Part shown: positions 1 to 64,000 of the stretch, piece by piece
Numbering within the stretch: the stretch's first letter is position 1
How the letters are laid out: each line of letters begins with the position of its first letter
Assembly: GCA_965243315.1 (NCBI GenBank)
Contig: CBDEUP010000007.1
Location: 1,833,668-1,897,667, forward strand
Direction: 5' to 3'
DNA: 64,000 nucleotides
Source: Alphaproteobacteria bacterium
Lineage (GTDB): Bacteria; Pseudomonadota; Alphaproteobacteria; UBA828
Translations under genes and position numbers: made by a program
The notes under the pieces: generated by a model
What the model was told of the DNA's origin: nothing
What the model saw: the letters and a program-made list of their open reading frames with translations, nothing else
Databases searched by the model: none

Positions 1-755
1 TCGATGAAGCCCATGAGCGTGGCGAGTGGCGTGCGAATTTCGTGGCTCGCGTTGGCGACGAAGTCGGCCCGCATCTGGTCGGTGCGGCGCACAGCCGTGA
101 AATCGACGAGCGCGAGCAGCACAGCGGCGCCGCCCTCCCGCGGCTCGGGCAGCGGCTCGACCCGCGCCGCGAAGGTGCGTTCGACCGGTGCCTGCAGGGT
201 GAACTCGATGTCACATCCGTCGCCACCGTCCAGGGTTTGCTCGACGGCCTCGATCAGCGCCGGATTGCGCAGGGAGGCTGCGATGTGGCGCCCGGCCACC
301 TCGCCATCGAGGAGCGCCGTTGCTGCCCGATTGGCGCGCACGATCTTGCGGTCGGCATCCAGCAGGAGGAGCGGTTCGGGTAAGGCATCCAGCGCGCGTT
401 CGAGCTCGGCCCTCTCGCTCGCAAGCTGCGCCCGGCCCTCGGCGCCGAGCCGGGCCAGGCGCTCGACCGATGCCGCGAGCTCGCGGGTAAGCAGCCCCGC
501 CGGCGCAGCGCCTTGCCGCGCTTCGCCCCCAGTCTCGGCGGAGGTCTCAACGTGGTGCGCGAGCGCGGCGACCTCCCTCAGCATCAGGCCGACCACAACT
601 GCCACGAGCAGGCTGAGGCCAGCCCAGGCGAGCACTGCCGCGATGGGCGGCGTGAGGCCGAGTGCGCCGAGCACCAGGAACGCGAGCCCGAGCGGCAGCG
701 ATGCCGCAAGGCTGAGGCGCGCCCACCGGCGCAGCGGAACGACACGCGCCGCCAT
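1..755 (-). CDS. sensor histidine kinase, N-terminal portion (TM helices, sensor region, HisKA H-box); C-terminal part lies beyond the left edge
   Basis: Minus-strand translation from ATG (complement of cat at ~753-755) gives MAARVVPLRRWARLSLAASLPLGLAFLVLGALGL... with two hydrophobic TM segments and reaches the window edge inside the H-box DFVANASHEIRTPLATLMGFI. The listed + ORF 4..819 is the Ser/Arg-rich antisense frame of this gene. Confidence 0.8.
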   Translation of the reverse strand, partial: MAARVVPLRRWARLSLAASLPLGLAFLVLGALGLTPPIAAVLAWAGLSLLVAVVVGLMLREVAALAHHVETSAETGGEARQGAAPAGLLTRELAASVERLARLGAEGRAQLASERAELERALDALPEPLLLLDADRKIVRANRAATALLDGEVAGRHIAASLRNPALIEAVEQTLDGGDGCDIEFTLQAPVERTFAARVEPLPEPREGGAAVLLALVDFTAVRRTDQMRADFVANASHEIRTPLATLMGFI

Positions 756-906
756 CGACCGGCTCTCCTCCGCAGCGGGGTTCCGGGCTTTCGAGTCTAG
801 CAGAGCCAATCGATCATGAGCGTGACGAATATAAGACAATCAGGGGTCTGCGGCGCCGGCATCAGGTACACGGAACCCCGGCAACCGCCTGTGCTAGTGT
901 CGCGCC

Positions 907-3639
907 ATGCCCGATGACGCCGAGGCGCAAGCGACCGCCGCGCCGGCCGCCGCCCGCAGCGCCCGCCGGGGCCGGCCACGCGCGCGGCGCGTCGAGCCGG
1001 CGACGCCGATGATGACGCAGTATCTCGAAATCAAGGGCGCCCACCCGGATCACCTCCTGTTCTACCGGATGGGGGACTTCTACGAGCTCTTCTTCGACGA
1101 CGCGCGCCAGGCCTCGGAGGCGCTCGATATCGCGCTCACCAAGCGAGGCCTGCACCAGGGGCAGGAGATCCCGATGTGCGGCGTGCCCGTGGTGAGCGCC
1201 GAGGGCTATCTCCAGCGGCTGATCCGCAAGGGCTACCGGGTCGCTGTGTGCGAGCAGGTCGAGAACCCGGCGGAGGCCCGCAAGCGGGGTGCGAAGGCGG
1301 TGGTGCGCCGCGAGGTCATCCGCCTGGTGACGCCGGGGACGCTGAGCGAGGACGCGCTGCTGGACGCGCGGGCAGCCAACTACCTCGCGGCGCTCGCCCA
1401 GGCCGAGGGCGCTCTGGCGTTGGCGTGGGCCGAGATGTCCACCGGCGAGTTCGCGGTGATGGGGGTCTCGGAGGCCTCGCTGCCCGCAGCGCTCGCGCGC
1501 CTCGAGCCCGGCGAAATGCTGGTGCCGGAGCCGCTGCTGGAGGAGCCGGCGCTCTTCGAGCTCTTCGCCGAGTGGAAAGAGGCCCTGACGCCCCAGCCGC
1601 GCTCGCTCTTTGATAGCGTCGCCGCCGGGCGGGCGCTCGCGGCGTTCTACGGCCTCGCCTCCCTTGACGGTCTCGGCTCTTTCGGCCGCGCGGAGCTTGC
1701 CGCCGCCGGCGCCGTGCTCGGCTATCTCAAGCTCACCCAAAAGAGCCAGATGCCCCGCCTCGCGCGGCTCCGCTTGACCGAGACGGGTGCTGCGATGGCG
1801 ATCGACGCCGCGACCCGGCGCAACCTGGAGCTCACGGCCACCCTGGACGGCGGCAGCGCAGGCAGCCTGCTCTCGGTGATCGACCGCACCGTCACCGGCG
1901 CCGGTGCCCGGCTGCTCAGGGCGCGGCTCACCGCGCCGCTCACCGAGCCCGCCGCCATCGTCGAGCGACTCGATGCCGTCGGCTTTCTGGTGGAGGCGGA
2001 AGGCGCGCGGAGTGGTCTCAGGGAGCGGCTCTGTCGGTGCCCGGACGTGGAACGCGCACTCTCGCGCCTCAGCCTGGGACGCGGGGGCCCACGCGACCTC
2101 GCCGCGGTGCGCGATGCGCTCGGCCAGATTCCAGCGATTCGGGATGCCCTCGGCACTGAGGACGCTGGCGGCCTGCGAACGCCGCCGCCAGGGCTCGCGG
2201 CCGATATCAAGGCGCTCGGCCATCACCAGAGCCTGGTGGACCGTCTAACCAGTGCCTTGGTAGAAAGCCCGCCGCCCAGCATCCGAGACGGCGGCGTCAT
2301 CGCGCGCGGCTACGACGAGGCGCTCGACGAGGTGGTGGAGCTGCGCGACCACAGCCGGCGCCTGATCGGTGAACTGGAGGCCCGCTACCGCACCGAGACC
2401 GGGGTCAACGCCCTCAAGGTGCGCCACAACAACGTGCTCGGCTACTACGTCGAGGTGCCGCCCCAGCGGGCCGAGGCGCTGACCGATGCCTTCATTCACC
2501 GCCAGACCCTCGCGAGCGCAATGCGCTACACCACCGTGGAGCTCGGCGAGCTGGAGGCGCGGATCAACGGCGCAGCCGACAAGGCGCTCGCGCTCGAGCA
2601 AGCGCACTTCGACGACCTCCGTAATGATGTCGTCCAACGGGCCGAGGACATTGCGCGGGCTGCCGCCGCGCTCGCCGCGCTCGACGTGGCTCAGGGGCTC
2701 TCGCTGCTCGCGGTCGAGCGACGCTATACCCGCCCAATCGTAGACGAGACCACAGCCTTCGAGATCAAGGGCGGCCGGCACCCGGTGGTGGAAGTCATGG
2801 GCGCGGGCGGGGAAACTCCCTTCGTCCCCAACGATTGCGACCTGGGCGATGCAGGGCGAATCTGGCTGGTCACCGGCCCCAACATGGCGGGCAAGAGCAC
2901 CTTCCTGCGCCAGAATGCGCAGATCGCGGTGCTGGCCCAGATGGGCTCGTTCGTGCCAGCCGACGAGGCCCGCATCGGCGTGGTGGACCGCCTCTTCTCC
3001 CGCGTGGGCGCCGCCGACGATCTCGCGCGCGGCCGCTCCACTTTCATGGTGGAGATGGTGGAGACCGCCGCCATCCTCAACCAGGCCGGCGAGCGGGCGC
3101 TGGTGATCCTCGACGAGATCGGGCGCGGCACCGCCACCTACGACGGGCTCTCCATCGCCTGGGCTGCGATCGAGCATCTGCACGACAGCAACCGTTGCCG
3201 CGCGCTCTTCGCAACCCACTATCACGAGCTCACGGCGCTCGCCCAGAAGCTCGAGCGGCTCGCCTGCCACACCATGCGGATCAAGGAGTGGAAGGGGAAG
3301 GTCGTGTTCCTGCACGAGGTAGCGCCGGGCGCGGCGGATCGCTCCTATGGCATTCACGTGGCGCGTCTTGCGGGCTTGCCGGAGGCGGTGCTGACCCGCG
3401 CCCAGACGGTGCTGGAGGTACTGGAGCAGGGCGAGAAGGCAACCGCCGCCACCCGGCTCGCCAACGACCTGCCGCTCTTTCAGGCTCGTCCGGTACCGGC
3501 GCCCGCGGAACCTGCGCCCGATCCGCTCCGCGACCGCCTCGCCGCCATCAATCCCGACGACCTGACGCCGCGCGATGCGCTGGAGCTTGTCTATGCGCTA
3601 CGCGCCGGACTCGACAGCGATGAGACCCCGGGTGGCTAA
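907..3639 (+). CDS. mutS: DNA mismatch repair protein MutS
   Basis: 910 aa; N-terminal mismatch-binding region [32 protein letters not shown], Walker [28 protein letters not shown] and DEIGRGT motifs; has the short N-terminal extension common in alphaproteobacteria (start could instead be the MMTQY Met near 1009). Confidence 0.95.
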
Positions 3640-3702
3640 CCGGCCACCACGCGCCGGTATAAGATCGGGGCACTTGGATCGACAGCCGGGTCGTGAGAGG
3701 AC

Positions 3703-4566
3703 ATGAAGCCGCCGCCGTTCGCCTACGAATGCCCCACCGAGGTGGCGGACGCCATCGCCCTGCTCGCGGCGCATGGCGCGGATGCGCGGCCGCTTGCCGG
3801 TGGGCAAAGCCTGGTGCCGCTACTCAATTTCCGCCTGGCACGGCCGACCGTTCTGGTCGATCTCAACCGCGTCGCGTCGCTCGGCCGCATCACGGTCGAG
3901 GATGGAACGCTTCGCATCGGCGCCATGGCCCGACAGGCGGCGGTCGAGGCCGATCCCGGCGTGGCGCGCGGCTGGCCGCTGCTGACCGAGGCCATCGGCC
4001 ACATTGCCCATCCCCAGATTCGCAATCGCGGCACTATCGGCGGCAGTCTCGCCCACAACGACCCGGCGGCGGAGCTGCCGGCGGTGATGCTGGCGCTCGA
4101 CGCCCAAATGACCACGCAAGGCCCGGAGGGGGCGCGTACCATCCAGGCCGACGACTTCTTCGCGGGCACGATGGAGACGGCGCTCGCGCCGGACGAGCTT
4201 CTGACCGAGATCAGGGGTCCCGCACTGCCTGATGGCACCGGCTGGGCCTTTCAGGAGGCTGCGCGCCGCCAGGGGGATTTCGCGCTCGTCGCGGTCGCGG
4301 TGCTGCTGCGGCCCTCCAGCGACGGTATCGACGCCAGCATCGTGGTCACCGGCACCGGCGACGGGCCCCAGCGCATACGCGGGGCGGAGGCGGTCCTTGC
4401 CGAGCGGGGAACGGACGGTGACGCGTGCGAGGCCGCAGGCAACGCCGCGGCCGAAGCCTCCGACCCGGCGGACGACCCCCACGCGCCGGCCTGGTATCGC
4501 CAGAAGCTCGTGGCTGCGCTCACCCGCCGTGCCTGCCGCGAGGCGGCCGCAAGGATGGGGCGCTGA
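3703..4566 (+). CDS. molybdenum hydroxylase FAD-binding (medium) subunit, CoxM/CutM/XdhB family
   Basis: 287 aa; FAD-binding fold (AGGQSLVPLLNFRLARP, RNRGTIGGSLAHNDPAAELP); its stop overlaps the start of the downstream 2Fe-2S subunit. Confidence 0.85.
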   Translation: MKPPPFAYECPTEVADAIALLAAHGADARPLAGGQSLVPLLNFRLARPTVLVDLNRVASLGRITVEDGTLRIGAMARQAAVEADPGVARGWPLLTEAIGHIAHPQIRNRGTIGGSLAHNDPAAELPAVMLALDAQMTTQGPEGARTIQADDFFAGTMETALAPDELLTEIRGPALPDGTGWAFQEAARRQGDFALVAVAVLLRPSSDGIDASIVVTGTGDGPQRIRGAEAVLAERGTDGDACEAAGNAAAEASDPADDPHAPAWYRQKLVAALTRRACREAAARMGR

Positions 4567-5055
4567 ATGGCGGACCATGGCCACAACGTCCGCGTCACCA
4601 TCAACGGCGAGGCCCACGAGCACCGCGTCGAGCCGAGGCTCCTGCTCTCGGACTTCATCCGGCACGAGGCCGGGCTCACCGGCACCCATGTCGGCTGCGA
4701 GCACGGCGTCTGCGGCGCCTGCACGGTGCTCTTGGACGGCGCGCCCGTGCGCTCCTGCCTCATGTTTGCGGTGCAGAGCGACGGCGCCTCGATCGAGACG
4801 GTCGAATCGCTAGCGGACGGCGAGACCCTGCACCCGCTACAGGAGGCCTTCCGCCGTGAGCACGGGCTGCAATGCGGCTATTGCACGCCTGGCATCTTGA
4901 TGACGCTCAAACCCTTTCTCGCCGCCAACCCGGCGCCGAGCGACGCCGAGATCCGCAAGGCGCTCTCGGGCAACCTCTGCCGTTGCACCGGCTACCAGCA
5001 GATCGTGGCGGCCGTGCGCCGGGCCGCGGCGGTGCTGAGGGGCGAGGAGCCATGA
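4567..5055 (+). CDS. molybdenum hydroxylase (2Fe-2S)-binding small subunit, CoxS/CutS family
   Basis: 162 aa; plant-type ferredoxin cysteines CEHGVCGACTV and second cluster CGYCTPG ... CRCTGY. Confidence 0.9.
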   Translation: MADHGHNVRVTINGEAHEHRVEPRLLLSDFIRHEAGLTGTHVGCEHGVCGACTVLLDGAPVRSCLMFAVQSDGASIETVESLADGETLHPLQEAFRREHGLQCGYCTPGILMTLKPFLAANPAPSDAEIRKALSGNLCRCTGYQQIVAAVRRAAAVLRGEEP

Positions 5056-7388
5056 CCGCGCGGCTGATCGGCGAGCCGGTCGAGCGGCGCGAGGATGCGC
5101 GCCTGCTCACCGGTCGCGCGCGCTTCATCGACGACATTCACCTGCCGGAGATGCTGCACGCCGCGGTGCTCCGCAGCCCTCACGCCAAGGCGCGCTTCAC
5201 GCGCATCGATGCCAGCGCGGCGCTCTCGCTTCCCGGCGTTCACGCGGTCATCACCCACGAGGACTTGGGCCCGGCCAACACACCCATGCCGCTCCTCAAC
5301 GAGGACCCCGGCTTCATCCATCCGCGCACCCATCGGGCGCTTGCGCCGGGGCAGGTTCGCTTCGTCGGTGAGCCGGTGGCGCTGGTGGTCGCAAAGAGCC
5401 GCTACCTGGCCGAAGACGCACTCGACCTGATCGAGGTCGACTATGCGCCCGAGGCGGCGGCGGTGGACCTCGTGGCGGCAGCAGAGTCAGGCGCGCCGCT
5501 GGTCCACGACGATACCGATTCCAACGTCGCCTGCCGCACCGCCGACAACACCGGCGATATCGAGAGCGCCTTCGCCGCCGCCGACTTCGTGCTGCGCGAG
5601 GAGCTCCGGCCCGAGCGGGGCGCCGCCCAGCCGATGGAGACCCGGGGCGTCGTCGCCCGCTACGACGCGAGCCTTGAGCAGCTCACGATCTGGGACACGA
5701 CCCAGGCGCCGATCAGTGCCCGCGGCGTCATCGCCGACAAGCTCGGCATGGCGGAAGCCGCCGTCACCGTGATCGCGCCTGACGTGGGCGGTGGCTTCGG
5801 CGTCAAGATCTATCTGGTTTACCCGGAGGAGGTGCTGGTCCCCTTCGCCGCCCGTCTGCTCGGCCGCCCCGTCAAATGGATCGAGGACCGCCGCGAGCAC
5901 TTCATCGGCTCCAACCACGAGCGGCTGATGGTGCACCACATCGAGGTGGCGGCGACCAAGGATGGGCGCATCCTCGGCATCAAGGACCACTTCCTCTACG
6001 ACAGCGGCGCCTACTGCCCCTACGGCCCCATCAACGCCCAGTGCGCCCAGGCCATCCTGCCGGGCCCCTACAAGATCCCGGCGGTGCACTCGACCTACGA
6101 GGCGGTCTACACCAACACGCCGACCGTGAGCCCCTACCGGGGTGCCGGCCAGCCACACGGCAACTTCGTCACCGAAGCGGCCATGAACCACGTGGCCCGC
6201 GCGCTCGGCCTGGATGCGGCCGAGACCAGGTGGCGCAATCTGGTGCGACCTGAGGACTGCCCCTGGGATTCTGGCCGCATCTTTCAGGGCAACACCCCGT
6301 TCATCCACCGCGATAGCGACTATCCCGCACAGCTCGCGAAGACACTCGACGCGCTCGACTATGCGGGCGTCAAGCGCGGCCAGCCGGCTGAGCGCGAGCA
6401 GGGAATCTTCCGCGGCGCCGGCATCGCCTTCTTCGTTGAAGGCACCGGCATCTCGCCCTACGAGGGGGTCGAGGTGCGGGTGGAGCCCACCGGCCACGTG
6501 CACGTGACGACGGGCTATCCCTCGCAAGGGCAGAGCCACCACACCACGCTTACGCAGATCGTGGCGGAGACCCTCGCCGTCCCGCCGGAGCAGGTGGTGG
6601 TGGAAAGCGGGCGGAGCGACCGCTTCGCCTGGGGCGTCGGCACCTTCGCCAGCCGTGCGGCCGTGGTGGGCGGCAACGCTGCGCTCGGTGCGGCCAAGGC
6701 GGTCCGGGCGCGGGCGCTCGACCTCGCTTCGGAGGAACTGGAGGCGGCGCTCGAAGACCTGGTACTGGCGGATGGGGCCGTGCATGTGAAAGGGGCGCCG
6801 CAAATGGCGGTGACGCTCGCCGCTCTTGCGTACGCGGCCAATCCCATCAACACGCTCGAATCGGGCGCAGAGCCGGGCCTCCGCGCCGCGGACTACTACC
6901 GCTCCCCCGATGGCGCGATAGCCAGCGGAGTCCACGGCGCGGTCGTGGTCGTGGATATCGCCACCGGCATGGTGGAGATCGAGACATACGTCGTGGTCCA
7001 CGACTGCGGGGTGATGATCAATCCCACCATCGTCGAGGGCCAGATACTGGGCGGCACGGCGCAGGGGATCGGCGGCGCCTTCTACGAGAAGCTCAGGTTC
7101 GACGAGGACGGCCAGCCGCTGGTGACCACCTTCATGGACTACCTGATCCCGACGGCCATGGAGATCCCGCCGATCGAGATCCACCACATGGAGAGCCGCT
7201 GCAGTCTCAACCCCCTGGGCGTCAAGGGGGTGGGGGAGGGCGGCGCGATCCCCGCTGCCGCGGCCTTCGCAGGGGCCGTGGAGGACGCGCTGGAGCCCTT
7301 CGGCGCGACCGTCCACGCCGTCCCCCTCGACCCGCCCGCCATCCTCGCGCTGATCGAGGGTCACGGCGGCAGCGGCGCGACTCCCTGA
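5052..7388 (+). CDS. molybdopterin-binding large subunit of xanthine dehydrogenase/CO dehydrogenase family (aldehyde oxidase/XDH a/b hammerhead + MoCo-binding)
   Basis: ATG at 5052 overlaps the small-subunit TGA (ATGA); starts MTARLIGEPVERREDARLLTGRARFIDD, typical of CoxL/XdhA N-termini; about 779 aa. The form-I CODH active-site signature (VAYRCSFR) is absent, so substrate unknown. The ORF-track start at 4872 is an upstream extension in the same frame. Confidence 0.9.
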   Translation: MTARLIGEPVERREDARLLTGRARFIDDIHLPEMLHAAVLRSPHAKARFTRIDASAALSLPGVHAVITHEDLGPANTPMPLLNEDPGFIHPRTHRALAPGQVRFVGEPVALVVAKSRYLAEDALDLIEVDYAPEAAAVDLVAAAESGAPLVHDDTDSNVACRTADNTGDIESAFAAADFVLREELRPERGAAQPMETRGVVARYDASLEQLTIWDTTQAPISARGVIADKLGMAEAAVTVIAPDVGGGFGVKIYLVYPEEVLVPFAARLLGRPVKWIEDRREHFIGSNHERLMVHHIEVAATKDGRILGIKDHFLYDSGAYCPYGPINAQCAQAILPGPYKIPAVHSTYEAVYTNTPTVSPYRGAGQPHGNFVTEAAMNHVARALGLDAAETRWRNLVRPEDCPWDSGRIFQGNTPFIHRDSDYPAQLAKTLDALDYAGVKRGQPAEREQGIFRGAGIAFFVEGTGISPYEGVEVRVEPTGHVHVTTGYPSQGQSHHTTLTQIVAETLAVPPEQVVVESGRSDRFAWGVGTFASRAAVVGGNAALGAAKAVRARALDLASEELEAALEDLVLADGAVHVKGAPQMAVTLAALAYAANPINTLESGAEPGLRAADYYRSPDGAIASGVHGAVVVVDIATGMVEIETYVVVHDCGVMINPTIVEGQILGGTAQGIGGAFYEKLRFDEDGQPLVTTFMDYLIPTAMEIPPIEIHHMESRCSLNPLGVKGVGEGGAIPAAAAFAGAVEDALEPFGATVHAVPLDPPAILALIEGHGGSGATP

Positions 7389-7486
7389 CCGCCCCTCCTT
7401 CGCTTGGCGCAGGCGTGGCGGGCGACTATCGTGCGCGGCTTGTCGCCGCAGCACGGGCAACACCGTGACACATAGCGTGAGACCAT

Positions 7487-7546
7487 ATGAGTAGCACCAC
7501 CGAGGGCGCCCGCTACGTGCTGGCCGTCGATGTCGGCGGCACTTAA
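7487..7546 (+). pseudogene. 19-codon remnant of a hydantoinase/oxoprolinase (HyuA-type) N-terminus, truncated at the island border
   Basis: ATG ... TAA encodes MSSTTEGARYVLAVDVGGT*, the canonical start of Hydantoinase_A proteins (compare the intact hyuA at 49857: ...RFRIGVDVGGTFTDL). Confidence 0.45.
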
Positions 7547-7578
7547 ATTGACCTTGATTTTCGGATATCTGGACATTT

Positions 7579-7621
7579 GGGTCCTTGAGACGCCATGAGA
7601 GCCCTGGAGGATGATTTTCGG
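7579..7621. repeat. copy A of a ~40 bp repeated element (GGGTCCTTGAGACGCC...TGGAGGATGATTTTCGG) immediately upstream of int
   Basis: Direct comparison with copy B (9155-9188) and copy C (15179-15216); A and B share GGGTCCTTGAG-CGCC ... TGGAG-ATGATTT-C-GG. Confidence 0.5.
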
Positions 7622-7706
7622 TCTATCCTACCGCAAATAAAAGACTTTTTCCTGCGCCGATACACCTTGCAACGTGGCCATGAGTGCGCTTGAATGACCT
7701 TGAGGC

Positions 7707-7734
7707 GACATCCGATCGCTTACGCATAGCTTAC
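7707..7734. repeat. left copy of imperfect direct repeat CGCTTACGCATAGCTTACGCTTACGGCG (candidate attL core)
   Basis: Matches CCGCTTACAGTACGCTTACACCGGCC at 49829-49854 next to hyuA; both lie at the transitions between core genes and island genes. Confidence 0.3.
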
Positions 7735-7802
7735 GCTTACGGCGTGCACGATTTCGCGAACGGCCGGATGCCGATGAGAACGATTCTCAACAAGGGGGCA
7801 AT

Positions 7803-8987
7803 ATGGCCAAGCTGAAGTTCCGCACCATTTCCAAGCGTACCGTCGATGCGCTTGTCGTCGAGGACCGCGACGAGGTCTTCTGGGACGACCGCATTCCCGG
7901 CTTCGGGGTCCGGGTCTATCCGTCCGGGTCGAAGGTGTATGTCGTCCAGACCCGGCACAGGGGGAAGTCGCGCCGCGTGACGCTCGGGCGCCACGGGGTC
8001 ATGACCGCCGACGAGGCGCGCAAGAAGGCGGCCACGACCCTCAACCGCATGAGGAGCGGCGAGAACCCGGTGGAGCGGGGCTCGGTGACGGTGGCGGAGC
8101 TTGCCGCGCGCTATCTGGCGGAGCATGTCGACATGCGCTGCAAGGAGAGCACGCGGAAGGCGTACCGCAGGGCGGTCGAGCGCTTCATCGTGCCGTCCTA
8201 CGGAGATGTGGCGGTCGAGGACGTCGAGCGCGAGCACATCGACAAGCTGCACCGCGACCTCCACCACATTCCTTACCAGGCGAACCGGGCGCTGGAGATC
8301 GGGACCAGCCTGTTCAACTTCGCCGAGGAGTGGAAGCTGCGCAGCGGGGGCAACCCGTGCAAATACGTGCGCAAGTACCAGGAGAAGAAGCGCGAGCGGT
8401 TCCTGACCGAGGCGGAGTTCCGCCACCTGGGCGCGGTGCTGAACGAGATGGAGGCCGAGGGAAGGTTGCCGGTCTATCCGGCGGCGGCGATCCGGCTGCT
8501 GATGCTGACCGGGTGCCGGCGCAACGAGATCGTCGCGCTCGAATGGAAGCATGTCGATCTTGAGGCGGGCGAGTTGAAGCTCGCGGACTCGAAGACCGGT
8601 GCGCGGCTGGTGCCGCTGTCGCCGGCGGCGGCTCGGGTGCTGGCGGAGCTGCCGCGCATCGCGGGCAACCCGTGGGTCATTCCGGGCACGAAGCCCGGCA
8701 AACACCTTGCCGATCTCAACCATTACTGGGACCGGGTGCGGACGGAGGCGGACCTCGACGACGTGCGGCTTCATGACCTCCGCCACAGCTTCGCGTCCAG
8801 GGCGCTGGCGCTCGGCGAGAGCCTGTCGATGATCGGCAAGCTGCTCGGTCACAACAAGATCGAAACGACCTCGCGCTATGCGCATCTGGCGCGCGATTCG
8901 ATCAAGGCGTCGTCGGCGAAGGTGGCGGAGAGCATCGGCGCAGACATTCTCAACTCGCCGGTAACGGCGGAGACTGCCTCGGCCTGA
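7803..8987 (+). CDS. int: tyrosine-type site-specific integrase (P4-like, DUF4102 N-terminal arm-binding domain)
   Basis: 394 aa; N-terminus RTISKRTVDALVVEDRDEVFWDDRIPGFGVRVYPSGSKVYVVQTR; catalytic C-terminus HDLRHSFASRALALGESLSMIGKLLGHNKIETTSRYAHL (R..H..R..Y). Confidence 0.92.
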   Translation: MAKLKFRTISKRTVDALVVEDRDEVFWDDRIPGFGVRVYPSGSKVYVVQTRHRGKSRRVTLGRHGVMTADEARKKAATTLNRMRSGENPVERGSVTVAELAARYLAEHVDMRCKESTRKAYRRAVERFIVPSYGDVAVEDVEREHIDKLHRDLHHIPYQANRALEIGTSLFNFAEEWKLRSGGNPCKYVRKYQEKKRERFLTEAEFRHLGAVLNEMEAEGRLPVYPAAAIRLLMLTGCRRNEIVALEWKHVDLEAGELKLADSKTGARLVPLSPAAARVLAELPRIAGNPWVIPGTKPGKHLADLNHYWDRVRTEADLDDVRLHDLRHSFASRALALGESLSMIGKLLGHNKIETTSRYAHLARDSIKASSAKVAESIGADILNSPVTAETASA

Positions 8988-9154
8988 CCGGGGGCCGTGT
9001 CGCCGGCCGGCCCGACGTGCCGGCCGGCTGCCGAGGGCGGTGCCAACGCGCCGGAATCGGCTGTCGATTCGGTTGGGCCGCCGATTCCGGGAGCGCCACG
9101 CAAATCGGGCGAGCATTTTTTTCGGACGACTTTCGGGGACATAAGGAGCCTTGA

Positions 9155-9188
9155 GGGTCCTTGAGGCGCCTGGAGCATGATTTGCAGG
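9155..9188. repeat. copy B of the ~40 bp repeated element (GGGTCCTTGAGGCGCCTGGAGCATGATTTGCAGG), downstream of int
   Basis: See copy A; preceded by an extra GAGCCTTGAG half-copy at 9147-9156. Confidence 0.5.
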
Positions 9189-9330
9189 AAATCCCATAGA
9201 TACAGCGGGTTGCAGGGCTCCGCGGCGGCCCTATCCTTGTCTCCATGGACGCGCTCGACACCTTCCATCGCGACGGCCCGAACGCCGATTCCGACCTGGC
9301 TGCCGGGCTCCGGCGCGCACGGCCGGACGC

Positions 9331-9969
9331 TTGCCGGCGGCTCCCGGAGCGGGTCCGATGATCGACCTCGACCGGCTGCGCCGGGCGCTGGTGCTGGGGG
9401 TGCTGGGGGCGGTCGCGATGGCGTTGCTGCTGCCCCCGCTGGCGCTGACGCGCCACACGGATGCCCACGACTGGTATGCCGCGCGCAAGGTAAGCGTGGC
9501 GCAGGCGCTGATCTTCGTCGGCTTCGACGAGCGCGCATTTACGGACTACCGCCTGGCGGACGGCACGCCCGTGAGGTGGACCCGCGACGGCGTGGCGACC
9601 TGGCCGGCGGCGCGGGAGTCTCGCGGTCTCATCCTCGCCGTCATCGGGGACAACATCCTGCTCGGCGCCATCGCGGGATTCGTGGTGGTGTTCACGCTGT
9701 CGGGGCTGCTGAACCTGGCGCGGCACGAAACGGCGGGGGTATGGGGGGCGGCTGCGCGGCGGCCTTCGGCAGCGGAGCGCCGGCCCGGCTTCATCGAAGG
9801 CGTGCCGCCGTATGCGGCGCACGAACCGAACCGTGTGCCGGCGAGAGCCGCCCCGGCGGGAGTTGGGCCGCTCCCGAACGCGGCAGTCCCCTCGCCCGAA
9901 CCGCCCGTCGAGGCGGAGCCCGAAGCGGCGTATGAGCCGCCCGCCCGTCCGCGCGGGCGCTGGTTCTGA
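9331..9969 (+). CDS. hypothetical membrane protein, translationally coupled to traA
   Basis: 212 aa (probable start at MIDLDRLRRALVLGVLGAVAMALLLPPLAL, ~9358); two or three hydrophobic helices, non-biased composition; stop overlaps the traA ATG (TGATGG). Confidence 0.45.
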   Translation: MPAAPGAGPMIDLDRLRRALVLGVLGAVAMALLLPPLALTRHTDAHDWYAARKVSVAQALIFVGFDERAFTDYRLADGTPVRWTRDGVATWPAARESRGLILAVIGDNILLGAIAGFVVVFTLSGLLNLARHETAGVWGAAARRPSAAERRPGFIEGVPPYAAHEPNRVPARAAPAGVGPLPNAAVPSPEPPVEAEPEAAYEPPARPRGRWF

Positions 9970-12900
9970 TGGTCGCCTCGATCGGCGCGGTCGCCTCGCC
10001 CGCCCAGGGGATCAGCTACTACGAGAAGGACTCCTACTACGCCAGGGATTCCGACGAGCACAAGGCAGCGAGCGCTTGGGCGGGCAAGGGGGCAGCGGAA
10101 CTCGGGCTCGAAGGCCCGGTGGACCCGGAGACCTTCCGCGCGGTGCTGGAGGGCGAGGTCCCGGACGGCTCGGGCAAGCGTATCGGCAAGCGCGGCAGGG
10201 AGGGCGAGATCCATCACCGCCCCGGCCGCGACCTGACCTTCAGCGCGCCCAAATCCGTGTCCCTGGCTGCGCTGGTCGGCGGCGACGAACGCATCGTCGG
10301 GGCGCACGACCGCGCGGTGGCGGGCGCGCTCGACTGGTTCGAGCGGAACGCCGCCGAGACCCGGATGCACGATCCCCAGGCTGGGCGCATGGTCCGTGCC
10401 GGCGGCCAGAAGACGGTGGTGGCCACCTTCCGGCATGACACGTCGCGGAACCTCGATCCCGCGCTGCACACCCATTCGGTGATCGCCAACATGCTGCTCG
10501 GCCCGGACGGAAAATGGCGCACCATGGCCAACGAGCGGCTCTACGGCTCGAAGATGGCGCTGGGGGCGCTCTACCGCAACGCGCTGGCGGGCGAGCTCGC
10601 GCGGCTCGGCTATTCCATAGAGAAGACCCACGCCGACGGCCGGTTCGAGATTGCCGGGGTCTCGCGCGAGATTGTGGAGGCGTTCTCGACGAGACGCGCC
10701 GAGATAGAGGCGGCGATGGAGGGCCGGGGCCTCGGCACGACGGGGGAGAACCCGCATCTCGCGCGGCGGGCGGCGCTGATGACGCGCGCGGCCAAGCGCG
10801 AGGTCGACCGCGACGCGCTGAGGGAGACCTGGGAGAAGCAGGCCGCCGCCCTCGGCTTCGATGCGAAAAGGCTGGTCGCCGAGGCGATGGAACGCCACGG
10901 GGCCGAGAAGGCGCGCGAGGCAGAACCAGGCAAGGACGGTCCCCCGGCACCGCCGCGCCAGCCGGACCTGTTCGAGCATGCCGCGAAAGCCGACCCCGCG
11001 CGCGCTGCGGTGGACTGGGCTCTGGCCCATCTCTCGGAGCGCGACGCGGTGTTCTCCACCACCGACCTGCTCGCGGCCGCGCTCGCCTTCGAGCCCGGCA
11101 CGGCCTCCATTGGCGATATCGAGCGCGCCGTGGACGGCCTCAAGCGCGAGGGCCGGCTGCACGATGCGCCTGCATTGGAGGGCGGCGGCGGATTGACCAC
11201 CGACAAGGCGCTGGCCGAGGAGCGCGAGACGGTCGCGCTGATGCGCGCCGGCGAGCGGCGCGGCAAGGCGCCGATGCGCGGCTGGATGGTGGAGCGGCAC
11301 CTGCGCAAGGGTCCGCTCACCGCCGGGCAGAAGCAGGCGGTGAAGCTGATCCTCTCCGAGAAAGACAGAACGGTGGGCGTCCAGGGCTACGCCGGCACGG
11401 GGAAGACGAAGATGCTCGCGCGCGCGAGAACGCTCGCGGAGAAGAAGGGCTGGCGCATGGTGGGCTTGGCGCCCTCGGCCTCGGCGGCGAACACGCTCAA
11501 CTCCGAATCCGGCATCGCCTCGGAGACGCTGCAACGCTTCCTCGCCCGCAACGCGGGCGTCGCCGAGGGCCGGCTGACGAAGAAAGGCGCGAAGGAAATG
11601 CGCAGCCGCTTCGCCAAGACGGTGCTGGTGGTCGACGAGGGCTCGCTCGCTTCCACCGTCCAGGCGCGCGACCTGCTGCGGATCGCCGGTGTGCTGCGTG
11701 TCCCGAAGCTGGTGCTGGTGGGCGATGCGAAGCAGCTCGACGCGGTGGACGCCGGCAAGCCCTTCGCCCAGCTCCAGGCTGCCGGCATGAAGACGGCGGT
11801 GATGGACGAGATCCTGCGCCAGCGCGACCCGGACCTGAAGGCGGCCGTCGGGGCGAGCCTCGCGGGCGAGATCGGCAAGGCGTTCGACAGGCTCGGCGAC
11901 AACGTGGCCGAAGTGAAGGCGGACAATATCGCCGGCGCGGTCGCCGCGCGCTGGCTCAAGCTCTCGCAGGATGAGCGCGAGCGCACCGGGGTGATGGCGC
12001 CGAGCCACGCGCTGCGCGAGGGGATCAACGGCCATATCCGCGAGCGCCTGGTGCGCGAGGGCCGCATCGCGGGTCCCGCCCTGGAGACCCAGCGGCTGGT
12101 CTCGAAGGGCTATACCAACGCGGAGAAGTCGCTCGCGGCCAACTACGCGGCTGGCGACGTGGTCGCCTTCCACCGCGCCTACAAGCGCATCGGCGTCGCC
12201 AAGGGCGAGGAACGCCGGGTCGCCGGCGTCGGCCGCCGGAAGAGGACCGTCCTGCTCGAAGCGCCGGGCGGCGGGACCGTCGCCTGGAAGCCGTCCGAGA
12301 TCGGCGGGCGGCAGGGGGGAACGGAGGTCTACCGCCGCGAGAGCATCGAGCTTCGCGCGGGCGACCGCATTCGCTGGACCCGCAACGACAAGGGTCTCGG
12401 GCTGGTCAACAGCGGCGCAGCCGAAGTCATGGGCATCCGCAACGGCCGCGTGACGTTCCTCCTGGAGGACGGGCGCCGGCTCACGCTCACCCCGGGCGAC
12501 CCGCAACTGCGCCATCTCGACCGCGCCTGGTGCTCGACCGTGCACGCGTTCCAGGGCCGCACCGTCGATAATGTCATTGCCGCGATGGAGGCGAATCATC
12601 CGGCGCTGACGACGCAGAAAGCCCTCTATGTCGAGATCAGCCGCGCCCGCGACCGGGCGGAGCTGGTGACCGACGACGCGCAGGCGCTCAAGGAACGGCT
12701 CGAAGCGGTCACCGGCGAGCGGATCTCGGCGCTCGAAGGCGTCGGCGAGGACGTGCGCGAGCGAGCCGAACGCGGCCGGGAAACCGCGCCGGAAGCGAAG
12801 GAACGCGAGCGCGACCGGGCCGAAGACCCTTCCACGAAGCGGATCGAAACCGCGCACGAGCGGGACGAAAAGGCCGCGCGGGAGAAGGCCGCGCCGGCCG

Positions 12901-13016
12901 GGGACAGGGCCGCGCCCTCGTCGCCGGAGCGGAACCTCGGCCGCGAGGCGCCGCAGCGCAAGGCGCCCGAGCCGCCGGCGAAGGCGAGGGTGCGCGAGTA
13001 CGATCTCGGCATGTAG
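9969..13016 (+). CDS. traA: MobF-family conjugative relaxase/helicase (TrwC/TraA-type)
   Basis: 1015 aa; N-terminal TrwC relaxase with tyrosine pair ISYYEKDSYYA and histidine triad ...DPALHTHSVIANM; central helicase with Walker A GYAGTGKT and C-terminal UvrD-like STVHAFQGRTVD. Confidence 0.92.
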   Translation: MVASIGAVASPAQGISYYEKDSYYARDSDEHKAASAWAGKGAAELGLEGPVDPETFRAVLEGEVPDGSGKRIGKRGREGEIHHRPGRDLTFSAPKSVSLAALVGGDERIVGAHDRAVAGALDWFERNAAETRMHDPQAGRMVRAGGQKTVVATFRHDTSRNLDPALHTHSVIANMLLGPDGKWRTMANERLYGSKMALGALYRNALAGELARLGYSIEKTHADGRFEIAGVSREIVEAFSTRRAEIEAAMEGRGLGTTGENPHLARRAALMTRAAKREVDRDALRETWEKQAAALGFDAKRLVAEAMERHGAEKAREAEPGKDGPPAPPRQPDLFEHAAKADPARAAVDWALAHLSERDAVFSTTDLLAAALAFEPGTASIGDIERAVDGLKREGRLHDAPALEGGGGLTTDKALAEERETVALMRAGERRGKAPMRGWMVERHLRKGPLTAGQKQAVKLILSEKDRTVGVQGYAGTGKTKMLARARTLAEKKGWRMVGLAPSASAANTLNSESGIASETLQRFLARNAGVAEGRLTKKGAKEMRSRFAKTVLVVDEGSLASTVQARDLLRIAGVLRVPKLVLVGDAKQLDAVDAGKPFAQLQAAGMKTAVMDEILRQRDPDLKAAVGASLAGEIGKAFDRLGDNVAEVKADNIAGAVAARWLKLSQDERERTGVMAPSHALREGINGHIRERLVREGRIAGPALETQRLVSKGYTNAEKSLAANYAAGDVVAFHRAYKRIGVAKGEERRVAGVGRRKRTVLLEAPGGGTVAWKPSEIGGRQGGTEVYRRESIELRAGDRIRWTRNDKGLGLVNSGAAEVMGIRNGRVTFLLEDGRRLTLTPGDPQLRHLDRAWCSTVHAFQGRTVDNVIAAMEANHPALTTQKALYVEISRARDRAELVTDDAQALKERLEAVTGERISALEGVGEDVRERAERGRETAPEAKERERDRAEDPSTKRIETAHERDEKAAREKAAPAGDRAAPSSPERNLGREAPQRKAPEPPAKARVREYDLGM

Positions 13017-13059
13017 ACCGAATCCCTAGTCGGCTCCTTGTAACCAACCGCGCTTTTGT

Positions 13060-13087
13060 TTGCGAATTGGCCCCGTTTCGATAATAT
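13060..13087 (+). promoter_or_regulatory. candidate sigma70-type promoter for fic (TTGCGA - 16 nt - TAATAT)
   Basis: AT-richer stretch 50-75 nt upstream of the fic ATG with near-consensus hexamers; flanked by GTTTCG direct repeats. Confidence 0.35.
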
Positions 13088-13135
13088 CGTCATGGCTTGT
13101 TTTCGTTTCGCAAATAGAGGACGCCACGCCGCACC

Positions 13136-14335
13136 ATGGCCGGGTCCGACAAGAATCGTAAGCCCCACGGTCGCACAATCCGCTGCGCCGGCGGCTACCG
13201 GGCGTTCCTTCCGGCCCCGCTTCCGCCGCCGATCGGGTGGAACGATACGCTGGCCATGGCTCTTTCAAGCGCGGACCTCGCAGTCGGACGCCTCGCCGGA
13301 GAGGGAAGCCGGTTTCCAAACCCGCATCTCTTTATCCGCTCCTTCGTGCGCCGGGAAGCGGTATTGTCGAGCCGGATCGAGGGGACGCGGACGACGCTTG
13401 CCGAATTGCTCGCCGCCGAAGCCGGTGCGAAGGACGCGGCGGACAGCGCCGACTTGCGCGAAGTGGCGAACTACGTTGCCGCGCTCGAATACGGGCTCGA
13501 CCGTCTCGACACCTTGTCGTTGTCGCTGAGGCTGATCCGCGAGATTCACGGGCGGCTCATGCGCGGGGTGCGGGGCGATTCGGCGACGCCGGGAGAGTTC
13601 CGCCGCAGTCAGAACTGGATCGGCCCGCCCGGCTGCACGCTGGACGACGCGAGCTACGTGCCGCCCCCGCCCGACGAGTTGATGGACTGCCTCGACGCCC
13701 TGGAGCGGTTTCTTCACGACGACAGCCTTCCGGTGCTGGTGCATGCGGCGCTCGCGCACGCGCAATTTGAGGCGATCCATCCGTTTCTCGACGGCAACGG
13801 CCGGGTCGGCCGGCTGTTGATCACGCTGCTGCTGGCCGAGCGCGGCATCCTGCCCTCGCCGCTGCTCTATCTGAGCGCGTATTTCGAGGAGACCCGCGAA
13901 GATTACTATGCGCATTTGCTCGCGATTACGGAGGCGGGCGCGTGGGAAGACTGGCTCGTCTACTTCCTGCGCGGTGTCCGGTTGCAGGCGGACGACGCCC
14001 TCGCGCGCATCGAACACCTCGACACTTTGCACGAGTCCTGGCGCGACGATCTCGGCGACGCGCTGTCGCCTCGGCTCAACGAGGTCCTGAGCCTGTTCGT
14101 GGAAAGCCCGTTCTGGACCGTCGGCGAGATCGGCAAGACGCTCGGTATTGCCTATACCACCGCGCGGCGCGCGGTCGACCGGCTGGAAGAGGCCGGTATC
14201 GTGTCGCCGTCCGGGCCGTCGAGACGCAACCGGGTCTACTGCGCGCGCGCCGCTCTGGAGGCGCTCAGCGATCCGCTGCAACTGGCAGAGCCCTCCGGTC
14301 CCGGTGCTCGCGCAGGATCGCCGGACGGTCCTTGA
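13136..14335 (+). CDS. Fic/Doc family protein (class II Fic, putative AMP-transferase) with C-terminal winged-helix domain
   Basis: 399 aa; Fic active-site motif HPFLDGNGRVGR; N-terminal inhibitory-helix motif SSRIEG ([S/T]xxxE[G/N]); conserved N-terminus YRAFLPAPLPPP. Confidence 0.9.
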   Translation: MAGSDKNRKPHGRTIRCAGGYRAFLPAPLPPPIGWNDTLAMALSSADLAVGRLAGEGSRFPNPHLFIRSFVRREAVLSSRIEGTRTTLAELLAAEAGAKDAADSADLREVANYVAALEYGLDRLDTLSLSLRLIREIHGRLMRGVRGDSATPGEFRRSQNWIGPPGCTLDDASYVPPPPDELMDCLDALERFLHDDSLPVLVHAALAHAQFEAIHPFLDGNGRVGRLLITLLLAERGILPSPLLYLSAYFEETREDYYAHLLAITEAGAWEDWLVYFLRGVRLQADDALARIEHLDTLHESWRDDLGDALSPRLNEVLSLFVESPFWTVGEIGKTLGIAYTTARRAVDRLEEAGIVSPSGPSRRNRVYCARAALEALSDPLQLAEPSGPGARAGSPDGP

Positions 14336-14487
14336 GGCCACGATCGTCGGGAACCCGGCCCGCAGCGTTCCCGGCATGGAGAAATTCGGGGCTGAAGATC
14401 AGGCAACAGCGGCGCTTCTCGAACCGGACGGTCACCGCCTCCCGTTCGGAACCGGAGCAAGAGTCGCGATGCGTCCGCCCAAATCTC

Positions 14488-14874
14488 TCACGCCGTTTCT
14501 TCGCCGAGGGCCTCCGCCATCGCCTTGCGCCCGTCTTCGAGGATGCTGTTGAGCTGCTTGTTGCGCTTTGCGCCGAGCAGTTCCTCCTGGCGGAGCGTGG
14601 TCAGCAGGTAGACGCCGCGGTAGATGTCTTCGATCAGCGCGATGTGACCGGGCGACATCGGCGCCGCATCGGGGCGCTGGACCCGCTCCTCGGCGGCGGC
14701 GAGCATCACGGCGCGAACGAATTGTCCGGCCGGTATCCCCTGGCGCAGGGCCGCGTCCTCGACCAGTTGCCACTCGGAATCGGAGAAACGGATCGAGCGC
14801 GCGCGGCGCGGATCGCCCGCGCGGGCGTCGAACTCGTTCGATGTCGAGCGAGACTTTCGAGGGTTTCGGGCCAC
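14488..14874 (-). CDS. ribbon-helix-helix (CopG/MobC/TrwA-like) DNA-binding protein, putative relaxosome accessory or regulator
   Basis: 128 aa (GTG start); segment RARSIRFSDSEWQLVEDAALRQGIPAGQFVRAVMLAAA is a typical RHH beta-strand plus two helices. Confidence 0.5.
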   Translation of the reverse strand: MARNPRKSRSTSNEFDARAGDPRRARSIRFSDSEWQLVEDAALRQGIPAGQFVRAVMLAAAEERVQRPDAAPMSPGHIALIEDIYRGVYLLTTLRQEELLGAKRNKQLNSILEDGRKAMAEALGEETA

Positions 14875-15145
14875 GTCGCTGCTCCTTCTCGGCCTCGCCG
14901 GCGTCGGTTGCGGGTCGAAAACGCTTCCGCAACCCGGCCCGCCCGGCCCGCTCCCGGCCCAAACTTGCTCGCCTCGGCAAGGTTGTCGCGGCGCTCCGCC
15001 ACCTACCGGCTAACGGTATCGGCGAACGCCTGAAGGTCGTCGCGAGCAAGGCCGCACGGCGCTCGCGGCGGGCCGGTACGACCGATTCCGGCGCACACAA
15101 TCCGTGTTTACAGCGTATTACATCGTCATACGCAAGGCAATTGGG

Positions 15146-15165
15146 CGATACGCGATCGTGTATCG
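15146..15165. promoter_or_regulatory. near-perfect 20 bp palindrome CGATACGCGATCGTGTATCG in a ~1 kb noncoding region upstream of the RHH gene (candidate operator or oriT inverted repeat)
   Basis: 18/20 self-complementary; preceded by a relatively AT-rich stretch (GTTTACAGCGTATTACATCGTCATACGC); no credible ORF between 14875 and 15890. Confidence 0.3.
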
Positions 15166-15178
15166 GTCGGGGACAGGA

Positions 15179-15216
15179 GGGGCCTTGAGATGCCCCGAGA
15201 CGACAAAATTGCGGAG
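15179..15216. repeat. copy C of the repeated element (GGGGCCTTGAGATGCCCCGAGACGACAAAATTGCGGAG)
   Basis: Shares the GG(G/T)CCTTGAG(A/G)(C/T)GCC core with copies A and B. Confidence 0.35.
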
Positions 15217-15891
15217 AACCGGCGTATGCTCCGGAGAAGCACGCTCGCTCCGCAATCCTGCTGTCGTCTCCTGTCCTCTCACGGCCTCTCAAGGGCACTG
15301 GAGGGCACGTCTGTCCCCCAATGGCGGGCCTTGCAGCGGGCTGCGTCCGGTGTGAGAACGACGCGCCGAAGGGCGTCCTGATCCTGCTTCCTTGACGCCC
15401 AAGCACTCGGGACATGGAAGCCGTTTTGTAACCGGCATTTAGCCCGAGCGGCGCTTGAGCGGCAGCGCCCGCCGCGCATGAGAGAGAACGGTCTACGAAC
15501 CGCCGCGCGGCATCCGACCGGTAGTGTAGGAAGCACGAGACGGCGAAGCAATTGCAAACCGACCCGCGCACTGGCCGGGTCATTCGTGCGGCCCGCGCTG
15601 TCGGCGACGGCGCGCACGATGCCCGGCGCGAAGTCGTGCCCGCTACGGCATCCGACCGTCGGTCCCTTCTCGCATTGTGCGGCGAACCGCGTGCGGCTAT
15701 CGGTGCGGCCATGCGATCATCGTCGCGCTTCAATGCTCAACGGTCGCCCGCGCCCAAGCCGCCGCAGTCGAGCTTGCGCGTCGCACGGGGCGACCGCATG
15801 GTGACGGGAACGGGAGGCGAGCGAGGAGACATGCGCCGATGAACAATGCCGCGTCATCAGAACGCGCGACCGGTCGGCACTGCCGATCGGT

Positions 15892-16922
15892 GTGCTCGTC
15901 GTCACGGTCGGCGCGATGACTCCGGGCGCGTTCATCGCCAAGTGGCGGGCGTCGGAGTTGAAGGAAAGCTCGGCGTCGCACGAACACTTCATCGACCTGT
16001 GCCGCCTGCTCGGCGAGCCGACGCCGGCGGAGGCCGACCCGGCGGGCGAGCGGTACTGCTTCGAGCGTGGCGCGCGGAAGGACACCGGCGGCGACGGCTG
16101 GGCCGACGTATGGAAGCGCGGCTTCTTCGCATGGGAGTACAAGGGCAAACGCGCGGACCTCGACGCGGCGTTCAATCAACTGCGGCAGTACGCGCTCGCG
16201 CTGGAGAATCCGCCGCTGCTGATCGTCTCGGACATGGCGCGGTTCCGCGTCCGCACCAACTGGACGAACAGCGTGAGCGTGACGCACGAGTTCACGCTCG
16301 ACGACCTCGCCGACGGCGCGACCCGCGACAAGCTCAAGTGGGCGATGTCGGACCCGGAGCGGCTGCGGCCCGGCGAGACGCGGCAGACGGTGACGGAGCG
16401 CGCGGCGGCAACCTTCGCGGAGCTTGCCCAAGGGTTGCGGGATCGGGGCCACGACCCGCAGACGGTGGCGCACTTCGTCAACCGTCTGGTGTTCTGCATG
16501 TTCGCCGAGGATGTCGGCCTGCTGCCCGGCGACATGTTCACCCGGATGCTGGAACAGGCATGCAGGCGGCCGGACGAGTTCGCTGAGCTTGCCCGCGACC
16601 TGTTCGGGGCAATGTCTGTCGGAGGCCGCGTCGGATTCGAGTCCGTGGCCTGGTTCAACGGCGGGCTGTTTGACGACGACACGGCGTTGCCGCTCGACCG
16701 GCAAGGAATCGAGACGGCGCTCAAGGCGGCGGCGCTCGACTGGTCGGAGATCGACCCGTCAATCCTCGGCACACTGTTCGAGCGCGGCCTCGACCCGGAC
16801 AAGCGTTCGCAGTTGGGCGCGCACTACACCGACCGCGACAAGATCATGCGGATCGTCGAGCCGGTGATCGTTCGGCCCCTGCTCGCGGAATGGGAGACGG
16901 CGAAGGCCGGGATCGCGGCTAC
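15892..16922 (+). CDS. MmeI-family type IIL restriction-modification enzyme, exon 1 (N-terminal PD-(D/E)XK endonuclease domain and linker)
   Basis: N-terminal FIAKWRASELKESSASHEHFIDLCRLLGEPTP...DVWKRGFFAWEYKGKRADLDAAFNQLRQYALALENPPLLIVSDMARFRV parallels the MmeI nuclease domain; LFERGLDPDKRSQLGAHYTDRDKIMRIVEPVI is the MmeI/PglX-family helical motif. The reading frame is interrupted after ...ETAKAGIAAT (codon AC|) by a group II intron starting GTGCG at 16923. Confidence 0.75.
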
Positions 16923-18839
16923 GTGCGCCAGGCTAACTGGTGACAGTGCAGCCGGTGAAAGTCCGGCAGGAGGGAGAAGATTAGCCATCACCTTCACCCC
17001 GAGTCATGGGCCGTCATCCGCGAGGATGGAGGTTAAGCGTTGACAGGGGCGCGTGCGGGCAGGGCTATTGAGCACCGAAAGAGATTTGGTCCGGGATGCC
17101 GAGGTCTTGTAGTCAACCGAAGGCAGCATCCGACCCACCGATTTGGCGAGGGGGGTCGGAATCCCGCGGTGTCGAAGAACCCACGCACGTACGTACGCAC
17201 TGCACCGGGACCTGGGAGGTCTCCATGCCATCCCGCTGTCGTGGCGGGATCGCAAAGGAAAGGAGGAATCCGCAACCGATGATGAACGGCATGGAGAAGT
17301 CAGACTCGGCCATAGTAGCCGCGAAGCCGGCGAACAATGGGGCGCCAGCCCCGGCGGAGCCGGTGGAGCCAAGGGCCGAGCCCAAGGGGAATCCGGGAAG
17401 CCAAAGCACGTGCCGGACGCAGGACCGGGAAAGCGTGACACAGGCGGCGGACCGGATACGGCAATTTGTACAACGGGAGCCACGGGTACGTCTCACGACG
17501 CTCCTTCACCACATCACGGTCGATGCGCTGCGCTGGGCGTTCTTCGAGTTGAAGAAGGACGCTGCGGCAGGCGCGGATGGCACAACGTGGCGGATGTACG
17601 AGGAAGGGCTGGAAGGCCGGCTGGCCGACCTGCACGACCGAGTACATTCGGGGGCGTACCGAGCGAGGCCATCACGGCGGGTGAACATACCGAAGCCGGA
17701 TGGCGGGACACGACCGCTCGGCGTCGCGGCCATAGAGGACAAGATAGTCCAGAAGGCGGTGGCGGAGATTATCCTGACGCCGATTTACGAGGCGGAGTTC
17801 CTGGGGTTCAGCTACGGGTTCCGGCCCGGGCGTGGAGCGCATGACGCGCTCGATGCGCTCGCGGTCGGCATTCAACGGCGCAAGATCAACTGGGTGGTGG
17901 ACGTTGACGTCCGCGCATTCTTCGACACGGTTTCGAGGGACTGGCTGGTCCGGTTCCTTGAGCACCGCATCGGGGACAAGCGGGTTATCAGGCTCATCAT
18001 CAAATGGTTGAACGCCGGCGTCATGGAAGCTGGAGAGTGGCGGGACAATCTGCGGGGAACGCCTCAAGGGTCGGTGGCTTCACCGATTCTGGCGAACGTC
18101 TACCTGCACTACGTCCTCGACCTGTGGTTCCAGAAGAAGTGGCGCAACCACGAAGTCGGAGGCGACACAATCATCGTGCGGTACGCGGATGATTTCGTGG
18201 TGGGTTTTCAGCACAAGCGGGATGCGGAGCGATTCCTGAATGCCATAAAGGAGCGGCTTGGAAACTTCGGCCTGGACATACACCCTGACAAGACCCGGCT
18301 CATTGAGTTCGGGCGGTTCGCCCATGGAAACCGTCGGCAACGAGGGCTGGGCAGACCGGAGACCTTCGACTTTCTGGGCTTCACGCACTACTGCACGGAG
18401 ACCAGACGGGGGTGCTTCATGTTGGGGCGCAAGCCGGTTGCCAAGCGGATGAGTCGCACCCTGAAACGGCTCAAGGAAGCGCTACGCAGGCGTATGCACA
18501 GCGACATGATTGGCACGGCAAGATGGCTAGGGAAGGTGGTCTCAGGCTGGCTGAACTACTTTGCGGTTCCGACCAGCCACCGCTATCTGCGCCGCTTCGT
18601 CGAACGCCTAAAGTGGCTGTGGTGCAGGAATGTGCGCCGCAGGTCGCAAAAGGACCGCTACAGTCTGGACCGTATCGCAGCGTTAGCACGGCAATACTGG
18701 CCCAAGCTGAAAATTCGACACCCATGGCCGGACCAGCGACTTGCCGTCAATTGAACCCAAGGGAGGAGCCGGATGCCCTAGCGGGCACGTCCGGATCTGC
18801 GCGGGGGGCGTGTGGGACAACCCGCGTTCCTACCGCAAT
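16923..18839 (+). mobile_element. group II intron (about 1.9 kb) inserted in the RM gene
   Basis: 5' end GTGCGCC; IEP ORF in domain IV; domain V GAGCCGGATGCCCTAGCGGGCACGTCCGGATCT (18766-18798) matches the GAGCCGTATG...CACGTACGGTTC consensus with compensatory changes; a ~40 nt domain VI then ends ...CGCAAT (AU). Removing 16923-18839 joins AC+C and restores the downstream MTase frame. Confidence 0.8.
17279..18754 (+). CDS. group II intron-encoded protein (reverse transcriptase/maturase; no HNH endonuclease domain seen)
   Basis: SD AGGAGGA 10 nt upstream of ATGATG; RT blocks TTLLHHITVDALRWAFFELKKDAAAGADGTTW, IPKPDGGTRPLGVAAIEDKIVQKAV, FLGFSYGFRPGRGAHDAL, IVRYADDFVVGF (YADD); C-terminal domain X WLNYFAVPTSHRYLRRF. 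The ORF track starts the frame earlier at 17096. Confidence 0.85.
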   Translation: MMNGMEKSDSAIVAAKPANNGAPAPAEPVEPRAEPKGNPGSQSTCRTQDRESVTQAADRIRQFVQREPRVRLTTLLHHITVDALRWAFFELKKDAAAGADGTTWRMYEEGLEGRLADLHDRVHSGAYRARPSRRVNIPKPDGGTRPLGVAAIEDKIVQKAVAEIILTPIYEAEFLGFSYGFRPGRGAHDALDALAVGIQRRKINWVVDVDVRAFFDTVSRDWLVRFLEHRIGDKRVIRLIIKWLNAGVMEAGEWRDNLRGTPQGSVASPILANVYLHYVLDLWFQKKWRNHEVGGDTIIVRYADDFVVGFQHKRDAERFLNAIKERLGNFGLDIHPDKTRLIEFGRFAHGNRRQRGLGRPETFDFLGFTHYCTETRRGCFMLGRKPVAKRMSRTLKRLKEALRRRMHSDMIGTARWLGKVVSGWLNYFAVPTSHRYLRRFVERLKWLWCRNVRRRSQKDRYSLDRIAALARQYWPKLKIRHPWPDQRLAVN

Positions 18840-20670
18840 CGTCGAACGCGCGGACGTGGCGGGTTCTCCGGCGGCGCAGACACGGCTACGGCGGCAGGCG
18901 GACCGGGCGCTGCGCACCTTCCTCGACCGGCTGCGGCAGTTCACCGTGCTCGACCCGGCCTGCGGGTCGGGGAACTTCCTGTATCTTGCGCTGCACGCGC
19001 TCAAGGACATCGAGCACCGGGTCCAGCTCGAAGCGGAGACGCTCGGCCTTGCGCGCGGGTTCCCGGCGGTCGGCCCGGCGAACGTGAAGGGAATCGAGAT
19101 CAACGCCTACGCCGCCGAGCTTGCCCGCGTGTCGGTGTGGATCGGCGAAATCCAGTGGATGCGGCGCAACGGGTTCAGCAATTCGACCAATCCGATTCTC
19201 GATCCGCTCGACACCATCGAATGCCGCGATGCGGTCCTTTCGCCCGACGGAGGACAACCGGACTGGCCCGACGCCGACGCCGTGATCGGCAACCCGCCGT
19301 TTCTGGGCGACCGGGTGATGCGGGACGGACTCGGCCACGACTATACAGAGCGCCTGCGCCGCGCCTATCGCGGTTCCGTCCCGGCGTCCGCAGATCTTGT
19401 TTGCTACTGGTTCCACAAGGCAGGCCAGCTAATCGCCGGAGAGAAGATCGCCCGCGTCGGTCTGGTCTCCACCAACTCGATCCGCGGCGGAAATAACCGG
19501 GCGGTACTCGACCGGATCGTCGAGGACAGCGCCATTTTTGACGCTTGGTCCGACGAACCCTGGGTTATCGACGGTGCGGCGGTGCGGGTCTCGCTGGTCT
19601 GCTTCGCGCCGAAGGGCGCCGACCTGCCCGTTACGCTGGACGGTGCCGCGGCGGCGCGCATCAACCCAGACCTGACAGGCGGGGGCCTCGACCTCACGCA
19701 AGCGGCGGGACTGCCCGCAAACCGTGCTGTTGCCTTCCTTGGCGTCAATAAGAATGGCGCTTTCGACATTCCGGGGGATGTTGCGCGGGAATGGCTGGGC
19801 CTGCCCGCCAACCCGAACGGGCGTCCGAACGCCGATGTCTTGAAGCCTCGGATCGTCGGAATGGATGTGGTGCGCCGGTCATCCGACCAATGGATTATCG
19901 ACTTCGGCGTTTCCATGACCGAAGCCGAGGCTGCACTCTACGAAGCCCCGTTCGCTCATGTTGCGGAGCATGTGAAGCCGGTACGGGCGACCAACCGAAT
20001 CAAGGCGCTTAGGGAAGAATGGTGGCGACACTCGCGGCCCCGTCCGGCGATGTGGCGGGCCGTAAGCGGCATGAAACGCTTCATCGCGACGCCGACCCTT
20101 GCAAAGCATCGGCTGTTCGTCTGGCTCGATGCGGGCGTCTGTCCCGACCATCAGTTGATCGTCATCGCCCGCGACGACGACGTGACCTTCGGCATCTTGC
20201 ACAGCCGGTTTCACGAGGCATGGTCGCTGCGGTTGGGGACCTGGCTCGGCAAAGGGAACGATCCGCGCTACACGCCGACCACCACCTTCGAGACCTTCCC
20301 CTTCCCGGACGGCCTCTCGCCGGATATTCCCGCCGCAGACTATGCGGAAGACTCCCGCGCCGTCGCCATCGCCGAGGCCGCAAGGCGATTGGTCGAGTTG
20401 CGCGACCGCTGGCTCAACCCGCCCGAATGGGTGGAATGGATCGACGAACCCGTTCCCGGCTATCCGAAACGTACTGTCCCCCGCGACGAGGCGGCGGCAA
20501 AGGAACTCAAGGCCCGCACGCTGACAAACCTGTACAATGCCCGCCCGCAATGGCTGACCGACGCGCACTCGGCACTTGATGCCGTTGTCGCTGCGGCCTA
20601 CGGATGGGACAAGAGGATCAACGACAATGTGGCAATGAACAAATTGCTCACGCTAAATCTGACAAGATAG
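18840..20670 (+). CDS. MmeI-family type IIL RM enzyme, exon 2 (gamma-class N6-adenine methyltransferase and target-recognition domain)
   Basis: After the junction reads VERADVAGSPAAQTRLRRQADRALRTFLDRLRQFTVLDPACGSGNFL (SAM motif I) ... DAVIGNPPFLGD (motif IV NPPF). The spliced product would be about 945-953 aa, similar to MmeI (919 aa). Confidence 0.75.
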
Positions 20671-20705
20671 AACGCCGCCGCCAACCGTAAGTGTAGGAGC
20701 CAGTT

Positions 20706-21659
20706 ATGGCGCAAAGTAAGTCCAAGAGTTTCTTAGGCCGAGAAACTCGCGAGTATGTTGATTTCATTATTGGTGTCGATGATTCCGGGAAAACAATTAC
20801 GTATACCTCAAATCCGAGTGCGTTGGCGAATTTTTTTGGTGCAAACCCAAACGCTCCGAATTTCCTAACCCAAGTTCATTTCCGAAGGGATGTGCTGGAC
20901 AAGTATTATCAGAAACCGAGCACATACTCGGTGAAAAGCGGGATTCTGCATGGCGGTCATGAGTGGGGGTTGCCAATGGACAACAACCACGAGGACAAGG
21001 TTTGTGCGTGGTTGGGTGATCTTGGTCGCATTCCCTACGACGAGCAACTCCACTGGCGGGCACACAACATTCCGCCCAGCGGTACGTTAAGCGAGACTTT
21101 CTACGCCAATCAAATCTTGGCAACGCCAACAGATTCAAACCGCCCAGACCATCTGTTTATGAGAAGTTACGACAAATTGCAGAAGGTGTGGGGAGAGAAT
21201 CTAAGTTGGTCCGTTCTGGTTCCCTTGAGCTCTGACGATAGCCATCATCTGCAAACCCTGAGGATTCCGTCTACTGAGGAACAACGTGAGTTCGATGAGT
21301 TAGTGCTGAGTCTCACAAAGGTACTGATTGATTCAATCAACGAAAAGAAGTTGAAAGAAGTGATTCCAGAATTATGCAATGATAGCAGCACCTCTGGACT
21401 CAATGTTCTAGAACGCGCATTGCAGAGCATCGGAATCGAAAATTTTTCCATCCACATTCATTACCTGAGAAAGCTCCAGGCGCTAAGGTCAGCGGGTGTA
21501 GCGCACAGGAAAGGGAAACGATATGAAAAACTGTCTAGTGAGCTTGGCATAGGAAGCAAGAGTTTTCGCGTGGTGTTCGCGGAACTTCTAGAAGGTGGAA
21601 CAGACTACTTGGATTTTCTCACTTCTGTGGCGAATGATTGCCGCATGCACTCATCCTGA
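20706..21659 (+). CDS. hypothetical protein, conspicuously low-GC, 36 nt downstream of the RM gene
   Basis: 317 aa; no motif I can recognise; Lys/Asn/Ser-rich and locally ~45% GC against ~68% surroundings; same strand as the RM gene and probably co-transcribed. Confidence 0.5.
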   Translation: MAQSKSKSFLGRETREYVDFIIGVDDSGKTITYTSNPSALANFFGANPNAPNFLTQVHFRRDVLDKYYQKPSTYSVKSGILHGGHEWGLPMDNNHEDKVCAWLGDLGRIPYDEQLHWRAHNIPPSGTLSETFYANQILATPTDSNRPDHLFMRSYDKLQKVWGENLSWSVLVPLSSDDSHHLQTLRIPSTEEQREFDELVLSLTKVLIDSINEKKLKEVIPELCNDSSTSGLNVLERALQSIGIENFSIHIHYLRKLQALRSAGVAHRKGKRYEKLSSELGIGSKSFRVVFAELLEGGTDYLDFLTSVANDCRMHSS

Positions 21660-21699
21660 ATGCTAGAAAACTCGTGCCCCGTTCTTGGACCCGCTGATT

Positions 21700-22926
21700 T
21701 CAGAACCAGCGCCCGCATATACGGCGAGCGCGGGGACTGGAAGGCGACGGCGTGTCGTGGAGTTTCATCGCTTCTGCGATGATGCTCCCGACGTTCTCCG
21801 CTGTTTCGACCAGATGGCCGTCGGCAAGGTGCGCATAACCCGCAGTAGTCTCGTGCCTGCGATGGCCGAGCAGCTTGCCCACGAGCGGCAGGTTTTCGCC
21901 CGACATGACGGCGTGGCTCGCCGCCGTGTGCCGCAAATCGTGCAGCCGGACCTTGCCGAGCTTCGCGTCGTCGCAGACCGCTCGCCAGCAGTTGACAATC
22001 CGGTGTGCGTGTCTGCCCCCGGCGAGGTTCGGAAACAGGAACGCATCGGGGTCGCGTGGGCCGGGCAGTGCCGCGATGACCGCCCGCGCGGCTTCGCCGA
22101 GCGGCACGCTGCGCGGTCCAGTCTTGCTATCGCGCAAGGCGATGGCGTTCTCTCCGATGTGGCGCCAGCGGAGATTAAGCACTTCGCCCCGGCGGCAGCC
22201 GGTGAGCGCCAGCAGGCGGATGGCGGCGACAGCCTCGGGTCGTTTGTCCTCGCGGGCGTCGAGCGCCCGCCCGAGCCGGGCGAGTTCGTCGGTGTCGAGG
22301 AACCGGGCGATGTTGCGCCTCGGGTTCTTCCTGATGCCGAGACAGGGATTGGTGCCCGGCTCGCGGAAGCCGTATTCCTCGGCCCGGAACATCATGGAGC
22401 GCAGTATCTCGAAGGCGCGGTTGGCCGCGCCGGGCCGGTCCCGGCTCGCTTCGTCGAACCACGCGGCCACATCCTCCGGGCCGACGCGCTCCACCGGCAT
22501 CTTGCCGAAGGCAGGCAGGATGCGGGCCTTGAGATAGATGCGGATGGTCTTGCGTCCCGACGGCTTCCAGTAGGGATCGCAGCGCCGGAGATACTCATCG
22601 GCCAGCATGGCCACGGTCGGGGCCGTCTTCTCCTTGCGGATGTCGTCGGCGGGATTGTCGCCCGCCTGGATGCGCGCGAGGATATCGCGGGCGCGGCGGC
22701 GGGCATGCGCCAGGTCCATCTCCCCGTAACGGGCGATGACGATGCGCCGGGACTTCCCCTCGATGCGGGTCTGCACGATCCACGCCTTCGCACCGGACCG
22801 GTGGACGCGCAACCCGAAGCCGGGCAGCGCCCGGTCGAACAGGAACACGTCCCGGTCGTCGGGTTCGGTCTTGCGGGCCAGCTTGGCGGTGAGGTCAACC
22901 GTCGGCATGATCGCACCCTCCCTCAT
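21700..22926 (-). CDS. tyrosine-type integrase (DUF4102 N-terminal domain)
   Basis: 408 aa; DLTAKLARKTEPDDRDVFLFDRALPGFGLRVHRSGAKAWIVQTR; C-terminus RLHDLRHTAASHAVMSGENLPLVGKLLGHRRHETTAGYAHL. Confidence 0.9.
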   Translation of the reverse strand: MREGAIMPTVDLTAKLARKTEPDDRDVFLFDRALPGFGLRVHRSGAKAWIVQTRIEGKSRRIVIARYGEMDLAHARRRARDILARIQAGDNPADDIRKEKTAPTVAMLADEYLRRCDPYWKPSGRKTIRIYLKARILPAFGKMPVERVGPEDVAAWFDEASRDRPGAANRAFEILRSMMFRAEEYGFREPGTNPCLGIRKNPRRNIARFLDTDELARLGRALDAREDKRPEAVAAIRLLALTGCRRGEVLNLRWRHIGENAIALRDSKTGPRSVPLGEAARAVIAALPGPRDPDAFLFPNLAGGRHAHRIVNCWRAVCDDAKLGKVRLHDLRHTAASHAVMSGENLPLVGKLLGHRRHETTAGYAHLADGHLVETAENVGSIIAEAMKLHDTPSPSSPRARRICGRWF

Positions 22927-24085
22927 TCACCGCACCGCTACCGGCCAGAGCCGCCCCGATGCGCCCGGACACCCGGTCGGCGGCCTCGGCAACCGAGCGG
23001 TCGGACAGGTGGACGTATCGCTCGGTCGTCTCGACCAGCGCGTGACCCAACAGCTTCGCGATGCTCACCATGTCCACGCCGTTCATGGCGGCGACCGAGG
23101 CCCACGAATGTCTGAGGTCATGAAGCCGCAGGCCGGGCAAGCCCGCCTCGGCGCGGATGCGGTCCCACTGGAAGGCGATGTTGTCGACGGGCCGCGTCGG
23201 CGGGCGGGCGGGAAACAGATACGGGCAATCCGCGCTGTAGCGCGGGATGGCGTCGATCACCGCCCGCGCGGCGCCGGACAACCAGACCGTGCGCGGCCCG
23301 GATTTCGAATCGGGCAGGAAGATGCGCCGGTCCCTGATCCAGTCCCATTCGAGCGCGGCGATCTCGCCGAAGCGGCAGCCGGTCAGCATCAGCAGGCGGA
23401 CGATGGCCACGACATCGGGGCAGCGGAACTCGTCGCGGGTCAGCACGACGTTGAGCCGGACCATTTCCTCCGCCGTCAGGAACCGCTCCTTGGCCTGGGT
23501 CTTGTAGCGCCGCGTATTTTTGCAGGGATTGGAGTTGTGCCGGCGGTATCCCCAAAGCTCGGCCATGCGCATCATGACGGACAGGGTGGGCATGGCGCGG
23601 TTGGCGTTGCCGGGCTTGTCGGCCATGGATGCGAACCAGTCCCGGACGTTCTCGACAGTGATGGCGTCCACCGTCATATGCCCGAAGGCGGGCAAGATGT
23701 GGTTGCGGACGACGTAGGTGCTGGCCGTCAGGGTCTTGGGCTTCCAGTGCCGCGCGTAGCGTTCGAGAAACTCCTCGGCGAACGCGGCCATGGGGTGTCC
23801 CGGCGTCTTCGGGCCGCTGCCCTTTACCTCCGGTTCGATGTAGCTCTCGATCAGCCTGCGGGCCTCGCGCCGCGCCTCGGGGATCGTCATGGCGTCGGCG
23901 CTGCCGATGGTGGCGTATCGCCTGCGCCCGCGCACCATGCGGGCGAGGAAGAAGGTCCGGACTCCGGTGGGCTGGATGGAAAGCGCCAGTCCACTCACCA
24001 CGTCGTCGCGGACTTCGTACTTGGCAGTTCTTGGCTTTGCGGCGCGGACGCGCCGGGCGAAGGTGGATTTGGTCTGGTCGCTCAT
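22895..24085 (-). CDS. tyrosine-type integrase, tandem to and overlapping the previous one by 32 nt
   Basis: 396 aa; YEVRDDVVSGLALSIQPTGVRTFFLARMVRGRRRYATIG; C-terminus LRLHDLRHSWASVAAMNGVDMVSIAKLLGHALVETTERYVHL. Confidence 0.9.
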   Translation of the reverse strand: MSDQTKSTFARRVRAAKPRTAKYEVRDDVVSGLALSIQPTGVRTFFLARMVRGRRRYATIGSADAMTIPEARREARRLIESYIEPEVKGSGPKTPGHPMAAFAEEFLERYARHWKPKTLTASTYVVRNHILPAFGHMTVDAITVENVRDWFASMADKPGNANRAMPTLSVMMRMAELWGYRRHNSNPCKNTRRYKTQAKERFLTAEEMVRLNVVLTRDEFRCPDVVAIVRLLMLTGCRFGEIAALEWDWIRDRRIFLPDSKSGPRTVWLSGAARAVIDAIPRYSADCPYLFPARPPTRPVDNIAFQWDRIRAEAGLPGLRLHDLRHSWASVAAMNGVDMVSIAKLLGHALVETTERYVHLSDRSVAEAADRVSGRIGAALAGSGAVNEGGCDHADG

Positions 24086-24864
24086 GGTCGCGGCTCCCTG
24101 TTCGGGCCGCGCGGCTGGCCGGTAATGCAGGAAGCAGCCGCGGCGGCGTTTCGTCGGGGATGCCGCGAGGCGGTGCGGGACCGATGGAACCGTAAGGCCC
24201 TGCTATTGCAGGGTTTTCCGGCTACTCATGCGGTGGCGGGCGGAGGCAGGATTGGCACCGTCGGTGCGTCCGGTGTGGTTCCAAAGCCCGCCCCGGCGGG
24301 TCAGAGGCCATGAATCTGCTGAATTTTCCAAGGGGGAATGGACGCCGGAGAACCCGGCAGGGTGAAGCCGCCGCGGCGCTGAGCGGCGGGGCGTGCCGTC
24401 ACGAACCGGGACGGTCGCGCCCGGCGAGGTGACGGAGGCGCCGATGGTGGAACCCGCCCGATGCCGGTCGCACCTGCATCGGGTTCTGTGGAGGCCGGCA
24501 ACGGCGACGCGCGCGATGATCGCGATGACGACCGCGACCACGGTCACCAGCGCCGTGCATCGTGTCGTGCACGATGATCGGCGCATTAGCCGACGCGCTA
24601 TGCGAAGCATGGTGCGGAGGCGACCGACAGGACGGGCGATCGCGAGTCCCGTCGCGGTGTCCGCCGTGGCGATCAAGTCGGCGATCATGATCGCCGACAG
24701 CGCCGAGGGTGGGAGCGAGTAGCGCGAGCGGATCGGTGTGAGCGGCAGCGAACGCACTGGTGATCGGCGAATCCCCCGGATCGTGGTCCGGGGGCAGGCA
24801 TCGCCCGGCGAGCGCGGCGCGAAGCGCGCGCGAGGAAGACGGCGCCGCCGCAACGCCGTCGGTC

Positions 24865-24918
24865 GGAAACGAAACGGGCCGCGCCGCCGTCCCGCTGCGG
24901 GGATGACGGCGCGGCCCG
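24865..24918 (-). terminator. rho-independent terminator after the DUF2493 gene (11 bp GC stem GGGCCGCGCCG/CGGCGCGGCCC followed on the minus strand by GTTTCGTTTCC)
   Basis: Perfect inverted repeat 24876-24886 / 24908-24918, starting ~14 nt past the gene stop, with a T-rich tail in the transcribed orientation. Confidence 0.5.
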
Positions 24919-24931
24919 CTAGGTACTGCGG

Positions 24932-25858
24932 TCAGGCGCGGCAGACCGGGATGCCCATCTGCCGGGCGCGGTCCACGAGGTTCTCGGTGATGCCGCTGCC
25001 GGGGAACGCGATCACGCCCTTCGGCAGAAGGTTCAGCAGCTCCTCGTTGCGGCGGAACGGGGCGGCGCGTCCGTGGCGGTCCCAATCGGGCTTGCAGACG
25101 ACCTGGTGGACGCCGTTGCGTTCGGCCCAGCGCGCGGCGATCTTCTCGACGCCGGGACCGCCGCCGTGGACGAGCACCATGTCGGCGTGCTTGGCGCGGG
25201 TCCTGTCGAGCATGGCGATCACGGCGGCCGGGTCGGCGACGTCCTTGCCGCCGGCGATGGCGACGAGCGTTCCCTGCGGCAGATGCGCGGCGGTCTTGCG
25301 GTCCTGCCTCGCGCGGGCGAAATCGCGGGCGTCGATGCTGGCCGAGGTCAGCGTGCCGGTCTGCGATACATGCGATCCGCGCCTCGGACGCCAGACGTTG
25401 CCGGTCTCCGCGCGATACCGTTCGGCGGCCTGGTCGCGCATGGTCTCGAAGGCGTCGCGTCGGTCGGTGAGGCACTGCGCGCGATGGGTGGTCATCTCCA
25501 GTTCGAGGGACTTGATCTCGGTGCCGTCCTGGGCGCGCTGGAGGTCGCGCAGTTCGGGCATCAGCTTGTCGGCGGCGCGGTCGAGGCGGTTGGTCTGGCT
25601 GTCGAGCATGTTCACGAACCCCCAGAGCAGGCTCTCGCGCTCGTCGGCAAGCTGGGTTCCGTCCGGCGCGACGCCCTCGGCCAGGATGCGGAACGCTTCG
25701 CTCACCGCATCGATGGCGTCGTCGGCGTCCCAGATCTCGCGGGTATCGAACTCGTCGCGCTCGGGCGCCGCGCCGAACAGGGCGGCGTTGTCGCAGACGG
25801 TCGCGGTGACGGACTGCGCGCCCGCTTCGATGGTGTCGATGTTCTCGATGATGTTCAT
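24932..25858 (-). CDS. DUF2493 (SLOG/YspA-like Rossmann) domain protein with ~180 aa N-terminal extension; conserved ICE/plasmid leading-region gene
   Basis: C-terminal VLVHGGGPGVEKIAARWAERNGVHQVVCKPDWDRHGRAAPFRRNEELLNL...VIAFPGSGITENLVDRARQMGIPV matches the DUF2493 pattern (GGxxGxD..A..WA ... DW..G.aAp.RN ... aFpG.G T). Confidence 0.6.
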   Translation of the reverse strand: MNIIENIDTIEAGAQSVTATVCDNAALFGAAPERDEFDTREIWDADDAIDAVSEAFRILAEGVAPDGTQLADERESLLWGFVNMLDSQTNRLDRAADKLMPELRDLQRAQDGTEIKSLELEMTTHRAQCLTDRRDAFETMRDQAAERYRAETGNVWRPRRGSHVSQTGTLTSASIDARDFARARQDRKTAAHLPQGTLVAIAGGKDVADPAAVIAMLDRTRAKHADMVLVHGGGPGVEKIAARWAERNGVHQVVCKPDWDRHGRAAPFRRNEELLNLLPKGVIAFPGSGITENLVDRARQMGIPVCRA

Positions 25859-26089
25859 GTCGGTCTCCTATGCGATCGGTTGTTGCACGCTGGGGCCGAT
25901 CCCCGACGTGATTGTTCTTTGGGACATGTGCGCGCCGGAGCGGAGCGGAGGACCGGCGAAGCCGGTTGTCGCAGAGAGCACACATGGCACAATGAACGAT
26001 CACGTCTGGAGGCGAATATCTCTCCACCTGCACGGACCTCATGGGCGGTTCGGCTTGGCACGGCGGTCGAGGGGATGCACGATGTCGCG

Positions 26090-26424
26090 TCAGCCATCGG
26101 TCCGCTCCGCCAGTTGCCCGGAGGCCCAGGCGGCTGCGCGGGCGAGCACATGGCCGTGGCACGGTTCGGGATCGCACCAGCACGCCAGCCAGCATCCGTC
26201 GAGCGCGGCGAGCTCCTCCAGCGCGACTTCGCCCGCGCGGATGCGGCGCCACAGATCGGCGCGGTAGCAGGCGATGACTTCCTCGCGGGTCCCGTCGCGG
26301 CCCACGCGCCACGGGTTGCCCACCGGGTGCGGCGGTCGACCAGCACGGTGTTGTTGACGACGTGCGCATATTCGAACTCCTCCCGCAGCCTCGGCTCGCG
26401 CTTCAGGTTGATGACGGCCTCCAT
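26090..26424 (-). CDS. DUF4326 family protein with an apparent 1-nt frameshift near 26320 (possible pseudogene or sequencing error)
   Basis: Frame A (26424 down): MEAVINLKREPRLREEFEYAHVVNNTVLVDRRTRW; frame B (26323-26090): GNPWRVGRDGTREEVIACYRADLWRRIRAGEVALEELAALDGCWLACWCDPEPCHGHVL. Together they reconstruct a full-length DUF4326 (V.N ... GNP ... CWC.P.PCHG.VL). Confidence 0.45.
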
Positions 26425-26569
26425 GACTCCCTCCTCGTCCAGAACGGCTTGCCCTCCTCGCTGCTTTTCTCCCCTCTTGGCGCGGCGGCGGACTCCGGAC
26501 CCGCGGCAGAAAAAATGGCGGCCGCCGAAACAGCAGCCGCCAGAGTTGGGAGGGAGGGGAGAGACGGAT

Positions 26570-27037
26570 CTAGAACGGGATTTCCTGGCCCAGCCCGTCA
26601 TCGTCGCCGGCCGGCATCGCCTCGCCGTTCGCCGACGGCTGGGCGGTCCCCGACGCGGCCCGGGTGCCGTTGCCGTTCGCGCCGGCGGGCTTGTCCAGGA
26701 ATTGAATTTTGTGGCCGGGCACGACCAGGATCTCGGTGGAGAAGCGCTCCGAGTCCTCGCCGTCCTTCTTCCACCGGCGGGTCTTGAGCTTGCCCTCGGC
26801 GTGGATCAGGCGGCCCTTCTTCGCATGGCGCACCAGCATGTCGATCAGGCCGGGCTGGAAGGTCACGACCCGGTGCCATTCCGTGCGGTCCTGGCGCTGC
26901 CCGGAATTCTTGTCCAGGAAGCTCTCGTCGGTCGCGATGCTCAGATTGGCGACACGGCCGCCGCTGGCGAGGTTGTTGACGATGACGTCGGCGCCCAGGC
27001 GGCCGATCAGTTCGACGCGGTTCATTCCGAAGCTCAT
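26570..27037 (-). CDS. ssb: single-stranded DNA-binding protein
   Basis: 155 aa; OB-fold N-terminus MNRVELIGRLGADV...RTEWHRVVTF; Gly/Asn/Ala-rich linker; acidic tail GDDDGLGQEIPF. Confidence 0.9.
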   Translation of the reverse strand: MSFGMNRVELIGRLGADVIVNNLASGGRVANLSIATDESFLDKNSGQRQDRTEWHRVVTFQPGLIDMLVRHAKKGRLIHAEGKLKTRRWKKDGEDSERFSTEILVVPGHKIQFLDKPAGANGNGTRAASGTAQPSANGEAMPAGDDDGLGQEIPF

Positions 27038-27153
27038 GACGATGCTCCTTCAGTTCTCGATGTTGACGATGGTTTGCGAACGACGGGAAGCCGGGACGAT
27101 CGCTCCCCCCGGCCCCCCGCCGCTCATCCACTCCAAGCGCTCCTCCACCTCCA

Positions 27154-27396
27154 TCACGCCGGAGGGAGCGACGACGCCGGGTCCCAGGGCTCGTCGGGCG
27201 CGGCCTCGCCGAAGCCCACCACCGGCGGTTCCGGGAAGAGGCCGGCGAAACCGTGCTCGGGATAGACCGCCGGGCGTTCGGGACACCGCATCTGGCGCTC
27301 GTCCTCGATCGTCTCGCGGACGGCGGCCGGGTCGATGCCCAGCGCGGCCAGCAAGGTGTTGGCGGGCAGGTCGGTGGAATGGTCGGACAGGAACAT
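27154..27396 (-). CDS. small hypothetical protein
   Basis: 80 aa MFLSDHSTDLPANTLLAALGIDPAAVRETIEDERQMRCPERPAVYPEHGF...; strong SD AAGGAGG 8 nt upstream of the ATG. Confidence 0.45.
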   Translation of the reverse strand: MFLSDHSTDLPANTLLAALGIDPAAVRETIEDERQMRCPERPAVYPEHGFAGLFPEPPVVGFGEAAPDEPWDPASSLPPA

Positions 27397-27581
27397 GGCG
27401 AAAACCTCCTTCGCGTTGCCGCGCCCGGCATTGAGGCGACCGGACTCCCTCCAGCCGCCCTGCCGGACACGCCCCCGCGAAAGCTCCTCTCGACCTCCCG
27501 GCCGAACCCCGCGCGGACGCCGACGCGGTTCCGCCCCCGTCCGCGACGGACAGGCAGCGCCGCGACGGCATCGGGCGCGGA

Positions 27582-27848
27582 TCAGTGCAGGGTGGCGCCG
27601 TTCATGGCGCCGGCGCCGGCGCGCAGGCAGCGTTCGGCGAGTGCGGTCCAGGCGGCGCGGTCGAGACCGAGGGCGCGGTTGAGCCTGTCGGCGACGCGGA
27701 GGCCGTCTTCGGCGGTGAGGCAGACCAGCGCGGTTGGGACGGTGAAGCCGAGGCCCTCCACCAGAAGACGGATCCGCGGGGGCTCGCCGTCCGTGTCGGT
27801 GACGGGAGCAAAGCAATAGATCGGTTCGTCGGGGATGCAGGCGGTCAT
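27582..27848 (-). CDS. small hypothetical protein
   Basis: 88 aa MTACIPDEPIYCFAPVTDTDGEPPRIRLLVEGLGFTVPTALVCLTAEDGLRVADRLNRALGLDRAAWTALAERC...; non-biased composition, typical small ICE ORF. Confidence 0.35.
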   Translation of the reverse strand: MTACIPDEPIYCFAPVTDTDGEPPRIRLLVEGLGFTVPTALVCLTAEDGLRVADRLNRALGLDRAAWTALAERCLRAGAGAMNGATLH

Positions 27849-27973
27849 TGGCGGTTGCTCCTTTCGTGGGGCCGGCCGGAGCGGCGGGCGTCCGGCCGGC
27901 GATACGTATGGGGGGCAGCGGACGGCGGGCCGGCAGCGCAGCGGGGAATGGCCCCCGCCGCGCGGCCGCCGGC

Positions 27974-28984
27974 TCACCAAGGCGGGGCCGTGTACGAACT
28001 CATCGGCGAGGCGTCGCACAGCACCTCGACCTCGTGGCGCGCGAGCTTCTCGAAGGCGAGGCAGAGCGCCACGTCGGCCTCGCTGTCATAGGGACCGTGC
28101 TCGCGGCCGGAGGCGATCTCGATCACCGTCCAGCTCGGGTCCCAGACCGGGATGCCGCGAAACGCCCCCGAGCCCTCGCGGTGCCTGCGCGAACAGGGCT
28201 CGCAGCGGGCGACCCCCGGCGACGGCGCCTCGCACTCGACGCAGCGGCCCCTGGCCTTCCGGTCGGCATAGCGGGCGCGGCGGGCGGCATATTCCGCCTC
28301 GCGGTTGCGCCGCCTTCGATTGGCGACGGCGCAGGGCGCGCAACAGGTAGCGCCGCCGAAAGTGGGCGTCTTGCACTTGACGCAGACCCCGGCGGCTTTC
28401 CGGGCACGGTAGCGGGCGCGGGCGGCGTCGCAGCAGGCCCGGCACTCGGCCGCCCCGTTGGCCGGCTTGCCGCAGGTCGTGCAATCGCCCCTGGCGCGCC
28501 TTTCGGAATATCGGCGGCGGTCGGCTTCCCGTGTCGCCTCGTGGTTCCGGCGCCCGGAGCGGGCCTTGGCGCAGGGGTCGCAATACGCCTTGCCGTCCGG
28601 CGCGGGCGTCGCGCATTTGACGCATAACCCGGCGGCGCGGCGCTCGTGATGGAGCGTGCGTTTCGCCTGCCGCCGGTCCTCGCGGCACGGCTCGCACATC
28701 GACCGGCCCTCCTCGGGCGGGGCGTTGCCGCAGCGGATACAGACGCCGGCGGCCTTGCGGGCTTCGCTGCGCCGGCGGCTGCGCTTCCGGCCGGCCCGGC
28801 GGCGGGCCTCGGGATTGCGGCCGCCGTAAGGTATCCCCTGGGCCTTCGCACGCTCATAGCGGTCGCGGTCCCTTGCACGATGCTTGACCGCGCAGGGCTC
28901 ACAGGTGGTGCGATCCGGGACCGTCTCGGCGCGGCCGCATTTGGTGCAGACGCCGGCGGCCACGCGTTGAGCTTTCAACTGCAC
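27974..28984 (-). CDS. protein of six tandem zinc-ribbon-like repeats (AAGxCxxCxxPxxxGxxxCxxC + Arg-rich linker) with a ~70 aa non-repeat C-terminal domain
   Basis: 336 aa; repeats AAGVCTKCG...CEPCAVKHRARDR, AAGVCIRCG...CEPCREDRRQAKR, AAGLCVKCA...CDPCAKARSGRRN, RGDCTTCG...CRACCDAARARYR, AAGVCVKCK...CCAPCAVANRRRRN, RGRCVECE...CEPCSRRHRE; C-terminus ...IPVWDPSWTVIEIASGREHGPYDSEADVALCLAFEKLARHEVEVLCD. Confidence 0.55.
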   Translation of the reverse strand: MQLKAQRVAAGVCTKCGRAETVPDRTTCEPCAVKHRARDRDRYERAKAQGIPYGGRNPEARRRAGRKRSRRRSEARKAAGVCIRCGNAPPEEGRSMCEPCREDRRQAKRTLHHERRAAGLCVKCATPAPDGKAYCDPCAKARSGRRNHEATREADRRRYSERRARGDCTTCGKPANGAAECRACCDAARARYRARKAAGVCVKCKTPTFGGATCCAPCAVANRRRRNREAEYAARRARYADRKARGRCVECEAPSPGVARCEPCSRRHREGSGAFRGIPVWDPSWTVIEIASGREHGPYDSEADVALCLAFEKLARHEVEVLCDASPMSSYTAPPW

Positions 28985-29016
28985 CTCCTCTGTGCATTGA
29001 GAATCACCGGTTTCGG

Positions 29017-29322
29017 GTGACGCATCCGTTTCATCCTCTTCATGGACGTGAGTTCGAGCTGGTCGAGATCGCGTCGGTGATGGGGGTGGGGCTGGTTCAC
29101 TACACGGCTGACGACGGGACGCTGCGCACGGTTCGTCAGGCTTTTACGAGCGTCGCGGCGGTGGACCCGTTTACGAGGGTAGCGGCGGGCCGGTCGGCGT
29201 TCCGCGTCTCCGATCTGCTTGCGCTGGCGGCATTGCTGGACAGCCTGGACGGGGACGGCCGCGCCGGGAGGGAGACCGGCGGCGGGGCGGAGACTGTCAA
29301 GGAGATTTTGCCGCATGTGTAA
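29017..29322 (+). CDS. small hypothetical protein upstream of the recombinase cassette
   Basis: 101 aa MTHPFHPLHGREFELVEIASVMGVGLVHYTADDGTLRTVRQAFTSV...; small proteins of this look recur next to serine-recombinase units in rhizobial mobile elements (family assignment from memory, unverified). Confidence 0.35.
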   Translation: MTHPFHPLHGREFELVEIASVMGVGLVHYTADDGTLRTVRQAFTSVAAVDPFTRVAAGRSAFRVSDLLALAALLDSLDGDGRAGRETGGGAETVKEILPHV

Positions 29323-29504
29323 GGACGTTTTTGCGCATGAATGGGGAGCGCAGAACATCGTAGTGGCTGGAAGGATGGCACATATTGGGCGTAATGCTTG
29401 GATTTTCTGCCTGTTTTTCCTGGTACAAGGGAAGGTGAGGCTTGATGCGGTAGCGGGATTGTGCATAAATATATTTACATTCCTTTCCTCATGGAGCCCG
29501 CGCG

Positions 29505-29963
29505 ATGGCCAGACGCCCCGCCGACGCAAAGACCCGTTCGCTCAAGGAGCACGGGTGTCTCAACCCGCATGCCGAGGCGGTGCTCGACGAGTTGTTCCTG
29601 TCGAACGCGTTCTTCGATCCGCGCGACCTGCTTCAGGTCCGCTACGAGATGCTGCGCTGCGTGCGCGAGGACGGCGTTCCGGTGAGCCACGCCGCTGCGA
29701 GCTTCGGCGTGTCGCGGCCCACCTGGTATCAGGCGCAGCGCGCCTACGAAGCGGGCGGGCTGCCGGGCCTGCTGCCGGACCGGCCGGGACCGCGCCGGCC
29801 CCACAAGCTCAGCGACGAGGTGGTCGAGGCGCTGCAGGCCGCGAAGAGCGAACGGCCGGAGCTGACCGCGGCCGAGCTGGTCGAGCTCGTGCGCACCCGC
29901 TTCGGCATCTCGGTCCACCGCCGCAGCATCGACCGCGCCCTGGCGCGGGGAAAAAAACGATGA
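29505..29963 (+). CDS. helix-turn-helix domain protein (transposase/recombinase-associated HTH)
   Basis: 152 aa; HTH EDGVPVSHAAASFGVSRPTWYQAQRAYEAGGLPGL and a second one AAELVELVRTRFGISVHRRSIDRALAR; stop overlaps the next start (ATGA). Confidence 0.6.
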   Translation: MARRPADAKTRSLKEHGCLNPHAEAVLDELFLSNAFFDPRDLLQVRYEMLRCVREDGVPVSHAAASFGVSRPTWYQAQRAYEAGGLPGLLPDRPGPRRPHKLSDEVVEALQAAKSERPELTAAELVELVRTRFGISVHRRSIDRALARGKKR

Positions 29964-30265
29964 CGATGCACAGCCCGCCACGCGCCGCGCTCACCGCGGC
30001 GGAGCATTCCGCCTACGGACAGGGTTACGAGCGGATGCGCCGTAATGCCGTCGAGCCCGGCGCCGGCCACGACCGCCATGGGCTTGCCGTGGTGGCGCTT
30101 CGCGGCGTCGCGGCCTGGCTGCACGCATTCGCCGAGCTACCCGCCCCGCCGGCCGCTGAGTACGCGGGGGCCTCGCCCGAGCCGCTGCCCGCCGGCGTTG
30201 AAAGGCCGGTGATCGATGTTCTGCTCGCGATGCTCAAGGGCCATATGGAAGGGGAGCCGGCATGA
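29960..30265 (+). CDS. hypothetical protein, translationally coupled between the HTH protein and the serine recombinase
   Basis: 101 aa MTMHSPPRAALTAAEHSAYGQGYERMRRNAVEPGAGHDRHGLAVVALRGVAAWLHAF...; ATGA overlaps at both ends. Confidence 0.45.
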   Translation: MTMHSPPRAALTAAEHSAYGQGYERMRRNAVEPGAGHDRHGLAVVALRGVAAWLHAFAELPAPPAAEYAGASPEPLPAGVERPVIDVLLAMLKGHMEGEPA

Positions 30266-32340
30266 GCGCCGTCCACCAGAAGGTGACTGCGAGCCACCTG
30301 AGCCGCGACGCCTACCTCTATGTGCGTCAGTCCACCGTGCGCCAGGTGTTCGAGCACGGCGAGAGCACGAGACGCCAGTATGCGCTGCGGGAGCGGGCCG
30401 TGGCGCTGGGCTGGCCGACCGAGGGCGTCGTCGTGATCGACAGCGATCTCGGCCTCTCCGGCGCCGACGGCGACCGCGAGGGCTTTCAGCGGCTGGTCGC
30501 GGACGTCGGCATGGGACGGGCGGGGATCGTGCTCGGACTCGAGGTCAGTCGTCTCGCACGCAACTCCACCGACTGGCATCGGCTGCTCGAGATCTGCGCG
30601 CTGAGCGAGACGCTGATCCTCGACGAGGACGGCCTCTACGATCCCGTCGACTTCAACGATAGGCTCCTGCTGGGACTTAAAGGCACGATGAGCGAGGCCG
30701 AGCTGCACATGATGCGCGCCCGGATGCGCGGTGGGACGCTGAACGCGGCAAGACGCGGGGAGTTGAAGATTCCTCTGCCGGTGGGGCTGGTCTACGACCC
30801 GCTCGGCGATGTCGTTCTCGACCCCGACGTCCAGGTGCAGCACAGCCTGCGGCTGCTGTTCGACACCTTCACCCGGACCGGCTCGGCCGCCGCCACGGTG
30901 AAGCACTTCAACCGGGAGAAGCTGCTGTTCCCGCACCGTCCTCAAGGCGGGCCGCACAAGGGCGAGCTGCACTGGAAGCCGCTGAGGTTCGCACGGGCAC
31001 TCCGAACACTGCACAACCCGCGATACGCGGGCGCGTTCGCGTACGGGCGCAGCCGCAGCCGGCGGCGTCCCGGCGGCGGTGTCGAGACCAGAAGCGTGCC
31101 GCGCGAGGAGTGGACGGTGCTGCTGCGCGATGCCCATCCGGGCTACATCACCTGGGAGCGGTTCGAACAGAATGAGCGCCAGCTTCGCGACAACGATAAT
31201 GCCCATGCGGCCGCCGCCGCGCGCCGCCCTCCCCCGCGCGAGGGGCCGGCGCTGCTCCAGGGCCTGGCTATCTGCGGCGTGTGCGGCCGGAGCATGGCGG
31301 TGCGCTACTACAAGCAAAAGGGGGGTCTGCATCCCTACTACCTGTGCAGCCATGAAGGGAACAAGACGGCGAGCCCCTGGTGTCAGAGCATCCCCGGCGC
31401 CGCCATCGACCGGAGGGTCGGCGAGCTGCTGGTGGGGCTGATGACACCGCTCACGCTGGACGTGGCGTTGCAGGTGCAGGACGAACTCGCCGCGCGCGCC
31501 GAAGAGGCCGATCTGTGGCGCGCCCAGCGGGTGCAGCGCGCCCGCGAGGAAGCCGACCTGGCGCGCCAGCGGTTCATGCAGACCCATCCCGACAACCGCA
31601 TGGTGGCCGACGTGCTGGAGGCGGAGTGGAACGCGAAGCTCCGGGCGCTCGACGAGGCGCAGCACGAGCTTGAGCGCAGCCGGGCCGAACCGGGCCAGGG
31701 ATTGGACGACGGGCAACGCGAGCGGATCCTCGCGCTGGCCAGCGACTTCCCCCGCCTGTGGAACGATCCGGCGACGCCGCACCGCGAGCGCAAGCGGATG
31801 GCGCGGCTGCTCATCGAGGACGTGACGCTGACCAAGGCAACACGGAGCCTGGGGGTGCGGCTGCGCGGCGGCGCGACCCGGCAGATCACCTGGACGCCGG
31901 ATCCACTCGGGCGCGAGATGCACAAGACCAGCGAAGAAGTCGTCGCCGAGGTCGACAGGCTGTTGAACGACCACACCGATGGCGAGGTCGCCAAAATCCT
32001 CAACGAGCGCGGATACCGAAGCGGTTACGGCCTCGCCTTCACCCCGAAGCTGGTCAGCGTGGTGAGAGAGCGTTACGCCCTGAAGTCCCGCTATCAGCGG
32101 CTGCGCGATCGCGGACTGTTGCGCAGCGACGAGATCGCCAGGCAACTCGGGGTGGCCGGAAGCACCGTCCACAAATGGCGCAAGGCCGGGCTCTTGCGCG
32201 GTCACGTCTATTGCGACGCCGGCTACTGCCTGTTCGAAATCCCCGATCCTCCGCCGACGAAACAACCGGGGCAACGGCTCTCGCGGCGACAGCCGACAGA
32301 ACAACCTCGCCATGATTGGAACAGCGGAGGTGTAGTATGA
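30262..32340 (+). CDS. large serine recombinase (resolvase/invertase catalytic domain + recombinase domain + zinc-ribbon/coiled-coil)
   Basis: 692 aa; catalytic N-terminus AYLYVRQSTVRQ...STRRQ (Ser nucleophile region), GIVLGLEVSRLARNSTDWHRLLEICALSETLILDEDGLYD; downstream CGVCGRSMAVRYY...YYLCSHEGNKTASPWC zinc ribbon. Confidence 0.9.
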   Translation: MSAVHQKVTASHLSRDAYLYVRQSTVRQVFEHGESTRRQYALRERAVALGWPTEGVVVIDSDLGLSGADGDREGFQRLVADVGMGRAGIVLGLEVSRLARNSTDWHRLLEICALSETLILDEDGLYDPVDFNDRLLLGLKGTMSEAELHMMRARMRGGTLNAARRGELKIPLPVGLVYDPLGDVVLDPDVQVQHSLRLLFDTFTRTGSAAATVKHFNREKLLFPHRPQGGPHKGELHWKPLRFARALRTLHNPRYAGAFAYGRSRSRRRPGGGVETRSVPREEWTVLLRDAHPGYITWERFEQNERQLRDNDNAHAAAAARRPPPREGPALLQGLAICGVCGRSMAVRYYKQKGGLHPYYLCSHEGNKTASPWCQSIPGAAIDRRVGELLVGLMTPLTLDVALQVQDELAARAEEADLWRAQRVQRAREEADLARQRFMQTHPDNRMVADVLEAEWNAKLRALDEAQHELERSRAEPGQGLDDGQRERILALASDFPRLWNDPATPHRERKRMARLLIEDVTLTKATRSLGVRLRGGATRQITWTPDPLGREMHKTSEEVVAEVDRLLNDHTDGEVAKILNERGYRSGYGLAFTPKLVSVVRERYALKSRYQRLRDRGLLRSDEIARQLGVAGSTVHKWRKAGLLRGHVYCDAGYCLFEIPDPPPTKQPGQRLSRRQPTEQPRHDWNSGGVV

Positions 32341-32625
32341 AGCGTAGTCTACGCGCTCGGCGTACAAAGCGCGGCTGCGCTCGCGCTCGTACAGCTTTGC
32401 CTTGGCCGGATCCCGCCTGGGTCGGCCCTCGGCGCGGAGCCTGGCGTCCCTCGCCCGGCCCGCACGGTTCTGCTTCTCGTTGCAGGACGCGCAGAGCGTG
32501 CGCTCGGGCACGGGCTCGCTTTTGCCGCACCGCAAACAAAGCCCGGCCTCGCGACGAGCCCGGGTCCGCCGGTGGTAGCGCGCAAGGTCATTCCTGCGGC
32601 GCGCGTGGATGTCACGATATGCCAC
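32337..32625 (-). CDS. possible small zinc-ribbon protein (single copy of the repeat seen in 27974..28984); C-terminal end undefined
   Basis: Minus frame opens MAYRDIHARRRNDLARYHRRTRARREAGLCLRCGKSEPVPERTLCASCNEKQNRAGRARDAR. The frame then stays open antisense through the recombinase gene (GC-rich artefact), so the true stop cannot be set. Confidence 0.3.
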
Positions 32626-32731
32626 GATGGCCTCCTTCCTGCCGATCCGGAAATGAACGGAAGGACGCCCCGCCGCCTGCCTTGCCTCGAACAGAGGGCG
32701 GCAGGCCGGCAGGACGTCGCGGAAGGGGCCG

Positions 32732-33058
32732 TCAGCCCTTCTGCTTGCGGTCGCAGAGAATTCCGGCCGCGAGCGACCCCCACAATTGCAAGCCGCCGCG
32801 GGTCTTGAGGCCGGTGCAGATGATGATCTCGGTGGTGGCGGGCCGCAGCTCCTTCACCGCCTTCAGCGTGACCGTGGTGCGCTTGACCTTGCGTCGGCCC
32901 TTCGCCGCGAGAGCTTCGGCCGGGGCGGGAACGATGTCGCCGTCGGAACGGGCCTTGAACCGCTCGACCACATAGCGGTCGTCGGCCAGGCCGGTGCCGA
33001 AGAAATGAACCAGAAACGTCGCCGCCGTGTTGCCGGGCATCGCCATGGCTGCCGTCAT
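32732..33058 (-). CDS. small hypothetical protein
   Basis: 108 aa MTAAMAMPGNTAATFLVHFFGTGLADDRYVVERFKARSDGDIVPAPAEALAAKGRRKVKRTTVTLKAVKELRPATTEIIICTGLK...; SD GGAGA upstream. Confidence 0.35.
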   Translation of the reverse strand: MTAAMAMPGNTAATFLVHFFGTGLADDRYVVERFKARSDGDIVPAPAEALAAKGRRKVKRTTVTLKAVKELRPATTEIIICTGLKTRGGLQLWGSLAAGILCDRKQKG

Positions 33059-33625
33059 GATGCCGTCTCCTTCGTGCCGATGAGGGAAAACGGCGGCCGG
33101 ACATCCTCCCCCGGACATCCCGACCGCCGCCCCGATAACGGCCAACACTCCCCTCCTGCCGAAGAGAAGCGCGGGGTTGGAGACGGCGGCGGGACGGCGG
33201 CGCGGCAGCCGGGGGCCGTCAGCGCCGGCGGATGGCAACGCGATGTTATGCGCTGGCGGCTATATCAGCACGTCGCGGATGCAGCGGGTCATGGCGGCAT
33301 GATCGCCCGTATTGGACCGGCGCGAGGCGTCGAGCCAGGCGGCGCGCAAGTTCGGCGCGGAGACGGCGGAGCGGCTCGCCGCACTGCTCGGCGGCGGGGG
33401 CGTCGCGAGGACCGCCGGAGGGCCATACGCATACCGGCTGGCCCGAGCGGCGGACACGGACGCGTGCGTCGCGAAAAAAGCGTGCGCGAAAAAAGCGTCG
33501 CCATTGCCGCGCGAATGTGGTAGATGTATTGGAAAGTCCATGTGCGAAGGTAGCGGCGCTGCGCGCGCCTTGGGTTCGTCGGCGCTTTTGCCTTGCCCGT
33601 GTCGGGAGGTGCGGCGATGGACGGC

Positions 33626-33651
33626 GCTGAGCGTGCGCACGCTATTTGAGG
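33626..33651. repeat. transposon left terminal inverted repeat
   Basis: GCTGAGCGTGCGCACGCTATTTGAGG; 25/26 complementary to 38032-38056. Confidence 0.65.
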
Positions 33652-33774
33652 GGAATCCGCCGGATTCCGCTCAGATTATTTGATGTTTGGGGCTGGGCGC
33701 CCCCCAGCCAACTTGCAAGAAGCGGGCCAGGGGGCTTGTCTCGGTGACGGTGAATCAACCTGAGACCGGTCCGA

Positions 33775-34389
33775 ATGTCGCACACGCTCTTCGCCGATTC
33801 CAGCTTTTGCAACGCCCGGGTCTGGGCTTTCCTCGAACGCGTTGACGAGACCGAGGCTGCGGCCTGCCGCGCGGCGGGATGTTCGCTCTGCGGCGGCGGG
33901 CTTCACAGCGCGACCTACCCGCGCAAGCCGCACGGTCTGGCGCCCGAGCTGAGAGAGGACGCGCGGCGTTACAGCTTCTGCTGCGCTGATTGCAGGCGTC
34001 GCAAGACGCCGCCGTCGTGCCGCTTCTTCGGCCGCCGCTTCCGCGTGGCGCCGCTGTTCCTGCTGGTGAGCGTGCTGGTTCTGGCCGGCGGCGTGCGCCT
34101 GGAGACGGTCGGCCGGGAGTGGGGAATCCCGGTGCAGACGCTGCGGCGCTGGCGGCGGTGGTGGCAGGAGACATTCCCGCGAACGCGGCCGTGGCGCTGG
34201 AAGCGGGGCGAGCTGGCGGTGCCGCCCGACGAGGCGCCCCTGGTGGTTCTGCTGGCCTCGGTTCGCGGCCGTAGCGCGCGCTCGCGGCTGCTGCGGGGCC
34301 TGATCTGGCTGATGCCGTGGACGGGCTTTTGCACGCTCGGCGATGGTCCGGCGCCGTCCGCAGAAACTGTTTCTTCTCACGCCATGTGA
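33775..34389 (+). CDS. Cys-rich hypothetical protein (first gene inside the transposon)
   Basis: 204 aa; CNARVWAFLERVDETEAAACRAAGCSLCGGGLHS ... FCCADCRRRKTPPSC cysteine clusters then a hydrophobic segment. Confidence 0.4.
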   Translation: MSHTLFADSSFCNARVWAFLERVDETEAAACRAAGCSLCGGGLHSATYPRKPHGLAPELREDARRYSFCCADCRRRKTPPSCRFFGRRFRVAPLFLLVSVLVLAGGVRLETVGREWGIPVQTLRRWRRWWQETFPRTRPWRWKRGELAVPPDEAPLVVLLASVRGRSARSRLLRGLIWLMPWTGFCTLGDGPAPSAETVSSHAM

Positions 34390-34439
34390 GGCGTTCTACA
34401 TGGCGTCTCCCCGGACACCGGCCAGGGAGAGACGCCGTC

Positions 34440-35921
34440 ATGAGCAGCAGCAACGGCAAGGGCGACCGCGACGGGTGGGCGCGCTTGCGCTTCGCGGTGG
34501 TCGGGCCTCTTCTGGCCTCGCCGCCGCCCAAGGGGCGGCTGCGGGCGGAGTTGCAGCGGCTGGCGGAGCGTAGCTGGGAGCATCCCGCGGGCGGCGGCCA
34601 GGTGCGGTTCTCGGTATCCACGCTGGAACGCTGGTACTACCAGGCCCGGGCGGCGCATCGGGACCCGGTGAAGGCCCTGCGGCCACGGCCGCGCGGCGAC
34701 GTGGGACGCGTGCGGTCGATGTCGCCGGTGCTGATCGAGGCGCTGCTCGATCAGTACAAGGCCCATCCCTCGTGGTCGGGCCAGCTCCACTACGACAATC
34801 TGCAGGCCCGCGTCGAGGCCGAGCCCGCGCTCGGGCCGATGCCCTCCTACGCCACCCTGACCCGGGTGATGCGCGCCCGCGGGCTGGTGCGCCGGCGCCG
34901 GCGCAAGTGGTTCGAGAGAGAGGACAAGGCGCCGGCCGAGGCGCGCGAGGTGCTGAGCTACGAGGTCGAGCGCAGCCACGCTCTCTGGCACGCCGACATG
35001 CATCACGGCAAGCGCCGGGTGCTCACGGCCACCGGCGAATGGAAGACGCCGATCCTGCTCGGCTTCCTCGACGACCACTCGCGTCTGGGCTGCCACCTCC
35101 AGTGGTATCTTGCCGAGACCGCCGAGGTCTTCGTCCACGGAATCTGCCAGGCCTTCATGAAGCGGGGCCTGCCGAGGTCCCTGCTCACCGACAACGGTGC
35201 GCCGATGACGGCGGGCGAGGTCGAGGAGGGGCTGCACCGGCTCGGCATCCTTCATTCCAGGACCATGGCCGGGGCTCCCCACATGAACGGCAAGTGCGAG
35301 GTCTGGTGGGCCGCCGTCGAGGGCCGCCTGATGGCCATGCTCGACGGCGTCGAGGCGCTCACCCTTGAGAAGCTCAACGACGCCACCCTCGCCTGGCTCG
35401 AGCGCGACTACCACCGCCGGGTGCATCGCGAGCTCGGCACGACGCCGCTGAAGCGCTTCCTCGACAGCGACGACGCCTCCAGGCCCTGCCCGGAAACGGA
35501 CGTCCTCAGGGCGGCCTTCCGCATCACCGTGAAGCGCACGCTCAGGCGCTCGGACGGAACCGTCTCGGTCGAGGGCGTGCGCTACCAGGTGCCGGCGCCG
35601 TGGCGGCACCTGGCAACGCTGTTCATCCGCGTCGCGCGCTGGGACCTCTCCAGCGTCGACCTGGTCGACGGCCGCACCGGCGAGCGCCTGTGCACGCTCT
35701 ACCCGCTCGACAAGCGCGGCAATGCCGGCGGGGTGCGCCTTCCCAGCGGACCCGCCGACGGCGATCGCGGCGGGGGCGCCGCCGCCACGGAACTGGGACC
35801 GGCGCCGCTGCTCAACCGGATCCTCGACGACCAGGCCGCCTCCGGACTGCCGCCGCTCTGGCTGCCCCATGCCGAACCGCGCGACCGCGACAAGGACGAC
35901 GAACAGGGAGACCCGTCATGA
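34440..35921 (+). CDS. DDE transposase of the TniA/TnsB (retroviral-integrase rve) family
   Basis: ~493 aa from ATG 34440 (SD GGGAGAG); catalytic LWHADMHHG (D), LLTDNGAPM (D), HMNGKCEVWW (E) with integrase-like spacing; N-terminal HTH region. Confidence 0.8.
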   Translation: MSSSNGKGDRDGWARLRFAVVGPLLASPPPKGRLRAELQRLAERSWEHPAGGGQVRFSVSTLERWYYQARAAHRDPVKALRPRPRGDVGRVRSMSPVLIEALLDQYKAHPSWSGQLHYDNLQARVEAEPALGPMPSYATLTRVMRARGLVRRRRRKWFEREDKAPAEAREVLSYEVERSHALWHADMHHGKRRVLTATGEWKTPILLGFLDDHSRLGCHLQWYLAETAEVFVHGICQAFMKRGLPRSLLTDNGAPMTAGEVEEGLHRLGILHSRTMAGAPHMNGKCEVWWAAVEGRLMAMLDGVEALTLEKLNDATLAWLERDYHRRVHRELGTTPLKRFLDSDDASRPCPETDVLRAAFRITVKRTLRRSDGTVSVEGVRYQVPAPWRHLATLFIRVARWDLSSVDLVDGRTGERLCTLYPLDKRGNAGGVRLPSGPADGDRGGGAAATELGPAPLLNRILDDQAASGLPPLWLPHAEPRDRDKDDEQGDPS

Positions 35922-36754
35922 ACCGCCAGCACCTCACCCTCTACGGCCTCAAGTGGAATCCCTTCGCGACCGACCTGCCGGTCGAGGGTCTCATGACCAC
36001 TCCGGCCGTCGACAGCTTCTGCCTCAGGGTCGAACGCCACCTCGTGCGCGAGGGCGGCTTCGCCATGATCTCCGGCGATCCCGGCACCGGAAAGAGCGTC
36101 GCCCTGCGCCTGCTCGCCAAGCGCCTCGAACGCAACGACGCCGTGCACATCGCGGTCCTCACCCATCCGTCGTCCACCATCGGCGACTTCTACCGCGAGA
36201 TGGGCGACCTCTTCGGCATCGAGCTGATCCACAACAACCGCTGGATCGGCTTCAAGGGCCTGCGCGAGCGCTGGCGCGCCCACGTCGAGGACACCCGGCT
36301 GCGCCCGGTCCTGCTGATCGACGAGGCGCAGGAGGTGCTGCACGCCGTCCTGACCGAGCTGCGCCTGCTCGCCTCCACCGAGTTCGACTCCCGCGCCATC
36401 CTCTCGATCGTCCTGGCCGGCGACAACCGGCTCCTCGCCAAGCTGCGCAGCGAGGAGCTGCAGCCGATCGCCTCGCGCATCCGCCAGCGCCTCGTCATGT
36501 CGGCCGCCGAGCCCCGCGAGCTCGAGACGCTGCTCGACCATCTGCTCGAACAGGCCGGCAATCCGGCGCTGATGACGGCGGGCCTCAAGGACGCGCTCTG
36601 CGCCCACGCCGCGGGCAACCCCAGGTCGCTCTGCATCATGGCCGACAGCCTGCTCGTCGCCGCCGCCGAGCAGGACCGCGAGATCCTCGACGAAAAGCTC
36701 TTCATGGAGATCTGGGGCGAGCCCGTGCCGCGCGCCCAGGGGGCGCGGCGGTGA
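35918..36754 (+). CDS. TniB/TnsC-like AAA+ ATPase (ExeA-type)
   Basis: 278 aa; ATGA overlap with the transposase; Walker A ISGDPGTGKSVAL, Walker B VLLIDEAQEV, SIVLAGDNRLL. Confidence 0.75.
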   Translation: MNRQHLTLYGLKWNPFATDLPVEGLMTTPAVDSFCLRVERHLVREGGFAMISGDPGTGKSVALRLLAKRLERNDAVHIAVLTHPSSTIGDFYREMGDLFGIELIHNNRWIGFKGLRERWRAHVEDTRLRPVLLIDEAQEVLHAVLTELRLLASTEFDSRAILSIVLAGDNRLLAKLRSEELQPIASRIRQRLVMSAAEPRELETLLDHLLEQAGNPALMTAGLKDALCAHAAGNPRSLCIMADSLLVAAAEQDREILDEKLFMEIWGEPVPRAQGARR

Positions 36755-37740
36755 GCGGCTTCCCCACCCGCCACCCGGCGGCCCTGGAGGACCGGCCGCG
36801 GCAGCAGCACTGGCTGGTCGACGAGCTCTGGGCCAAGCAGGCGGTCGGCATCATCGGCGGCGAGCCCAAATGCGGCAAATCCTTCCTCGCTCTCGATGTG
36901 GCCGTCGCGGTCGCCGCCGGCGTCCCCTGCCTGCGCCACTTCGCGGCCGCCCAGACCGGCCGGGTCCTGATGTACGCCGCCGAGGACGCCGGCCACATCG
37001 TGCGCAGCCGTCTGGAGGGCATCGCCGGGGCCGCCGACACGCCCTTCGACAAGCTCGACATCGCCGTGATCGACGTCCCCACGCTGCGCCTCGACCATCG
37101 TGCCGACCGCCAGCGTCTCCAGGAGACCGTGCAACAGCTCAAGCCGCGCCTGGTGGTCCTCGACCCCCTGGTCCGCCTCCACGGCGTCGACGAGAACACC
37201 GTCGCCGAGATCGCTCCCATCCTCGGCTTCCTGCGCGACCTCCAGCGCCGGTTCGAGACCGCCGTGCTGCTCGTCCACCACGCTCGCAAGAGCGGCGCTA
37301 CGCGGCCGGGCCAGGCCCTGCGCGGGAGCAGTGAGCTGCACGCCTGGGGAGACTCCAACCTCTACCTGCGCCGCCGCGACAAGCAGATCGTCATGACCGT
37401 CGAGCACCGCGCCGCTCCCGGCCTCAACGACATCGAGATCGAGCTCGCCGATGACGGTCCGGGACCCGCCCTGCGCCTCCGGCGGGCGGTGCCGAACCAG
37501 GCCCCGCCAAAGCCGGAAACCCCCGAACAGCGCATCGTGCAGGCCCTCGCGGACGCCGATGAGCCGCTCTCCCAGTCCCAGATCCGGGAACGGGCCGCAG
37601 CCCGCAACTCAACCGTCACCGCGGCGCTGCACGAGCTCGTGCGCGAAGGACGTATCGAGCGCGGTCCGGGAGGTCGCTACCGCTACCTTGGCGGCGTGTC
37701 GAATGACGCCGCCATGCAGACCGCCAGCGCCAACGGCTAG
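36753..37740 (+). CDS. AAA_25/RepA-like (DnaB-fold) ATPase with C-terminal winged helix
   Basis: ~329 aa (GTG start overlapping tniB stop); WLVDELWAKQAVGIIGGEPKCGKSFLALDVAVAVAAG (Walker A), LVVLDPLVRLHG, LLVHHARKSG; C-terminal IVQALADADEPLSQSQIRERAAARNSTVTAALHELVREGRI wHTH. Confidence 0.6.
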
Positions 37741-38031
37741 GCGAAGCACGACGCGTTCCCGGTCCCGTTCCGGCCAACCCTTAAGGGTTCGAGGGAACGG
37801 GAACGGGAACGGCGGCGCCTATCCCCCATCGCAACCCTGCGTCAAGCAGTCGGCCCATGGCCGAAAGCTTGCCTTACGGCCATGGCAGCACTTCGTCGCG
37901 TGGACGGCAGCGGGTCACCCGAAGGGCCGTAGCGAAGCGAAGGAGCCGCGCAGCGGCTTGACGCGCTGACGGCCTCGCGACACCCCACCGGCGCGAGCTT
38001 CAGAGTCCATCAAATAGCGTGATCGGAGCGT

Positions 38032-38056
38032 CCTCAAATAGCGTGCGCACGCTCAG
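38032..38056. repeat. transposon right terminal inverted repeat
   Basis: CCTCAAATAGCGTGCGCACGCTCAG. Confidence 0.65.
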
Positions 38057-38121
38057 GCGCGAACATCGCGGGCCGTGGGGCCGGGCCTGACAGGCGCGGC
38101 GAAATAATCCGTGCAAGGGGG

Positions 38122-38153
38122 TTGACAAACCCCGAAGCGGCTCTCGTTACAAT
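38122..38153 (+). promoter_or_regulatory. sigma70-like promoter (TTGACA - 20 nt - TACAAT) immediately upstream of the pentanucleotide tract and the giant gene
   Basis: Consensus -35 hexamer at 38122-38127 and TACAAT at 38148-38153; spacer is longer than optimal. Lies 65 nt beyond the transposon right IR. Confidence 0.35.
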
Positions 38154-38156
38154 CTT

Positions 38157-38260
38157 GCCGAGCCGAGCCGAGCCGAGCCGAGCCGAGCCGAGCCGAGCCG
38201 AGCCGAGCCGAGCCGAGCCGAGCCGAGCCGAGCCGAGCCGAGCCGAGCCGAGCCGAGCCG
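38157..38260. repeat. perfect pentanucleotide simple-sequence repeat (AGCCG)x~21
   Basis: 104 nt of uninterrupted GCCGAGCCGAG...; produces the artefactual PSRAE/LGSAR peptide repeats in the ORF track on both strands. Confidence 0.95.
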
Positions 38261-38286
38261 CTTCGCCTTGCGTCCGCGCACCGGCC

Positions 38287-41200
38287 ATGAGCGCGCCGTC
38301 GGGGCGGCGGCTGTTGCCCTGGCGTCCCCTACGCCGCGGGGCGTCCCCGCCTGAGTCTTCCGCCGCCGGGCACGCCGCGTCCCGCCCGGCCCGCACCTCC
38401 TCCGAACGCTCCGCCTCTTCCTCCTCCCCCGCCCGGCGTGGCCCGCGCCGTGTGTGGCGCGGCCTGCTTGCGGCGCTGCTCGCCCTGCCGCTCGCCGCCG
38501 GCCTTGCCGCCGGGGCGCAGGCGCAGTCGACGGTGAGCTTCGCGCAGTCGAGCTACGTTGTAGACGAGGGCGAGGACGCAACGCTGACGCTGCAGCTCTC
38601 GCCCGCCCGCACGGTGGCGACGGAGGTCCGGGTGACGTTTGTGGACCTGACCACATCGCCCAAAGACTACGACGAAAGTGCGCAGACGGTGACCATCCCG
38701 GCGAACGCGACGAGCGCGACGGTGACGGTCGGGACCGAGGACGACCAGTTCATAGAAATCAAAGAGTCAGCCCGGGCCCATATCGATTCGGGCTCCCTGC
38801 CCTCCGGGGTGACGGTGGGCACGCAGGGGACTACAGACATCGTCATCACCGACAACGCGGTGCCCGCCCTGGTGTTCACGCCGAAGGCGCTGACGGTGGC
38901 CGAGGGCGGCTCGGCGAGCTACGAGGTGGCGCTGTCGCACCGGCCCCATCACGCAAGCGCCTCAATCACGGTGGCCATCTCCGGGCAGGCGGACACGGAC
39001 CTGACGCTGGACAAGACGAGCCTGACCTTCGGGCACTCGAACTGGAACCAGGCGCAGACCGTGACGGTGAGCGCGGCCGCGGACACCGACCGGACCGACG
39101 ATGCCGCGACGCTCGACCACGCCGCGTCGAGCGGAGTCTCCAAATTCAACGGAGTCACCGGCAGCCTCGCGGTAACGGTGCAGGAGAACCTGCCGGTCAT
39201 CGGCGTCTCCGCGGCGACGAGCGATTTCACCGAGGGCGACGCCTCGAAGGTGGCCTTCTCCGTCACCGCCTCGGGCGGGGAGACCGGCGACTACCCGGTG
39301 TCGGTGACGTTTGGGACGAGCGGCGCGGCGACCCAGGGTACCGACTACACCCTCCCGGCCTCGGTGACCTTGTCGGCCGACGGCGCCTCGGTGGCGGTCC
39401 CGATACTCGTCGCCGACGACGACACCGTGGAGGGCGAGGAGACCGCGGCCATCACGATACCGGCGGGCTCGGGCTACCGCCCGGACAAGGATGCCGCCAC
39501 CCACACCATGACCATCGCGGACAACGACCACTCGATTAGCTATCGGGTCCGGGGCACGCCTGTGGAGGGCAGCACGAGTACCGTGATTGGCCGGGGCAAT
39601 GGAATCATCAATTTCCAGCAACCCACCCCGCAGTTGGCGTCGGGCGAGACGATGACGATACCGCTGTCGTTCGCAGACGGCACCCTGGGCACGGACTTCA
39701 CGCTGGCGGTGGGGGATCACGACTTTGCCTCGGCGTCGGTGGACGCCACGACGGGGGTGGTGAGTGTCACGGGTCCGACGAGCAGTGCCGCCACCTTCGT
39801 TGTGCTGCTCCTTGCCAGCGAGGACACGGACACGACCGACGACACGGTGACGGTGAGCGTGGGCAGCGGCGCGACGGCGGGCGGCGGCGCCCTGGTCGCC
39901 ACCCGCCGGGGCAATGGACAGTTGACGATGCTGGACAACGACGTGTCCCAGAGCCTGACCGTGGAGTTCACCCAGTCCGGGTTCAGCGTGAACGAGGACC
40001 GGACGGTGCAGCCGGTGGCGCGCCTGTCCGAGACGGCGCGCACCGACATCGACATCCCGGTGACGGTGACCTCCGGCACGGCGACGCGCGGGGTGGACTT
40101 CGAGAGCGCCGCCGCGCGCACGCTGACCGTGTTCGCGGGCGGAACGACCGGCACCGTCTCCATCCCCATGATTGACGACGACCTGACGGAGGGCGACGAG
40201 ACCTTCACGATTGCCATCGACACCGCCTCGCTGCCGACCGGGGTGACGGCGAAGCCGGGGGGCCACCTCCAGGCGACGGTGACCATCCTCGACAACGACG
40301 AGACGCCGACGCTGTCCATCGCCGCCCCTGCGGACGCCGACGAGGGCGATGGGCTCGCGTCCACGCGGCTGTTCACCGTGGGGCTCACCCGGGCGGTGGC
40401 GGGCGCGGTGCGCTACGAGGTGTGCTTCTCGGGCACGGCGAAGTCCGCCGCTGACGCGCACCGCTCGCAGGAGCTGGTCGACTACCGGGTGCAGCGCGAC
40501 GGCGCGGGGGTGGCGGCCGAGTGCCTCGAGGACCTCACGCTCGCTGCGGGCGCGACCGCCTCGGGGCAGGCCGTCGGCATCAAGGTCCTGGGCGACACCT
40601 TCGCCGAGCCCGACGAGACGGTGGTGGCGACGCTCGAGATGAAGGCCGCGCCCGACGGCGTGCTGCTCGGCACCTCGGTCGCGACCCACGTCATCGGCAA
40701 CGACGACGGGACGGAGGCGACGCTCACGCTTGCGCCCGCGCCGGGCGCGGTGACGGCGCTCGTCGAGGGCGACGCGCCGGCGCACTTCGTCATCGACGGC
40801 ACGGGTGCCACGCCGGGCGCGGAGTACTACGTCCAGCTCGCGCTCGGCGGCGAGGCGAAGAACGGGACGGACTACCGGCTCGAGATACGCATCGACGGGC
40901 AGTGGCACCAGTTGAGCCGCAATCTGCGGCGCAGCATCTTCTCCGTGTTCGAGCTGCCGACGCGGCTTCGCCTCTTCGCGCTTGCCGACACGGCGCCCGA
41001 GGGCGACGAGCGCGCGGTGCTCACCCTTGCCGACGCGCAGGGCTACGCGCCCGGCACGCCGTCGGAGGTGACCTTCGTCATCGGCAACGGGCCGCCGGCG
41101 GTGACCGTCGAGGCGGTCGAGGCGGCGGTGACCGAGGGGGCGCCGGCGCGCTTCACGGTGCGCTTGAGCGAGGCGCAGGTCGCGGACTTCGACGTGGCGG

Positions 41201-44200
41201 TGCGCATCGCCGAGGACGGGGACGGCGACTTCGTGGCCGGGGACGACGAGGGGGTGCAGAGCTTCACCGTCCCCGCGGGCGAGACCGAGGCGGTGCTCGA
41301 GGTCGCGACCGACGACGACACGACGCACGAGCCCGGCACGGCGGTCACGGCGACGGTGGAGCCGGGCGCGGGCTACACGGTGGGCACCCCCGCCTCGGCC
41401 GCGGTCGCGGTGGCCGACGACGGGGACCTCGAGCTGTCGCACGGCATATTCCCGGCAACGGCGGGCGAGGGCAGCACGCTCGGGGCCGCACGGTTCTACC
41501 TGCGCCCGCAACGGGCGCTCGCCGCGGGCGAGACGGTGACGGTCCCGCTCGCGTTCACCGGCGGGACCCTCGGCACGGACTTCACGCTCGCGCTCGATGC
41601 CGCCTCCGCCCAAGCGTTCGGGTCGGCGTCGCTCGCCGCGGGCACGGTGACGCTCACCGGTCCGGCGGATAGGGGCAGATTGCTGAACGTGAACCTCTTC
41701 GCCGCCGAGGACGACGACGCCGACGACGAGGTGGTGACGCTCGGCTTCGGGGCGATGTCGACGAGCGCCGGGGGCGACGTCGGGCTCATGCGGTTCACCA
41801 GCGACCGGATAAAGCTGCTCGACAACGACGTCCCGCAGTCGCTCACCGTCGAGTTCACCCGCGATGCGCTCACCATCTTCGAGGACATCGGTCTCCTCGA
41901 GCCGATACTGCGGCTCTCGGAGGTGGCGCGCCGGGACGTCGCGGTCAAGGTGACGCTCACCGACGGCACGGCGGTGCGCGGGGCGGACTACGAGAGCGCG
42001 GCCACGCGCACCGTGACCTTCCCGGCGGGCAAGGAGGTCTCGGGCCTCCAGGTGAAAATCCTCATAGACAACGAGGTGGAGGGCGACGAGACCTTCATGG
42101 TGGCCATCGACACGGACTCGCTGCCGGCGGGGGTGACCGCGAAGCCGGGCGGCAATGCCGAGGCGACGGTTACCATCCTCAACGACGACACGACGGCGTC
42201 GTTCGCCGCGGCCGCCTCGAGCGCGAGCGAGGGCGCGGGCGCCCACACCGTGACGGTGAACTTCACGCCGCCGGCGGCGTCATTTACCTCCCTCCGCTAC
42301 ACCGTGGGTGGCACGGCGAGGGCGGGCGAGGACTTCACCATCGCGGGCTCGGGCAGCCTCTCGGTGCCCATCGACGCGACGAGCGTCGACATCGAGGTCG
42401 CGGTGGTCGACGACGCCGTGCCCGAGTACGCGGAGACGGTCGTGCTCACCCTGACCGACGGCGGCAGACGCATCGCCCTCGGCGCCACCACCGTCCACAT
42501 CCTCACCATCGCCGACGACGACGCGGGCACGCCGCCGAACCCGGTGCGCCTCTCGGTCTCGGACGCCGGCGCGGTGGCCGAGGGCGGGACGGTCACGGTG
42601 ACCGCGACCCTCGACCACGCCAACGCCACGGGCGGCGCGCTCGCGATACCGCTTGCGGTGCGCGCCGCCGGCACCACCGCGGCGCCCGGCGACTACACGG
42701 TGGCGTCGAGCATCGCCATCGCCGACGGCGCCACCGCCGGCACGACGGACCTCGCCGCGACCGACGACGACGCGGTCGAGGCGCCGGAGACGGTGGTGCT
42801 CGCGCTCGGCGCGGCGCTCCCCGAAGGGGTCGCCGCGGGCACGCCCGGCCACGTGACGGTCACCATCGCCGACGACGACCTGGGGCTCACCTACGGCGTT
42901 CGCGATTGGAGCGCCACGGAGGGCGAGCCGACGAGCCACGCGCGGCTCTTCGTGCGGCCGCAGTGGGCGCTCGGCGCGGGCGAGACGCTGACCGTCCCGC
43001 TCACCTTCACCGGCGGAACCTTGGGCACGGACTTCACGCTCGCCCTCGAGGCGGCCTCCGCGGCAAGGTTCGCCGCGGCGACGCTTGCCGCGGGCACGGT
43101 GACGCTCACCGGCCCGGCGCGGGCGGACGCCGCCGTGTACGTCCGCCTCTTCGCCGCCGAGGACGACGACGCCGGCGACGAGACGGTGACGCTCGGCGTC
43201 GGGACGGTGGCGTCGAGCACCGGCGCCGCGGTCGCCGCGAGCCGGCAGGGCGACGGGCGGATGACGCTGCTCGACAACGACGGCGACCTCGAGCTGCGCT
43301 ATGGCGTTTTGCCTGCCACCGCCGCGGAGGGCAGCACCACCGCCCTCCGGCAGCTCTGGCTGACGCCGCGACGGGCGCTCGCCGCGGGCGAGGCGGTGAC
43401 GGTGCCGCTCGTGTTCGAGGGCGGGACGCTCGGTACGGACTTCACGCTCGCGCCCGGTGTCCACGGGTTCGGCTCGATGGTGCTCGCCGCGGGCACGCTG
43501 ACGCTCACCGGTCCGGCGAATCGGGGCGCCACCGGGTTCGTGAACCTCTTCGCCCTCGAGGACGACGACGCCGACGACGAGGTGGTGACGCTCGGCTTCG
43601 GAGCGGCCTCGTCGAGCACCGGCGCCGCGGTCACGCACACCCGGTTCGGCGACGGGCGCATCACGCTGCTCGACAACGACGCCCCGCAGTCGCTCACCGT
43701 CGAGTTCGCCAGCGATGCGTTCGGCGTCTACGAGCACAACGGTCCCGCCGAGCCGGTGCTGCGGCTCTCGGAGGTGCCGCGCCGCGACGTCGCGGTGCGG
43801 GTGACGGTGACCTCCGGCACGGCGGTGCGCGGGGAGGATTTCCTGAGCGCGGCCACGCGCACCGCGACCTTCCCGGCGGGGGGCGCCACGACCACGAACG
43901 TCCCGATGACCCTCCCCAACGACGCCCTGGTGGAGGGCGACGAGACCTTCACGGTGGCCATCGACACGGCCTCGCTGCCGGCGAACGTGACGGCGAAGCC
44001 GGGCGGCAACGTCCGGGCGACGGTCACCCTCTTCGACGACGACACCGCGACGGTGGGGTTCGCGCGCGGCGCGCTCGCGGTGCGCGAGGGCGATGCGGCG
44101 CGCCCGGTGCTGGTGCTCTCCAAGGCGTTCGCCGCCGATGTCACGGTCGGCGTCGAGGACGCCGCGGGCACCGCCACCGCGCCCGGCGACTACGCGGCCG

Positions 44201-47200
44201 GTCCGTACTCGGTGACCTTCCCCGCGGGCGCCAAACGCGCGGCGTTCGACGTGGCGACGGTCGCGGATTCCACCGCCGAGGGCGCGGAGACGTTCTCGCT
44301 GCGGATACCGGCCGCGGGCCTCCCGGCGGGGATGGGCCTTGCCGCGGCGGGCGCCGCCACCCCGCCCGAGGCGACCGTCACCGTCTCCGAGAGCGCGCCG
44401 CCGAGCGTGCCCGAGGCGGCGTTCGCCGCGGGCGAATCGGACGCGGGCGAGGCCGCGGGCACCCGCACCGTGACGGTGCACCTCGTACCGCCGCCGACCT
44501 CGCCGCTCGCGCTCGCCTACACCGTGGGCGGCACCGCGACGGCGGGCGCGGACTTCACCATCGCGGGCTCTGGCATCGTCGCGGTGCCCGCGCACGCGAC
44601 CGGCGTCGACATCGAGGTGGCGGTGCTCGACGACACCGCGCAGGAGTCCGACGAGACGCTCGTCCTGACGCTCGCCGCCGGCGCGGGCTACACGGTGGGC
44701 GCCCCGGGCGTGCACACGCTCACCCTTGCCGACGACGACGCGCCGCCGCCCGCGCCCGTGGTCTCGGTCGCGGGCACGCCGGGCGCCGAGGGCGGCGCGC
44801 CGGCGCGCTTCCTCCTCACCGCGCGCCCGCGGCCCGCGGGCAGCGTCGCGGTGACGGTCGCGGTGACGCAGAGCGGCGGCTATGCCGGCCCGGGCGAGAC
44901 CGGCACGCGCACCGTGACGATGGACGCGTCGGGCTCGGCGCTGCTCGACGTCGCGATTGCCGACGACGCCATCGACGAGCCGGACGGCAGCTTCACCGCG
45001 ACGGTGCGCCCCGGCACGGGCTACGCGGTGCACGCAAGCGCTGCCGCCGCCACCGTGGCGGTGGCCGACGACGACCCGACCCGGGTGACGCTTGCGGGCT
45101 CCGCGGACGCAATCCCCGAGACCGGGGGGACGAAGACGCTGACGGTGCGCCTCGCCCGGGCGCTGGTCGCACCGGAGACGCTCGCGGTGCCGCTCGTGTT
45201 CGCAGGCGAGGCGGTGCGGGGCCTCGACTACACGCTGAGCTGCGGCAACGACACCGGCGCGGCCTGCCGCGACCTTGCGGGCGAGGCGCCGCGCATCGAG
45301 TTCAGCGCCGGCGGGCGCACCGCGACGGTGACGCTCGCCGCCGCCGGCGACGCCATCAACGAGGGCGCGGGCGAGACGGTGACGGTGGCGCTCGGTGCGC
45401 TCGACGCGAGCTCGGGCACCGGCCTCGGCGGGGGTGCGGCGGGCGCAGGCAGCGTCGCGTTCACCATTACCGACGACGACGCGGGCCCGGAGCCGGGTAT
45501 TGTGCTGCCCGATACGGACGTGGCCGTGGTCGAGGGCGCGACGGCGAGCTACGAGCTCAAGCTCGCCTCCGACCCCGGCGACGGCGCCACGGTGCGGGTG
45601 AGCGTCACCTCCGCGGACACCGGCGCGGTGACGGTGAGCGACACCCAGTCGGGTGTGAACGGCACGCAGGACTGGCTCGACTTCACCGGCGGCGCCGCCG
45701 GCACCTGGAGCACCGCCCAGACGGTGACCGTCGCCGGCGTGCACGACGCCGACTCCGCCCACGAGGCGGACGTGGCGCTCGCCCACGCCGCGAGCGTGCA
45801 GGCGGGCACGAGCGCGCCCTATGCGGGGCTTGCGAGCCGGACGCTCCACGTCGACGTGACCGAGGACGACGCGGCCGAGGTCGGCTTCAAGCAGGACGCC
45901 CACGCGGTGGACGAGGGCGACGACGCGACGCTCACGCTCACGTTCACGCGCGCGCTAGGGAGCGACGTGACCGTGCGGGTCCTGCTGACCGGTCTCGGGG
46001 CGACCGGCTCGGGCGTCGACTTCGACTCGACCCCGCGCTCGATTGCCGTCCCGGCGGGGACGGTGGAGCAGGCGTTCACCGTCTCGACCGTCGAGGACGA
46101 GAAGTTCGAGGGCTACGAGACCTTCCAGGCGACGATTCTCGCCCTCGGCCTCCCCGACGACCTGGCGCTCGCCGCCGCGCACCGCTCGACCGTCACCATC
46201 GTCGACGACGAGGCCTCGGTCTCGCCCGCGCTCGACGCCGGCATCCACGAGGGCGAGACGCTGACCTACACCGTCTCGGGAATCGACCCCGCGCATGCGA
46301 GCGTGACGCTCCTGGCCGCCACCTCGAGCACCGCGACCCGCGACGTCGACGGGACGTGGGACGCGGGCGAGGACTACCGCCTGCTTCGCCCCGGCGACCC
46401 CGAGGACACGGTGCTCGGCGCGACCGACACCCTCACCCCCTCGGGCGGGGCGGTGACGTTCCGCATCAAGACGCGCGCCGACACCGACGACACCGAGGGC
46501 GACGAGACGGTGGTGTTCGAGATGGAGCTTCCGGGTGTCTTGGGGGAGGCGGCGCTCGGGACGCTGGCGCTGAAGAACGGCCCGCGCCTCGAGGCTGGGG
46601 TCGCGCTCTCCGCGCAAACCCTCGCCCTCGACGAGGGGACGACCGGCACCTACACCGTGGCGCTCACCCTCGCGCCCGCCCCGGGCGAGACGGTGACCGT
46701 CACCGCGGCGAGCCCCGATGCGGGCGCGGTGCGGGTGCACGCCGCCGGCGGCTCCCCGGGGGCGCGCGCGACGCTGACCTTCACCGACGCGACCTGGAGC
46801 GCCGCGCAGACGGTGACGGTGACCGCGCTCTCCGACTTCGATGCGAGCGACGAGCGCGTCGACATCGCGCACGCGGTCGAGGGCACGGGCGCGTACGCGG
46901 ACGTGACCGCGCCGGCGGTGGCGGTCACGGTGGACGACGACGAGGTGCCCGTCGTGGTCTCGGTCGCCGCGGGCGCGGCGGTGGATGAGGGCGGGGCCGC
47001 GACCTTCACGGTGACGGCGACGCCTGCGCCGCCCCGCACGCTTCGCATCGCGCTCGCGCTCGGCGAGACCGGCGCGTTCCTCGCCCCGGGCGCCACGCTG
47101 CCTGCGGTGCACCTCAGCCCCACCCGGGCGTCGCAGAGCGTCTCGCTCGCGACCGAGGACGACACGGTCAACGAGGCGCACGGCGCGGTGACGCTCACCG

Positions 47201-49554
47201 TGGAGGCGGGGACCGGCTACGTCGTGGCGGCCGCGCCGGACCACACCGCGAGCGTCGAGGTCCGCGACGACGACGGGGCGGGCATGCCGGTGGTGAGCAT
47301 CGCGAGCGCGCAAAGCCCCGGCGCGACCGCGTTCGAGGGCGACGCGCTCGTCTTCACGGTGCGCGCCGACCCCGCGCCCGCGGCCGAGCTCGCCGTCACC
47401 GTCGGCGTCGCCGAGAGCGCGGGCAGCGCCTTCGTCGTCCCCGGCGGAACGGGGAACAAGACGGTGACGATTGCGGCGAACGCGCGCACGGCGACGCTGA
47501 GTGTCGCGACCGTCCAGGACACCGACGAGGAGGACCCGGCGTTCGCGACGGTGACGGCGACGGTGGCGCACGCGCCGGGCTACACCGTCGCCGATGCGCC
47601 GCGCGACAGCGCGCAGGCGACGGTCTCCGACGACGACGGGCTGCCCGGGGTCACCATCCACGACGCGCAAGCCGAAGAGGGCGACCCGATGTTCTTCCGG
47701 GTGACGCTCTCGAAGGCGGCGGCCCACACCGTCGAGGTGAAGTGGGCGACGAGGTTCGAGTACGACGCCAACAAGTGGGAGACCGGCAGCGCCCGCTACA
47801 CCCTCGACTACACGAGCGCCAACGGCATCCTGCGCTTCGCCCCGCGCGAGACCGTGCGCGAGATCCTGATCTACACCGTCGACGACGCCCACGACGAGGG
47901 CGACGAGACGTTCGAGGTGGAGCTCTCCGACCCTGTGGGGGCGGTGATAGCCGACGGCCTCGCGACGGGGACGATCACGAACGACGACCCGCTGCCCGCG
48001 GCCTGGCTCGCGCGCTTCGGGCGCACGGTGGCGGAGCAGGCGCTCGAGGGCGTCGCGGACCGCATCGCCGCCCCGCGCAAGCCGGGGATGCAGGGCACGC
48101 TCGCCGGGCAGGCGCTGAGCCCCTCGACAGGCTCGGGACAGGCGCTCGACCCGGCGGCTTCCGGCCAGGCGGCGGGCGGAACGCCCGGCACGGCGGCGCT
48201 CGCGCTCGCCGACGTGGCGCGCCGCTTCGGCGACGGCCCGTTCGATCCGTTCGGTCATGGCGCCGCGCCGGGCCCCGGCGCGGCGCAGGCGCAATCGCGC
48301 ACGATGACCGCGAGCGAGGCGCTGCTCGGGTCGAGCTTCACGCTGACCGGCGAGACGGACGGCGCGGGCGGCACCATGGCCTTCTGGGGCCGGGCGGCGC
48401 AGTCGAGCTTCGACGGCGTCGAGCGGGGCGCCGGCACCGACATCGCCCTCGACGGCACGGTGACCACCGGCATGCTGGGCGCGGACTATGCGCGCGGGCC
48501 CTGGCTGGTGGGGCTTGCGCTGACCCTGAGTTCGTCCGAGGGCAGCTATGCCGCCACCGGCGATCGGGATCCCTGTCCCGGTACGGACGCGGACCGGTGC
48601 GACGGCGCGGTGCGCGCCGGCGACGGCACGCTGGAGGCGTCGCTGACGGCGGCGGTGCCCTATGCGTCGTGGCGGGCCTCGGAGCGCCTCAAGCTCTGGG
48701 GCGCGCTCGGCTACGGCGCCGGCGAGGTGACGCTGAAGACGGGCATGGGCGAGCGCCTCGGCGCGGACATCGACTGGACCATGGCGGCGGCCGGCCTGCG
48801 GGGCGACGTGATCGCGCTGCCCATGGAAGGCTCCGGCCTTGCCCTCGCGGTGACCTCGGACGCCATGTGGGCGCGCACGGCCTCGGAGAAGACACGGGAC
48901 CTTGCGGCGTCGGAGTCCGACGTGACCCGGCTCAGGCTCGGGCTGGAGGGAAGCTACCGCGTCGCCCTCGAAGAGGGCGGCAGCCTGACGCCGAAGCTGG
49001 AGGTGGGCGCGCGCCATGACGGGGGCGACGCCGAGACCGGGTTCGGGGTCGAGCTCGGCGGCGGCATCGCCTGGGTCGACCCGGCGCTCGGGCTCTCGCT
49101 CGATCTCTCGGGCCGCACGCTGATCGCGCACGGCAACGACGACCTGGAGGACCATGGCTTCGCGGCTTCGCTCGCCTGGGACCCGGCCCCGGCGACGAAG
49201 CGGGGTCCGTCGCTGACGCTCACCCAGGACTGGGGCGGGCGGGCCGAGGGCGGCCTCGACGCGCTGTTCGCGCCGGACCCGCTGGAGGACCGGACGGGCA
49301 ATGGCGAGCCGACCTCCCGCTGGGCCATGGAGGCCGCATACGGCCTGCCGGCCTTCGGCGGGCGCTGGACCGGCAGCCCGCATGCCGGGCTGGGGCTCGC
49401 GACCGGCACGCGCGACTACACGATCGGCTGGCGGCTAGCGCCGGAAGCGGCCAACGCGCCCGACCTGTCGCTCGGTCTCAAGGCCACCCGCCGGGAGAGC
49501 GACACGGCCGAGCCCGAGCATAGCGTCGGGGTCGAAGTCCGTGCCAGATGGTGA
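38287..49554 (+). CDS. giant secreted surface protein (~3.7k aa): N-terminal signal peptide, >25 Calx-beta domains interleaved with a ~150 aa repeated module, C-terminal autotransporter-like outer-membrane beta-barrel
   Basis: Open frame 38122-49554. Plausible starts are ATG 38287 or GTG 38452 (MWRGLLAALLALPLAAGLAAGAQA|QSTV signal peptide). Calx-beta signatures recur, e.g. VTVTSGTAVRGEDF...LVEGDETFTVAIDTASLP...ATVTLFDDD. C-terminal 280 aa have alternating-hydrophobic beta-strands and end ...SVGVEVRARW (terminal aromatic typical of OMP barrels). Confidence 0.8.
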   Translation: MSAPSGRRLLPWRPLRRGASPPESSAAGHAASRPARTSSERSASSSSPARRGPRRVWRGLLAALLALPLAAGLAAGAQAQSTVSFAQSSYVVDEGEDATLTLQLSPARTVATEVRVTFVDLTTSPKDYDESAQTVTIPANATSATVTVGTEDDQFIEIKESARAHIDSGSLPSGVTVGTQGTTDIVITDNAVPALVFTPKALTVAEGGSASYEVALSHRPHHASASITVAISGQADTDLTLDKTSLTFGHSNWNQAQTVTVSAAADTDRTDDAATLDHAASSGVSKFNGVTGSLAVTVQENLPVIGVSAATSDFTEGDASKVAFSVTASGGETGDYPVSVTFGTSGAATQGTDYTLPASVTLSADGASVAVPILVADDDTVEGEETAAITIPAGSGYRPDKDAATHTMTIADNDHSISYRVRGTPVEGSTSTVIGRGNGIINFQQPTPQLASGETMTIPLSFADGTLGTDFTLAVGDHDFASASVDATTGVVSVTGPTSSAATFVVLLLASEDTDTTDDTVTVSVGSGATAGGGALVATRRGNGQLTMLDNDVSQSLTVEFTQSGFSVNEDRTVQPVARLSETARTDIDIPVTVTSGTATRGVDFESAAARTLTVFAGGTTGTVSIPMIDDDLTEGDETFTIAIDTASLPTGVTAKPGGHLQATVTILDNDETPTLSIAAPADADEGDGLASTRLFTVGLTRAVAGAVRYEVCFSGTAKSAADAHRSQELVDYRVQRDGAGVAAECLEDLTLAAGATASGQAVGIKVLGDTFAEPDETVVATLEMKAAPDGVLLGTSVATHVIGNDDGTEATLTLAPAPGAVTALVEGDAPAHFVIDGTGATPGAEYYVQLALGGEAKNGTDYRLEIRIDGQWHQLSRNLRRSIFSVFELPTRLRLFALADTAPEGDERAVLTLADAQGYAPGTPSEVTFVIGNGPPAVTVEAVEAAVTEGAPARFTVRLSEAQVADFDVAVRIAEDGDGDFVAGDDEGVQSFTVPAGETEAVLEVATDDDTTHEPGTAVTATVEPGAGYTVGTPASAAVAVADDGDLELSHGIFPATAGEGSTLGAARFYLRPQRALAAGETVTVPLAFTGGTLGTDFTLALDAASAQAFGSASLAAGTVTLTGPADRGRLLNVNLFAAEDDDADDEVVTLGFGAMSTSAGGDVGLMRFTSDRIKLLDNDVPQSLTVEFTRDALTIFEDIGLLEPILRLSEVARRDVAVKVTLTDGTAVRGADYESAATRTVTFPAGKEVSGLQVKILIDNEVEGDETFMVAIDTDSLPAGVTAKPGGNAEATVTILNDDTTASFAAAASSASEGAGAHTVTVNFTPPAASFTSLRYTVGGTARAGEDFTIAGSGSLSVPIDATSVDIEVAVVDDAVPEYAETVVLTLTDGGRRIALGATTVHILTIADDDAGTPPNPVRLSVSDAGAVAEGGTVTVTATLDHANATGGALAIPLAVRAAGTTAAPGDYTVASSIAIADGATAGTTDLAATDDDAVEAPETVVLALGAALPEGVAAGTPGHVTVTIADDDLGLTYGVRDWSATEGEPTSHARLFVRPQWALGAGETLTVPLTFTGGTLGTDFTLALEAASAARFAAATLAAGTVTLTGPARADAAVYVRLFAAEDDDAGDETVTLGVGTVASSTGAAVAASRQGDGRMTLLDNDGDLELRYGVLPATAAEGSTTALRQLWLTPRRALAAGEAVTVPLVFEGGTLGTDFTLAPGVHGFGSMVLAAGTLTLTGPANRGATGFVNLFALEDDDADDEVVTLGFGAASSSTGAAVTHTRFGDGRITLLDNDAPQSLTVEFASDAFGVYEHNGPAEPVLRLSEVPRRDVAVRVTVTSGTAVRGEDFLSAATRTATFPAGGATTTNVPMTLPNDALVEGDETFTVAIDTASLPANVTAKPGGNVRATVTLFDDDTATVGFARGALAVREGDAARPVLVLSKAFAADVTVGVEDAAGTATAPGDYAAGPYSVTFPAGAKRAAFDVATVADSTAEGAETFSLRIPAAGLPAGMGLAAAGAATPPEATVTVSESAPPSVPEAAFAAGESDAGEAAGTRTVTVHLVPPPTSPLALAYTVGGTATAGADFTIAGSGIVAVPAHATGVDIEVAVLDDTAQESDETLVLTLAAGAGYTVGAPGVHTLTLADDDAPPPAPVVSVAGTPGAEGGAPARFLLTARPRPAGSVAVTVAVTQSGGYAGPGETGTRTVTMDASGSALLDVAIADDAIDEPDGSFTATVRPGTGYAVHASAAAATVAVADDDPTRVTLAGSADAIPETGGTKTLTVRLARALVAPETLAVPLVFAGEAVRGLDYTLSCGNDTGAACRDLAGEAPRIEFSAGGRTATVTLAAAGDAINEGAGETVTVALGALDASSGTGLGGGAAGAGSVAFTITDDDAGPEPGIVLPDTDVAVVEGATASYELKLASDPGDGATVRVSVTSADTGAVTVSDTQSGVNGTQDWLDFTGGAAGTWSTAQTVTVAGVHDADSAHEADVALAHAASVQAGTSAPYAGLASRTLHVDVTEDDAAEVGFKQDAHAVDEGDDATLTLTFTRALGSDVTVRVLLTGLGATGSGVDFDSTPRSIAVPAGTVEQAFTVSTVEDEKFEGYETFQATILALGLPDDLALAAAHRSTVTIVDDEASVSPALDAGIHEGETLTYTVSGIDPAHASVTLLAATSSTATRDVDGTWDAGEDYRLLRPGDPEDTVLGATDTLTPSGGAVTFRIKTRADTDDTEGDETVVFEMELPGVLGEAALGTLALKNGPRLEAGVALSAQTLALDEGTTGTYTVALTLAPAPGETVTVTAASPDAGAVRVHAAGGSPGARATLTFTDATWSAAQTVTVTALSDFDASDERVDIAHAVEGTGAYADVTAPAVAVTVDDDEVPVVVSVAAGAAVDEGGAATFTVTATPAPPRTLRIALALGETGAFLAPGATLPAVHLSPTRASQSVSLATEDDTVNEAHGAVTLTVEAGTGYVVAAAPDHTASVEVRDDDGAGMPVVSIASAQSPGATAFEGDALVFTVRADPAPAAELAVTVGVAESAGSAFVVPGGTGNKTVTIAANARTATLSVATVQDTDEEDPAFATVTATVAHAPGYTVADAPRDSAQATVSDDDGLPGVTIHDAQAEEGDPMFFRVTLSKAAAHTVEVKWATRFEYDANKWETGSARYTLDYTSANGILRFAPRETVREILIYTVDDAHDEGDETFEVELSDPVGAVIADGLATGTITNDDPLPAAWLARFGRTVAEQALEGVADRIAAPRKPGMQGTLAGQALSPSTGSGQALDPAASGQAAGGTPGTAALALADVARRFGDGPFDPFGHGAAPGPGAAQAQSRTMTASEALLGSSFTLTGETDGAGGTMAFWGRAAQSSFDGVERGAGTDIALDGTVTTGMLGADYARGPWLVGLALTLSSSEGSYAATGDRDPCPGTDADRCDGAVRAGDGTLEASLTAAVPYASWRASERLKLWGALGYGAGEVTLKTGMGERLGADIDWTMAAAGLRGDVIALPMEGSGLALAVTSDAMWARTASEKTRDLAASESDVTRLRLGLEGSYRVALEEGGSLTPKLEVGARHDGGDAETGFGVELGGGIAWVDPALGLSLDLSGRTLIAHGNDDLEDHGFAASLAWDPAPATKRGPSLTLTQDWGGRAEGGLDALFAPDPLEDRTGNGEPTSRWAMEAAYGLPAFGGRWTGSPHAGLGLATGTRDYTIGWRLAPEAANAPDLSLGLKATRRESDTAEPEHSVGVEVRARW

Positions 49555-49567
49555 ACGACGCGAGTCC

Positions 49568-49712
49568 GATGCGCGATGCCGTGGAGACGGGCGACGGGAG
49601 CCGGGCATGGCTCTTCCTGCGCCGCGTCCCGGAATACGAGGCGGCATGGCGGGCGCGGCCACCGACGGCAGCGCCGGGCGTCATGCCCGGTGACGGTTGG
49701 CAAACCGGCTGA
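49568..49712 (+). pseudogene. N-terminal fragment of a DUF2285/DUF6499-type protein (a family usually found at the ends of alphaproteobacterial ICEs)
   Basis: MRDAVETGDGSRAWLFLRRVPEYEAAWRAR... resembles the conserved W.(F/W)LRRNP.Y...W N-terminal motif of that family, then terminates after ~47 codons. Family assignment is from memory. Confidence 0.3.
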
Positions 49713-49828
49713 TAGAGTGCGCCGGGAATCGCGGTCGGCGGCGGGGACTTCCGGGGCCGGGCCGGAGGGGCCGTCGCCCGCCGCCCTCTTGCACCCCTGG
49801 ACCCCGATGGACTGAAGTTGGAGTGAAT

Positions 49829-49854
49829 CCGCTTACAGTACGCTTACACCGGCC
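49829..49854. repeat. right copy of imperfect direct repeat CCGCTTACAGTACGCTTACACCGGCC (candidate attR core)
   Basis: See 7707-7734. Confidence 0.3.
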
Positions 49855-49856
49855 CG

Positions 49857-52013
49857 ATGGGACCGTCTTTGGATCGGGTCGGGATCGTGCCGCAAGATAT
49901 TGATAAAAAGACAAAAAACGCCGTAGCGCAAGGCCGATTCCGCATCGGGGTGGACGTGGGCGGCACCTTCACCGACCTCATCATTACCGACGGCGAGACG
50001 CGCGAGAGCGCGATCCACAAGGTGCCCACCACGCCGGACGACCCGTCGGAGGGGGCCGCCGCGGGCATCGCGGCACTCTGCGAGCGGAGCGGCACGGCGC
50101 CCGACGCCATCGCCCACGTCTTCCACGGCACCACGATCTCGACCAACGCGGTGCTCCAATACGACGGCGCCGAGACCGGCATGATCACCTCCGCCGGCTA
50201 CCGCGACATCATCCATATCGGCCGTCACCAGCGGCCCCAGAACTACTCGATCATGCAGGACATCCCGTGGCAGGCGCGCCCGCTGGTGCGCCGCCGGCAC
50301 CGCCTCACGGTGAAGGAGCGGCGGGTGCCGCCGCAGGGCGACGTGCTGGAGCCGCTCGACGAAGAGGGCGTGCGCCAGGCCGCGCGGACGCTGCGCGACA
50401 AGGGCGTAGAGGCCGTCGCCATCTGCTTCCTCTTCGCCTACATCGACCCCACGCATGAGGAGCGCGCGCGGGCCATCGTGTTGGAGGAATGGCCTGAGGC
50501 CTTCGTCACCACCTCGGCCCGGGTCGCGCCCCAGTTCCGCGAGTTCGAGCGCTTCACCACGGCGGCGATGAACGCCTTCATCGGCCCCAAGGTGCGCAAC
50601 TACGTGCGCCGCTTCGAGGACCGGCTGAAGCAGGGCGGCATCGCGGGCGACCTCCACATCATGGGGTCCAACGGCGGCGTCGCGACCGCGGCGATGGTGG
50701 CGGACGTGCCGGTCATCACCCTGATGTCGGGGCCGGCGGCCGGCGTGCTGGGCGGTGCCTGGGCGGCAGAGCATTCCGGCCGGCGCCGCCTCATCACCTT
50801 CGACGTGGGCGGCACCAGCGCCGACATCGGCATCGTGATCGACGGCCGCTACAACGAGGCCACCGCGCGCGACACCTGGATCGGCGGCTATCCGGTGCTC
50901 GTGCCGATGATCGACATCACCACCATCGGCGCAGGCGGCGGCAGCATCGCCCGCACCGATGCCGGCGGCGCCTTCAAGGTGGGGCCGGAGAGCGCGGGCT
51001 CCGAGCCCGGCCCCGCCTGCTATGGCAGGGGCGGGGACGCGCCCACGGTCACCGACGCCAACCTCGTGCTCGGCCGGCTGGATGCGGACAACTTCCTCGG
51101 CGGCGAGATGACGCTCGCGCCCGAGCGCGCCGATCAGGCGCTCACAGAGCTTGCCGAGACCCTCGGCGTTGACAAGCACGAGGCGGCCGAGGGCGTGCTC
51201 ACCATCGTCAACAGCAACATGGCGAACGCCATCCGCTCCAAGACGGTGCAAAAGGGCCTCGACCCGCGCGACTTCTCGCTGGTCGCCTTCGGCGGCGCGG
51301 GGCCGCTCCACGGCGCCGAGGTCGCGGCGATGCTCGACGTGCCCGAGGTCGTGGTGCCGCCCCATCCCGGCATCACGTCCGCGGCGGGGCTGCTCACCAC
51401 CGATCTCAAGTACGACCAGATCATGACCGCCTTTCAGGTCAAGGGCGCGGTCGATATCGGGCGGATCAACGGCGACTTCGCGTGTCTGAGCCGCGACCTC
51501 CTGGCCCAGTACGAGGCCGCCGGCCTCGGTGCCGACCGGGTGGAGGAGCGCCGTGCCGGCGACCTGCGCTACGTCGGCCAGGGCTACGAGCTGCGCGTGG
51601 CCTTCCCGGCGGATGAGCTGGACGAGGCCGGGCTGGAGGAGGTCTGGCAGGCCTTCCATGCCCTGCACGAGCAGGAATACGGCCACTGCTTCACCGAAAG
51701 CCCCATCGAGATCGTGAACATCCGCATCACCGGCGTCGGCCGCATGCCCAAGATCGCGGCACCGCCTGCGCCCGCCGGCGGATCGCTGGAAGAGGCGCGG
51801 GTCAAGACCGCGCGTTCGGTCTTCCGCGTGGACGGCGCGCTCGAGGGCTACGACACCGCGTTCTACAGGCGCGAGGCGCTGCCGGTCGACGAGCCGTTCG
51901 CCGGCCCCGCGGTCATCCTGCAAACGGATGCCACAACCGTGGTGCCGCCCGACTGGTCGGTGCGAGTCGACACGAGCGCCAACCTCATCTTGCGCCTGGG
52001 CGAGGAGGACTAG
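49857..52013 (+). CDS. hyuA: hydantoinase/oxoprolinase A subunit (Hydantoinase_A family, N-methylhydantoinase A/acetone carboxylase-like)
   Basis: 718 aa; FRIGVDVGGTFTDLIITDGE N-terminal ATPase motif; DVGGTSADIGIV second actin-fold phosphate motif. The true start may lie downstream of the AT-rich 49860-49920 leader. Confidence 0.9.
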   Translation: MGPSLDRVGIVPQDIDKKTKNAVAQGRFRIGVDVGGTFTDLIITDGETRESAIHKVPTTPDDPSEGAAAGIAALCERSGTAPDAIAHVFHGTTISTNAVLQYDGAETGMITSAGYRDIIHIGRHQRPQNYSIMQDIPWQARPLVRRRHRLTVKERRVPPQGDVLEPLDEEGVRQAARTLRDKGVEAVAICFLFAYIDPTHEERARAIVLEEWPEAFVTTSARVAPQFREFERFTTAAMNAFIGPKVRNYVRRFEDRLKQGGIAGDLHIMGSNGGVATAAMVADVPVITLMSGPAAGVLGGAWAAEHSGRRRLITFDVGGTSADIGIVIDGRYNEATARDTWIGGYPVLVPMIDITTIGAGGGSIARTDAGGAFKVGPESAGSEPGPACYGRGGDAPTVTDANLVLGRLDADNFLGGEMTLAPERADQALTELAETLGVDKHEAAEGVLTIVNSNMANAIRSKTVQKGLDPRDFSLVAFGGAGPLHGAEVAAMLDVPEVVVPPHPGITSAAGLLTTDLKYDQIMTAFQVKGAVDIGRINGDFACLSRDLLAQYEAAGLGADRVEERRAGDLRYVGQGYELRVAFPADELDEAGLEEVWQAFHALHEQEYGHCFTESPIEIVNIRITGVGRMPKIAAPPAPAGGSLEEARVKTARSVFRVDGALEGYDTAFYRREALPVDEPFAGPAVILQTDATTVVPPDWSVRVDTSANLILRLGEED

Positions 52014-52015
52014 AC

Positions 52016-53791
52016 ATGACTGATACGCCCAACATCCGCCCCATCGATGCCGTCACCGCCAGCGTGATCCAGGGCGCGTTGGAGAACATCGCGGTCGAGA
52101 TGGGCTGGAAGCTCATGCGCATGTCCTACTCCTCGATCATCCGCGAGTCCGAGGATTTCGGCGCTGCGATCATCGACCGCCACGGCCGCCAGCTCTGCGA
52201 ATCGAAGCACTCGACGCCGCTCCAGTCCGGTCCCATTCCCGGCTACGTGAAGGGCATGAACCAGATACTTGAGGAGCGCGGCCAGACGCTGCACGAGGGC
52301 GACGTCATCATCCACAACTCCGCCTATCACGGCGCGAGCCACGGGCCGGACGTGGCCTTCATCGTGCCGGTCTTCCATGACGGCGCGCTGGTGGGATACG
52401 CGGTCACCACCGCGCACCACCTCGATATCGGCGCGCTCAGCCCCGGCAGTTGCGGCATCGTCGATGCGATGGACGCCTACGCCGAGGGGCTCCAGTTCAA
52501 GGCTCTCAAGGCCTACGACCGGGGCGTAGTCAACGAGGCGCTCTGGCACATGATGCGCGACAACATCCGCGCGCCCGACATGGTGGTGGGCGACATGGAG
52601 GCGCAGGTCGCCGCCAGCCGGATCGGCGCCGAGCGCTATCTCGCGCTGATCGAGCGCCACAGTCTGGCGACGGTGGAGGCGGCGGCCGACGCGCTCATGG
52701 ACTATTCCGAGCGGCTCATGCGCCAGGCCATCGAGGCGCTGCCCGACGGCACCTACCAAGCCGAGGGCTACGTGGACGGCTTCCTCGACGACCCCGACCG
52801 GCGCCACTTCAAGGTCGCCGTTGCGGTCACCGTCAAAGGCAGCGACTTGGTGGTGGATCTCGCCGGCACGTCTGCGCAGTGCGACGACCGGCCCATCAAC
52901 ATGCCGCTCGAAGGCACGGTGGACTGCGCGATCTGGCTCACCGTCCGCTCGATCCTGCTGGACAGCGAGAGCTTCGGCGAGATTCCGCAGAACTCGGGCC
53001 TGATCCGCCCCATCACCATCGAGGCGCCGGAGGGCACGATCGCCAACCCCACCTTCCCAGCGCCCACCATCGCGCGCTTCGTCTCCGGCAACATCGTCGC
53101 CGATACGCTGATGAAGGCGCTCGCCCAGGCGGTGCCCGACAAGGTCTCCGCCGGGGTCGGCAACCTCAAGGTGATCGCGTTCTCCGGCCTCAAGGACGGC
53201 GGCCACTGGGTACACATGGACATCCACGAGGGCAGCTACGGGGGGCGCGCCGGCAAGGATGCGATGGACGCGGTCGATACCCTCTACGCCAACACCCGCA
53301 ACAACCCGATCGAGGACATCGAGTCCCACCTGCCGCTCCGCATCGCCCGCTACGAGCTGCGCGACGATGCGTCCGCCGCCGGGCGTTGGCGGGGCGGCAT
53401 CGGGTCCGTCCGCGAGGTCTCTTTCTTGGCCGACAGCTTCATCTCGGTCGAGGGCGACGGCCACGCCTTCCGCCCCTGGGGCTTCGAGGGAGGTGCCGAG
53501 GGAAAAGAGGCGGCGCTGATCTACCACCGCGCCGACGGCGAGGATGTTCATTTTCCCTCGATGATGCCGAACCGCGCGGTCAAGGCCGGCGAGAGCCTAA
53601 CGCTCACCGGCACCTGCGGCGGCGGCTACGGCTCAGCCGCCGAGCGTCCTGCGGACGCCGTGGCGGAGGATGTGCGCGACGGCTACATCTCGCGCGAGAC
53701 CGCCGAGAGCGACTATGGCGTCGTCGTCAGCGAAGACGGCGCACTCGACACCGCAGCCACCGAAGGCCGGCGCGGCAGTCCTGCCCCGTAA
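52016..53791 (+). CDS. hyuB: hydantoinase/oxoprolinase B subunit (Hydantoinase_B family)
   Basis: 591 aa; immediately follows hyuA (3 nt gap); conserved IRPIDAVTASVIQGALENIAVEMG ... HNSAYHGASHGPDV blocks. Confidence 0.9.
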   Translation: MTDTPNIRPIDAVTASVIQGALENIAVEMGWKLMRMSYSSIIRESEDFGAAIIDRHGRQLCESKHSTPLQSGPIPGYVKGMNQILEERGQTLHEGDVIIHNSAYHGASHGPDVAFIVPVFHDGALVGYAVTTAHHLDIGALSPGSCGIVDAMDAYAEGLQFKALKAYDRGVVNEALWHMMRDNIRAPDMVVGDMEAQVAASRIGAERYLALIERHSLATVEAAADALMDYSERLMRQAIEALPDGTYQAEGYVDGFLDDPDRRHFKVAVAVTVKGSDLVVDLAGTSAQCDDRPINMPLEGTVDCAIWLTVRSILLDSESFGEIPQNSGLIRPITIEAPEGTIANPTFPAPTIARFVSGNIVADTLMKALAQAVPDKVSAGVGNLKVIAFSGLKDGGHWVHMDIHEGSYGGRAGKDAMDAVDTLYANTRNNPIEDIESHLPLRIARYELRDDASAAGRWRGGIGSVREVSFLADSFISVEGDGHAFRPWGFEGGAEGKEAALIYHRADGEDVHFPSMMPNRAVKAGESLTLTGTCGGGYGSAAERPADAVAEDVRDGYISRETAESDYGVVVSEDGALDTAATEGRRGSPAP

Positions 53792-53908
53792 TCCGAACGG
53801 CGCCAGGCAAGCCATCCCCTGACAACAATATCTGGCTAAGCCCGCCGACTGATCGCCACGCGCCTCTACGGGCGGAAAGACCATCGCGGCGGCACGCAAG
53901 GGGAATTA

Positions 53909-55144
53909 ATGAGCCAGACGGAGCGCGGCCACGCCCTTCGCACCGCCGAGTTCGTGCCCCTCGTCGGCCTGCTCATGTCGCTGGTCGCGCTGGCGATCGA
54001 CGCGATGCTGCCGGCGCTGCCCGCGATCGGCAGCGATTTTGGCGTCTCGCGTCCGAACGATGTTCAGTTAGTCATCATGTCCCTGTTTCTGGGGCTTGGG
54101 ATTGGCCAGCTGCTGTTCGGCCCTCTCTCCGACAGCATTGGGCGCAAACCCGCCGTCCATGCCGGCCTCGTCCTGTTCATGATCGGATGCCTCGTGAGCA
54201 TTTTCGCGCCCACGTTCGAGGTGATGATCGCGGGCCGCGTCCTGCAGGGCATCGGCGTGGCGGGGCCCCGCATCGTGACCATGGCCCTCGTGCGCGATCA
54301 GTACGAGGGACGGATGATGGCCCGGCTCATGTCGTTCGCGATGGCCGTGTTCATCATGGTCCCCACGATCGCCCCGGCGCTTGGGCAGGGCCTCCTGATC
54401 CTGGGAGGCTGGCGCGCGATCTTCGTCACGTTCCTCGTCATCTCCGCGATCGTCTTCGCATGGTTTGCGCTGCGCCAGCCGGAAACCCTGCCCACCGACC
54501 GGCGGCGGCCCTTCTCGCCGCGCGCCATCGGCCAGGCGGTAGGCGAAATACTGAGAATTCGACCCGCCATCGGATACACGATCGCCACGGGGTTCGTGTT
54601 CGCGCCGTTCGTCGCCTATCTCGGCTCGGCCCAGCAGGTCTTTCAGGACTCCTACGGGACCGGCGCTCTCTTTCCTCTCTATTTCGGCGTGCTCGCGCTC
54701 TCGTTCGGGGCCGGCTCGATCGTGAACGGTCGCCTCGTGATGAAGTACGGCATGCGGCGACTCTCCAAGCTCGCCGCGGCCGCCATCGCGTTGATATCGC
54801 TTGTCGCGTGCCCGGTCGCCTTCGCCTTTGATGGGCTTCCGCCGTTCTGGCTCCTCATGTGCTATCTCCTCAGCGTCTTCGTGAGCGTCAGCCTGCTGTT
54901 CGGGAACCTGAACGCGCTGGCCATGGAGCCTCTTGGCCACATCGCGGGTATAGGAGCGGCTGTCATCGCTTCGCTTGCCACATTCATCTCGGTGCCGCTG
55001 GGGGGCCTGGTCGGCCAGGGCTTCGACGGAACCATGTACACCTTGATCGGCGCCTTCGCCGTCTCGGGGCTGGCCACTCTTGCTGCGATGCGGTGGGCGG
55101 AGGGCGGCGCAAAGTCCGCGCGGCCGATGTCCGATCGCGGCTGA
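53909..55144 (+). CDS. MFS transporter, Bcr/CflA drug-resistance family
   Basis: 411 aa; 12 predicted TM helices; signature LSDSIGRKPAV and GIGVAGPRIVTMALVRDQYEG. Confidence 0.85.
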   Translation: MSQTERGHALRTAEFVPLVGLLMSLVALAIDAMLPALPAIGSDFGVSRPNDVQLVIMSLFLGLGIGQLLFGPLSDSIGRKPAVHAGLVLFMIGCLVSIFAPTFEVMIAGRVLQGIGVAGPRIVTMALVRDQYEGRMMARLMSFAMAVFIMVPTIAPALGQGLLILGGWRAIFVTFLVISAIVFAWFALRQPETLPTDRRRPFSPRAIGQAVGEILRIRPAIGYTIATGFVFAPFVAYLGSAQQVFQDSYGTGALFPLYFGVLALSFGAGSIVNGRLVMKYGMRRLSKLAAAAIALISLVACPVAFAFDGLPPFWLLMCYLLSVFVSVSLLFGNLNALAMEPLGHIAGIGAAVIASLATFISVPLGGLVGQGFDGTMYTLIGAFAVSGLATLAAMRWAEGGAKSARPMSDRG

Positions 55145-55269
55145 TCGCGGCGGGGATATGAGGTTGAGCGCGGAAAGGTTAAGGCTAATGATGAGGCGCA
55201 GGTGAGGGCCGCCGCGCTGCGTTGATACCGACGGCATGCGCACGAGGGACATGAAGGGGAGAACCACCG

Positions 55270-56028
55270 ATGAAGATCAAGGTGATCAATCCCAACACCA
55301 CGCTGGAGATGACCGAGGGGATCGGCGAGGCGGCGCGCTCGGTGGCCGCTGCTGGCACGGAGATCGTGGCGGTGAGCCCCGAGTTCGGGCCGGAGTCGAT
55401 CGAGAGCTATTACGACGAGCAGGTCGCGGCCTGCGGAGTCCTCGACGAGGTGCGCAAGGGCGAGGGAGAAGGGATCGACGCCTATGTCATCGCCTGCTAC
55501 GGCGATCCCGGCCTTCACGCCGCGCGCGAGGCGACCGAGAAGCCGGTGATCGGCATCGCCGAGGCGTCGTTCTACACCGCCTCGATGGTTGCGGCGCGGT
55601 TTTCCATCGTCTCGGTCATTCCCCGCGTGCGCACCCTGCTCGAAGAGATGGTGCAGGGCTACGGCATGGCGGAGCGCATCGTCGCCATCCGCACGCTGCC
55701 GCTCTACGTGCTGGACATCGAGCGCGACCCGGAAGGGTCGATGGGGAAGCTCCGGGACGAGGTGCGCCGCTCGGTGGCCGAGGATGACGCCGAGGCGGTC
55801 TGCTTGGGCTGCGCCGGCTTCGCGCGCTTCGCCGCCGAGCTTGAGGCCGAACTCGGCGTGCCGGTGCTCGACGGCGTGGTCTGCGCCACCAAGCAAGCGG
55901 AGCTGCTGGTGAGCCTCGGGCTCAAGACCAGCAAGCGCAAGACCTACCGCCCGCCGGAGCGAAAGCGTTTCACCGGCATGTTCAAGCACTTCGGCACGGC
56001 CGACGACATCGCCGAAGCCGCGGAGTAG
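55270..56028 (+). CDS. Asp/Glu/hydantoin racemase family protein (HyuE-like)
   Basis: 252 aa; MKIKVINPNTT...YVIACYGDPGL...VCLGCAGFA pattern of the Asp/Glu/hydantoin racemase fold; sits in the hyuAB cluster. Confidence 0.8.
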   Translation: MKIKVINPNTTLEMTEGIGEAARSVAAAGTEIVAVSPEFGPESIESYYDEQVAACGVLDEVRKGEGEGIDAYVIACYGDPGLHAAREATEKPVIGIAEASFYTASMVAARFSIVSVIPRVRTLLEEMVQGYGMAERIVAIRTLPLYVLDIERDPEGSMGKLRDEVRRSVAEDDAEAVCLGCAGFARFAAELEAELGVPVLDGVVCATKQAELLVSLGLKTSKRKTYRPPERKRFTGMFKHFGTADDIAEAAE

Positions 56029-56212
56029 GGCAGGGGGCCCCTGCCCGCTGCAGCGCCCGAGTTTAGACGACACCCCTCGTCACCCGCGCCCCAAGAGCGG
56101 CGCCATTCGTTGCCCGTCCGCTGGGCACGGCGCATTTCCGGCTTGACTGCGCCGCCAGGTAAGATATTTTCATGATATTATCTAGTAAATATCTATATGT
56201 TGGAGATGGAGG

Positions 56213-56875
56213 ATGAATGGGATGCAAATTGGGGACCTGCAATTCGATATCGAGCAAAGCCTCGCCAACCTGAAGACGTCAGCCCTTCCGCCGGCATTGG
56301 AGGGGCTGAGGCATCTGCCGCTCGGCGGCCATGAGCCTCGCGTGAGCATTCGCGGCCGGGACGGAGGCAGGAAGGTTCGCAGGGACGCTGACGCCAGCTA
56401 TTTCGACCCGGAAATTTGCGAGGTGGTGATCCAGTTCGTTCCTTCCGATCACCCGTACGACGAGTTCGACCCACACCGACAAGACGCCTCCGAGGCCAAG
56501 GGCGACAGTGCTAGCGAGTTCGACCGTGAGACGGCCATGGACCAGCTCCTCGATGCGCTTTCGGAGGCCGAGCGCCCGCGGGAGTTCGTGGGCTTGAAAT
56601 GGTTTCGCGATCAGTACCTTTCCTCGCGGGGCTACGATTGGGCGCGCGATCCGAGAACCAGTGGCACTCTTCTGCATCGTGCGACTGAGCAGCGTCTGAT
56701 CCTGACCAGCCAGGTTCCCAACCCGAACAACCCGCTGCACCCGGTCACCGCGATACGGGTCAATCGGCGCCATCCGCGGTTCAACATGGAGTCACCGCCT
56801 CGCCATGCAGGATTCCAACGGGTGCGCATACGGGGAGGCGCGATCGCAGACACCGTCATCAGTGACAGACGCTGA
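56213..56875 (+). CDS. hypothetical protein immediately upstream of vapC (atypical candidate antitoxin/partner)
   Basis: 220 aa; AT-rich promoter-like DNA upstream (56140-56215); ends 9 nt before the vapC ATG; no recognisable AbrB/RHH/Phd antitoxin fold. Confidence 0.4.
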   Translation: MNGMQIGDLQFDIEQSLANLKTSALPPALEGLRHLPLGGHEPRVSIRGRDGGRKVRRDADASYFDPEICEVVIQFVPSDHPYDEFDPHRQDASEAKGDSASEFDRETAMDQLLDALSEAERPREFVGLKWFRDQYLSSRGYDWARDPRTSGTLLHRATEQRLILTSQVPNPNNPLHPVTAIRVNRRHPRFNMESPPRHAGFQRVRIRGGAIADTVISDRR

Positions 56876-56884
56876 AGCAGTCGA

Positions 56885-57334
56885 ATGGCGAGCGTCTACT
56901 TGGACACGAGCGCGGTGCTCAAGCTCTACATCGAGGAAGACGGGGCGGATCGGGTCACGCACATCGTGGAGGACGCCGAACATGGCCAAGTGTTCATTCT
57001 GGACCTCACCAAGGTCGAAGCCCGCTCGGCGATCCGCCGGCGCGAGCGCGGGGGCGACATCACTGGTCCGGATGCAGAGCGGATTTTGAGGCAAATCGAG
57101 GACGACACCTCGGCACTCTTTCTGGTGCAGCCCTCGACTTCGGCAGTGTTGGAGGAGGCTGCACGCTTGATCGACCGGCATCCGCTCCGCGCCTACGACG
57201 CGCTTCAACTTGCGGGCTGCATCGTCGTGCGAGAGGGCATGCCGGAGCCGGTGACATTTGTCTGTGCAGACGCGCGTCTCTGCGAATCCGCGGCCAACGA
57301 GGGGCTGACGACGTTGAACCCGGTTGCGCCATAG
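56885..57334 (+). CDS. vapC: PIN-domain ribonuclease toxin
   Basis: 149 aa; MASVYLDTSAVLKLYIEE (first acidic D), ...AYDALQLAGC... (conserved PIN Asp positions). Confidence 0.8.
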   Translation: MASVYLDTSAVLKLYIEEDGADRVTHIVEDAEHGQVFILDLTKVEARSAIRRRERGGDITGPDAERILRQIEDDTSALFLVQPSTSAVLEEAARLIDRHPLRAYDALQLAGCIVVREGMPEPVTFVCADARLCESAANEGLTTLNPVAP

Positions 57335-57495
57335 CTTCGGCGTGCCCTCCGGCGCTGCCCTCAGGCGCTCATTAGCCTCCTTTCGCGCTCCGGCACCGCT
57401 GCGGCAACTCGGAAAAACATTCTCCGACCCTTGACATAATCTGGAATAGTTCTTATTTGCATCACCAGACCAATTCCGGATCAGGAGCCAATGAA

Positions 57496-58032
57496 ATGCG
57501 TGTACCAGAGGTGACATTCAAGACCCGCGTCCGCGACGAGAGCGTCGAGGGGCCGAACCCGTTCCGTTGGCAGGACCGGACCAGCGCCGAGATCTTCGGC
57601 GGCCGGCGCGTGGTGCTGTTCGCGCTGCCGGGCGCGTTTACGCCAACCTGCAGCAGCACCCACTTGCCAGGCTACGAGGCGTTGCACGATCGCTTCAAGG
57701 CGGCCGGTATCGACGAGGTGATTTGTCTCGCAGTCAACGACGCCTTCGTCATGTACCAGTGGGGCAAGCACCAGGGGGTCGAAGACGTGACCCTGCTGCC
57801 GGACGGCTCCTGCACCTTCACGCGCCTCATGGGCATGCTGGTGGACAAGGACAACCTCGGCTTCGGCCTGCGCAGCTGGCGCTATTCCATGCTGGTCGAG
57901 GACGGCGAGATTACGAAGATGTTCGCGGAACCAGGGTTCTGCGACAACGCGTCAGACGATCCCTTCGAGGTCTCCGACGCGGAGACCATGCTCGCCCACA
58001 TCGAATCGCTCAAGCTGGCGCAGGCCGCCTGA
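57496..58032 (+). CDS. peroxiredoxin, Prx5-like (AhpC/TSA family)
   Basis: 178 aa from ATG 57496 (SD AGGAG 8 nt upstream); peroxidatic Cys motif [16 protein letters not shown]; [12 protein letters not shown]. Confidence 0.85.
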
Positions 58033-58044
58033 GCGTTGGTTGCG

Positions 58045-58075
58045 GCCCCTGCCTGCGCCCGGCCGGGGCAGGGGC
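58045..58075. terminator. GC-rich hairpin (9 bp stem GCCCCTGCC/GGCAGGGGC, 13 nt loop) between convergent prx and xerC
   Basis: Perfect inverted repeat 58045-58053 / 58067-58075; weak T-run (GTTAT) only, so possibly a bidirectional or rho-assisted terminator. Confidence 0.35.
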
Positions 58076-58076
58076 G

Positions 58077-59024
58077 TTATCCGGCCCGAGGGTGGGCTGC
58101 CGTGTAAGCGGCGAGGAGCCCGGCTTCGTCCACTTCGGTGTAGCGCTGTGTGGTGGAGAGGCTCGCGTGGCCGAGCAGCTCCTGAATCGTGCGCAGGTCG
58201 CCGCCGCCCGCGAGCAGATGGGTGGCGAAGCTGTGGCGGAGCGCGTGGGGCGTCGCAGACGCCGGCAGGCCGAGTGCGCCGCGCAGCCGCGCCATGGTCT
58301 GCTGCACCAGACGAGGCTGAAGCCGCTTGCCGCGCACGCCGACAAAGAGCGGATCGCCCGGCCCGAGCGTGTGCGGGCAGGCCGCGAGGTAGTCCGCGAT
58401 CGCCTCGGCGACGACGGGCAGAACCGGCACCACCCGCTGCTTGCCGCCCTTGCCCGTGATCATCAGGCTGCGGAGCGCGCCACCCTCGGCCGGTGTGTCG
58501 GCACGGTCGAGCCCCAGCGCTTCGCCGATGCGAAGCCCGCAGCCGTAGAGCAGCAGCAGCACCGCAACATCCCGCCGGGCGGTCCAGTCGAGCGGCGCGC
58601 CGTTTCCCCCGTTCAGATCGACGACGGCCCTTGCCTGGCCCTCGGTGAGTGGCCGCGGCACGGCACGCGGCGTCTTCGGCGCGCGCACCAGAGAGAGCGC
58701 AGATGAGACGGGAACGCCCTCCCGCTCCAGGAAGCGGAAGAAGACCCGCACCGCCGAGAGCGCCCTTGCCGTAGAAGTCTTCGCGCGGCCTTCCGCCGCC
58801 CGGCGCGCGAGCCAAGCGCGCACGTCGCGCACGCTGAGCGTGCCCAGTGCCGCGAGGTCCGGCGCCGCCCCCCAATGCTCCGCCAGAAAGCCCAGGAAAT
58901 CGTCGAGGTCGCGCCGGTAGGCGGCGATGGTGTTGTCGGAGCGTCGCCGCTCGTCGGCGAGGCGGCTGAGCCAGGTCTCCACCGCCGTCGCCAGGTCGGC
59001 TGCGGCCGGTAGAGGGCTGCTCAT
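58077..59024 (-). CDS. xerC: tyrosine recombinase XerC/XerD family
   Basis: 315 aa; [17 protein letters not shown]-terminal domain; catalytic ...[39 protein letters not shown]. The ORF-track frame extends upstream to 59546 but [11 protein letters not shown] at 59024 is the likely start. Confidence 0.85.
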
Positions 59025-59683
59025 GACAGGATCGATTGCCCCGTCTTCTGCCAGTCGGCGAGGAAGGCGTCGAGGCCCTTGTCGGTGAGCGGGTGACTCG
59101 CGAGCTTGCGCAGCACTGCCGGCGGCACCGTCGCCACATCGGCGCCGAGCTTCGCGGCCTCGACGACGTGGAGCGGGTGGCGGATCGAGGCGACCAGGAT
59201 CTCGGTGTTGATGGTATCGGGATAGGCGCGGTAGATCGTCGCGATCTCGCGGATCAGGCCCATGCCGTCCTGGCTGATGTCGTCGAGGCGGCCCACGAAG
59301 GGCGAGATGAAGGCGGCGCCGGCCTTCGCAGCCAGCAATGCCTGAGAAGGCGAGAAACAGAGCGTGACGTTGACCTTGGTACCGCCCTGGCTGAGCGCCC
59401 GGCAGGCCTTGAGGCCGTCCCAAGTAAGCGGCACCTTGACCGCGACGTTGGGCGCGATGGCGGCGAGCGTGCGGCCTTCGGAGAGCATGGTCTCGGCGTC
59501 GGTGGCGGTGACCTCGGCGCTGACCGGCCCTGGCACGATGCCGCAAATGTTCCGGATCACCTCGAAGAAGTCGCCGCCGGACTTGGCGATGAGCGAGGGA
59601 TTGGTGGTCACGCCGTCGAGCAGGCCGGTCGCGGCGAGGTCCTCGATCTCGGCGATGTCTGCCGTATCCACGAAAAACTTCAT
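59021..59683 (-). CDS. tal: transaldolase / fructose-6-phosphate aldolase (short Tal/FSA family)
   Basis: 220 aa [36 protein letters not shown] ... [12 protein letters not shown]...[10 protein letters not shown]; overlaps the xerC start by 4 nt. Confidence 0.85.
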
Positions 59684-59838
59684 GCCGCCGCTCCGTGCGA
59701 GGGTCGCCAGCCGGCGCCGGCCTCTCGAGTCATCGGACTGGACGCCGTCGCACGAGTGATGCAGGACGAGTGCATGAGCGCAGCATCCGCGACTCGAATC
59801 GGCTTCGGGCCGGTGGCGAATTGGGCCGGCCTCATAGC

Positions 59839-62103
59839 ATGTCCGATGCGCCGTTGCCATCGCGCCGCAGCCGGCAGGGCGAAGTGAGCGGATCGGCCGA
59901 CGGCGGAGGAGGGGGCCAGGAAGGCGCACCCCAGCCTGTCGCCGTCCTCATGCCGCTGCCGTTGGAGCGCGCCTACGACTACGTCGTGCCCAGCGATTTC
60001 GAGGCCGCCATCGCGCCTGGCGCCTTCGTGCGGGTGCCGCTTGGCAGGGTGGAGCGTGTCGGTGTGGTCTGGGGCAGCGGCGAGGGCGATGTCGAGCCGG
60101 CCCGCCTCAAGCCGGTGACGGCGGTGCTGGAGACGCCGCCGATGATCGAACCGCTCCGTCAACTGGTCGACTGGACCGCCGAATACACGCTGACCAACCG
60201 GGGGTCCGTTCTGCGCATGGCGATGAGCGTTCCCGGTGCGTTTGAGCCGCCGGCGGTCCGCACCGCTTACCGGCCGGGGCAAGGCGAGGCGCCGCGCATG
60301 ACCGCGGCGCGGGAGCGCGTAATCGCGCTGCTGCAGAAAGGACCGCCGCGCACCGCCACCGAGATCGCACGCGACGCTGGTGTGAGTGCCGGCGTGGTGC
60401 GCGGCCTGGCCACACTCGGTGCGATCGAGGCGGTCACTATGCGGGAGGTCGCGACCTTCGGCCGCCCCGACACGTCCCGGGTGGGTCCCGTCCTGTCCCA
60501 CGCGCAGAGAGAGGCCGCCGAGGCGTTGCAACAGACGCTTGCGGCCCAGGCGTTCTCGGTCACCGTCCTCGACGGCGTGACCGGCTCCGGCAAGACCGAG
60601 GTCTATTTCGAGGCCATCGCTGCCGCGCTGGACCGAGGCCATCAGGTGCTGGTGATGTTGCCCGAGATCGCGCTGAGCGCCCAATGGCTCGCGCGCTTTC
60701 GTGCGCGCTTCGGTGTGGACCCTGCGGTCTGGCATTCCGAGCTCGGCACGCGGCAGCGGCGCGAGACCTGGCGCGCCGTTGCCGAGGGCCGGGCGCAGGT
60801 GGTGGTCGGCGCGCGCTCGGCGCTCTGGCTGCCCTTCCCCTCGCTCGGGCTCATCGTGGTCGACGAGGAGCACGACGCTGCGTTCAAGCAGGAGGACGGT
60901 GTCGTCTATCACGCCCGCGACATGGCAGTGGTGCGCGCGCGCTTCGAGGACTGCCCGATCGTCCTGGTTTCGGCCACGCCGTCACTGGAGACGATTGTCA
61001 ACGTCGAGAACGGCCGCTACGGGCGCGAGCGGCTGCCGGACCGCCACGGCGGCGCGCGGCTGCCGGCGATCGAGACCGTCGACCTGCGTGAGACACCTCC
61101 GGAGCGCGGCACCTGGCTCGCACCGGCCCTGCGCGCGGCCCTCGCGGAAACCCTGGAAGCCGGCGAGCAGGCGCTGCTATTCCTCAACCGGCGGGGCTAC
61201 GCGCCGCTCACGCTCTGCCGCGCTTGCGGCCACCGATTCCACTGCCCGAATTGCAGCGCTTGGCTGGTGGAGCATCGCTTCGCCGGCACCCTCGACTGCC
61301 ACCATTGCGGCTTCCGGCAGACGCAGCCCGAGGCCTGCCCCGCTTGTGAGGCGGAGGGGAGCTTCACGGCCTGTGGGCCGGGCGTGGAGCGCCTCGCCGA
61401 GGAGGTCGACGAGGCCTTCCCCGGCGCCCGCTGGGCCGTGCTGACCAGCGATACGGTGCGCGGCCCCAGTCAGGTGCGAGACCTGGTCGATGCCATCGTG
61501 AAACACGAGATTGACGTGCTGATCGGCACGCAGATGGTGGCCAAGGGGCACCACTTCCCGCAGCTGACCCTGGTGGGCGTGGTCGACGCCGACCTGGGAC
61601 TCGCGGGCGGCGATATGCGCGCTGCCGAGCGCACCTACCAGCTGCTCCATCAGGTGGGCGGGCGCGCCGGGCGCGGCGGGCGTCCCGGCCGGGTGGTGCT
61701 CCAGACCTACGCCGCCGAGCACCCGGTCATCGAGGCGCTCGCCGCCGGCGATCGCGACTCCTTCATGGAGAACGAGGCGGCGGCCCGACAGGCACACGAC
61801 CTGCCGCCCTTCGGCCGTCTCGTGGCGGTGATCGCCACCGGCCCCAGCGAGTCCGGCACGCTACGCGCCGCGTCGGACCTCGCACGCACCGCCCGCGCCG
61901 AAGAGAAGGCGCTCGGCATCCAAGTGCTGGGTCCGGCGCCAGCACCGCTCAGGCTCCTGCGCGGCCGCTATCGCTTTCGCCTGCTCTTCAAGGCCCCGCG
62001 CGGCGTGCTGCTCCAGCCTCACATGAGGCGCTGGCTGGCGGCGCTTGACCGGCGCGCCCGTGCGCGCCTCCAGGTGGACATCGACCCCCACAGCTTCATG
62101 TGA
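59839..62103 (+). CDS. priA: primosomal protein N' (replication restart helicase PriA)
   Basis: ~754 aa from [10 protein letters not shown]; Walker [14 protein letters not shown]; DEEHD; Cys-rich zinc-binding region [21 protein letters not shown]...CHHCG...CPAC. The ORF-track frame begins earlier at 59695. Confidence 0.9.
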
Positions 62104-62126
62104 CGCCCCTCAGGGTGTGCTTACCG

Positions 62127-62435
62127 TCATGCAGCCTCCAGGGGCGTGATGTCCGTCACATCGACGGTTTCCCTGGCGCGGGCGAGGTCATGGGCCCGCT
62201 GCAGGTTCATCCAGAACTCCGGCGTGTTGCCGAAGAACCGGGCGAGCCGCATCCCGGTGTCCACCGTGAGCGAGGTTTCGCCCTTGACCAGCCGCTCGAT
62301 CCGCGTGCGCGGCACGTTCAGGCGTTTCGCAAGCGCGATCGCGCTCATGCCGAGGGGCTTGAGATACAGCTCCGCGAGCACCTCGCCAGGGTGGGAGGGA
62401 TTTTTCATCGGCGTCGTCATCAGTCGTCCACCCAC
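62127..62435 (-). CDS. higA: HigA-family antitoxin (XRE-type HTH addiction-module antidote)
   Basis: PGEVLAELYLKPLGMSAIALAKRLNVPRTRIERLVKGETSLTVDTGMRLARFFGNTPEFWMNLQRAHDL is the canonical HigA HTH; likely start MTTPMKNP near 62420. Confidence 0.8.
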   Translation of the reverse strand: MGGRLMTTPMKNPSHPGEVLAELYLKPLGMSAIALAKRLNVPRTRIERLVKGETSLTVDTGMRLARFFGNTPEFWMNLQRAHDLARARETVDVTDITPLEAA

Positions 62436-62595
62436 TCCTTGCGCCCTTGATAGCGGTGGCGATCAATCATTCCATGATACATGACACCGGGGTGCGCGCG
62501 CTGAGAGCCGCCTATCGTGACACCCGCCGGGGCGTTTGCTAGGTTCTTGCAGGCTCGACCGCCGTTGCGATCGATGGGAACGCAGGGGGGACGCC

Positions 62596-63426
62596 ATGAT
62601 CATCCAGACCCAGGCAGAAGAGCGGCCTGACGGTGCTCGCTTCGCCATCACCCTCGACGAGCATCTCCAGCTCGTGAGCCAGTTCGCCGAGAATTACGGG
62701 AACGACAGCTTCGCTCAGCCCGAGCCGCGCGACTACTTCCTCTATGCCTGCCGCTGGCACGACAAGGGCTGGAAGGACCTCGACGACAACCCGCCACTCG
62801 ATCCCGAGACCGGGCTGCCCTACAACCTAGTGGAGACTCCGATCCCCATCATCACGCTGACCGGCTGCCGCTCGCCCGAGTACAACGAGGCGCACCACGC
62901 TTATTGCGGGCTGCTGGACAGCATGCACATCTGGGGCCTCTACAACGGTCGCTACGGCATGTCAGACAAGGTGCTGATTGATATCGTGCCGGAGCAGCAC
63001 AAGCTCGCCGCCCAGACCATGCTGGACACCGAGCGCCAGCGCCAGGAGCGGCTCACTGCTGTGCTGCAGGACGATCCCGAGACCGCGCCCTGGGTCGAGC
63101 ACGAGCGTCTCTTCGCCAACTACAAGGCGCTACAGTTCTTCGACACCTTCGCGCTCTACTTCAACTGCGTGCATCCGGAGGGGCGCGGCGAGAGCACCTT
63201 CGCCAATGTGCCGCGCGGTGTCGGCGACGATGTTGATGTCGAGGTCCGGGCGCTCGGCGACGGGGTCTACAGCCTCGATCCCTATCCCTTCCTCGACGAC
63301 AGTCTGGAAGTCTCGTTCACCGGCCGCCATCTCACGCCGTTCGGCTCCGAAGATGCGCCCGACATGGCGGCGGTGATGCGGGAGACCCCGCGCGAGCGCC
63401 AGAGCGCCCGGTTGATCGCGGCCTGA
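62596..63426 (+). CDS. conserved hypothetical protein
   Basis: 276 aa MIIQTQAEERPDGARFAITLDEHLQLVSQFAENYGNDSF...; non-biased composition, plausible SD; no family assigned. Confidence 0.5.
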   Translation: MIIQTQAEERPDGARFAITLDEHLQLVSQFAENYGNDSFAQPEPRDYFLYACRWHDKGWKDLDDNPPLDPETGLPYNLVETPIPIITLTGCRSPEYNEAHHAYCGLLDSMHIWGLYNGRYGMSDKVLIDIVPEQHKLAAQTMLDTERQRQERLTAVLQDDPETAPWVEHERLFANYKALQFFDTFALYFNCVHPEGRGESTFANVPRGVGDDVDVEVRALGDGVYSLDPYPFLDDSLEVSFTGRHLTPFGSEDAPDMAAVMRETPRERQSARLIAA

Positions 63427-63458
63427 GCGCCGCGTCGTCAGTACCGAGACCTCCAATC

Positions 63459-63968
63459 GTGCCTACCGCCGCGCGCCCGAGCCCTGTCGAAGTGCTTGGA
63501 CTGGACCATGTCGTGCTCCGAGTGGCGGATATCGAGGCCTCGCTGGAGTGGTACCGACGGGTGCTCGGCTGCTCTGTTGAACGGCGGATCGAGAGCTTCG
63601 GGCTCTACCAGTTGCGGGCGGGCACGAATCTGATCGATCTGGTTTCCGTCGCGAGCAAGGCCGGCAAGCCCGGCGGCGGCGCGCCGGGCAAGACGCGGCG
63701 CAACATGGAGCATTTCGCCCTCAGGCTCGCCGCCTTCGACGAGAATAAGCTCCGCCGCTATCTCAAGCGGCGCGGTGTGGAGGCGGGCGAGACGGCGCGG
63801 CGCTACGGCGCCGACGGCCACGGACCCTCGCTCTACCTCACCGACCCGGACGGCAACACCGTGGAGCTAAAGGGTCCGCCCGATGCGGACCAGAGCGAGA
63901 GGGTAGCCGACGCCGAGTATCCGGGGGCGGGGCGGCGGCCCTCGGCAAAGCGGAGCGCGCAAGCATGA
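63459..63968 (+). CDS. VOC-family (glyoxalase/bleomycin-resistance/dioxygenase fold) protein
   Basis: 169 aa; LGLDHVVLRVADIEASLEWYRRVLGCSV ... EHFALRL ... GPSLYLTDPDGNTVEL beta-alpha-beta-beta-beta modules. Confidence 0.75.
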   Translation: MPTAARPSPVEVLGLDHVVLRVADIEASLEWYRRVLGCSVERRIESFGLYQLRAGTNLIDLVSVASKAGKPGGGAPGKTRRNMEHFALRLAAFDENKLRRYLKRRGVEAGETARRYGADGHGPSLYLTDPDGNTVELKGPPDADQSERVADAEYPGAGRRPSAKRSAQA

Positions 63969-64000
63969 AGGCGGTCGTTATCCACCGTCACGGCGGGCCG

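What the first reader, a model, noticed from the sequence alone, without database searches (positions are those of the whole stretch)
7487..49856. About 42 kb mosaic integrated mobilizable island splitting a coxMSL-like / hyuAB neighbourhood, not at a tRNA
Housekeeping genes end at 7388 (molybdenum hydroxylase large subunit) and resume at 49857 (hyuA). The interval carries three tyrosine integrases, a MobF relaxase, a serine recombinase, a transposon, an RM system and a giant adhesin-like gene. The left int gene is adjacent to the border. Both borders carry CGCTTAC-containing imperfect direct repeats (7707-7734 and 49829-49854), and no tRNA/tmRNA 3' end is present at either junction. A 19-codon hydantoinase N-terminus (7487-7546) at the left border suggests the island landed in, or deleted part of, a hyuA paralog.
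Basis: partly seen in the sequence, partly recalled or inferred. Interest (0 to 1): 0.55.

Follow-up and report, generated by a model that had tools for sequence, protein, structure and literature searches.

The report
Mobile island inserted inside hydantoinase gene
The 42 kb stretch is a real mobilizable genomic island, but it sits inside the first codons of a hydantoinase (hyuA) gene, supplies a replacement gene start, belongs to a family that targets many hyuA copies, and here joins pieces of two different hyuA genes.

Summary
The island and its listed genes are real, but the borders and att sites were misplaced. Comparison with relatives that lack the island puts the junctions at 7542/7543 and 49958/49959. 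Both lie inside the codons for the conserved VDVGGT motif at the 5' end of hyuA-family genes. The only shared junction sequence is an 8 bp core, GGCGGCAC. The right island end supplies a replacement in-frame hyuA start.

The CGCTTAC repeats are not the att core. They lie 110-200 bp inside each end and are conserved across the element family, so they are probably integrase arm-binding sites.

About 20 related integrase loci and 4 distinct related right ends show the same junction design in different hyuA paralogs. The mechanism resembles dusA-specific islands, which also replace the 5' end of their target.

The two flanks come from different paralogs. The left stub is hyuA_X, found next to coxL in relatives. 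The right gene body is hyuA_Y. In one related genome X and Y are inverted and megabases apart. This points to an inversion between the two sites, or to an assembly mis-join across two island copies.

The element has a relaxase but no detected transfer machinery. It is mosaic, with a group II intron, a transposon and two extra integrases.

The parts
7487..7543 (+). Displaced native 5' end (19 codons) of hyuA paralog X, left behind at attL.
   Evidence: Translation is MSSTTEGARYVLAVDVGGT*. It is collinear with L005 and L006, where coxL is followed by an intact 688-aa hyuA_X. All X orthologs start MSSxxxGARYVLAVDVGGTFTDV.
7535..7542 (+). attL copy of the 8 bp crossover core GGCGGCAC.
   Evidence: This is the last stretch collinear with L005. 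It is identical to 49959-49966. The pattern GTNGAYGTNGGNGGNAC occurs only at the two junctions, against 0.01 expected.
7543..7802 (+). Left arm of the element (the P' arm of attP). It starts with the conserved TTAAATTGA...ATTTTCGGATATCTGGACA and carries three GCTTAC repeats at 7718-7740. The first two are 11 bp apart and the third follows 6 bp later.
   Evidence: An alignment of about 20 related loci shows that element homology starts exactly after GGCGGCAC. The motif CCGGTCGCTTRCG-N5-GCTTACGCTTACGG is nearly invariant while neighbouring sequence varies.
7803..8987 (+). int1, the border tyrosine integrase with an N-terminal arm-DNA-binding domain.
   Evidence: Pfam matches are Arm-DNA-bind_3, Phage_int_SAM_3 and Phage_integrase. 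The catalytic motifs TGCRRNE, HDLRHS, LLGH and SRYAH are readable in the translation. Relatives of 73-97% identity sit at the same kind of junction.
9969..13016 (+). MobF/TrwC relaxase-helicase.
   Evidence: Pfam TrwC E=5e-84 plus AAA_30. NCBIfam MobF scores 286.9 bits against a cutoff of 100. It forms a backbone with int1 that is 85-93% identical in L007-L011, L015, L032 and L033.
13136..14335 (+). Fic/DOC family protein (cargo).
   Evidence: Pfam Fic_N plus Fic.
15892..20670 (+). MmeI-like type IIL restriction-modification gene, interrupted by a group II intron.
   Evidence: MmeI_N and MmeI_hel lie in 15892-17043. MmeI_Mtase and MmeI_TRD lie in 18412-20670. The homologous gene in L009 is uninterrupted across the window's intron site. 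Removing 16923-18839 gives one 953-aa ORF.
16923..18839 (+). Group II intron (5' GTGCG ... AT 3') with its reverse transcriptase/maturase ORF at 17096-18754.
   Evidence: Rfam RF02005 at 16958-17181, 176 bits. NCBIfam group_II_RT_mat scores 353 bits against a cutoff of 300.
21700..24085 (-). Two adjacent extra tyrosine integrase genes: int2 at 21700-22926 and int3 at 22895-24085.
   Evidence: Pfam matches. They are 41% and 36% identical to int1. They lie inside a block (about 15.4-24.9 kb) that is absent from the backbone of L033.
24932..27037 (-). Backbone module: YspA/SLOG protein (24932-25858), DUF4326 (26090-26323) and SSB (26570-27037).
   Evidence: Pfam matches. Homologous segments lie next to int1-type integrases in L033, L021, L025 and L027.
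29017..32340 (+). Inserted block: DUF5372 (29017-29322), HTH protein (29505-29963) and large serine recombinase (30262-32340).
   Evidence: Pfam matches. The block is absent from the related element L077, which joins the equivalents of 28961 and 32378.
33614..38069 (+). Transposon-like insertion bounded by 38-nt inverted repeats. It carries an HTH gene, an rve transposase (34317-35921), and AAA_22 and AAA_25 ATPase ORFs.
   Evidence: Inverted repeat I5, 87% complementary. Pfam and NCBIfam matches. No target-site duplication was identified.
38122..49554 (+). Giant Calx-beta repeat protein gene (cargo). The likely start is the ATG at 38287.
   Evidence: Pfam Calx-beta E=2.4e-102 over 8 stretches. 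Internal repeats. Nothing homologous to it was found in L077, where the equivalents of 33192 and 49817 are only 1.4 kb apart.
49817..49958 (+). Right arm of the element (the P arm of attP). It has two GCTTAC repeats 11 bp apart (49831-49847), an AT-rich stretch, and the surrogate hyuA 5' coding sequence ending ...AQGRFRIGVDVGG. The likely start is GTG at 49887. ATG at 49857 is the alternative.
   Evidence: It is not homologous to the island-free hyuA_Y upstream regions. It is homologous to right ends of related elements fused to other hyuA genes in L071-L077. This includes bases outside the search pattern (TGGAATGAATCC...AGTAY) and an ATG in L077 at the position of 49887.
49959..49966 (+). attR copy of the core GGCGGCAC.
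   Evidence: It is the first stretch collinear with L002, L004 and L001. Three island-specific third-position differences (GGG, GTG, GTG against GGC, GTC, GTC) lie immediately to its left.
49959..52013 (+). Body of hyuA paralog Y, now read in frame from the island-supplied 5' end.
   Evidence: It is 95% identical in protein to P0001, whose native start is MKLIGVDVGGTFTD. The hybrid ORF gives a full-length Pfam Hydant_A_N match from residue 29. The frame is continuous.

Best explanation
The region 7543-49958 (42.4 kb) is an integrative mobilizable element of a previously undescribed family. Its border tyrosine integrase, Int1, recombines at an 8 bp core, GGCGGCAC. The core lies in the codons for the ATP-binding DxGGT motif at the 5' end of hyuA (hydantoinase/oxoprolinase A) genes.

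Shown here:
- Both junctions fall in this core.
- The element's right end carries an in-frame mimic of a hyuA N-terminus (...GRFRIGVDVGG), so the interrupted gene keeps a complete reading frame. The native 19-codon start is stranded at the left end.
- The same architecture recurs in about 20 related elements, in many different hyuA paralogs.
- The element backbone is int1, relaxase, YspA, SSB and the 28.5-33.2 kb segments.
- Later insertions or cargo are the MmeI gene with a group II intron, int2/int3, a serine-recombinase block, a transposon and the giant Calx-beta gene.

Inferred:
- The conserved GCTTAC repeats in both arms are arm-type sites for the N-terminal domain of Int1.
- The hybrid hyuA is expressed from island DNA.
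- The element transfers by hijacking a conjugative system through its MobF relaxase.

Also inferred: the left stub is from hyuA_X and the right body from hyuA_Y, and these genes are inverted and megabases apart in a relative. The present arrangement therefore most likely arose by an inversion between the two paralogous sites. The inversion would come either from homologous recombination between two inverted island copies or from Int1 acting on attL/attR and a second attB.
For: Junction mapping against island-free relatives:
- Left flank 1-7542 is 90.4% identical to L005, which reads mutS-coxMSL-hyuA_X-hyuB_X.
- Right flank from 49959 is 90% identical to L002, which reads hyuA_Y-hyuB_Y-racemase...priA.
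- The motif GTNGAYGTNGGNGGNAC occurs only at the two junctions.

Family evidence, left ends:
- 64 integrase loci were found, about 25 of them at 73% identity or above.
- The upstream alignment shows element homology starting right after the core.
- The unrelated upstream DNA encodes hyuA-type N-termini ending xD(V/I)GGT in 16 of 20 loci.

Family evidence, right ends:
- 7 metagenome loci (4 distinct) have conserved right arms fused in frame to full-length hyuA homologs that are 30-39% identical to HyuA_Y.

Other support:
- Backbone continuity links int1-type ends to internal segments and to the right end (L033, L021, L077).
- Int1 has an arm-binding domain.
- In a 4.06 Mb relative contig, X lies on the + strand at 0.95 Mb and Y on the - strand at 3.74 Mb.
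- Multi-copy genomes exist, including two inverted copies 120 kb apart on one contig.
Against: - No excised circle or empty site from this same strain is available.
- No reciprocal junction (Y N-terminus joined to X body) was found among X homologs.
- No sigma-70 consensus promoter was detected in the right arm, so expression of the hybrid gene is unproven.
- No excisionase gene was recognised.
- 4 of 20 related loci (L008, L009, L011, L013) have degenerate or non-hyuA sequences at the core.
- The right-end loci were retrieved with a pattern that already required the core and GGTFTD codons. Only the conservation outside that pattern is independent evidence.
- The X/Y orientation comes from one relative with only ~88% protein identity.
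Confidence: 0.8

Rival explanations
1. The chimeric flanks are an assembly artefact. The genome has two similar island copies, one in hyuA_X and one in hyuA_Y. The assembler joined the left part of one copy to the right part of the other. The site specificity would still hold, but there would be no inversion.
For: Relatives are all metagenome-assembled genomes. Several carry 2-3 copies of this element whose 5 kb int-relaxase backbones are 87-93% identical to the window's. The window's genome itself is not in the protein collection, so nothing can be cross-checked.
Against: No discontinuity was seen inside the island. The backbone order matches single elements elsewhere (L033, L021, L077). Copies compared across loci differ by about 7-13%, a level long-read assemblers usually resolve.
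Confidence: 0.2
2. The island inserted into the intergenic space of a coxMSL-hyuAB neighbourhood, with the CGCTTAC-containing repeats (7707-7734 and 49829-49854) as the att core.
For: The repeats are real, over-represented and in direct orientation at both ends.
Against: Flank collinearity ends 175 bp left of the left repeat cluster and resumes 110 bp right of the right cluster. Both clusters are conserved element-internal sequence in about 20 loci with unrelated flanks. coxL and hyuA_Y are not neighbours in any relative examined.
Confidence: 0.03
3. The 42 kb region is a tandem or accreted array of two or three independent integrative elements, one per tyrosine integrase, rather than one element with insertions.
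For: There are three tyrosine integrases and a serine recombinase. GC content varies from 0.53 to 0.78. The int2/int3 block is absent from L033.
Against: There is no internal hyuA-type junction or third core motif. Backbone segments on both sides of int2/int3 co-occur with int1-type integrases elsewhere, and with the int1-type right end in L077. No flanking repeats were found for a nested int2/int3 element.
Confidence: 0.15
4. The X/Y junction arose by deletion of the chromosome between two directly oriented hyuA sites, not by inversion.
For: Recombination between direct repeats or two direct island copies would give the same local picture.
Against: In the one relative with both genes on a single contig, they are in opposite orientation and 1.3-2.8 Mb apart. 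A deletion would therefore be both impossible by simple recombination and lethal.
Confidence: 0.05

Closest known systems
dusA-specific genomic islands and their dusA-associated integrases (Farrugia et al. 2015, PMC4482086)
   Same: A tyrosine integrase sits at the island border. Integration is inside the 5' end of a conserved protein-coding gene. The island supplies a new in-frame 5' end, including a replacement first beta-strand. Cargo is highly variable and only the integrase end is common. Paralogs (dusB, dusC) are used occasionally.
   Different: The target here is the DxGGT-coding segment of hyuA-family genes, not dusA. The identity block is 8 bp, against 21 bp semi-conserved repeats for dusA islands. 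Use of different paralogs is the rule here rather than the exception. Homology of Int1 to the dusA integrases was not tested.
SXT/R391 integrative conjugative elements in prfC (own knowledge: Hochhut and Waldor 1999)
   Same: They integrate site-specifically into the 5' end of a protein-coding gene and provide a new promoter and N-terminal coding sequence for it.
   Different: SXT is self-transmissible, with a full type IV secretion system, and has a single-copy target. This element has only a MobF relaxase and has many possible targets per genome.
Lambda/P4-type heterobivalent tyrosine integrases (own knowledge)
   Same: Int1 has an N-terminal arm-binding domain (PF13356) plus the catalytic domain. 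Repeated short motifs lie at helical-turn spacing in both arms, 110-200 bp from the core.
   Different: Binding of Int1 to the GCTTAC repeats is inferred only. No excisionase or host-factor sites were identified.
Integrative mobilizable elements (IMEs) that carry a relaxase but no mating-pair apparatus (own knowledge)
   Same: The element has an integrase, a relaxase and SSB or establishment genes, and no type IV secretion or coupling protein was detected.
   Different: The oriT and the helper conjugative element are unknown. The relaxase is a large MobF/TrwC relaxase-helicase, which is more typical of plasmids and ICEs.

Membership tests
Tyrosine-recombinase integrative element (genomic island / IME) | An intact tyrosine integrase gene next to one border. 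| tested here: met
   int1 at 7803-8987 starts 261 bp from the core. Pfam Phage_integrase E=2e-25. The R, K, HxxR, H and Y motifs are readable in the translation.
Tyrosine-recombinase integrative element (genomic island / IME) | A short identical sequence (core) at both junctions, defined by comparison with empty sites. | tested here: met
   GGCGGCAC at 7535-7542 and 49959-49966. Empty X and Y sites in L005/L006 and in L002/L004/L001 carry the same core.
Tyrosine-recombinase integrative element (genomic island / IME) | Excision to a circular form and re-integration. | not testable with these tools
   No reads are available. A search for attP-type joints in viral contigs found nothing.
Integrative mobilizable element (as opposed to ICE) | A relaxase is present, while the mating-pair (type IV secretion) and coupling-protein genes are absent. 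| tested here: met
   MobF relaxase. No VirB4, VirD4, TraG or TraD-type Pfam hit in any ORF scanned across 7.5-50 kb. Several ORFs remain without any match.
Integrative mobilizable element (as opposed to ICE) | A functional oriT and mobilization by a helper element. | not tested
   No oriT search was made and no helper is known.
Gene-restoring 5'-end-targeting islands (dusA-GEI / SXT-prfC type) | Insertion inside the 5' coding region of a conserved gene. | tested here: met
   The junction is at codon 19 of hyuA_X and codon ~11 of native hyuA_Y. The same holds in 16 of 20 related left ends and in 4 distinct right ends.
Gene-restoring 5'-end-targeting islands (dusA-GEI / SXT-prfC type) | The island end supplies an in-frame replacement 5' coding sequence. 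| tested here: met
   The continuous ORF 49857-52013 gives a full Hydant_A_N match. Surrogate starts are conserved in L071-L077.
Gene-restoring 5'-end-targeting islands (dusA-GEI / SXT-prfC type) | The island supplies a promoter and the hybrid gene is expressed. | tested here: inconclusive
   There is an AT-rich stretch upstream of the surrogate start, but no sigma-70 consensus match. No expression data are available.
dusA-associated integrase family (strict membership) | The target is dusA (or dusB/dusC), and the integrase clusters with the dusA integrases. | tested here: not met
   The target is hyuA. Integrase phylogeny against the dusA integrases was not done. The element works like a dusA island but is not filed as one.
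Heterobivalent (arm-binding) integrase system | An N-terminal arm-binding domain, plus repeated arm-type sites in both att arms. | tested here: met
   PF13356 E=2.2e-13. GCTTAC repeats (3 left, 2 right, with 11 bp spacing) are conserved across the family while flanking bases vary. Protein binding itself cannot be tested here.

The most novel reading that the evidence does not exclude
Int1-family elements use a catalytic-motif-coding sequence shared by a whole paralogous gene family as their attB. A single genome therefore offers many landing sites and accumulates several copies. Recombination between copies, or Int1 acting on attL/attR and a second paralog, would then drive megabase-scale chromosomal inversions. 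It would also swap N-termini and promoters among hyuA paralogs. The window would capture one such event: hyuA_X stub, island, hyuA_Y body.
Probability: 0.35. Interest if true: 0.6.

Novelty: new member of a known kind. Interest (0 to 1): 0.45.

Why it matters
This adds a new protein-gene target to the short list of islands that integrate into the 5' end of a gene and rebuild it. The other known cases are dusA islands and SXT in prfC.

The target here is the codons of a conserved ATP-binding motif shared by many paralogs. The same integrase can therefore land at many places in one genome. That explains multi-copy islands in these Defluviicoccus-like Alphaproteobacteria. It also provides ready-made sites for large rearrangements.

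In practice, the GGCGGCAC-TTAAAT junction and the GCTTAC arm motif give exact island borders. Automated island finders that look for tRNA targets or long direct repeats would miss them. Annotators would also call the hybrid hyuA an ordinary gene.

Tried and rejected
- Exact-protein look-up of the window's HyuB found nothing, so the source genome is not in the collection.
- I reconstructed a 'native' HyuA from the left stub plus the right body. Orthologs of the right gene instead start MKLIGVDVGG. This showed that the two flanks come from different genes.
- I looked for right ends within 10 kb of related integrases. There was no hyuA body and no right-arm motif, so those islands are longer than the fetched flanks.
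- Searches for attP-type and attR-type joints in viral contigs gave 0 hits.
- I looked among HyuA_X homologs for a reciprocal hybrid (Y N-terminus on an X body) or an island-type N-terminus. None was found.
- A sigma-70 promoter and terminator scan of both arms found nothing.
- Pfam scans of about 20 small or uncertain ORFs, looking for an excisionase, found none.
- No target-site duplication could be read at the transposon ends.
- Literature searches for a hyuA or hydantoinase integration site found no such report. The library is limited to open-access papers.
- GC skew was considered as a test of the inversion. I rejected it as uninformative because both flanks have the same weak sign.
Full report
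**What is in the window**

The DNA is about 70% G+C and has no tRNA or tmRNA gene.

The left flank reads:
- mutS (907-3639)
- coxM-, coxS- and coxL-like genes (3703-7388)

The right flank reads:
- hyuA (ORF 49857-52013)
- hyuB (52016-53791)
- an MFS transporter and a hydantoin racemase
- then redoxin, transaldolase and priA

- tyrosine integrase int1 (7803-8987), with an arm-DNA-binding domain
- TrwC/MobF relaxase (9969-13016)
- Fic protein
- MmeI-like restriction-modification gene
- two further tyrosine integrases on the minus strand (21700-24085)
- YspA/SLOG, DUF4326 and SSB genes
- large serine recombinase (30262-32340)
- a unit with rve transposase and AAA genes, bounded by 38-nt inverted repeats (33614-38069)
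- a 3,810-codon Calx-beta repeat ORF (38122-49554)

The gene inventory in the finding is correct.

**Where the island really begins and ends**

The left stub at 7487-7543 translates to MSSTTEGARYVLAVDVGGT followed by a stop. AT-rich DNA begins immediately after it.

Relatives with 96% and 91% identical CoxL (L005, L006) carry mutS, coxMSL and then an intact 688-aa hyuA, followed by hyuB and a luciferase-like gene. The window is collinear with L005 at 90% nucleotide identity up to base 7542, ending ...GTCGATGTCGGCGGCAC. It diverges from there.

On the right, close homologs of the hyuA product (95%, 91% and 88% identity) all begin MKLIGVDVGGTFTD. DNA homology of the window to those loci (L002, L004, L001) begins only at 49959. 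The 23 bases before it (ATCGGGGTGGACGTG...) imitate the native sequence. They differ at three third-codon positions where all relatives agree.

The degenerate motif GTNGAYGTNGGNGGNAC occurs exactly twice in 64 kb, at the two junctions, against 0.01 expected. The only identical block shared by the two junctions is GGCGGCAC, at 7535-7542 and 49959-49966. On each side, the base adjoining the core is island-type. Strand exchange must therefore have taken place inside these 8 bp.

The island is thus 7543-49958. The first ~34 codons of the 'hyuA' ORF are island DNA. They supply a surrogate N-terminus...AQGRFRIGVDVGG, in frame with the body of the gene. The hybrid protein still gives a complete Hydant_A_N domain match.

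**The CGCTTAC repeats**

They are real. They lie 176-198 bp inside the left end (three GCTTAC copies) and 112-128 bp inside the right end (two copies, 11 bp apart).

I aligned the 420 bp upstream of about 20 related integrase genes. The block CCGGTCGCTTRCG-N5-GCTTACGCTTACGG is almost invariant, while neighbouring bases vary. The right-arm version, TGAATCCGCTTACAGTAYGCTTAC, is likewise conserved in related right ends.

Int1 has an arm-binding domain. The simplest reading is that the repeats are arm-type integrase sites, not the crossover core. Binding is inferred, not shown.

**A family of hyuA-targeting elements**

A scan of one genome per species found 64 integrase relatives. About 25 are 73-97% identical to Int1. 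Nearly all come from Defluviicoccus-like, Rhodospirillales or other alphaproteobacterial metagenome-assembled genomes. Several genomes have two or three copies.

In these loci, homology between elements starts exactly after the core, with TTAAAT.GA....ATTTTCGGATATCTGGACA. More distant members have variants of this sequence.

The DNA upstream is unrelated from locus to locus. In 16 of 20 cases it nevertheless encodes a short ORF with a start codon 8-20 codons upstream, ending (G/A)(I/V/A)D(V/I)GGT. Examples are MSYTIGIDVGGT, MSDRQSGSRIGIDIGGT, MPRARLAADVGGT and MNDVSRAAVRVACDVGGT.

The closest relative of the window's island is L007 (Int 97%). It sits in a third paralog, in the same genome whose hyuA_X is intact (L006).

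Four loci are exceptions. L008 and L011 lie downstream of another integrase-like gene. L009 lies in an IS-transposase-like ORF. L013 has a degenerate core.

For right ends, I ran a pattern search of metagenome contigs (GCTTAC-N5-GCTTAC, 96-126 nt, GGCGGCACNTTYACNGA). It returned 7 loci, 4 of them distinct. The pattern fixed part of the match. Even so, the alignment shows further conserved bases outside it. It also shows an AT-rich stretch and a surrogate start, such as MSDSQGRYMVGVDIGGT, fused to full-length hyuA homologs only 30-39% identical to HyuA_Y.

L077 has an ATG where the window has GTG at 49887. This makes 49887 the likely start of the hybrid gene.

**One element or several**

- The int1-relaxase segment (7.5-13.0 kb) is 85-93% identical in eight other loci.
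- L033 continues with homologs of 14.5-15.4, 24.9-25.8 and 26.7-27.1 kb.
- L021 links an int1-type integrase to 24.9-27.2 and 32.7-33.2 kb.
- L077 links 28.5-29.0 and 32.4-33.2 kb directly to the right arm.

The backbone therefore spans the whole island. Four parts are insertions or cargo: the MmeI/int2/int3 block, the serine-recombinase block (about 29.0-32.4 kb), the transposon and the giant gene. No third hyuA-type junction exists inside the island. The 'mosaic' label is right, but it is one element with nested additions.

I detected no type IV secretion or coupling protein, so it is best called an integrative mobilizable element.

**The two flanks do not belong together**

In relatives, coxL is followed by hyuA_X and hyuB_X. 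hyuA_Y is preceded by pyrimidine-synthesis and FMN-dehydrogenase genes or other genes, never by coxL.

The window contains neither the body of X, nor hyuB_X, nor the native start of Y.

One 4.06 Mb contig of a relative carries both genes. X is on the + strand at 0.95 Mb and Y on the - strand at 3.74 Mb. Recombination between sites in inverted orientation inverts the intervening DNA. It would produce exactly coxL, X stub, island, surrogate start, Y body, hyuB_Y. It would also produce a reciprocal junction that lies outside this window.

The exchange could have been homologous recombination between two inverted island copies. Such pairs exist: two inverted copies lie 120 kb apart on CBDEUQ contig_3. 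It could also have been Int1 acting on an att site and a second attB. A mis-join by the assembler across two island copies would look the same. I cannot exclude that here and give it about 0.2.

**Comparison with known systems**

The mechanism matches the dusA-specific genomic islands. Those integrate in the 5' end of dusA, replace the 5' end with island sequence that preserves the first beta-strand, and occasionally use dusB or dusC (PMC4482086). From my own knowledge, it also matches SXT/R391 in prfC.

It differs in target, in having an 8 bp identity block, and in routinely using different members of a paralogous family.

Open-access literature searches found no report of hyuA or hydantoinase genes as an integration site.

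I file it as a new member of a known kind. It is moderately interesting for mobile-element specialists and for genome annotation, and not a new principle.

**Verdict**

The central claims have confidence of about 0.8: a hyuA 5'-end-specific integrative mobilizable element, core GGCGGCAC, a surrogate N-terminus, and arm repeats mistaken for att sites. The inversion explanation for the chimeric flanks has a confidence of about 0.5.

Noticed in passing
window 16923-18839 (within 15892-20670): A group II intron (Rfam RF02005; reverse transcriptase/maturase ORF at 17096-18754; ends GTGCG...AT) interrupts the MmeI-like restriction-modification gene. Removing it restores a single 953-aa ORF. The homologous gene in L009 has no intron.
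   Followed up: yes
window 38157-38260: A perfect pentanucleotide tandem repeat, (GCCGA) x 20.8, lies just upstream of the likely ATG (38287) of the giant Calx-beta gene, inside the long upstream extension of its ORF. It could act as a slipped-strand switch for this gene.
   Followed up: partly
window 53775-55257: The MFS transporter gene between hyuB_Y and the racemase has lower GC and a strong negative AT skew. It is absent from the otherwise collinear relatives L002 and L001, so it is a small separate insertion in the right flank.
   Followed up: partly
window 35600-37740: Inside the transposon, an AAA_22 ORF (35600-36754) and an AAA_25 domain (about 36778-37296, in the frame of ORF 35722-37740) overlap in different frames. 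A high-GC3 ORF also lies on the opposite strand (36190-37407). This may be a frameshifted or miscalled gene.
   Followed up: no
L008 8445-9577, L011 8313-9445, L025-L027: Several related elements have a second, ~69% similar integrase-like gene directly upstream of the int1-type gene, in the same orientation. In L008 and L011 the junction core is degenerate (GAAAGCGGCAC, GAATGCGGCAC) and not in a hyuA gene. The window's int2/int3 pair is also a tandem.
   Followed up: partly
L007 5318-10000: In the closest relative of the island (Int 97%), about 4.4 kb is inserted between the arm-repeat block and the integrase gene. L009 and L011 have a smaller insertion at the same place.
   Followed up: no
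L009 about 9490-9606: One related element abuts a truncated ORF that reads like the C-terminus of an IS-type transposase (...GVESFWAMFKRGIAGTYHKLSPKH). Its core is CGAAGCAC. This suggests an off-target or rearranged insertion.
   Followed up: no
window 49590-49700: A short ORF fragment after the giant gene reads ...SRAWLFLRRVPEYEAAWRARPP. From memory it resembles the N-terminal motif of regulators found on alphaproteobacterial conjugative elements. It had no Pfam match.
   Followed up: partly
window 20001-22000: The lowest-GC patch of the island (0.53-0.58) covers a 317-aa ORF (20706-21659) with no family match. It lies between the MmeI gene and int2.
   Followed up: no

Follow-up and report, generated by a model that had tools for sequence, protein, structure and literature searches.

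A phased repeat module occurs at three regions of a ~42 kb integrative mobilizable island that sits in the 5' end of hyuA. The island was analyzed within a 64,000-nucleotide stretch of DNA, referred to as the window. With a rough probability of 0.5, the repeats would be cis-acting protein-binding modules that serve as shared control sites at these three regions. Judged from the sequence, a shared operator or architectural array is most likely, not a set of leftover attachment sites. The operator reading fits best because the module precedes the integrase gene (int), the relaxase operon and an RHH-like gene, is conserved, and changes in steps of whole 10-bp units. A shared operator or leader for island operons was one of three explanations in the original prediction, and the best-fitting of them. 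Direct observation covers the existence of the repeats, the phasing of the units, the location of each copy with respect to genes and att sites, and the conservation. The features are listed in Table 1, in which the map of the region is corrected for the att sites, the likely arm-site repeats and the location of a nested island. Related loci and islands compared with the window are denoted by L-numbers.

Table 1. Features of the island and its module copies (window positions).
Feature	Position	Strand	Remarks
Displaced original hyuA 5' end	7487–7546	+	MSSTTEGARYVLAVDVGGT, then island-supplied stop; left island junction
attL core GGCGGCAC	7535–7542		Crossover region common to attR; repeat at both island ends
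Copy 1	7558–7628	+	TTTTCGGATATCTGGACA; units CCTTGAG 7583, CCATGAG 7593, CCTGGAG 7603; GATGATTTT; GGTCTATCC
Promoter-like TTGCAA-N17-TTGAAT	7667–7695	+	Between module and GCTTAC; block CTTGAAAC..TACAAG conserved in att-arm alignment
Solitary fourth CCTTGAG unit	7698–7704	+	13 nt upstream of GCTTAC; CCYKGAG column in att-arm alignment
GCTTAC x3, spacing 11 and 6	7718–7740	+	Candidate integrase arm-type sites, P' arm; in all 17 loci
Tyrosine integrase int1	7803–8987	+	Arm-DNA-bind_3 N-terminal domain (Pfam); 64 relatives
Inverted repeat GCCGGAATCGGC ... GCCGATTCCGGG	9050–9091		Upstream of copy 2; region conserved
Copy 2	9119–9194	+	T-run/CGG; two CGGGGACA-like boxes; units CCTTGAG 9149, CCTTGAG 9159, CCTGGAG 9169; CATGATTT
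TTGCAG-N16-TATCCT	9210–9247	+	orf38 ATG 7 nt on; invariant columns among related loci
Mobilization operon	9245–13016	+	orf38 9245–9361; membrane orf203 9358–9969; MobF/TrwC relaxase-helicase 9969–13016
RHH-like protein, 128 aa	14488–14874	-	Candidate unit binder; sub-threshold domain matches
Near-perfect 20-bp palindrome CGATACGCGATCGTGTATCG	15146–15165		Adjoins copy 3
Copy 3	15169–15216	+	GGGGACAG; units CCTTGAG 15183, CCCCGAG 15193; GACGACAAAATTGCGGAG
Copy 4	15248–15319	-	Inverted relative to copy 3; GGGGGACAG .. CCTTGAG .. CCGTGAG .. GGAGACGAC .. ATTGCGGAG
13-bp direct repeat TGCGTCCGGTGTG, left copy	15342–15354		Flanks nested island; right copy 24265–24277
FseA-like activator remnant, 50 aa	49570–49722	+	tblastn vs L192 orf190; motif AWLFLRR kept
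GCTTAC-N5-GCTTAC	49831–49847	+	P arm, 128 nt left of attR core
attR core GGCGGCAC	49959–49966		Within restored hyuA (49857–52013)

Island Boundaries and Attachment Sites

The integration target is hyuA, identified by a Hydant_A_N domain match. A tRNA gene was considered as target and rejected; the window contains none. Both copies of the core lie within duplicated hyuA 5' codons, and the V-D-V-G-G-T codons of the displaced hyuA end restart an intact hyuA at 49950. The core followed by TTAAAT is kept in related loci. A longer core, GTSGAYGTSGGCGGCAC, was found only at 7526–7544 and 49950–49968, besides two matches inside hyuA and hyuB; none was found at 9100–9200 or 15150–15320. The island-supplied hyuA N-terminus is not conserved and led to no further attR ends; the route through the autotransporter C-terminus gave one, in L192.

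No T4SS genes are present in the island. The FseA-like remnant is missing the DNA-binding part, and the intact pair of orf190 and RovC_DNA-bd was found in L192 and L195. The AWLFLRR motif kept in the remnant is of the DUF6499 type (PMC10359603).

Structure and Statistical Support of the Module

Both copy 1 and copy 2 contain TTTTCGG, GGACA, three CCTTGAG-like units at an exact spacing of 10 bp, and GGAG-ATGATT. The position of copy 1 is 16–86 nt inside the island, within the integrase-proximal att arm. Direct repeats of about 40 bp had been predicted on both sides of the integrase gene, and the sequences were found where they had been placed. The repeat is real, but it extends over ~70 bases and is more structured than described. 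An ungapped 58-nt match (7571–7628 vs 9137–9194) was 71% identical, and one 5-nt indel extended the similarity leftward to the TTTTCGG box (7558–7628 vs 9119–9194). The ending of GGAG plus ATGATTT ascribed to every copy was found in copies 1 and 2 and not in the others.

The similarity between copies 1 and 2 was above chance level. Alignment of the two intergenic regions gave a Smith-Waterman score of 37, which was reached by 0 of 1000 dinucleotide shuffles (18.1 ± 2.3, maximum 30). The tandem pattern CCTTGAGNNNCCNNGAG with at most one mismatch gave 6 matches versus 0.4 expected, all at the three loci. A nhmmer profile was built from 13 copy-2 regions of other genomes only. In the window, this profile detected copy 2 (E = 3e-27), copy 1 (E = 1.9e-5) and copy 4 (E = 0.064); copy 3 was found with a W-type-only profile (E = 0.02). 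A marginal match at 7644–7704 (E about 1.1) contains the solitary fourth CCTTGAG unit. Beyond copies 1–4 and this match, the profile found nothing over the 64 kb.

The consensus of the module is two to four 7-bp units (CCYTGAG/CCTGGAG) at an exact 10-bp spacing, with a T-run/CGG and a GGACA box before the array and an AT-rich ATGATT box after it. On its own, the heptamer CCTTGAG does not identify the module: of 28 occurrences, 21 fall within genes, and in 10 of these it reads in frame as CTC-AAG-G. Two other roles were rejected. A small ORF starting at the ATG of the ATGATT box is neither conserved nor coding-like. The units are not sigma-70 -35 boxes either, since the distance from unit to ATGATT shifts among loci in 10-bp steps and is not fixed at 16–18 nt. 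A strict sigma-70 scan found no promoters; therefore, the promoter distances given below rest on weak, conserved hexamers. The only Rfam match over 7300–21000 was a group II intron at 16958–18839.

Candidate Integrase Arm-Type Sites

The sequence TTGCAA-N17-TTGAAT downstream of copy 1 is a candidate int promoter. Integrase arm-type sites had been put forward as a second explanation for the copies. The units of copy 1 would then be equivalents of P'1–P'3 bound by the integrase N-domain, and copies 2–4 would be extra integrase sites. Copy 1 does lie in the att arm, the integrase carries an Arm-DNA-bind_3 domain, and all islands with an att-arm array share no protein other than the integrase. The three tandem sites lie 41–70 nt from the core on the integrase-proximal arm, with the geometry of lambda P'1–P'3. 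Lambda attP contains the P'1–P'3 arm sites and the Xis X1-X1.5-X2 array, and the likeness is that on one arm three direct sites follow one another at about one helical turn, placed between the core and the distal sites. Unlike the island, lambda has no further copies of its sites at distant promoters, and the island units do not track the integrase N-domain.

The arm-binding domain of the integrase (first 106 residues) is 99–100% identical among the window, L001 and L002, with E/D at residue 99 as the sole difference, whereas the phased units differ between the window and L002. In L013–L017, the N-domain is nearly invariant, yet the phased units are replaced by unrelated repeats (TGACAGCAA twice, GACA four times and GTGCC twice). 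These lineage-specific units did not recur elsewhere in those loci. Because the units vary or are replaced while the arm-binding domain is nearly invariant across 17 loci, it is improbable that the units are arm-type sites. Moreover, the triple CCTTGAG array is absent within 400 nt of the attR core in both the window and L192.

The GCTTAC repeats are the best candidates for integrase arm-type sites. They fit this role better than the phased units because they occur on both arms at a fixed distance and are invariant with the integrase. GCTTAC-N5-GCTTAC upstream of int is invariant in 17/17 loci, and conservation within the att arm is highest at the GCTTAC repeats. Within the window, GCTTAC-N5-GCTTAC occurs at 7718 and 49831 only; the P arm of L192, an independent island, has it too, again exactly 128 nt from the core. 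Measured from the core, the phased units lie at +41 to +70 and the GCTTAC repeats at +176 to +198. A search for CGCTTAC near copies 2–4 found none.

Copy 2 and the Mobilization Operon

Copy 2 is 57 nt upstream of the mobilization operon and also holds a short GATTT/AAATC inverted repeat. The synteny of the operon was found in at least 13 loci. Its relaxase was identified by a Pfam match and by NCBIfam MobF (286.9 bits vs a cutoff of 100). The position of copy 2 upstream of the relaxase operon is kept in 17 related loci, where the invariant TTGCRG-N16-TATCCT-N7-ATG follows. The TTGCAG-N16-TATCCT of the window is a candidate promoter of the mobilization operon, the first gene of which would be leaderless.

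The original prediction also offered att-site copies left by tandem accretion. In such a reading, copy 2 and copies 3/4 would be degenerate att arms, or would mark the limits of a captured mobilization cassette. Copy 2 (+) and copy 4 (-) do bracket the cassette from orf38 to the RHH-like gene as inverted repeats, this island family often has tandem integrases and nested islands, and ATCGGGCGAGCATTT to the left of copy 2 is vaguely like the core region. However, neither the GGCGGCAC/TTAAAT core nor GCTTAC is present at copies 2–4, so tandem accretion is not supported. The region 8990–9110 has no similarity to the P arm, and the conservation of copy 2 with an invariant promoter-like block in 17 loci also counts against such relics. 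Nor do the copies coincide with recombination junctions in the comparison of related loci, as had been proposed as a check. The comparative breakpoints do not fall at the modules: the junctions of the nested island use TGCGTCCGGTGTG, and cargo variation downstream of int begins at the stop codon of that gene and not at the module. Recombination relics are very improbable.

Copies 3 and 4 and the RHH-Like Gene

A third copy had been predicted at 15179–15216 beside a 20-bp palindrome, and the palindrome was indeed present. In pairwise alignment copy 3 is marginal by itself, its scores being reached by 26 and 66 of 1000 shuffles; it is real as half of an inverted pair with copy 4. The count of three copies missed copy 4. 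The pair recurs in L027 and L187. Copies 3 and 4 together form a long imperfect palindrome (15136–15325; fold z = -5.2). The pair precedes the RHH-like gene and lies at the distal end of the mobilization cassette. Copy 4 is conserved in L002, L005, L027 and L183–L190, and it accompanies the RHH-like gene wherever the spacer is intact, including the relaxase-less L184 and L185.

Apart from the relaxase, the cassette encodes only one conserved protein that may bind DNA, the RHH-like protein. Residues 27–63 gave sub-cutoff matches to DUF6290 (E = 0.006), NikA-like (E = 0.03) and RelB (E = 0.057). Among its 211 homologues, RSIRFSDSEW is nearly invariant. The AF2 model was of low confidence (pLDDT 58) and unsuited to a fold search, with helices at 32–45 and 49–66 after an extended segment, and PDB contained no sequence match. 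L191 encodes a homologue with the same beta-strand, yet has no CCTTGAG units upstream.

Next to copy 4 lies the nested island (15355–24264), which contains MmeI-type restriction-modification genes, a group II intron, int2 and int3. L002 and L027 are uninterrupted at this point.

The arrays could also be sites for a relaxosome accessory protein (RHH, NikA/TrwA-like), with copy 2 or the palindrome of copies 3/4 as oriT and copy 1 as a second oriT-like site. Copy 2 lies directly upstream of the MobF operon amid an inverted repeat, a T-run, phased direct repeats and a hairpin. Copies 3/4 form a 130-bp imperfect palindrome beside the 20-bp palindrome and the RHH-like gene, the product of which has weak NikA-like similarity. 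TrwA of R388, which is an RHH protein, binds oriT repeats and acts as a repressor of trwABC; this also counts in favor of oriT. On the other hand, nothing convincing was found for an R388- or F-type nic in the non-coding regions around the modules. The consensus hairpin after copy 2 has no covariation support (covariation term +0.32), and relaxase-less islands carry the att-arm array too. A relaxosome or oriT function is unlikely, and it would overlap with the operator reading without excluding it.

There is a slim chance that the copy in the att arm functions in relaxosome assembly or as an oriT-like site, or alternatively that a TrwC-type relaxase recombines module copies. If the att-arm site were oriT-like, every island of the family, relaxase-less ones included, would be mobilizable in trans by a sister in the same genome. 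Site-specific recombination and conjugative processing would then both take place at the integrase-proximal att arm.

Conservation among Related Islands

Copy 1 is part of an att arm kept in at least 12 islands. The number of units changes by whole 10-bp steps, as in the L011 att arm and in copy 2 with two versus three units. Unit order is direct or inverted, with CTGGAG-N4-CTCCAG in L-type copy 4 and TTCCAG..CTGGAG in some copy 2 regions. The traits of an operator array were thus present: short units in helical phase, direct and inverted, and variable in number.

Two module subtypes were distinguished. W type was found in the window, L001, L027 and L187, and L type in L002–L005, L009, L183 and L188–L190. 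The subtype co-varies among the three positions, and no mixed islands were found. By integrase and RHH-like identity, the window groups with the L islands, though it has the W module. The co-variation of W and L may stem from a single ancestral event.

The att arms of L006–L012 have the same kind of units, and the first 10 kb of these islands contain no relaxase or RHH-like gene. These arrays without the cassette indicate that the att-arm array does not need a cassette-encoded protein in cis.

A plasmid collection gave distant relaxase or integrase matches only and no related module. The att-arm pattern was absent from viral contigs, where matches to CCTGGAGNATGATTYG were assumed to be chance. 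A metagenome scan with ATTTTCGGATATNNGGACA gave 62 matches, one of which was genuine (L141). The 4.3-kb insertion in L001 had no Pfam matches.

Proposed Mechanism and Comparison with Known Systems

From these observations we infer protein binding, the identity of the binder and the regulatory outcome. The 10-bp spacing would hold the units on one helix face, and one oligomerizing DNA-binding protein of the element would occupy all arrays. Copy 1 lies about 80–145 nt upstream of the presumed int promoter; for copy 2 and the presumed orf38-orf203-MobF promoter, the distance is about 55–125 nt. Occupancy of the arrays would link integrase expression and att-arm architecture, and hence excision, to expression of the relaxase operon and to the gene of the binder itself. 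The RHH-like protein is the best candidate for the binder in the window. The binder might instead be a recombination directionality factor (RDF) or an FseA-like activator provided by sister elements. As in an RDF binding array, one arm carries tandem sites that lie between the core and the candidate arm-type sites. No gene for an HTH_17/Xis-type RDF was found in the window; L193 and L195, which are related ICE-like loci, do have one.

RdfS of ICEMlSymR7A binds attP just upstream of intS, as well as PrdfS and PrdfG, and coordinates int expression, excision and transfer (PMC11963761). The island is similar to this Mesorhizobium element in its P4-type integrase, its candidate arm sites and the presumed int promoter inside the att region. 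The oligomerizing RdfS likewise binds upstream of intS and of a relaxase-containing operon. As with FseA, relatives of the island carry a DUF6499 and DUF2285 pair over two overlapping ORFs, together with an HTH_17 excisionase. In contrast to the element of Mesorhizobium, the window lacks an HTH_17 gene, and only a 50-aa remnant is left of its FseA-like gene. The island relaxase is MobF/TrwC, no T4SS genes accompany it, and the target is the protein-coding hyuA instead of a tRNA gene.

In KplE1, TorI and IntS act at the intS promoter embedded in attL (PMC2951348). As in KplE1 and P4, int of the island reads away from attL and its presumed promoter region overlaps a recombination arm; in those elements, the recombination proteins double as regulators. 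The KplE1 sites are confined to attL with no further copies at transfer genes.

[quoted passage not shown] They bind upstream of the promoters of both operons, which resembles the arrangement proposed here. However, CTnDOT is of an unrelated element family, its proteins have unrelated folds, and a shared module of phased repeats is not known from it.

Arrays of RHH proteins (TrwA at the R388 oriT, omega heptads, NikA and CopG) are similar in their short units, variable number, direct or inverted order, and location beside an RHH gene and a relaxase operon. The difference is that RHH membership of the 128-aa protein rests on sub-threshold matches. The omega heptads are contiguous 7-mers, unlike the 10-bp phased units of the island.

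The module is a variation on known ICE/IME control logic and involves no new principle. It provides a concrete cis element by which integrase expression and excision could be coupled with relaxase expression in an island family of uncultured symbionts. The RdfS sites have no consensus motif and this best-studied analogue yielded no definable one, whereas a clear 7-bp unit in strict 10-bp phase is available here.

Repeat copies in the window

The original prediction placed two direct repeats around the integrase gene int and a degenerate third copy further in. The first two were found at the positions it quoted, and their similarity exceeded its description. An ungapped match of 58 nt with 71% identity (7571-7628 and 9137-9194) was extended leftward, once a 5-nt indel was allowed, to a TTTTCGG box, giving copies 1 and 2. 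Each contained three CCTTGAG-like heptamers at an exact spacing of 10 bp, followed by GGAG-N-ATGATT. Local alignment of both intergenic regions scored 37, above the chance level of dinucleotide shuffles (18.1 ± 2.3; 0 of 1000 reached 37). The tandem pattern CCTTGAGNNNCCNNGAG occurred 6 times (0.4 expected) and was confined to the three loci of the repeat copies. The CCTTGAG heptamer by itself was uninformative: 21 of 28 occurrences were genic, often as in-frame CTC-AAG-G.

An independent profile was built from 13 homologous regions, all in other genomes, and searched against the 64-kb window. It matched copy 2 (E 3e-27), copy 1 (E 1.9e-5) and copy 4 (E 0.064); copy 3 was matched by a profile of the W subtype (E 0.02, same window). 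The sole further match, at 7644-7704, was marginal (E about 1.1) and took in a fourth CCTTGAG unit, which stands alone in the att arm. The predicted third copy was marginal in pairwise comparison and stood as half of an inverted pair with copy 4, which had been overlooked. The region 15136-15325 folded as a long imperfect palindrome (z = -5.2), and the inverted pair was found again in L027 and L187, two of the related loci from other genomes (L numbers). No conserved ORF was found from the module ATG, and no Rfam family matched the repeats. Just upstream of copy 2, at 9050-9091, lay the inverted repeat GCCGGAATCGGC / GCCGATTCCGGG, which had several GANTC sites and was kept in relatives.

The island and its insertion site

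Features of the window island and its flanks
Feature	Position	Strand	Remark
mutS and cox/xdh-like operon	end at 7388
hyuA reading frame start, cut	7487		begins MSSTTEGARYVLAVDVGGT; broken after GGCGGCAC by TTAAAT
att cores of insertion	7535-7542; 49959-49966
Module copy 1	7558-7628
P4-like tyrosine integrase (int)	7803-8987
Module copy 2	9119-9194
orf38, membrane orf203, MobF/TrwC relaxase-helicase	9245-13016
Fic	13136-14335
128-aa RHH-like protein	14488-14874	minus
Module copy 3	15169-15216
Module copy 4	15248-15319	minus	inverted relative to copy 3
Nested island	15355-24264		~8.9 kb
Group II intron	16923-18839		RT ORF 17096-18754
YAcAr, SSB, serine recombinase, IS			further right in insertion
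3810-aa Calx-beta autotransporter	38122-49554
FseA-like remnant	49570-49722		50 aa
Complete hyuA-hyuB pair	49857-53791

The G+C content of the window was about 70%. The V-D-V-G-G-T codons with GGCGGCAC, at which the first hyuA is truncated, were present again in the intact hyuA (49950-49966); therefore, the intervening 42 kb is an insertion. It contained no T4SS genes and was thus classified as an integrative mobilizable element. Every related island sat at GTNGAYGTNGGCGGCAC, where in each case another hyuA-like paralogue has its 5' end. The integrase family inserted in the codons for the conserved V-D-V-G-G-T motif, at the N-terminus of differing hyuA/oxoprolinase paralogues (window 7526-7544 and 49950-49968; att arms of L004, L006, L009, L183 and L188-L190), so several islands are possible per genome. 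The hyuA-like gene received its new 5' end, which is not conserved, from the right end of the island. A perfect (GCCGA) x 20.8 tract (38157-38260) lay within the first ~50 codons of the autotransporter ORF, a classic arrangement typical of slipped-strand phase variation.

Conservation of the module

The genome collection contained 64 integrase relatives, about 25 of them at 73-97% identity, with several copies per genome, in Defluviicoccus, Rhodospirillales and Alphaproteobacteria MAGs. Further islands were found via 211 homologues of the RHH-like (ribbon-helix-helix) protein. In 12 loci the sequence could be aligned all the way between the core and the int ATG, with invariant blocks core/TTAAAT, ATTTTCGGATATCTGGACA, GACATTTC, CTTGAAAC and GGTCGCTTACG-N5-CTTACGCTTACGG. 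The phased array was the variable block among them and changed in whole 10-bp steps. Since it was embedded in this conserved alignment, copy 1 is intrinsic to the integrase-proximal att arm. At the point between the GCTTAC repeats and int, L001 had a 4.3-kb insertion without Pfam matches (5552-9973), and L003, L005 and L187 had ~130-bp insertions with a common right end, ...CCATCACTGCGTGACCGAACGCTTTCG.

Copy 2 was kept in 17 of 17 loci having the relaxase operon after int, and its unit number differed by exactly 10 bp. Downstream of it, the invariant TTGCRG-N16-TATCCT-N7-ATG is likely a promoter with leaderless orf38; a strict promoter scan was negative, and promoters were predicted from conserved weak hexamers. 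A role as -35 boxes was ruled out for the units by their variable distance to the AT-rich box. Copy 4 travelled with the RHH-like gene wherever the spacer was intron-free, even in loci without relaxase.

Two subtypes were distinguished, W with GGGGACA boxes and L without. The subtype co-varied among three positions, namely the att arm and copies 2 and 4: 4 islands were W, 9 were L and none was mixed, which suggests joint constraint on the copies. The pattern held although, judged by the identity of its integrase (95-96%) and its RHH-like protein, the window fell with the L islands and apart from the other W islands; the co-variation may be the product of one single event.

Putative function of the module

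Three explanations had been proposed for the repeats. Tandem accretion of att sites was rejected for them: the core and the GCTTAC repeats were absent from copies 2-4, the region left of copy 2 had no likeness to the P arm (the right-end att arm), and comparative junctions fell elsewhere. Integrase arm-type binding is unlikely for the units. The integrase N-domain (first 106 residues) was 99-100% identical among the window, L001 and L002, with a lone E/D difference at residue 99, yet the units differed between the window and L002. L013-L017, where this domain was nearly invariant, had different short repeats, also phased, in place of the units (TGACAGCAA x2, GACA x4 at 10 bp, GTGCC x2). GCTTAC-N5-GCTTAC was invariant upstream of every int (window 7718-7740) and lay also on the P arm, where its distance to the core was exactly 128 nt in both of two independent islands (window 49831-49847; L192 7004-7020). 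These repeats are better candidates and probably the true arm-type sites.

A shared operator for island operons was the explanation left standing, with the module upstream of int, the mob operon and the RHH-like gene. Its arrangements were direct and inverted, with CTGGAG-N4-CTCCAG in L-type copy 4. Strict helical phasing, whole-unit indels, direct and inverted order and positions at three transcription units bear the signature of a putative array for a cooperative oligomeric DNA-binding protein. Considered with subtype co-variation, these sequence features indicate that the module is most likely a shared operator or architectural element. The array would couple integrase expression and att-arm geometry to mobilization-gene expression. 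A function in oriT or the relaxosome, whether of copy 2 or of copies 3/4, was not separable here from that of an operator; no known nic sequence and no covarying hairpin was found.

The first candidate binder of the units would be the RHH-like protein, the sole conserved putative DNA binder in the cassette, although its RHH assignment came from sub-threshold matches and a poor structure model. Its predicted beta-strand RSIRFSDSEW was nearly invariant. Att arms with the array also occurred in islands having no cassette in the first 10 kb, and L191 had an RHH-like homologue and no units.

Sister elements encoded an HTH_17 excisionase and an FseA-like DUF6499 + DUF2285 activator whose gene was split across two overlapping ORFs, whereas the window had only the FseA-like remnant, with the DUF6499-type motif AWLFLRR. 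Therefore, the binder could be supplied in trans, and the window's island copy may be regulatorily crippled. The FseA-like gene was intact in L192 (6058-6836) and L195 (6008-6795), where the second ORF matched RovC_DNA-bd/DUF2285. In L193 (6748-9284) and L195 (7537-9908), the HTH_17 excisionase and traL/traE/traK/trbI directly followed the autotransporter and FseA-like genes. By this gene content, the window island appears to be related to full ICEs but, being T4SS-less, only mobilizable.

Comparison with known systems

The module follows an already known kind of control logic, and its closest analogue is the control of ICEMlSymR7A. There, RdfS binds attP immediately ahead of intS and has further binding upstream of PrdfS and PrdfG. 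Its effect on PintS is activating and that on PrdfS attenuating, and it stimulates excision; IntS autorepresses (PMC11963761). FseA, the activator of PrdfS, joins DUF6499 and DUF2285 via a +1 frameshift (PMC10359603), which the split gene of L192 and L195 recalls. In KplE1 and P4, the int promoter is embedded in attL under integrase and RDF control (PMC2951348), and the mob and tra operons of CTnDOT are activated by excision proteins (PMC3809561). Unlike these systems, the window island has a clear, phased sequence unit, a MobF relaxase paired with a candidate RHH-like binder, no RDF gene in this copy, and a protein-coding target gene. In the literature, no paper was found joining hydantoinase, integrase, genomic island and attB.

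Nested island and intron

The nested island lay between two copies of the 13-bp direct repeat TGCGTCCGGTGTG (span 15342-24277), and its site was uninterrupted in L002 and L027. It carried intron-split MmeI-type restriction-modification genes, orf317 and, on the minus strand, a tandem pair of integrases. Integrase genes in tandem or with overlap recurred in the family (window 21700-24085; L002 8421-9605; L019-L022), and int3 and int2 of the window overlapped by 32 nt. The group II intron interrupting the MmeI-type gene was recognized by Rfam D1-D4 (176 bits) and domain V. In L005 this gene was present without the intron, and L001, L003 and L189 had related introns ahead of their RHH-like gene.

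Follow-up and report, generated by a model that had tools for sequence, protein, structure and literature searches.

Group II introns whose encoded protein lacks an endonuclease (En) domain gave rise to a model in which cDNA synthesis is primed at the replication fork (PMC5894124, PMC4424553), and RmInt1 serves as the model of replication-fork primer use (PMC5894124). An intron on Sinorhizobium meliloti pRmeGR4b has been named as the class E intron S.me.I4 (PMC5894124), and the hallmarks of class E are a 5-nt loop of domain V (DV) and placement of alpha' at the terminal loop of Id3 (PMC3753933). Other introns split genes carried by mobile elements, as Ll.LtrB does in the relaxase gene ltrB and Streptococcus suis introns do in virB4, coupling-protein, and helicase genes of ICEs (PMC12479173). 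Here, we analyzed a window of 64,000 nucleotides (the whole stretch of DNA under study) that holds a group II intron inside a restriction-modification (RM) gene. We conclude with high confidence that this is a complete, apparently functional En-less class E intron, recently inserted in the sense orientation into an MmeI-family RM gene of a mobile island.

The RM gene lies on the plus strand in two exons, at positions 15892 to 16922 and 18840 to 20670. Exon 1 starts at a GTG at 15892 (an alternative ATG is at 15916), encodes the MmeI_N nuclease and helicase-spacer domains, and ends with the AC of a Thr codon. That codon is completed by the first base of exon 2, C (IBS3), and exon 2 supplies methyltransferase (MTase) motif I (DPACGSGNFL), NPPF, the TRD, and the C-terminal region. 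With the intron removed, the exons join in an AC|C fusion to give a stop-free open reading frame (ORF) of 2,862 nt (953 codons). Pfam profiles matched the protein for MmeI_N (45.6 bits), MmeI_hel (52.5 bits), and MmeI_Mtase (108.9 bits); MmeI_TRD was weak (25 bits, under the Pfam cutoff of 27), and there was no Pfam match to MmeI_C. PADLOC identified REase_MTase_IIG at 1,018 bits, as measured on a 96%-identical homologue (P0001), and an alignment to PDB entry 5HR4 placed MmeI residues D70, E80, and K82 at D64, E74, and K76 of this protein (numbered from the ATG at 15916). The N-terminal nuclease, helicase-spacer, gamma-class N6A MTase, and TRD follow one another in a single chain. The preliminary description had called the host gene a member of the MmeI family, a reading borne out by the Pfam domains, the PADLOC assignment, and the conserved D-E-K residues; the predicted product is a single-polypeptide (Type IIG/IIL) restriction-modification enzyme. 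In NCBI, the homologues of this protein carry no more specific name than "class I SAM-dependent DNA methyltransferase."

The gene belongs to the cargo of an integrative mobilizable island. Upstream, on the plus strand, the island carries mobilization and defense cargo consisting of a TrwC relaxase/helicase (9969 to 13016) and a SoFic-type Fic protein (13136 to 14335). Downstream, also on the plus strand, is a conserved 317-aa ORF (20706 to 21659), followed on the minus strand by two tandem tyrosine integrases at the island edge (21700 to 24085; Pfam Phage_integrase and Arm-DNA-bind_3). The 317-aa ORF had no match in Pfam, NCBIfam, or PADLOC. It lies directly 3' of the RM gene in every case found, with synteny in loci L079 and L081, and copies identical at 100% occur in L079, L088, and L089; L081 carries the same integrase pair. 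The earlier view of the RM gene as essential coding sequence, of the kind bacterial group II introns usually avoid, does not hold: the gene is accessory island cargo, and an insertion here is thus in line with the ordinary behavior of these introns.

The intron occupies 1,917 nt (16923 to 18839, plus strand). Exon 1 reads GCG GCT AC up to 16922, after which the intron opens with GTGCG at 16923; its 3' end runs through CCUACCGCAAU (AAU) to 18839, and exon 2 resumes as C GTC GAA CGC from 18840. The termini thus conform to the GUGYG and AY boundary pattern, and their positions were fixed independently by the empty-site allele described below. The architecture of domains I to IV was recognized by the Rfam covariance model RF02005 (group-II-D1D4-6), which placed the domain I core at 16958 to 17181 on the plus strand with 176.4 bits (E = 2e-51; gathering score, 49) and matched at full length (model positions 1 to 225 of 225). 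RF00029, which models DV plus DVI, matched 18764 to 18839 with 37.5 bits (E = 3e-5), slightly below its gathering score of 40. In a consensus fold of this region across 23 related introns, all 27 pairs were kept, seven of them with compensatory changes. Domain V (18765 to 18798, plus strand) has an AGC triad and a 2-nt bulge, and domain VI (18801 to 18836, plus strand) has a bulged UA whose A at 18832, the eighth nucleotide from the 3' end, is the candidate branch point. The middle pair of the triad is G.A instead of G.U throughout the lineage, and the DV loop is non-GNRA in this intron and all relatives; being common to all relatives, both are lineage traits. The predicted DV loop, UAGC, has 4 or 6 nt according to whether the closing pair forms, and it does not clearly reproduce the 5-nt loop described for class E. 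The ribozyme is small, with approximately 440 nt outside the ORF. All of the elements listed in the preliminary description are present at their exact positions or no more than 1 nt away, an agreement far beyond chance.

The intron encodes an intact RT/maturase of 491 aa (17279 to 18754, plus strand) with a YADD motif and an X/maturase domain; an alternative start at an upstream ATG (17225) would give a protein of 509 aa, identical to P0121. The intron-encoded protein (IEP) matched the NCBIfam model TIGR04416 (group_II_RT_mat) over residues 84 to 455 with 354 bits (cutoff, 300), and RVT_1 was its sole Pfam match. No HNH (D/En) domain was detected with Pfam, NCBIfam, or PADLOC, and 36 aa lie beyond the maturase match; the Pfam and NCBIfam profile searches thus agree with the prior claim that the IEP lacks an En domain. 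The protein is 52.6% identical (344 bits) to that of the disrupted pRmeGR4b intron and 36% identical (191 bits) to that of RmInt1, which belongs to class D. Furthermore, RF02005 was matched by both the window intron and the pRmeGR4b class E intron, and RmInt1 matches RF01999. On these pairwise comparisons with class E and class D references, the intron is assigned to bacterial class E, with a IIB-like RNA. The known members of its sublineage all come from uncultured MAGs.

Uninterrupted relatives of the RM gene and an intron-less allele define the empty site. More than 100 uninterrupted homologues share 78 to 96% identity with the RM protein, and the 40 aligned across the junction did so without gaps. 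In the intron-less allele, L079, positions 1 to 1573 align to 15349 to 16922 of the window and positions 1574 to 4833 to 18840 to 22105, so that the alignment breaks at 16922|18840, precisely the predicted splice sites. Intron-less homologues had been proposed earlier as the check on the junction, and they align across it, with L079 breaking exactly there. Taken together, RF02005, RF00029, the 40 homologues, and the empty-site allele establish that the intron is complete, its boundaries exact, and the reading frame kept. Around the insertion site, L079 matches the window at 39/40 nt upstream and 40/40 nt downstream, and identity is ~100% from 16749 to 20066, the site included. Given this near identity, the insertion is recent. 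The sense-oriented intron sits in the linker that joins the nuclease/spacer half of the enzyme to its methyltransferase/TRD half, in a codon that is variable among homologues (T/M/K/A/R and others).

Two pairings between the intron and its exons, those of EBS1 and EBS3, were located by covariation over 45 related introns. A match between EBS1 and the end of exon 1, which the preliminary description had expected of a genuine intron, is present: EBS1 (GUAGUC; 17109 to 17114, plus strand), in the hairpin loop of domain Id, pairs at 6/6 positions with IBS1 (GGCUAC; 16917 to 16922, plus strand), the last 6 nt of exon 1. Covariation in the relatives is strong. For exon positions −1 to −5, each column is complementary to EBS1 in 40 to 44 of 45 introns, with three or four Watson-Crick pair types, and 33 unique intron/exon combinations averaged 5.55/6 pairs, against 4.03 ± 0.13 when shuffled (2,000 shuffles). 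EBS3 (G17174, plus strand) pairs with the first base of exon 2, C18840; the two positions are complementary in 42/45 introns, and all four Watson-Crick pair types are represented. The candidate EBS2, GAUUUGGUC (17083 to 17091), lies in a single-stranded internal loop of domain I according to the RF02005 structure line (loop at 17078 to 17091, plus strand). Its candidate partner, IBS2, is GGCCGGGAUC at 16905 to 16914 (plus strand; exon positions −18 to −9). RNAduplex paired the candidate EBS2 with GGCC(G)GGAUC at −7.7 kcal/mol, with 9 bp and one bulge, an energy equaled by 62 of 2,000 shuffles. A column-based covariation scan of the family for EBS2 gave nothing clear; the candidate does co-vary with the exon among three close copies, a small sample. 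The assignment of 16905 to 16914 as IBS2 is, on this predicted duplex, suggestive.

In the mechanism that we propose, EBS1, EBS2, and EBS3 would have directed the intron into its site through reverse splicing. The IEP lacks an endonuclease, and a replication fork therefore probably supplied the primer for cDNA synthesis, as in RmInt1. The cumulative GC skew of the window's plus strand is positive, which is consistent with a lagging-strand template bias. Skew in the flanks of 42 related insertions, a weak test, was positive in 25 (sign test, P = 0.28; Wilcoxon, P = 0.035).

Once in place, the intron would make full-length R-M enzyme dependent on mRNA that its own maturase has helped to splice; transcripts left unspliced would yield a truncated N-terminal fragment (a 383-aa ORF, 15892 to 17043) and the IEP. 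The earlier statement that a working RM system depends on splicing is correct as a matter of logic, yet it does not bear on whether the intron is in fact spliced out. Alternatively, the event could amount to an effective knockout, with poor or no splicing in an ectopic context, a silenced RM gene, and a pseudogene in the making, and we consider this a possibility of some weight, although not the favored one. With flanks ~100% identical to the intron-less allele, decay has had too little time to show, and an insertion this recent means that the intact host ORF is no evidence of gene function or continued use. The in-frame junction is how any group II insertion would appear. Since both activities reside on one chain, failed splicing would remove R and M together and should not harm the host. 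There is precedent as well: in its native host, RmInt1 splices very poorly and its insertion blocks the host IS (PMC5894124), and copies related to the window intron are decaying elsewhere, one with a truncated IEP (L091) and another split by a recombinase element (L092). Against loss of splicing, the ribozyme elements and IEP are all intact in the window intron; EBS1, EBS3, and probably EBS2 fit the RM exon well, as splicing requires; and those class E/F ribozymes that have been assayed in vitro are highly reactive (PMC3753933). We favor an apparently functional intron.

The closest relatives of this intron reside at another site. L090 and L091, at 97 to 98% nucleotide identity, are seated at the 3' ends of higB toxin genes rather than in RM genes; with the decaying L092, they share the higB insertion site GAYUAC|CAYUGA and the EBS1 and EBS3 of the window intron. 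Copies at higB account for three of the four known members of the sublineage; the window intron would derive from this lineage, whose usual homing site would be the terminal codons of higB toxin genes. Since the nearest copies home to higB, the RM site is secondary or retargeted. Six ribozyme differences separate the window intron from the higB-resident L090, and three of these fall inside the 14-nt EBS2 loop (binomial probability calculated by hand, ~6e-4). Compared with the higB-type EBS2 (UUAUGUY), the loop changes are predicted to strengthen pairing to the RM exon, from −2.7/−3.5 to −7.7 kcal/mol, and to weaken that to higB exons, and for each intron the duplex energies indicate that EBS2 favors its own exon. 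That a higB-homing intron retrotransposed by chance to this ectopic site, with the EBS2-loop differences due to drift and not to retargeting or adaptation, is a somewhat unlikely account. It is in keeping with the predominance of higB copies and with searches of 78 genome loci and of metagenomes, which turned up no second RM-resident copy; likewise, the family-wide EBS2 column analysis lacked a clear signal, and the shuffle control of the duplex is only 62/2,000. The clustering of half of the substitutions in so short a loop, and the direction in which they shift pairing from the higB exon toward the RM exon, argue against drift.

Repeats are a frequent source of misassembly, and related MAGs contain this intron family in high copy number (>25 copies in a single genome), but misplacement of the intron into the RM gene by the assembler is highly improbable, as the junctions are nucleotide-exact at GUGCG and the DVI end and the flanking exon fits this copy's own EBS1 (6/6), EBS3, and private EBS2 variant, cognate pairings that a chimera would not yield.

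As a recent insertion of an apparently functional class E intron, the locus adds one more clean instance to a kind of event that is already known. The interrupted enzyme resembles MmeI (5HR4), the prototype Type IIL/IIG enzyme, in its domain order, D-X9-E-X-K nuclease motif, MTase motif I, NPPF, and single polypeptide of ~950 aa, whereas overall similarity is distant (phmmer E = 1.6e-40, in two matched stretches). The class E introns S.me.I4 of pRmeGR4b and Cl.be.I2 resemble the window intron in that the IEP is En-less, the RNA is IIB-like and has EBS3, and the ribozyme is small; their sites are IS or intergenic DNA, in contrast to the RM gene here. Like RmInt1 (class D, IIB3, from S. meliloti), which recognizes targets via EBS1, EBS2, and EBS3, it is En-less and mobile and would use the same three elements, but RmInt1 homes to an insertion sequence and the window intron sits in a defense gene. 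Ll.LtrB and the Streptococcus suis ICE introns hit conserved transfer-gene motifs and recur at a shared site across many elements, whereas the site here is a variable linker codon of an RM gene, with a single occupied copy known. With those introns it has in common that a coding gene of a mobile element is split at a defined site and that the full-length protein needs splicing (PMC12479173).

The RM gene, on the forward strand, opens as a long open reading frame (ORF) that runs to ...GCG GCT AC at position 16922 and is followed from 16923 by GTGCG; the intron ends in ...CCTACCGCAAT at 18839, and exon 2 then opens with C GTC GAA CGC. Both ends lie where the preliminary description, made from the DNA alone, had placed them. 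At the gathering threshold, an Rfam scan of the whole 64-kb window returned a single match, RF02005 (group-II-D1D4-6), at 16958 to 17181 (full model, 176.4 bits, E value of 2e-51). A permissive rescan of 16800 to 19000 placed domains V and VI (RF00029) at 18764 to 18839 with 37.5 bits (E value of 3e-5), slightly below the gathering score of 40. Seven of the 27 pairs in a consensus structure of the 3′-terminal 86 nt, built from 23 distinct copies, carry compensatory double changes, which supports the domain V proposed earlier; domain VI has a bulged UA, the A of which is 18832, the eighth base counted from the 3′ end. The ORF inside the intron (17279 to 18754) is, as had been described, a reverse transcriptase (RT)/maturase: it exceeds the cutoff of NCBIfam TIGR04416 (group II intron RT/maturase; 354 bits against 300), and RVT_1 is its sole Pfam match. 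No HNH domain was found in this intron-encoded protein (IEP) by Pfam, NCBIfam, or PADLOC, in line with the earlier claim that an En domain is lacking, and just 36 residues extend beyond the maturase match. The 9-mer CGGGATCGC is present twice, in exon 1 at 16906 to 16914 (−17 to −9) and at 17243 to 17251, in the 3′ arm of a hairpin (probably DIVa) that immediately precedes the start codon of the IEP. It also stands upstream of an unrelated insertion (L038), at about the same distance as in exon 1 of the window, and may be a coincidence or a protein-recognition element.

Joining 15892 to 16922 with 18840 to 20670 gives 2,862 nt, or 953 stop-free codons, with the frame restored through AC|C (Thr) as predicted. 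The spliced product has thousands of matches in a collection of 5.8 billion proteins; the best 120 are uninterrupted (936 to 982 amino acids) and 78 to 96% identical, and nearly all span 97 to 100% of the query. Intron-less homologues had been proposed as a check on the junction, and it is gap-free in an alignment of the best 40, where the split codon (Thr in the window) falls in a variable column occupied by T, M, K, A, R, G, L, or V. L079, a contig that encodes the closest homologue in an intron-less allele of the locus, aligns from 1 to 1573 with window positions 15349 to 16922 and from 1574 to 4833 with 18840 to 22105. The break in the alignment coincides to the nucleotide with the predicted splice sites; of the 40 nt on each side, 39 match upstream and all 40 downstream. 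Given identity of ∼100% to this allele across the site, from 16749 to 20066, the insertion is recent, and the intact host ORF is therefore no evidence that the RM gene is still under selection. Relative to L079 the gene is a mosaic, with patches at 16549 to 16648 and 20166 to 20265 that are only 57% and 79% identical, in surroundings otherwise ∼100% identical from 16749 to 21765 and ∼90% identical upstream of 16549. This pattern suggests recombination between alleles, possibly with an effect on specificity.

The host had been described as a Type IIL (MmeI-family) restriction-modification gene, and this identification stands: the spliced protein exceeds the Pfam cutoffs for MmeI_N, MmeI_hel, and MmeI_Mtase (MmeI_TRD falls slightly under), and in alignment its D64, E74, and K76 correspond to D70, E80, and K82 of MmeI (5HR4). 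It contains DPACGSGNFL and NPPF, and the PADLOC REase_MTase_IIG model scores 1,018 bits on P0001, a 96%-identical homologue. The intron sits in the linker ahead of the methyltransferase domain, between the two halves matched to MmeI. Assignment of the methylase to a BREX or DISARM system was rejected, as NCBIfam scores of 17 to 21 bits against cutoffs of 400 to 900 reflect local methyltransferase-domain likeness only and partner genes are absent.

Chromosomal genes, for MutS and a CO-dehydrogenase-type oxidoreductase, lie farthest upstream. Ahead of the RM gene are a TrwC relaxase/helicase and then, directly upstream on the same island, a SoFic-type Fic protein (13136 to 14335; PADLOC SoFic, 389 bits), so that at least two defense-type genes reside there. 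Downstream are a conserved 317-amino-acid ORF (20706 to 21659) and two tandem tyrosine integrases, and L079 and another contig, L081, contain the same module of RM gene, 317-amino-acid ORF, and integrase(s). On the basis of these neighbors (relaxase, SoFic, and integrases) and the recurring module, the RM gene is accessory cargo of an integrative mobilizable island; the window contains no tRNA attachment site. The 317-amino-acid ORF has no family match in Pfam, NCBIfam, or PADLOC, has a G+C content of ∼55% against ∼68% around it, and has 100% identical copies in three other contigs. Its position is constant, 36 nt 3′ of the RM gene and ahead of the integrases (L079 and L081), and it may be an unrecognized partner of the RM enzyme. 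Elsewhere in the window and unrelated to the intron, a giant ORF of 3,810 amino acids (38122 to 49554) with at least seven Calx-beta repeats (338 bits) likely encodes a surface or adhesion protein.

Exon recognition was analyzed in a comparative set of 45 distinct related intron copies. A hairpin loop at 17109 to 17114 (GUAGUC) pairs with the 3′-terminal hexamer of exon 1 (GGCUAC), the EBS1-IBS1 match that the preliminary description had named as a check. In 33 unique loop/exon combinations, an average of 5.55 of the 6 positions pair; with exons shuffled among introns, the average is 4.03 ± 0.13 (maximum of 4.58 in 2,000 shuffles). Exon positions −1 to −5 are each complementary to EBS1 in 40 to 44 of the 45 introns, through three or four Watson-Crick pair types. 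G17174 and the opening base of exon 2 form EBS3-IBS3, the IIB-type recognition of the 3′ exon; the two positions are complementary in 42 of the 45 copies, among which each of the four pair types occurs. The ligated exons are predicted to read ...GCGGCUAC|CGUCGAA. For EBS2, column covariation in the 45 introns gave no clear signal.

A protein search with the IEP identified a cluster representative (P0121) that is 100% identical and is recorded on three NCBI contigs; through further members of this cluster, contigs L090, L091, and L092 were found, with introns 97 to 98% identical to that of the window. In L090 (3776 to 5692) and L091 (4922 to 6835) the intron lies one codon ahead of the stop of a higB-like toxin gene, at the junctions ...GUCGACUAC|CAUUGA and ...GUGGAUUAC|CACUGA, respectively, which encode ...VEIVDY|H*. 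An HTH_3 antitoxin gene follows, placing the antitoxin downstream of the intron within a toxin-antitoxin operon. L092 has the same 3′ junction, at 3949; a 2.2-kb element (954 to 3183) that encodes a large serine recombinase interrupts the RT ORF of its copy (98% identical) at intron position ∼1153. All three copies have EBS1 and EBS3 as in the window copy, and this EBS1 is a perfect Watson-Crick match to GACUAC. Because near-identical copies with the same EBS1 and EBS3 sit there, the end of higB is probably the usual homing site of this sublineage, and the RM site (GGCUAC|C) a look-alike.

The window contains no unoccupied higB-type target, and a tblastn search with the spliced RM protein, covering 78 related-intron loci, revealed no second RM-resident copy. 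In one of these loci (L002), an MmeI-family C-terminal fragment lies ∼1.9 kb upstream of the intron, and the other proteins of the island are absent. A 23-mer of exon 1 had no match in metagenome DNA scans, and the sole metagenome match to the EBS1-loop pattern (L087) was due to chance, the intron being absent.

The window intron differs from that of L090 at 54 positions, only 6 of which fall within the 444 nt outside the ORF. Three of these six lie in a 14-nt single-stranded loop (17078 to 17091; P of ∼6e-4, binomial calculation by hand), where EBS2 is expected. RNAduplex, run on the loop alone, paired GAUUUGGUC of the window loop with GGCC(G)GGAUC of the RM exon at −7.7 kcal/mol (62 of 2,000 shuffles were as good). 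The higB-type loops reached −2.7 and −3.5 kcal/mol with the RM exon and −3.6 and −5.7 kcal/mol with their own exons, and the window loop reached −2.1 and −3.9 kcal/mol with the higB exons. The loop substitutions and duplex energies, from three sequences, suggest that EBS2 of the window intron was retargeted. We put forward, as a speculative and rather unlikely reading, that the RM copy is a retargeted derivative of a toxin-gene-homing intron and not an accident, EBS1 and EBS3 having been kept while three of six substitutions rewrote EBS2 for the RM exon. If these changes postdate insertion, they would be the trace of selection, at the level of the host or the island, in favor of efficient defense-gene splicing, and a single-chain restriction enzyme would be gated posttranscriptionally by splicing. 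If they predate it, this class E lineage would move between addiction and defense genes (higB and Type IIG RM) on mobile islands through minor alterations of EBS2.

The intron is complete, has cognate exon-binding sites, and runs in sense orientation; a near-identical allele lacks it at this site. It would have inserted by reverse splicing into DNA, with priming, as the IEP lacks an endonuclease, probably by nascent strands at the replication fork, by analogy with RmInt1, for which such priming is established (PMC5894124). Cumulative GC skew is positive on the plus strand of the window, in keeping with insertion into the lagging-strand template; a family-wide test of flank GC skew for replication-strand bias was weak. 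Full-length RM enzyme would require splicing aided by the maturase; in its absence, ribosomes on exon 1 read 39 codons into the intron and stop at 17043. Because nuclease and methylase reside on one chain, unspliced RNA would remove both together, and such an insertion would for that reason be tolerated. That the intron in practice silences the RM gene is a possibility we take seriously, if not the one we favor: the recency of the insertion, which leaves too little time for decay to show, accords with it, and the intact ribozyme and IEP and the cognate binding sites speak against it.

When 185,579 species-representative genomes were scanned with the IEP, the 78 loci with related introns were recovered (73 to 87% nucleotide identity). 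Introns 69 to 87% identical are found in metagenome-assembled genomes (MAGs) of Alphaproteobacteria, Binatia, Vicinamibacterales, Longimicrobiales, Chloroflexi, and Entotheonella. Such identity across these groups implies horizontal spread within a shared habitat, which, as MAG and sample names suggest, may be marine sponge microbiomes. Many relatives (L004 to L028 and L046 to L051) start with GAGCG instead of the canonical GUGCG; this type has clearly proliferated, with >25 copies in one alphaproteobacterial MAG (CBDHDJ01). Head-to-tail tandem introns occur in L008, L011, L013, and L019 (e.g., 3500 to 5415 and 5416 to 7331 in L019), where the 3′ end ...CCUACCGCGAU abuts the GAGCGCC of the next copy at the same target (...GACCGGCUGG|CGSGU...).

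Only a minority of group II introns interrupt protein-coding genes in bacteria, and those within mobile-element genes are already well known. In full-text literature searches, no RM gene, MmeI-type or otherwise, turned up as the host of a group II intron. What stands out here is the pair of filled and empty alleles, the jump from higB to RM accompanied by what looks like a rewriting of EBS2, and the broad distribution of the family among MAGs of several phyla. The intron-less allele, ∼100% identical near the site, provides a natural control, and near-identical copies of the intron occur at another target, higB. Together they offer a ready-made system for asking how an En-less class E intron changes target specificity, whether splicing limits defense-gene output, and how such introns spread among cohabiting bacteria of different phyla. 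Gene callers fragment intron-split genes, and defense inventories therefore miss them or label them pseudogenes.

The IEP is 52.6% identical over 321 amino acids (344 bits) to the disrupted RT on Sinorhizobium meliloti plasmid pRmeGR4b, the class E reference, and the RNA of that disrupted intron matches RF02005 (145 bits), the family of the window intron. This closeness and the common family place the window intron in class E, in which the En domain is missing from all IEPs (PMC4424553), although its predicted DV loop, UAGC (4 or 6 nt, depending on the closing pair), differs from the 5-nt loop that, with alpha′, is among the two structural hallmarks described for IIE/IIF (PMC3753933). The ribozyme has no blastn match to the S. 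meliloti class E intron, and kinship is visible only at the protein and covariance-model levels. RmInt1, of class D, differs in its Rfam family (RF01999) and in an IEP only 36% identical to that of the window (191 bits). Mobile-element cargo is the usual kind of home for bacterial group II introns (PMC4424553), and introns known from the transfer genes of integrative and conjugative elements (PMC12479173) are likewise housed in mobile-element genes, as the window intron is in island cargo.
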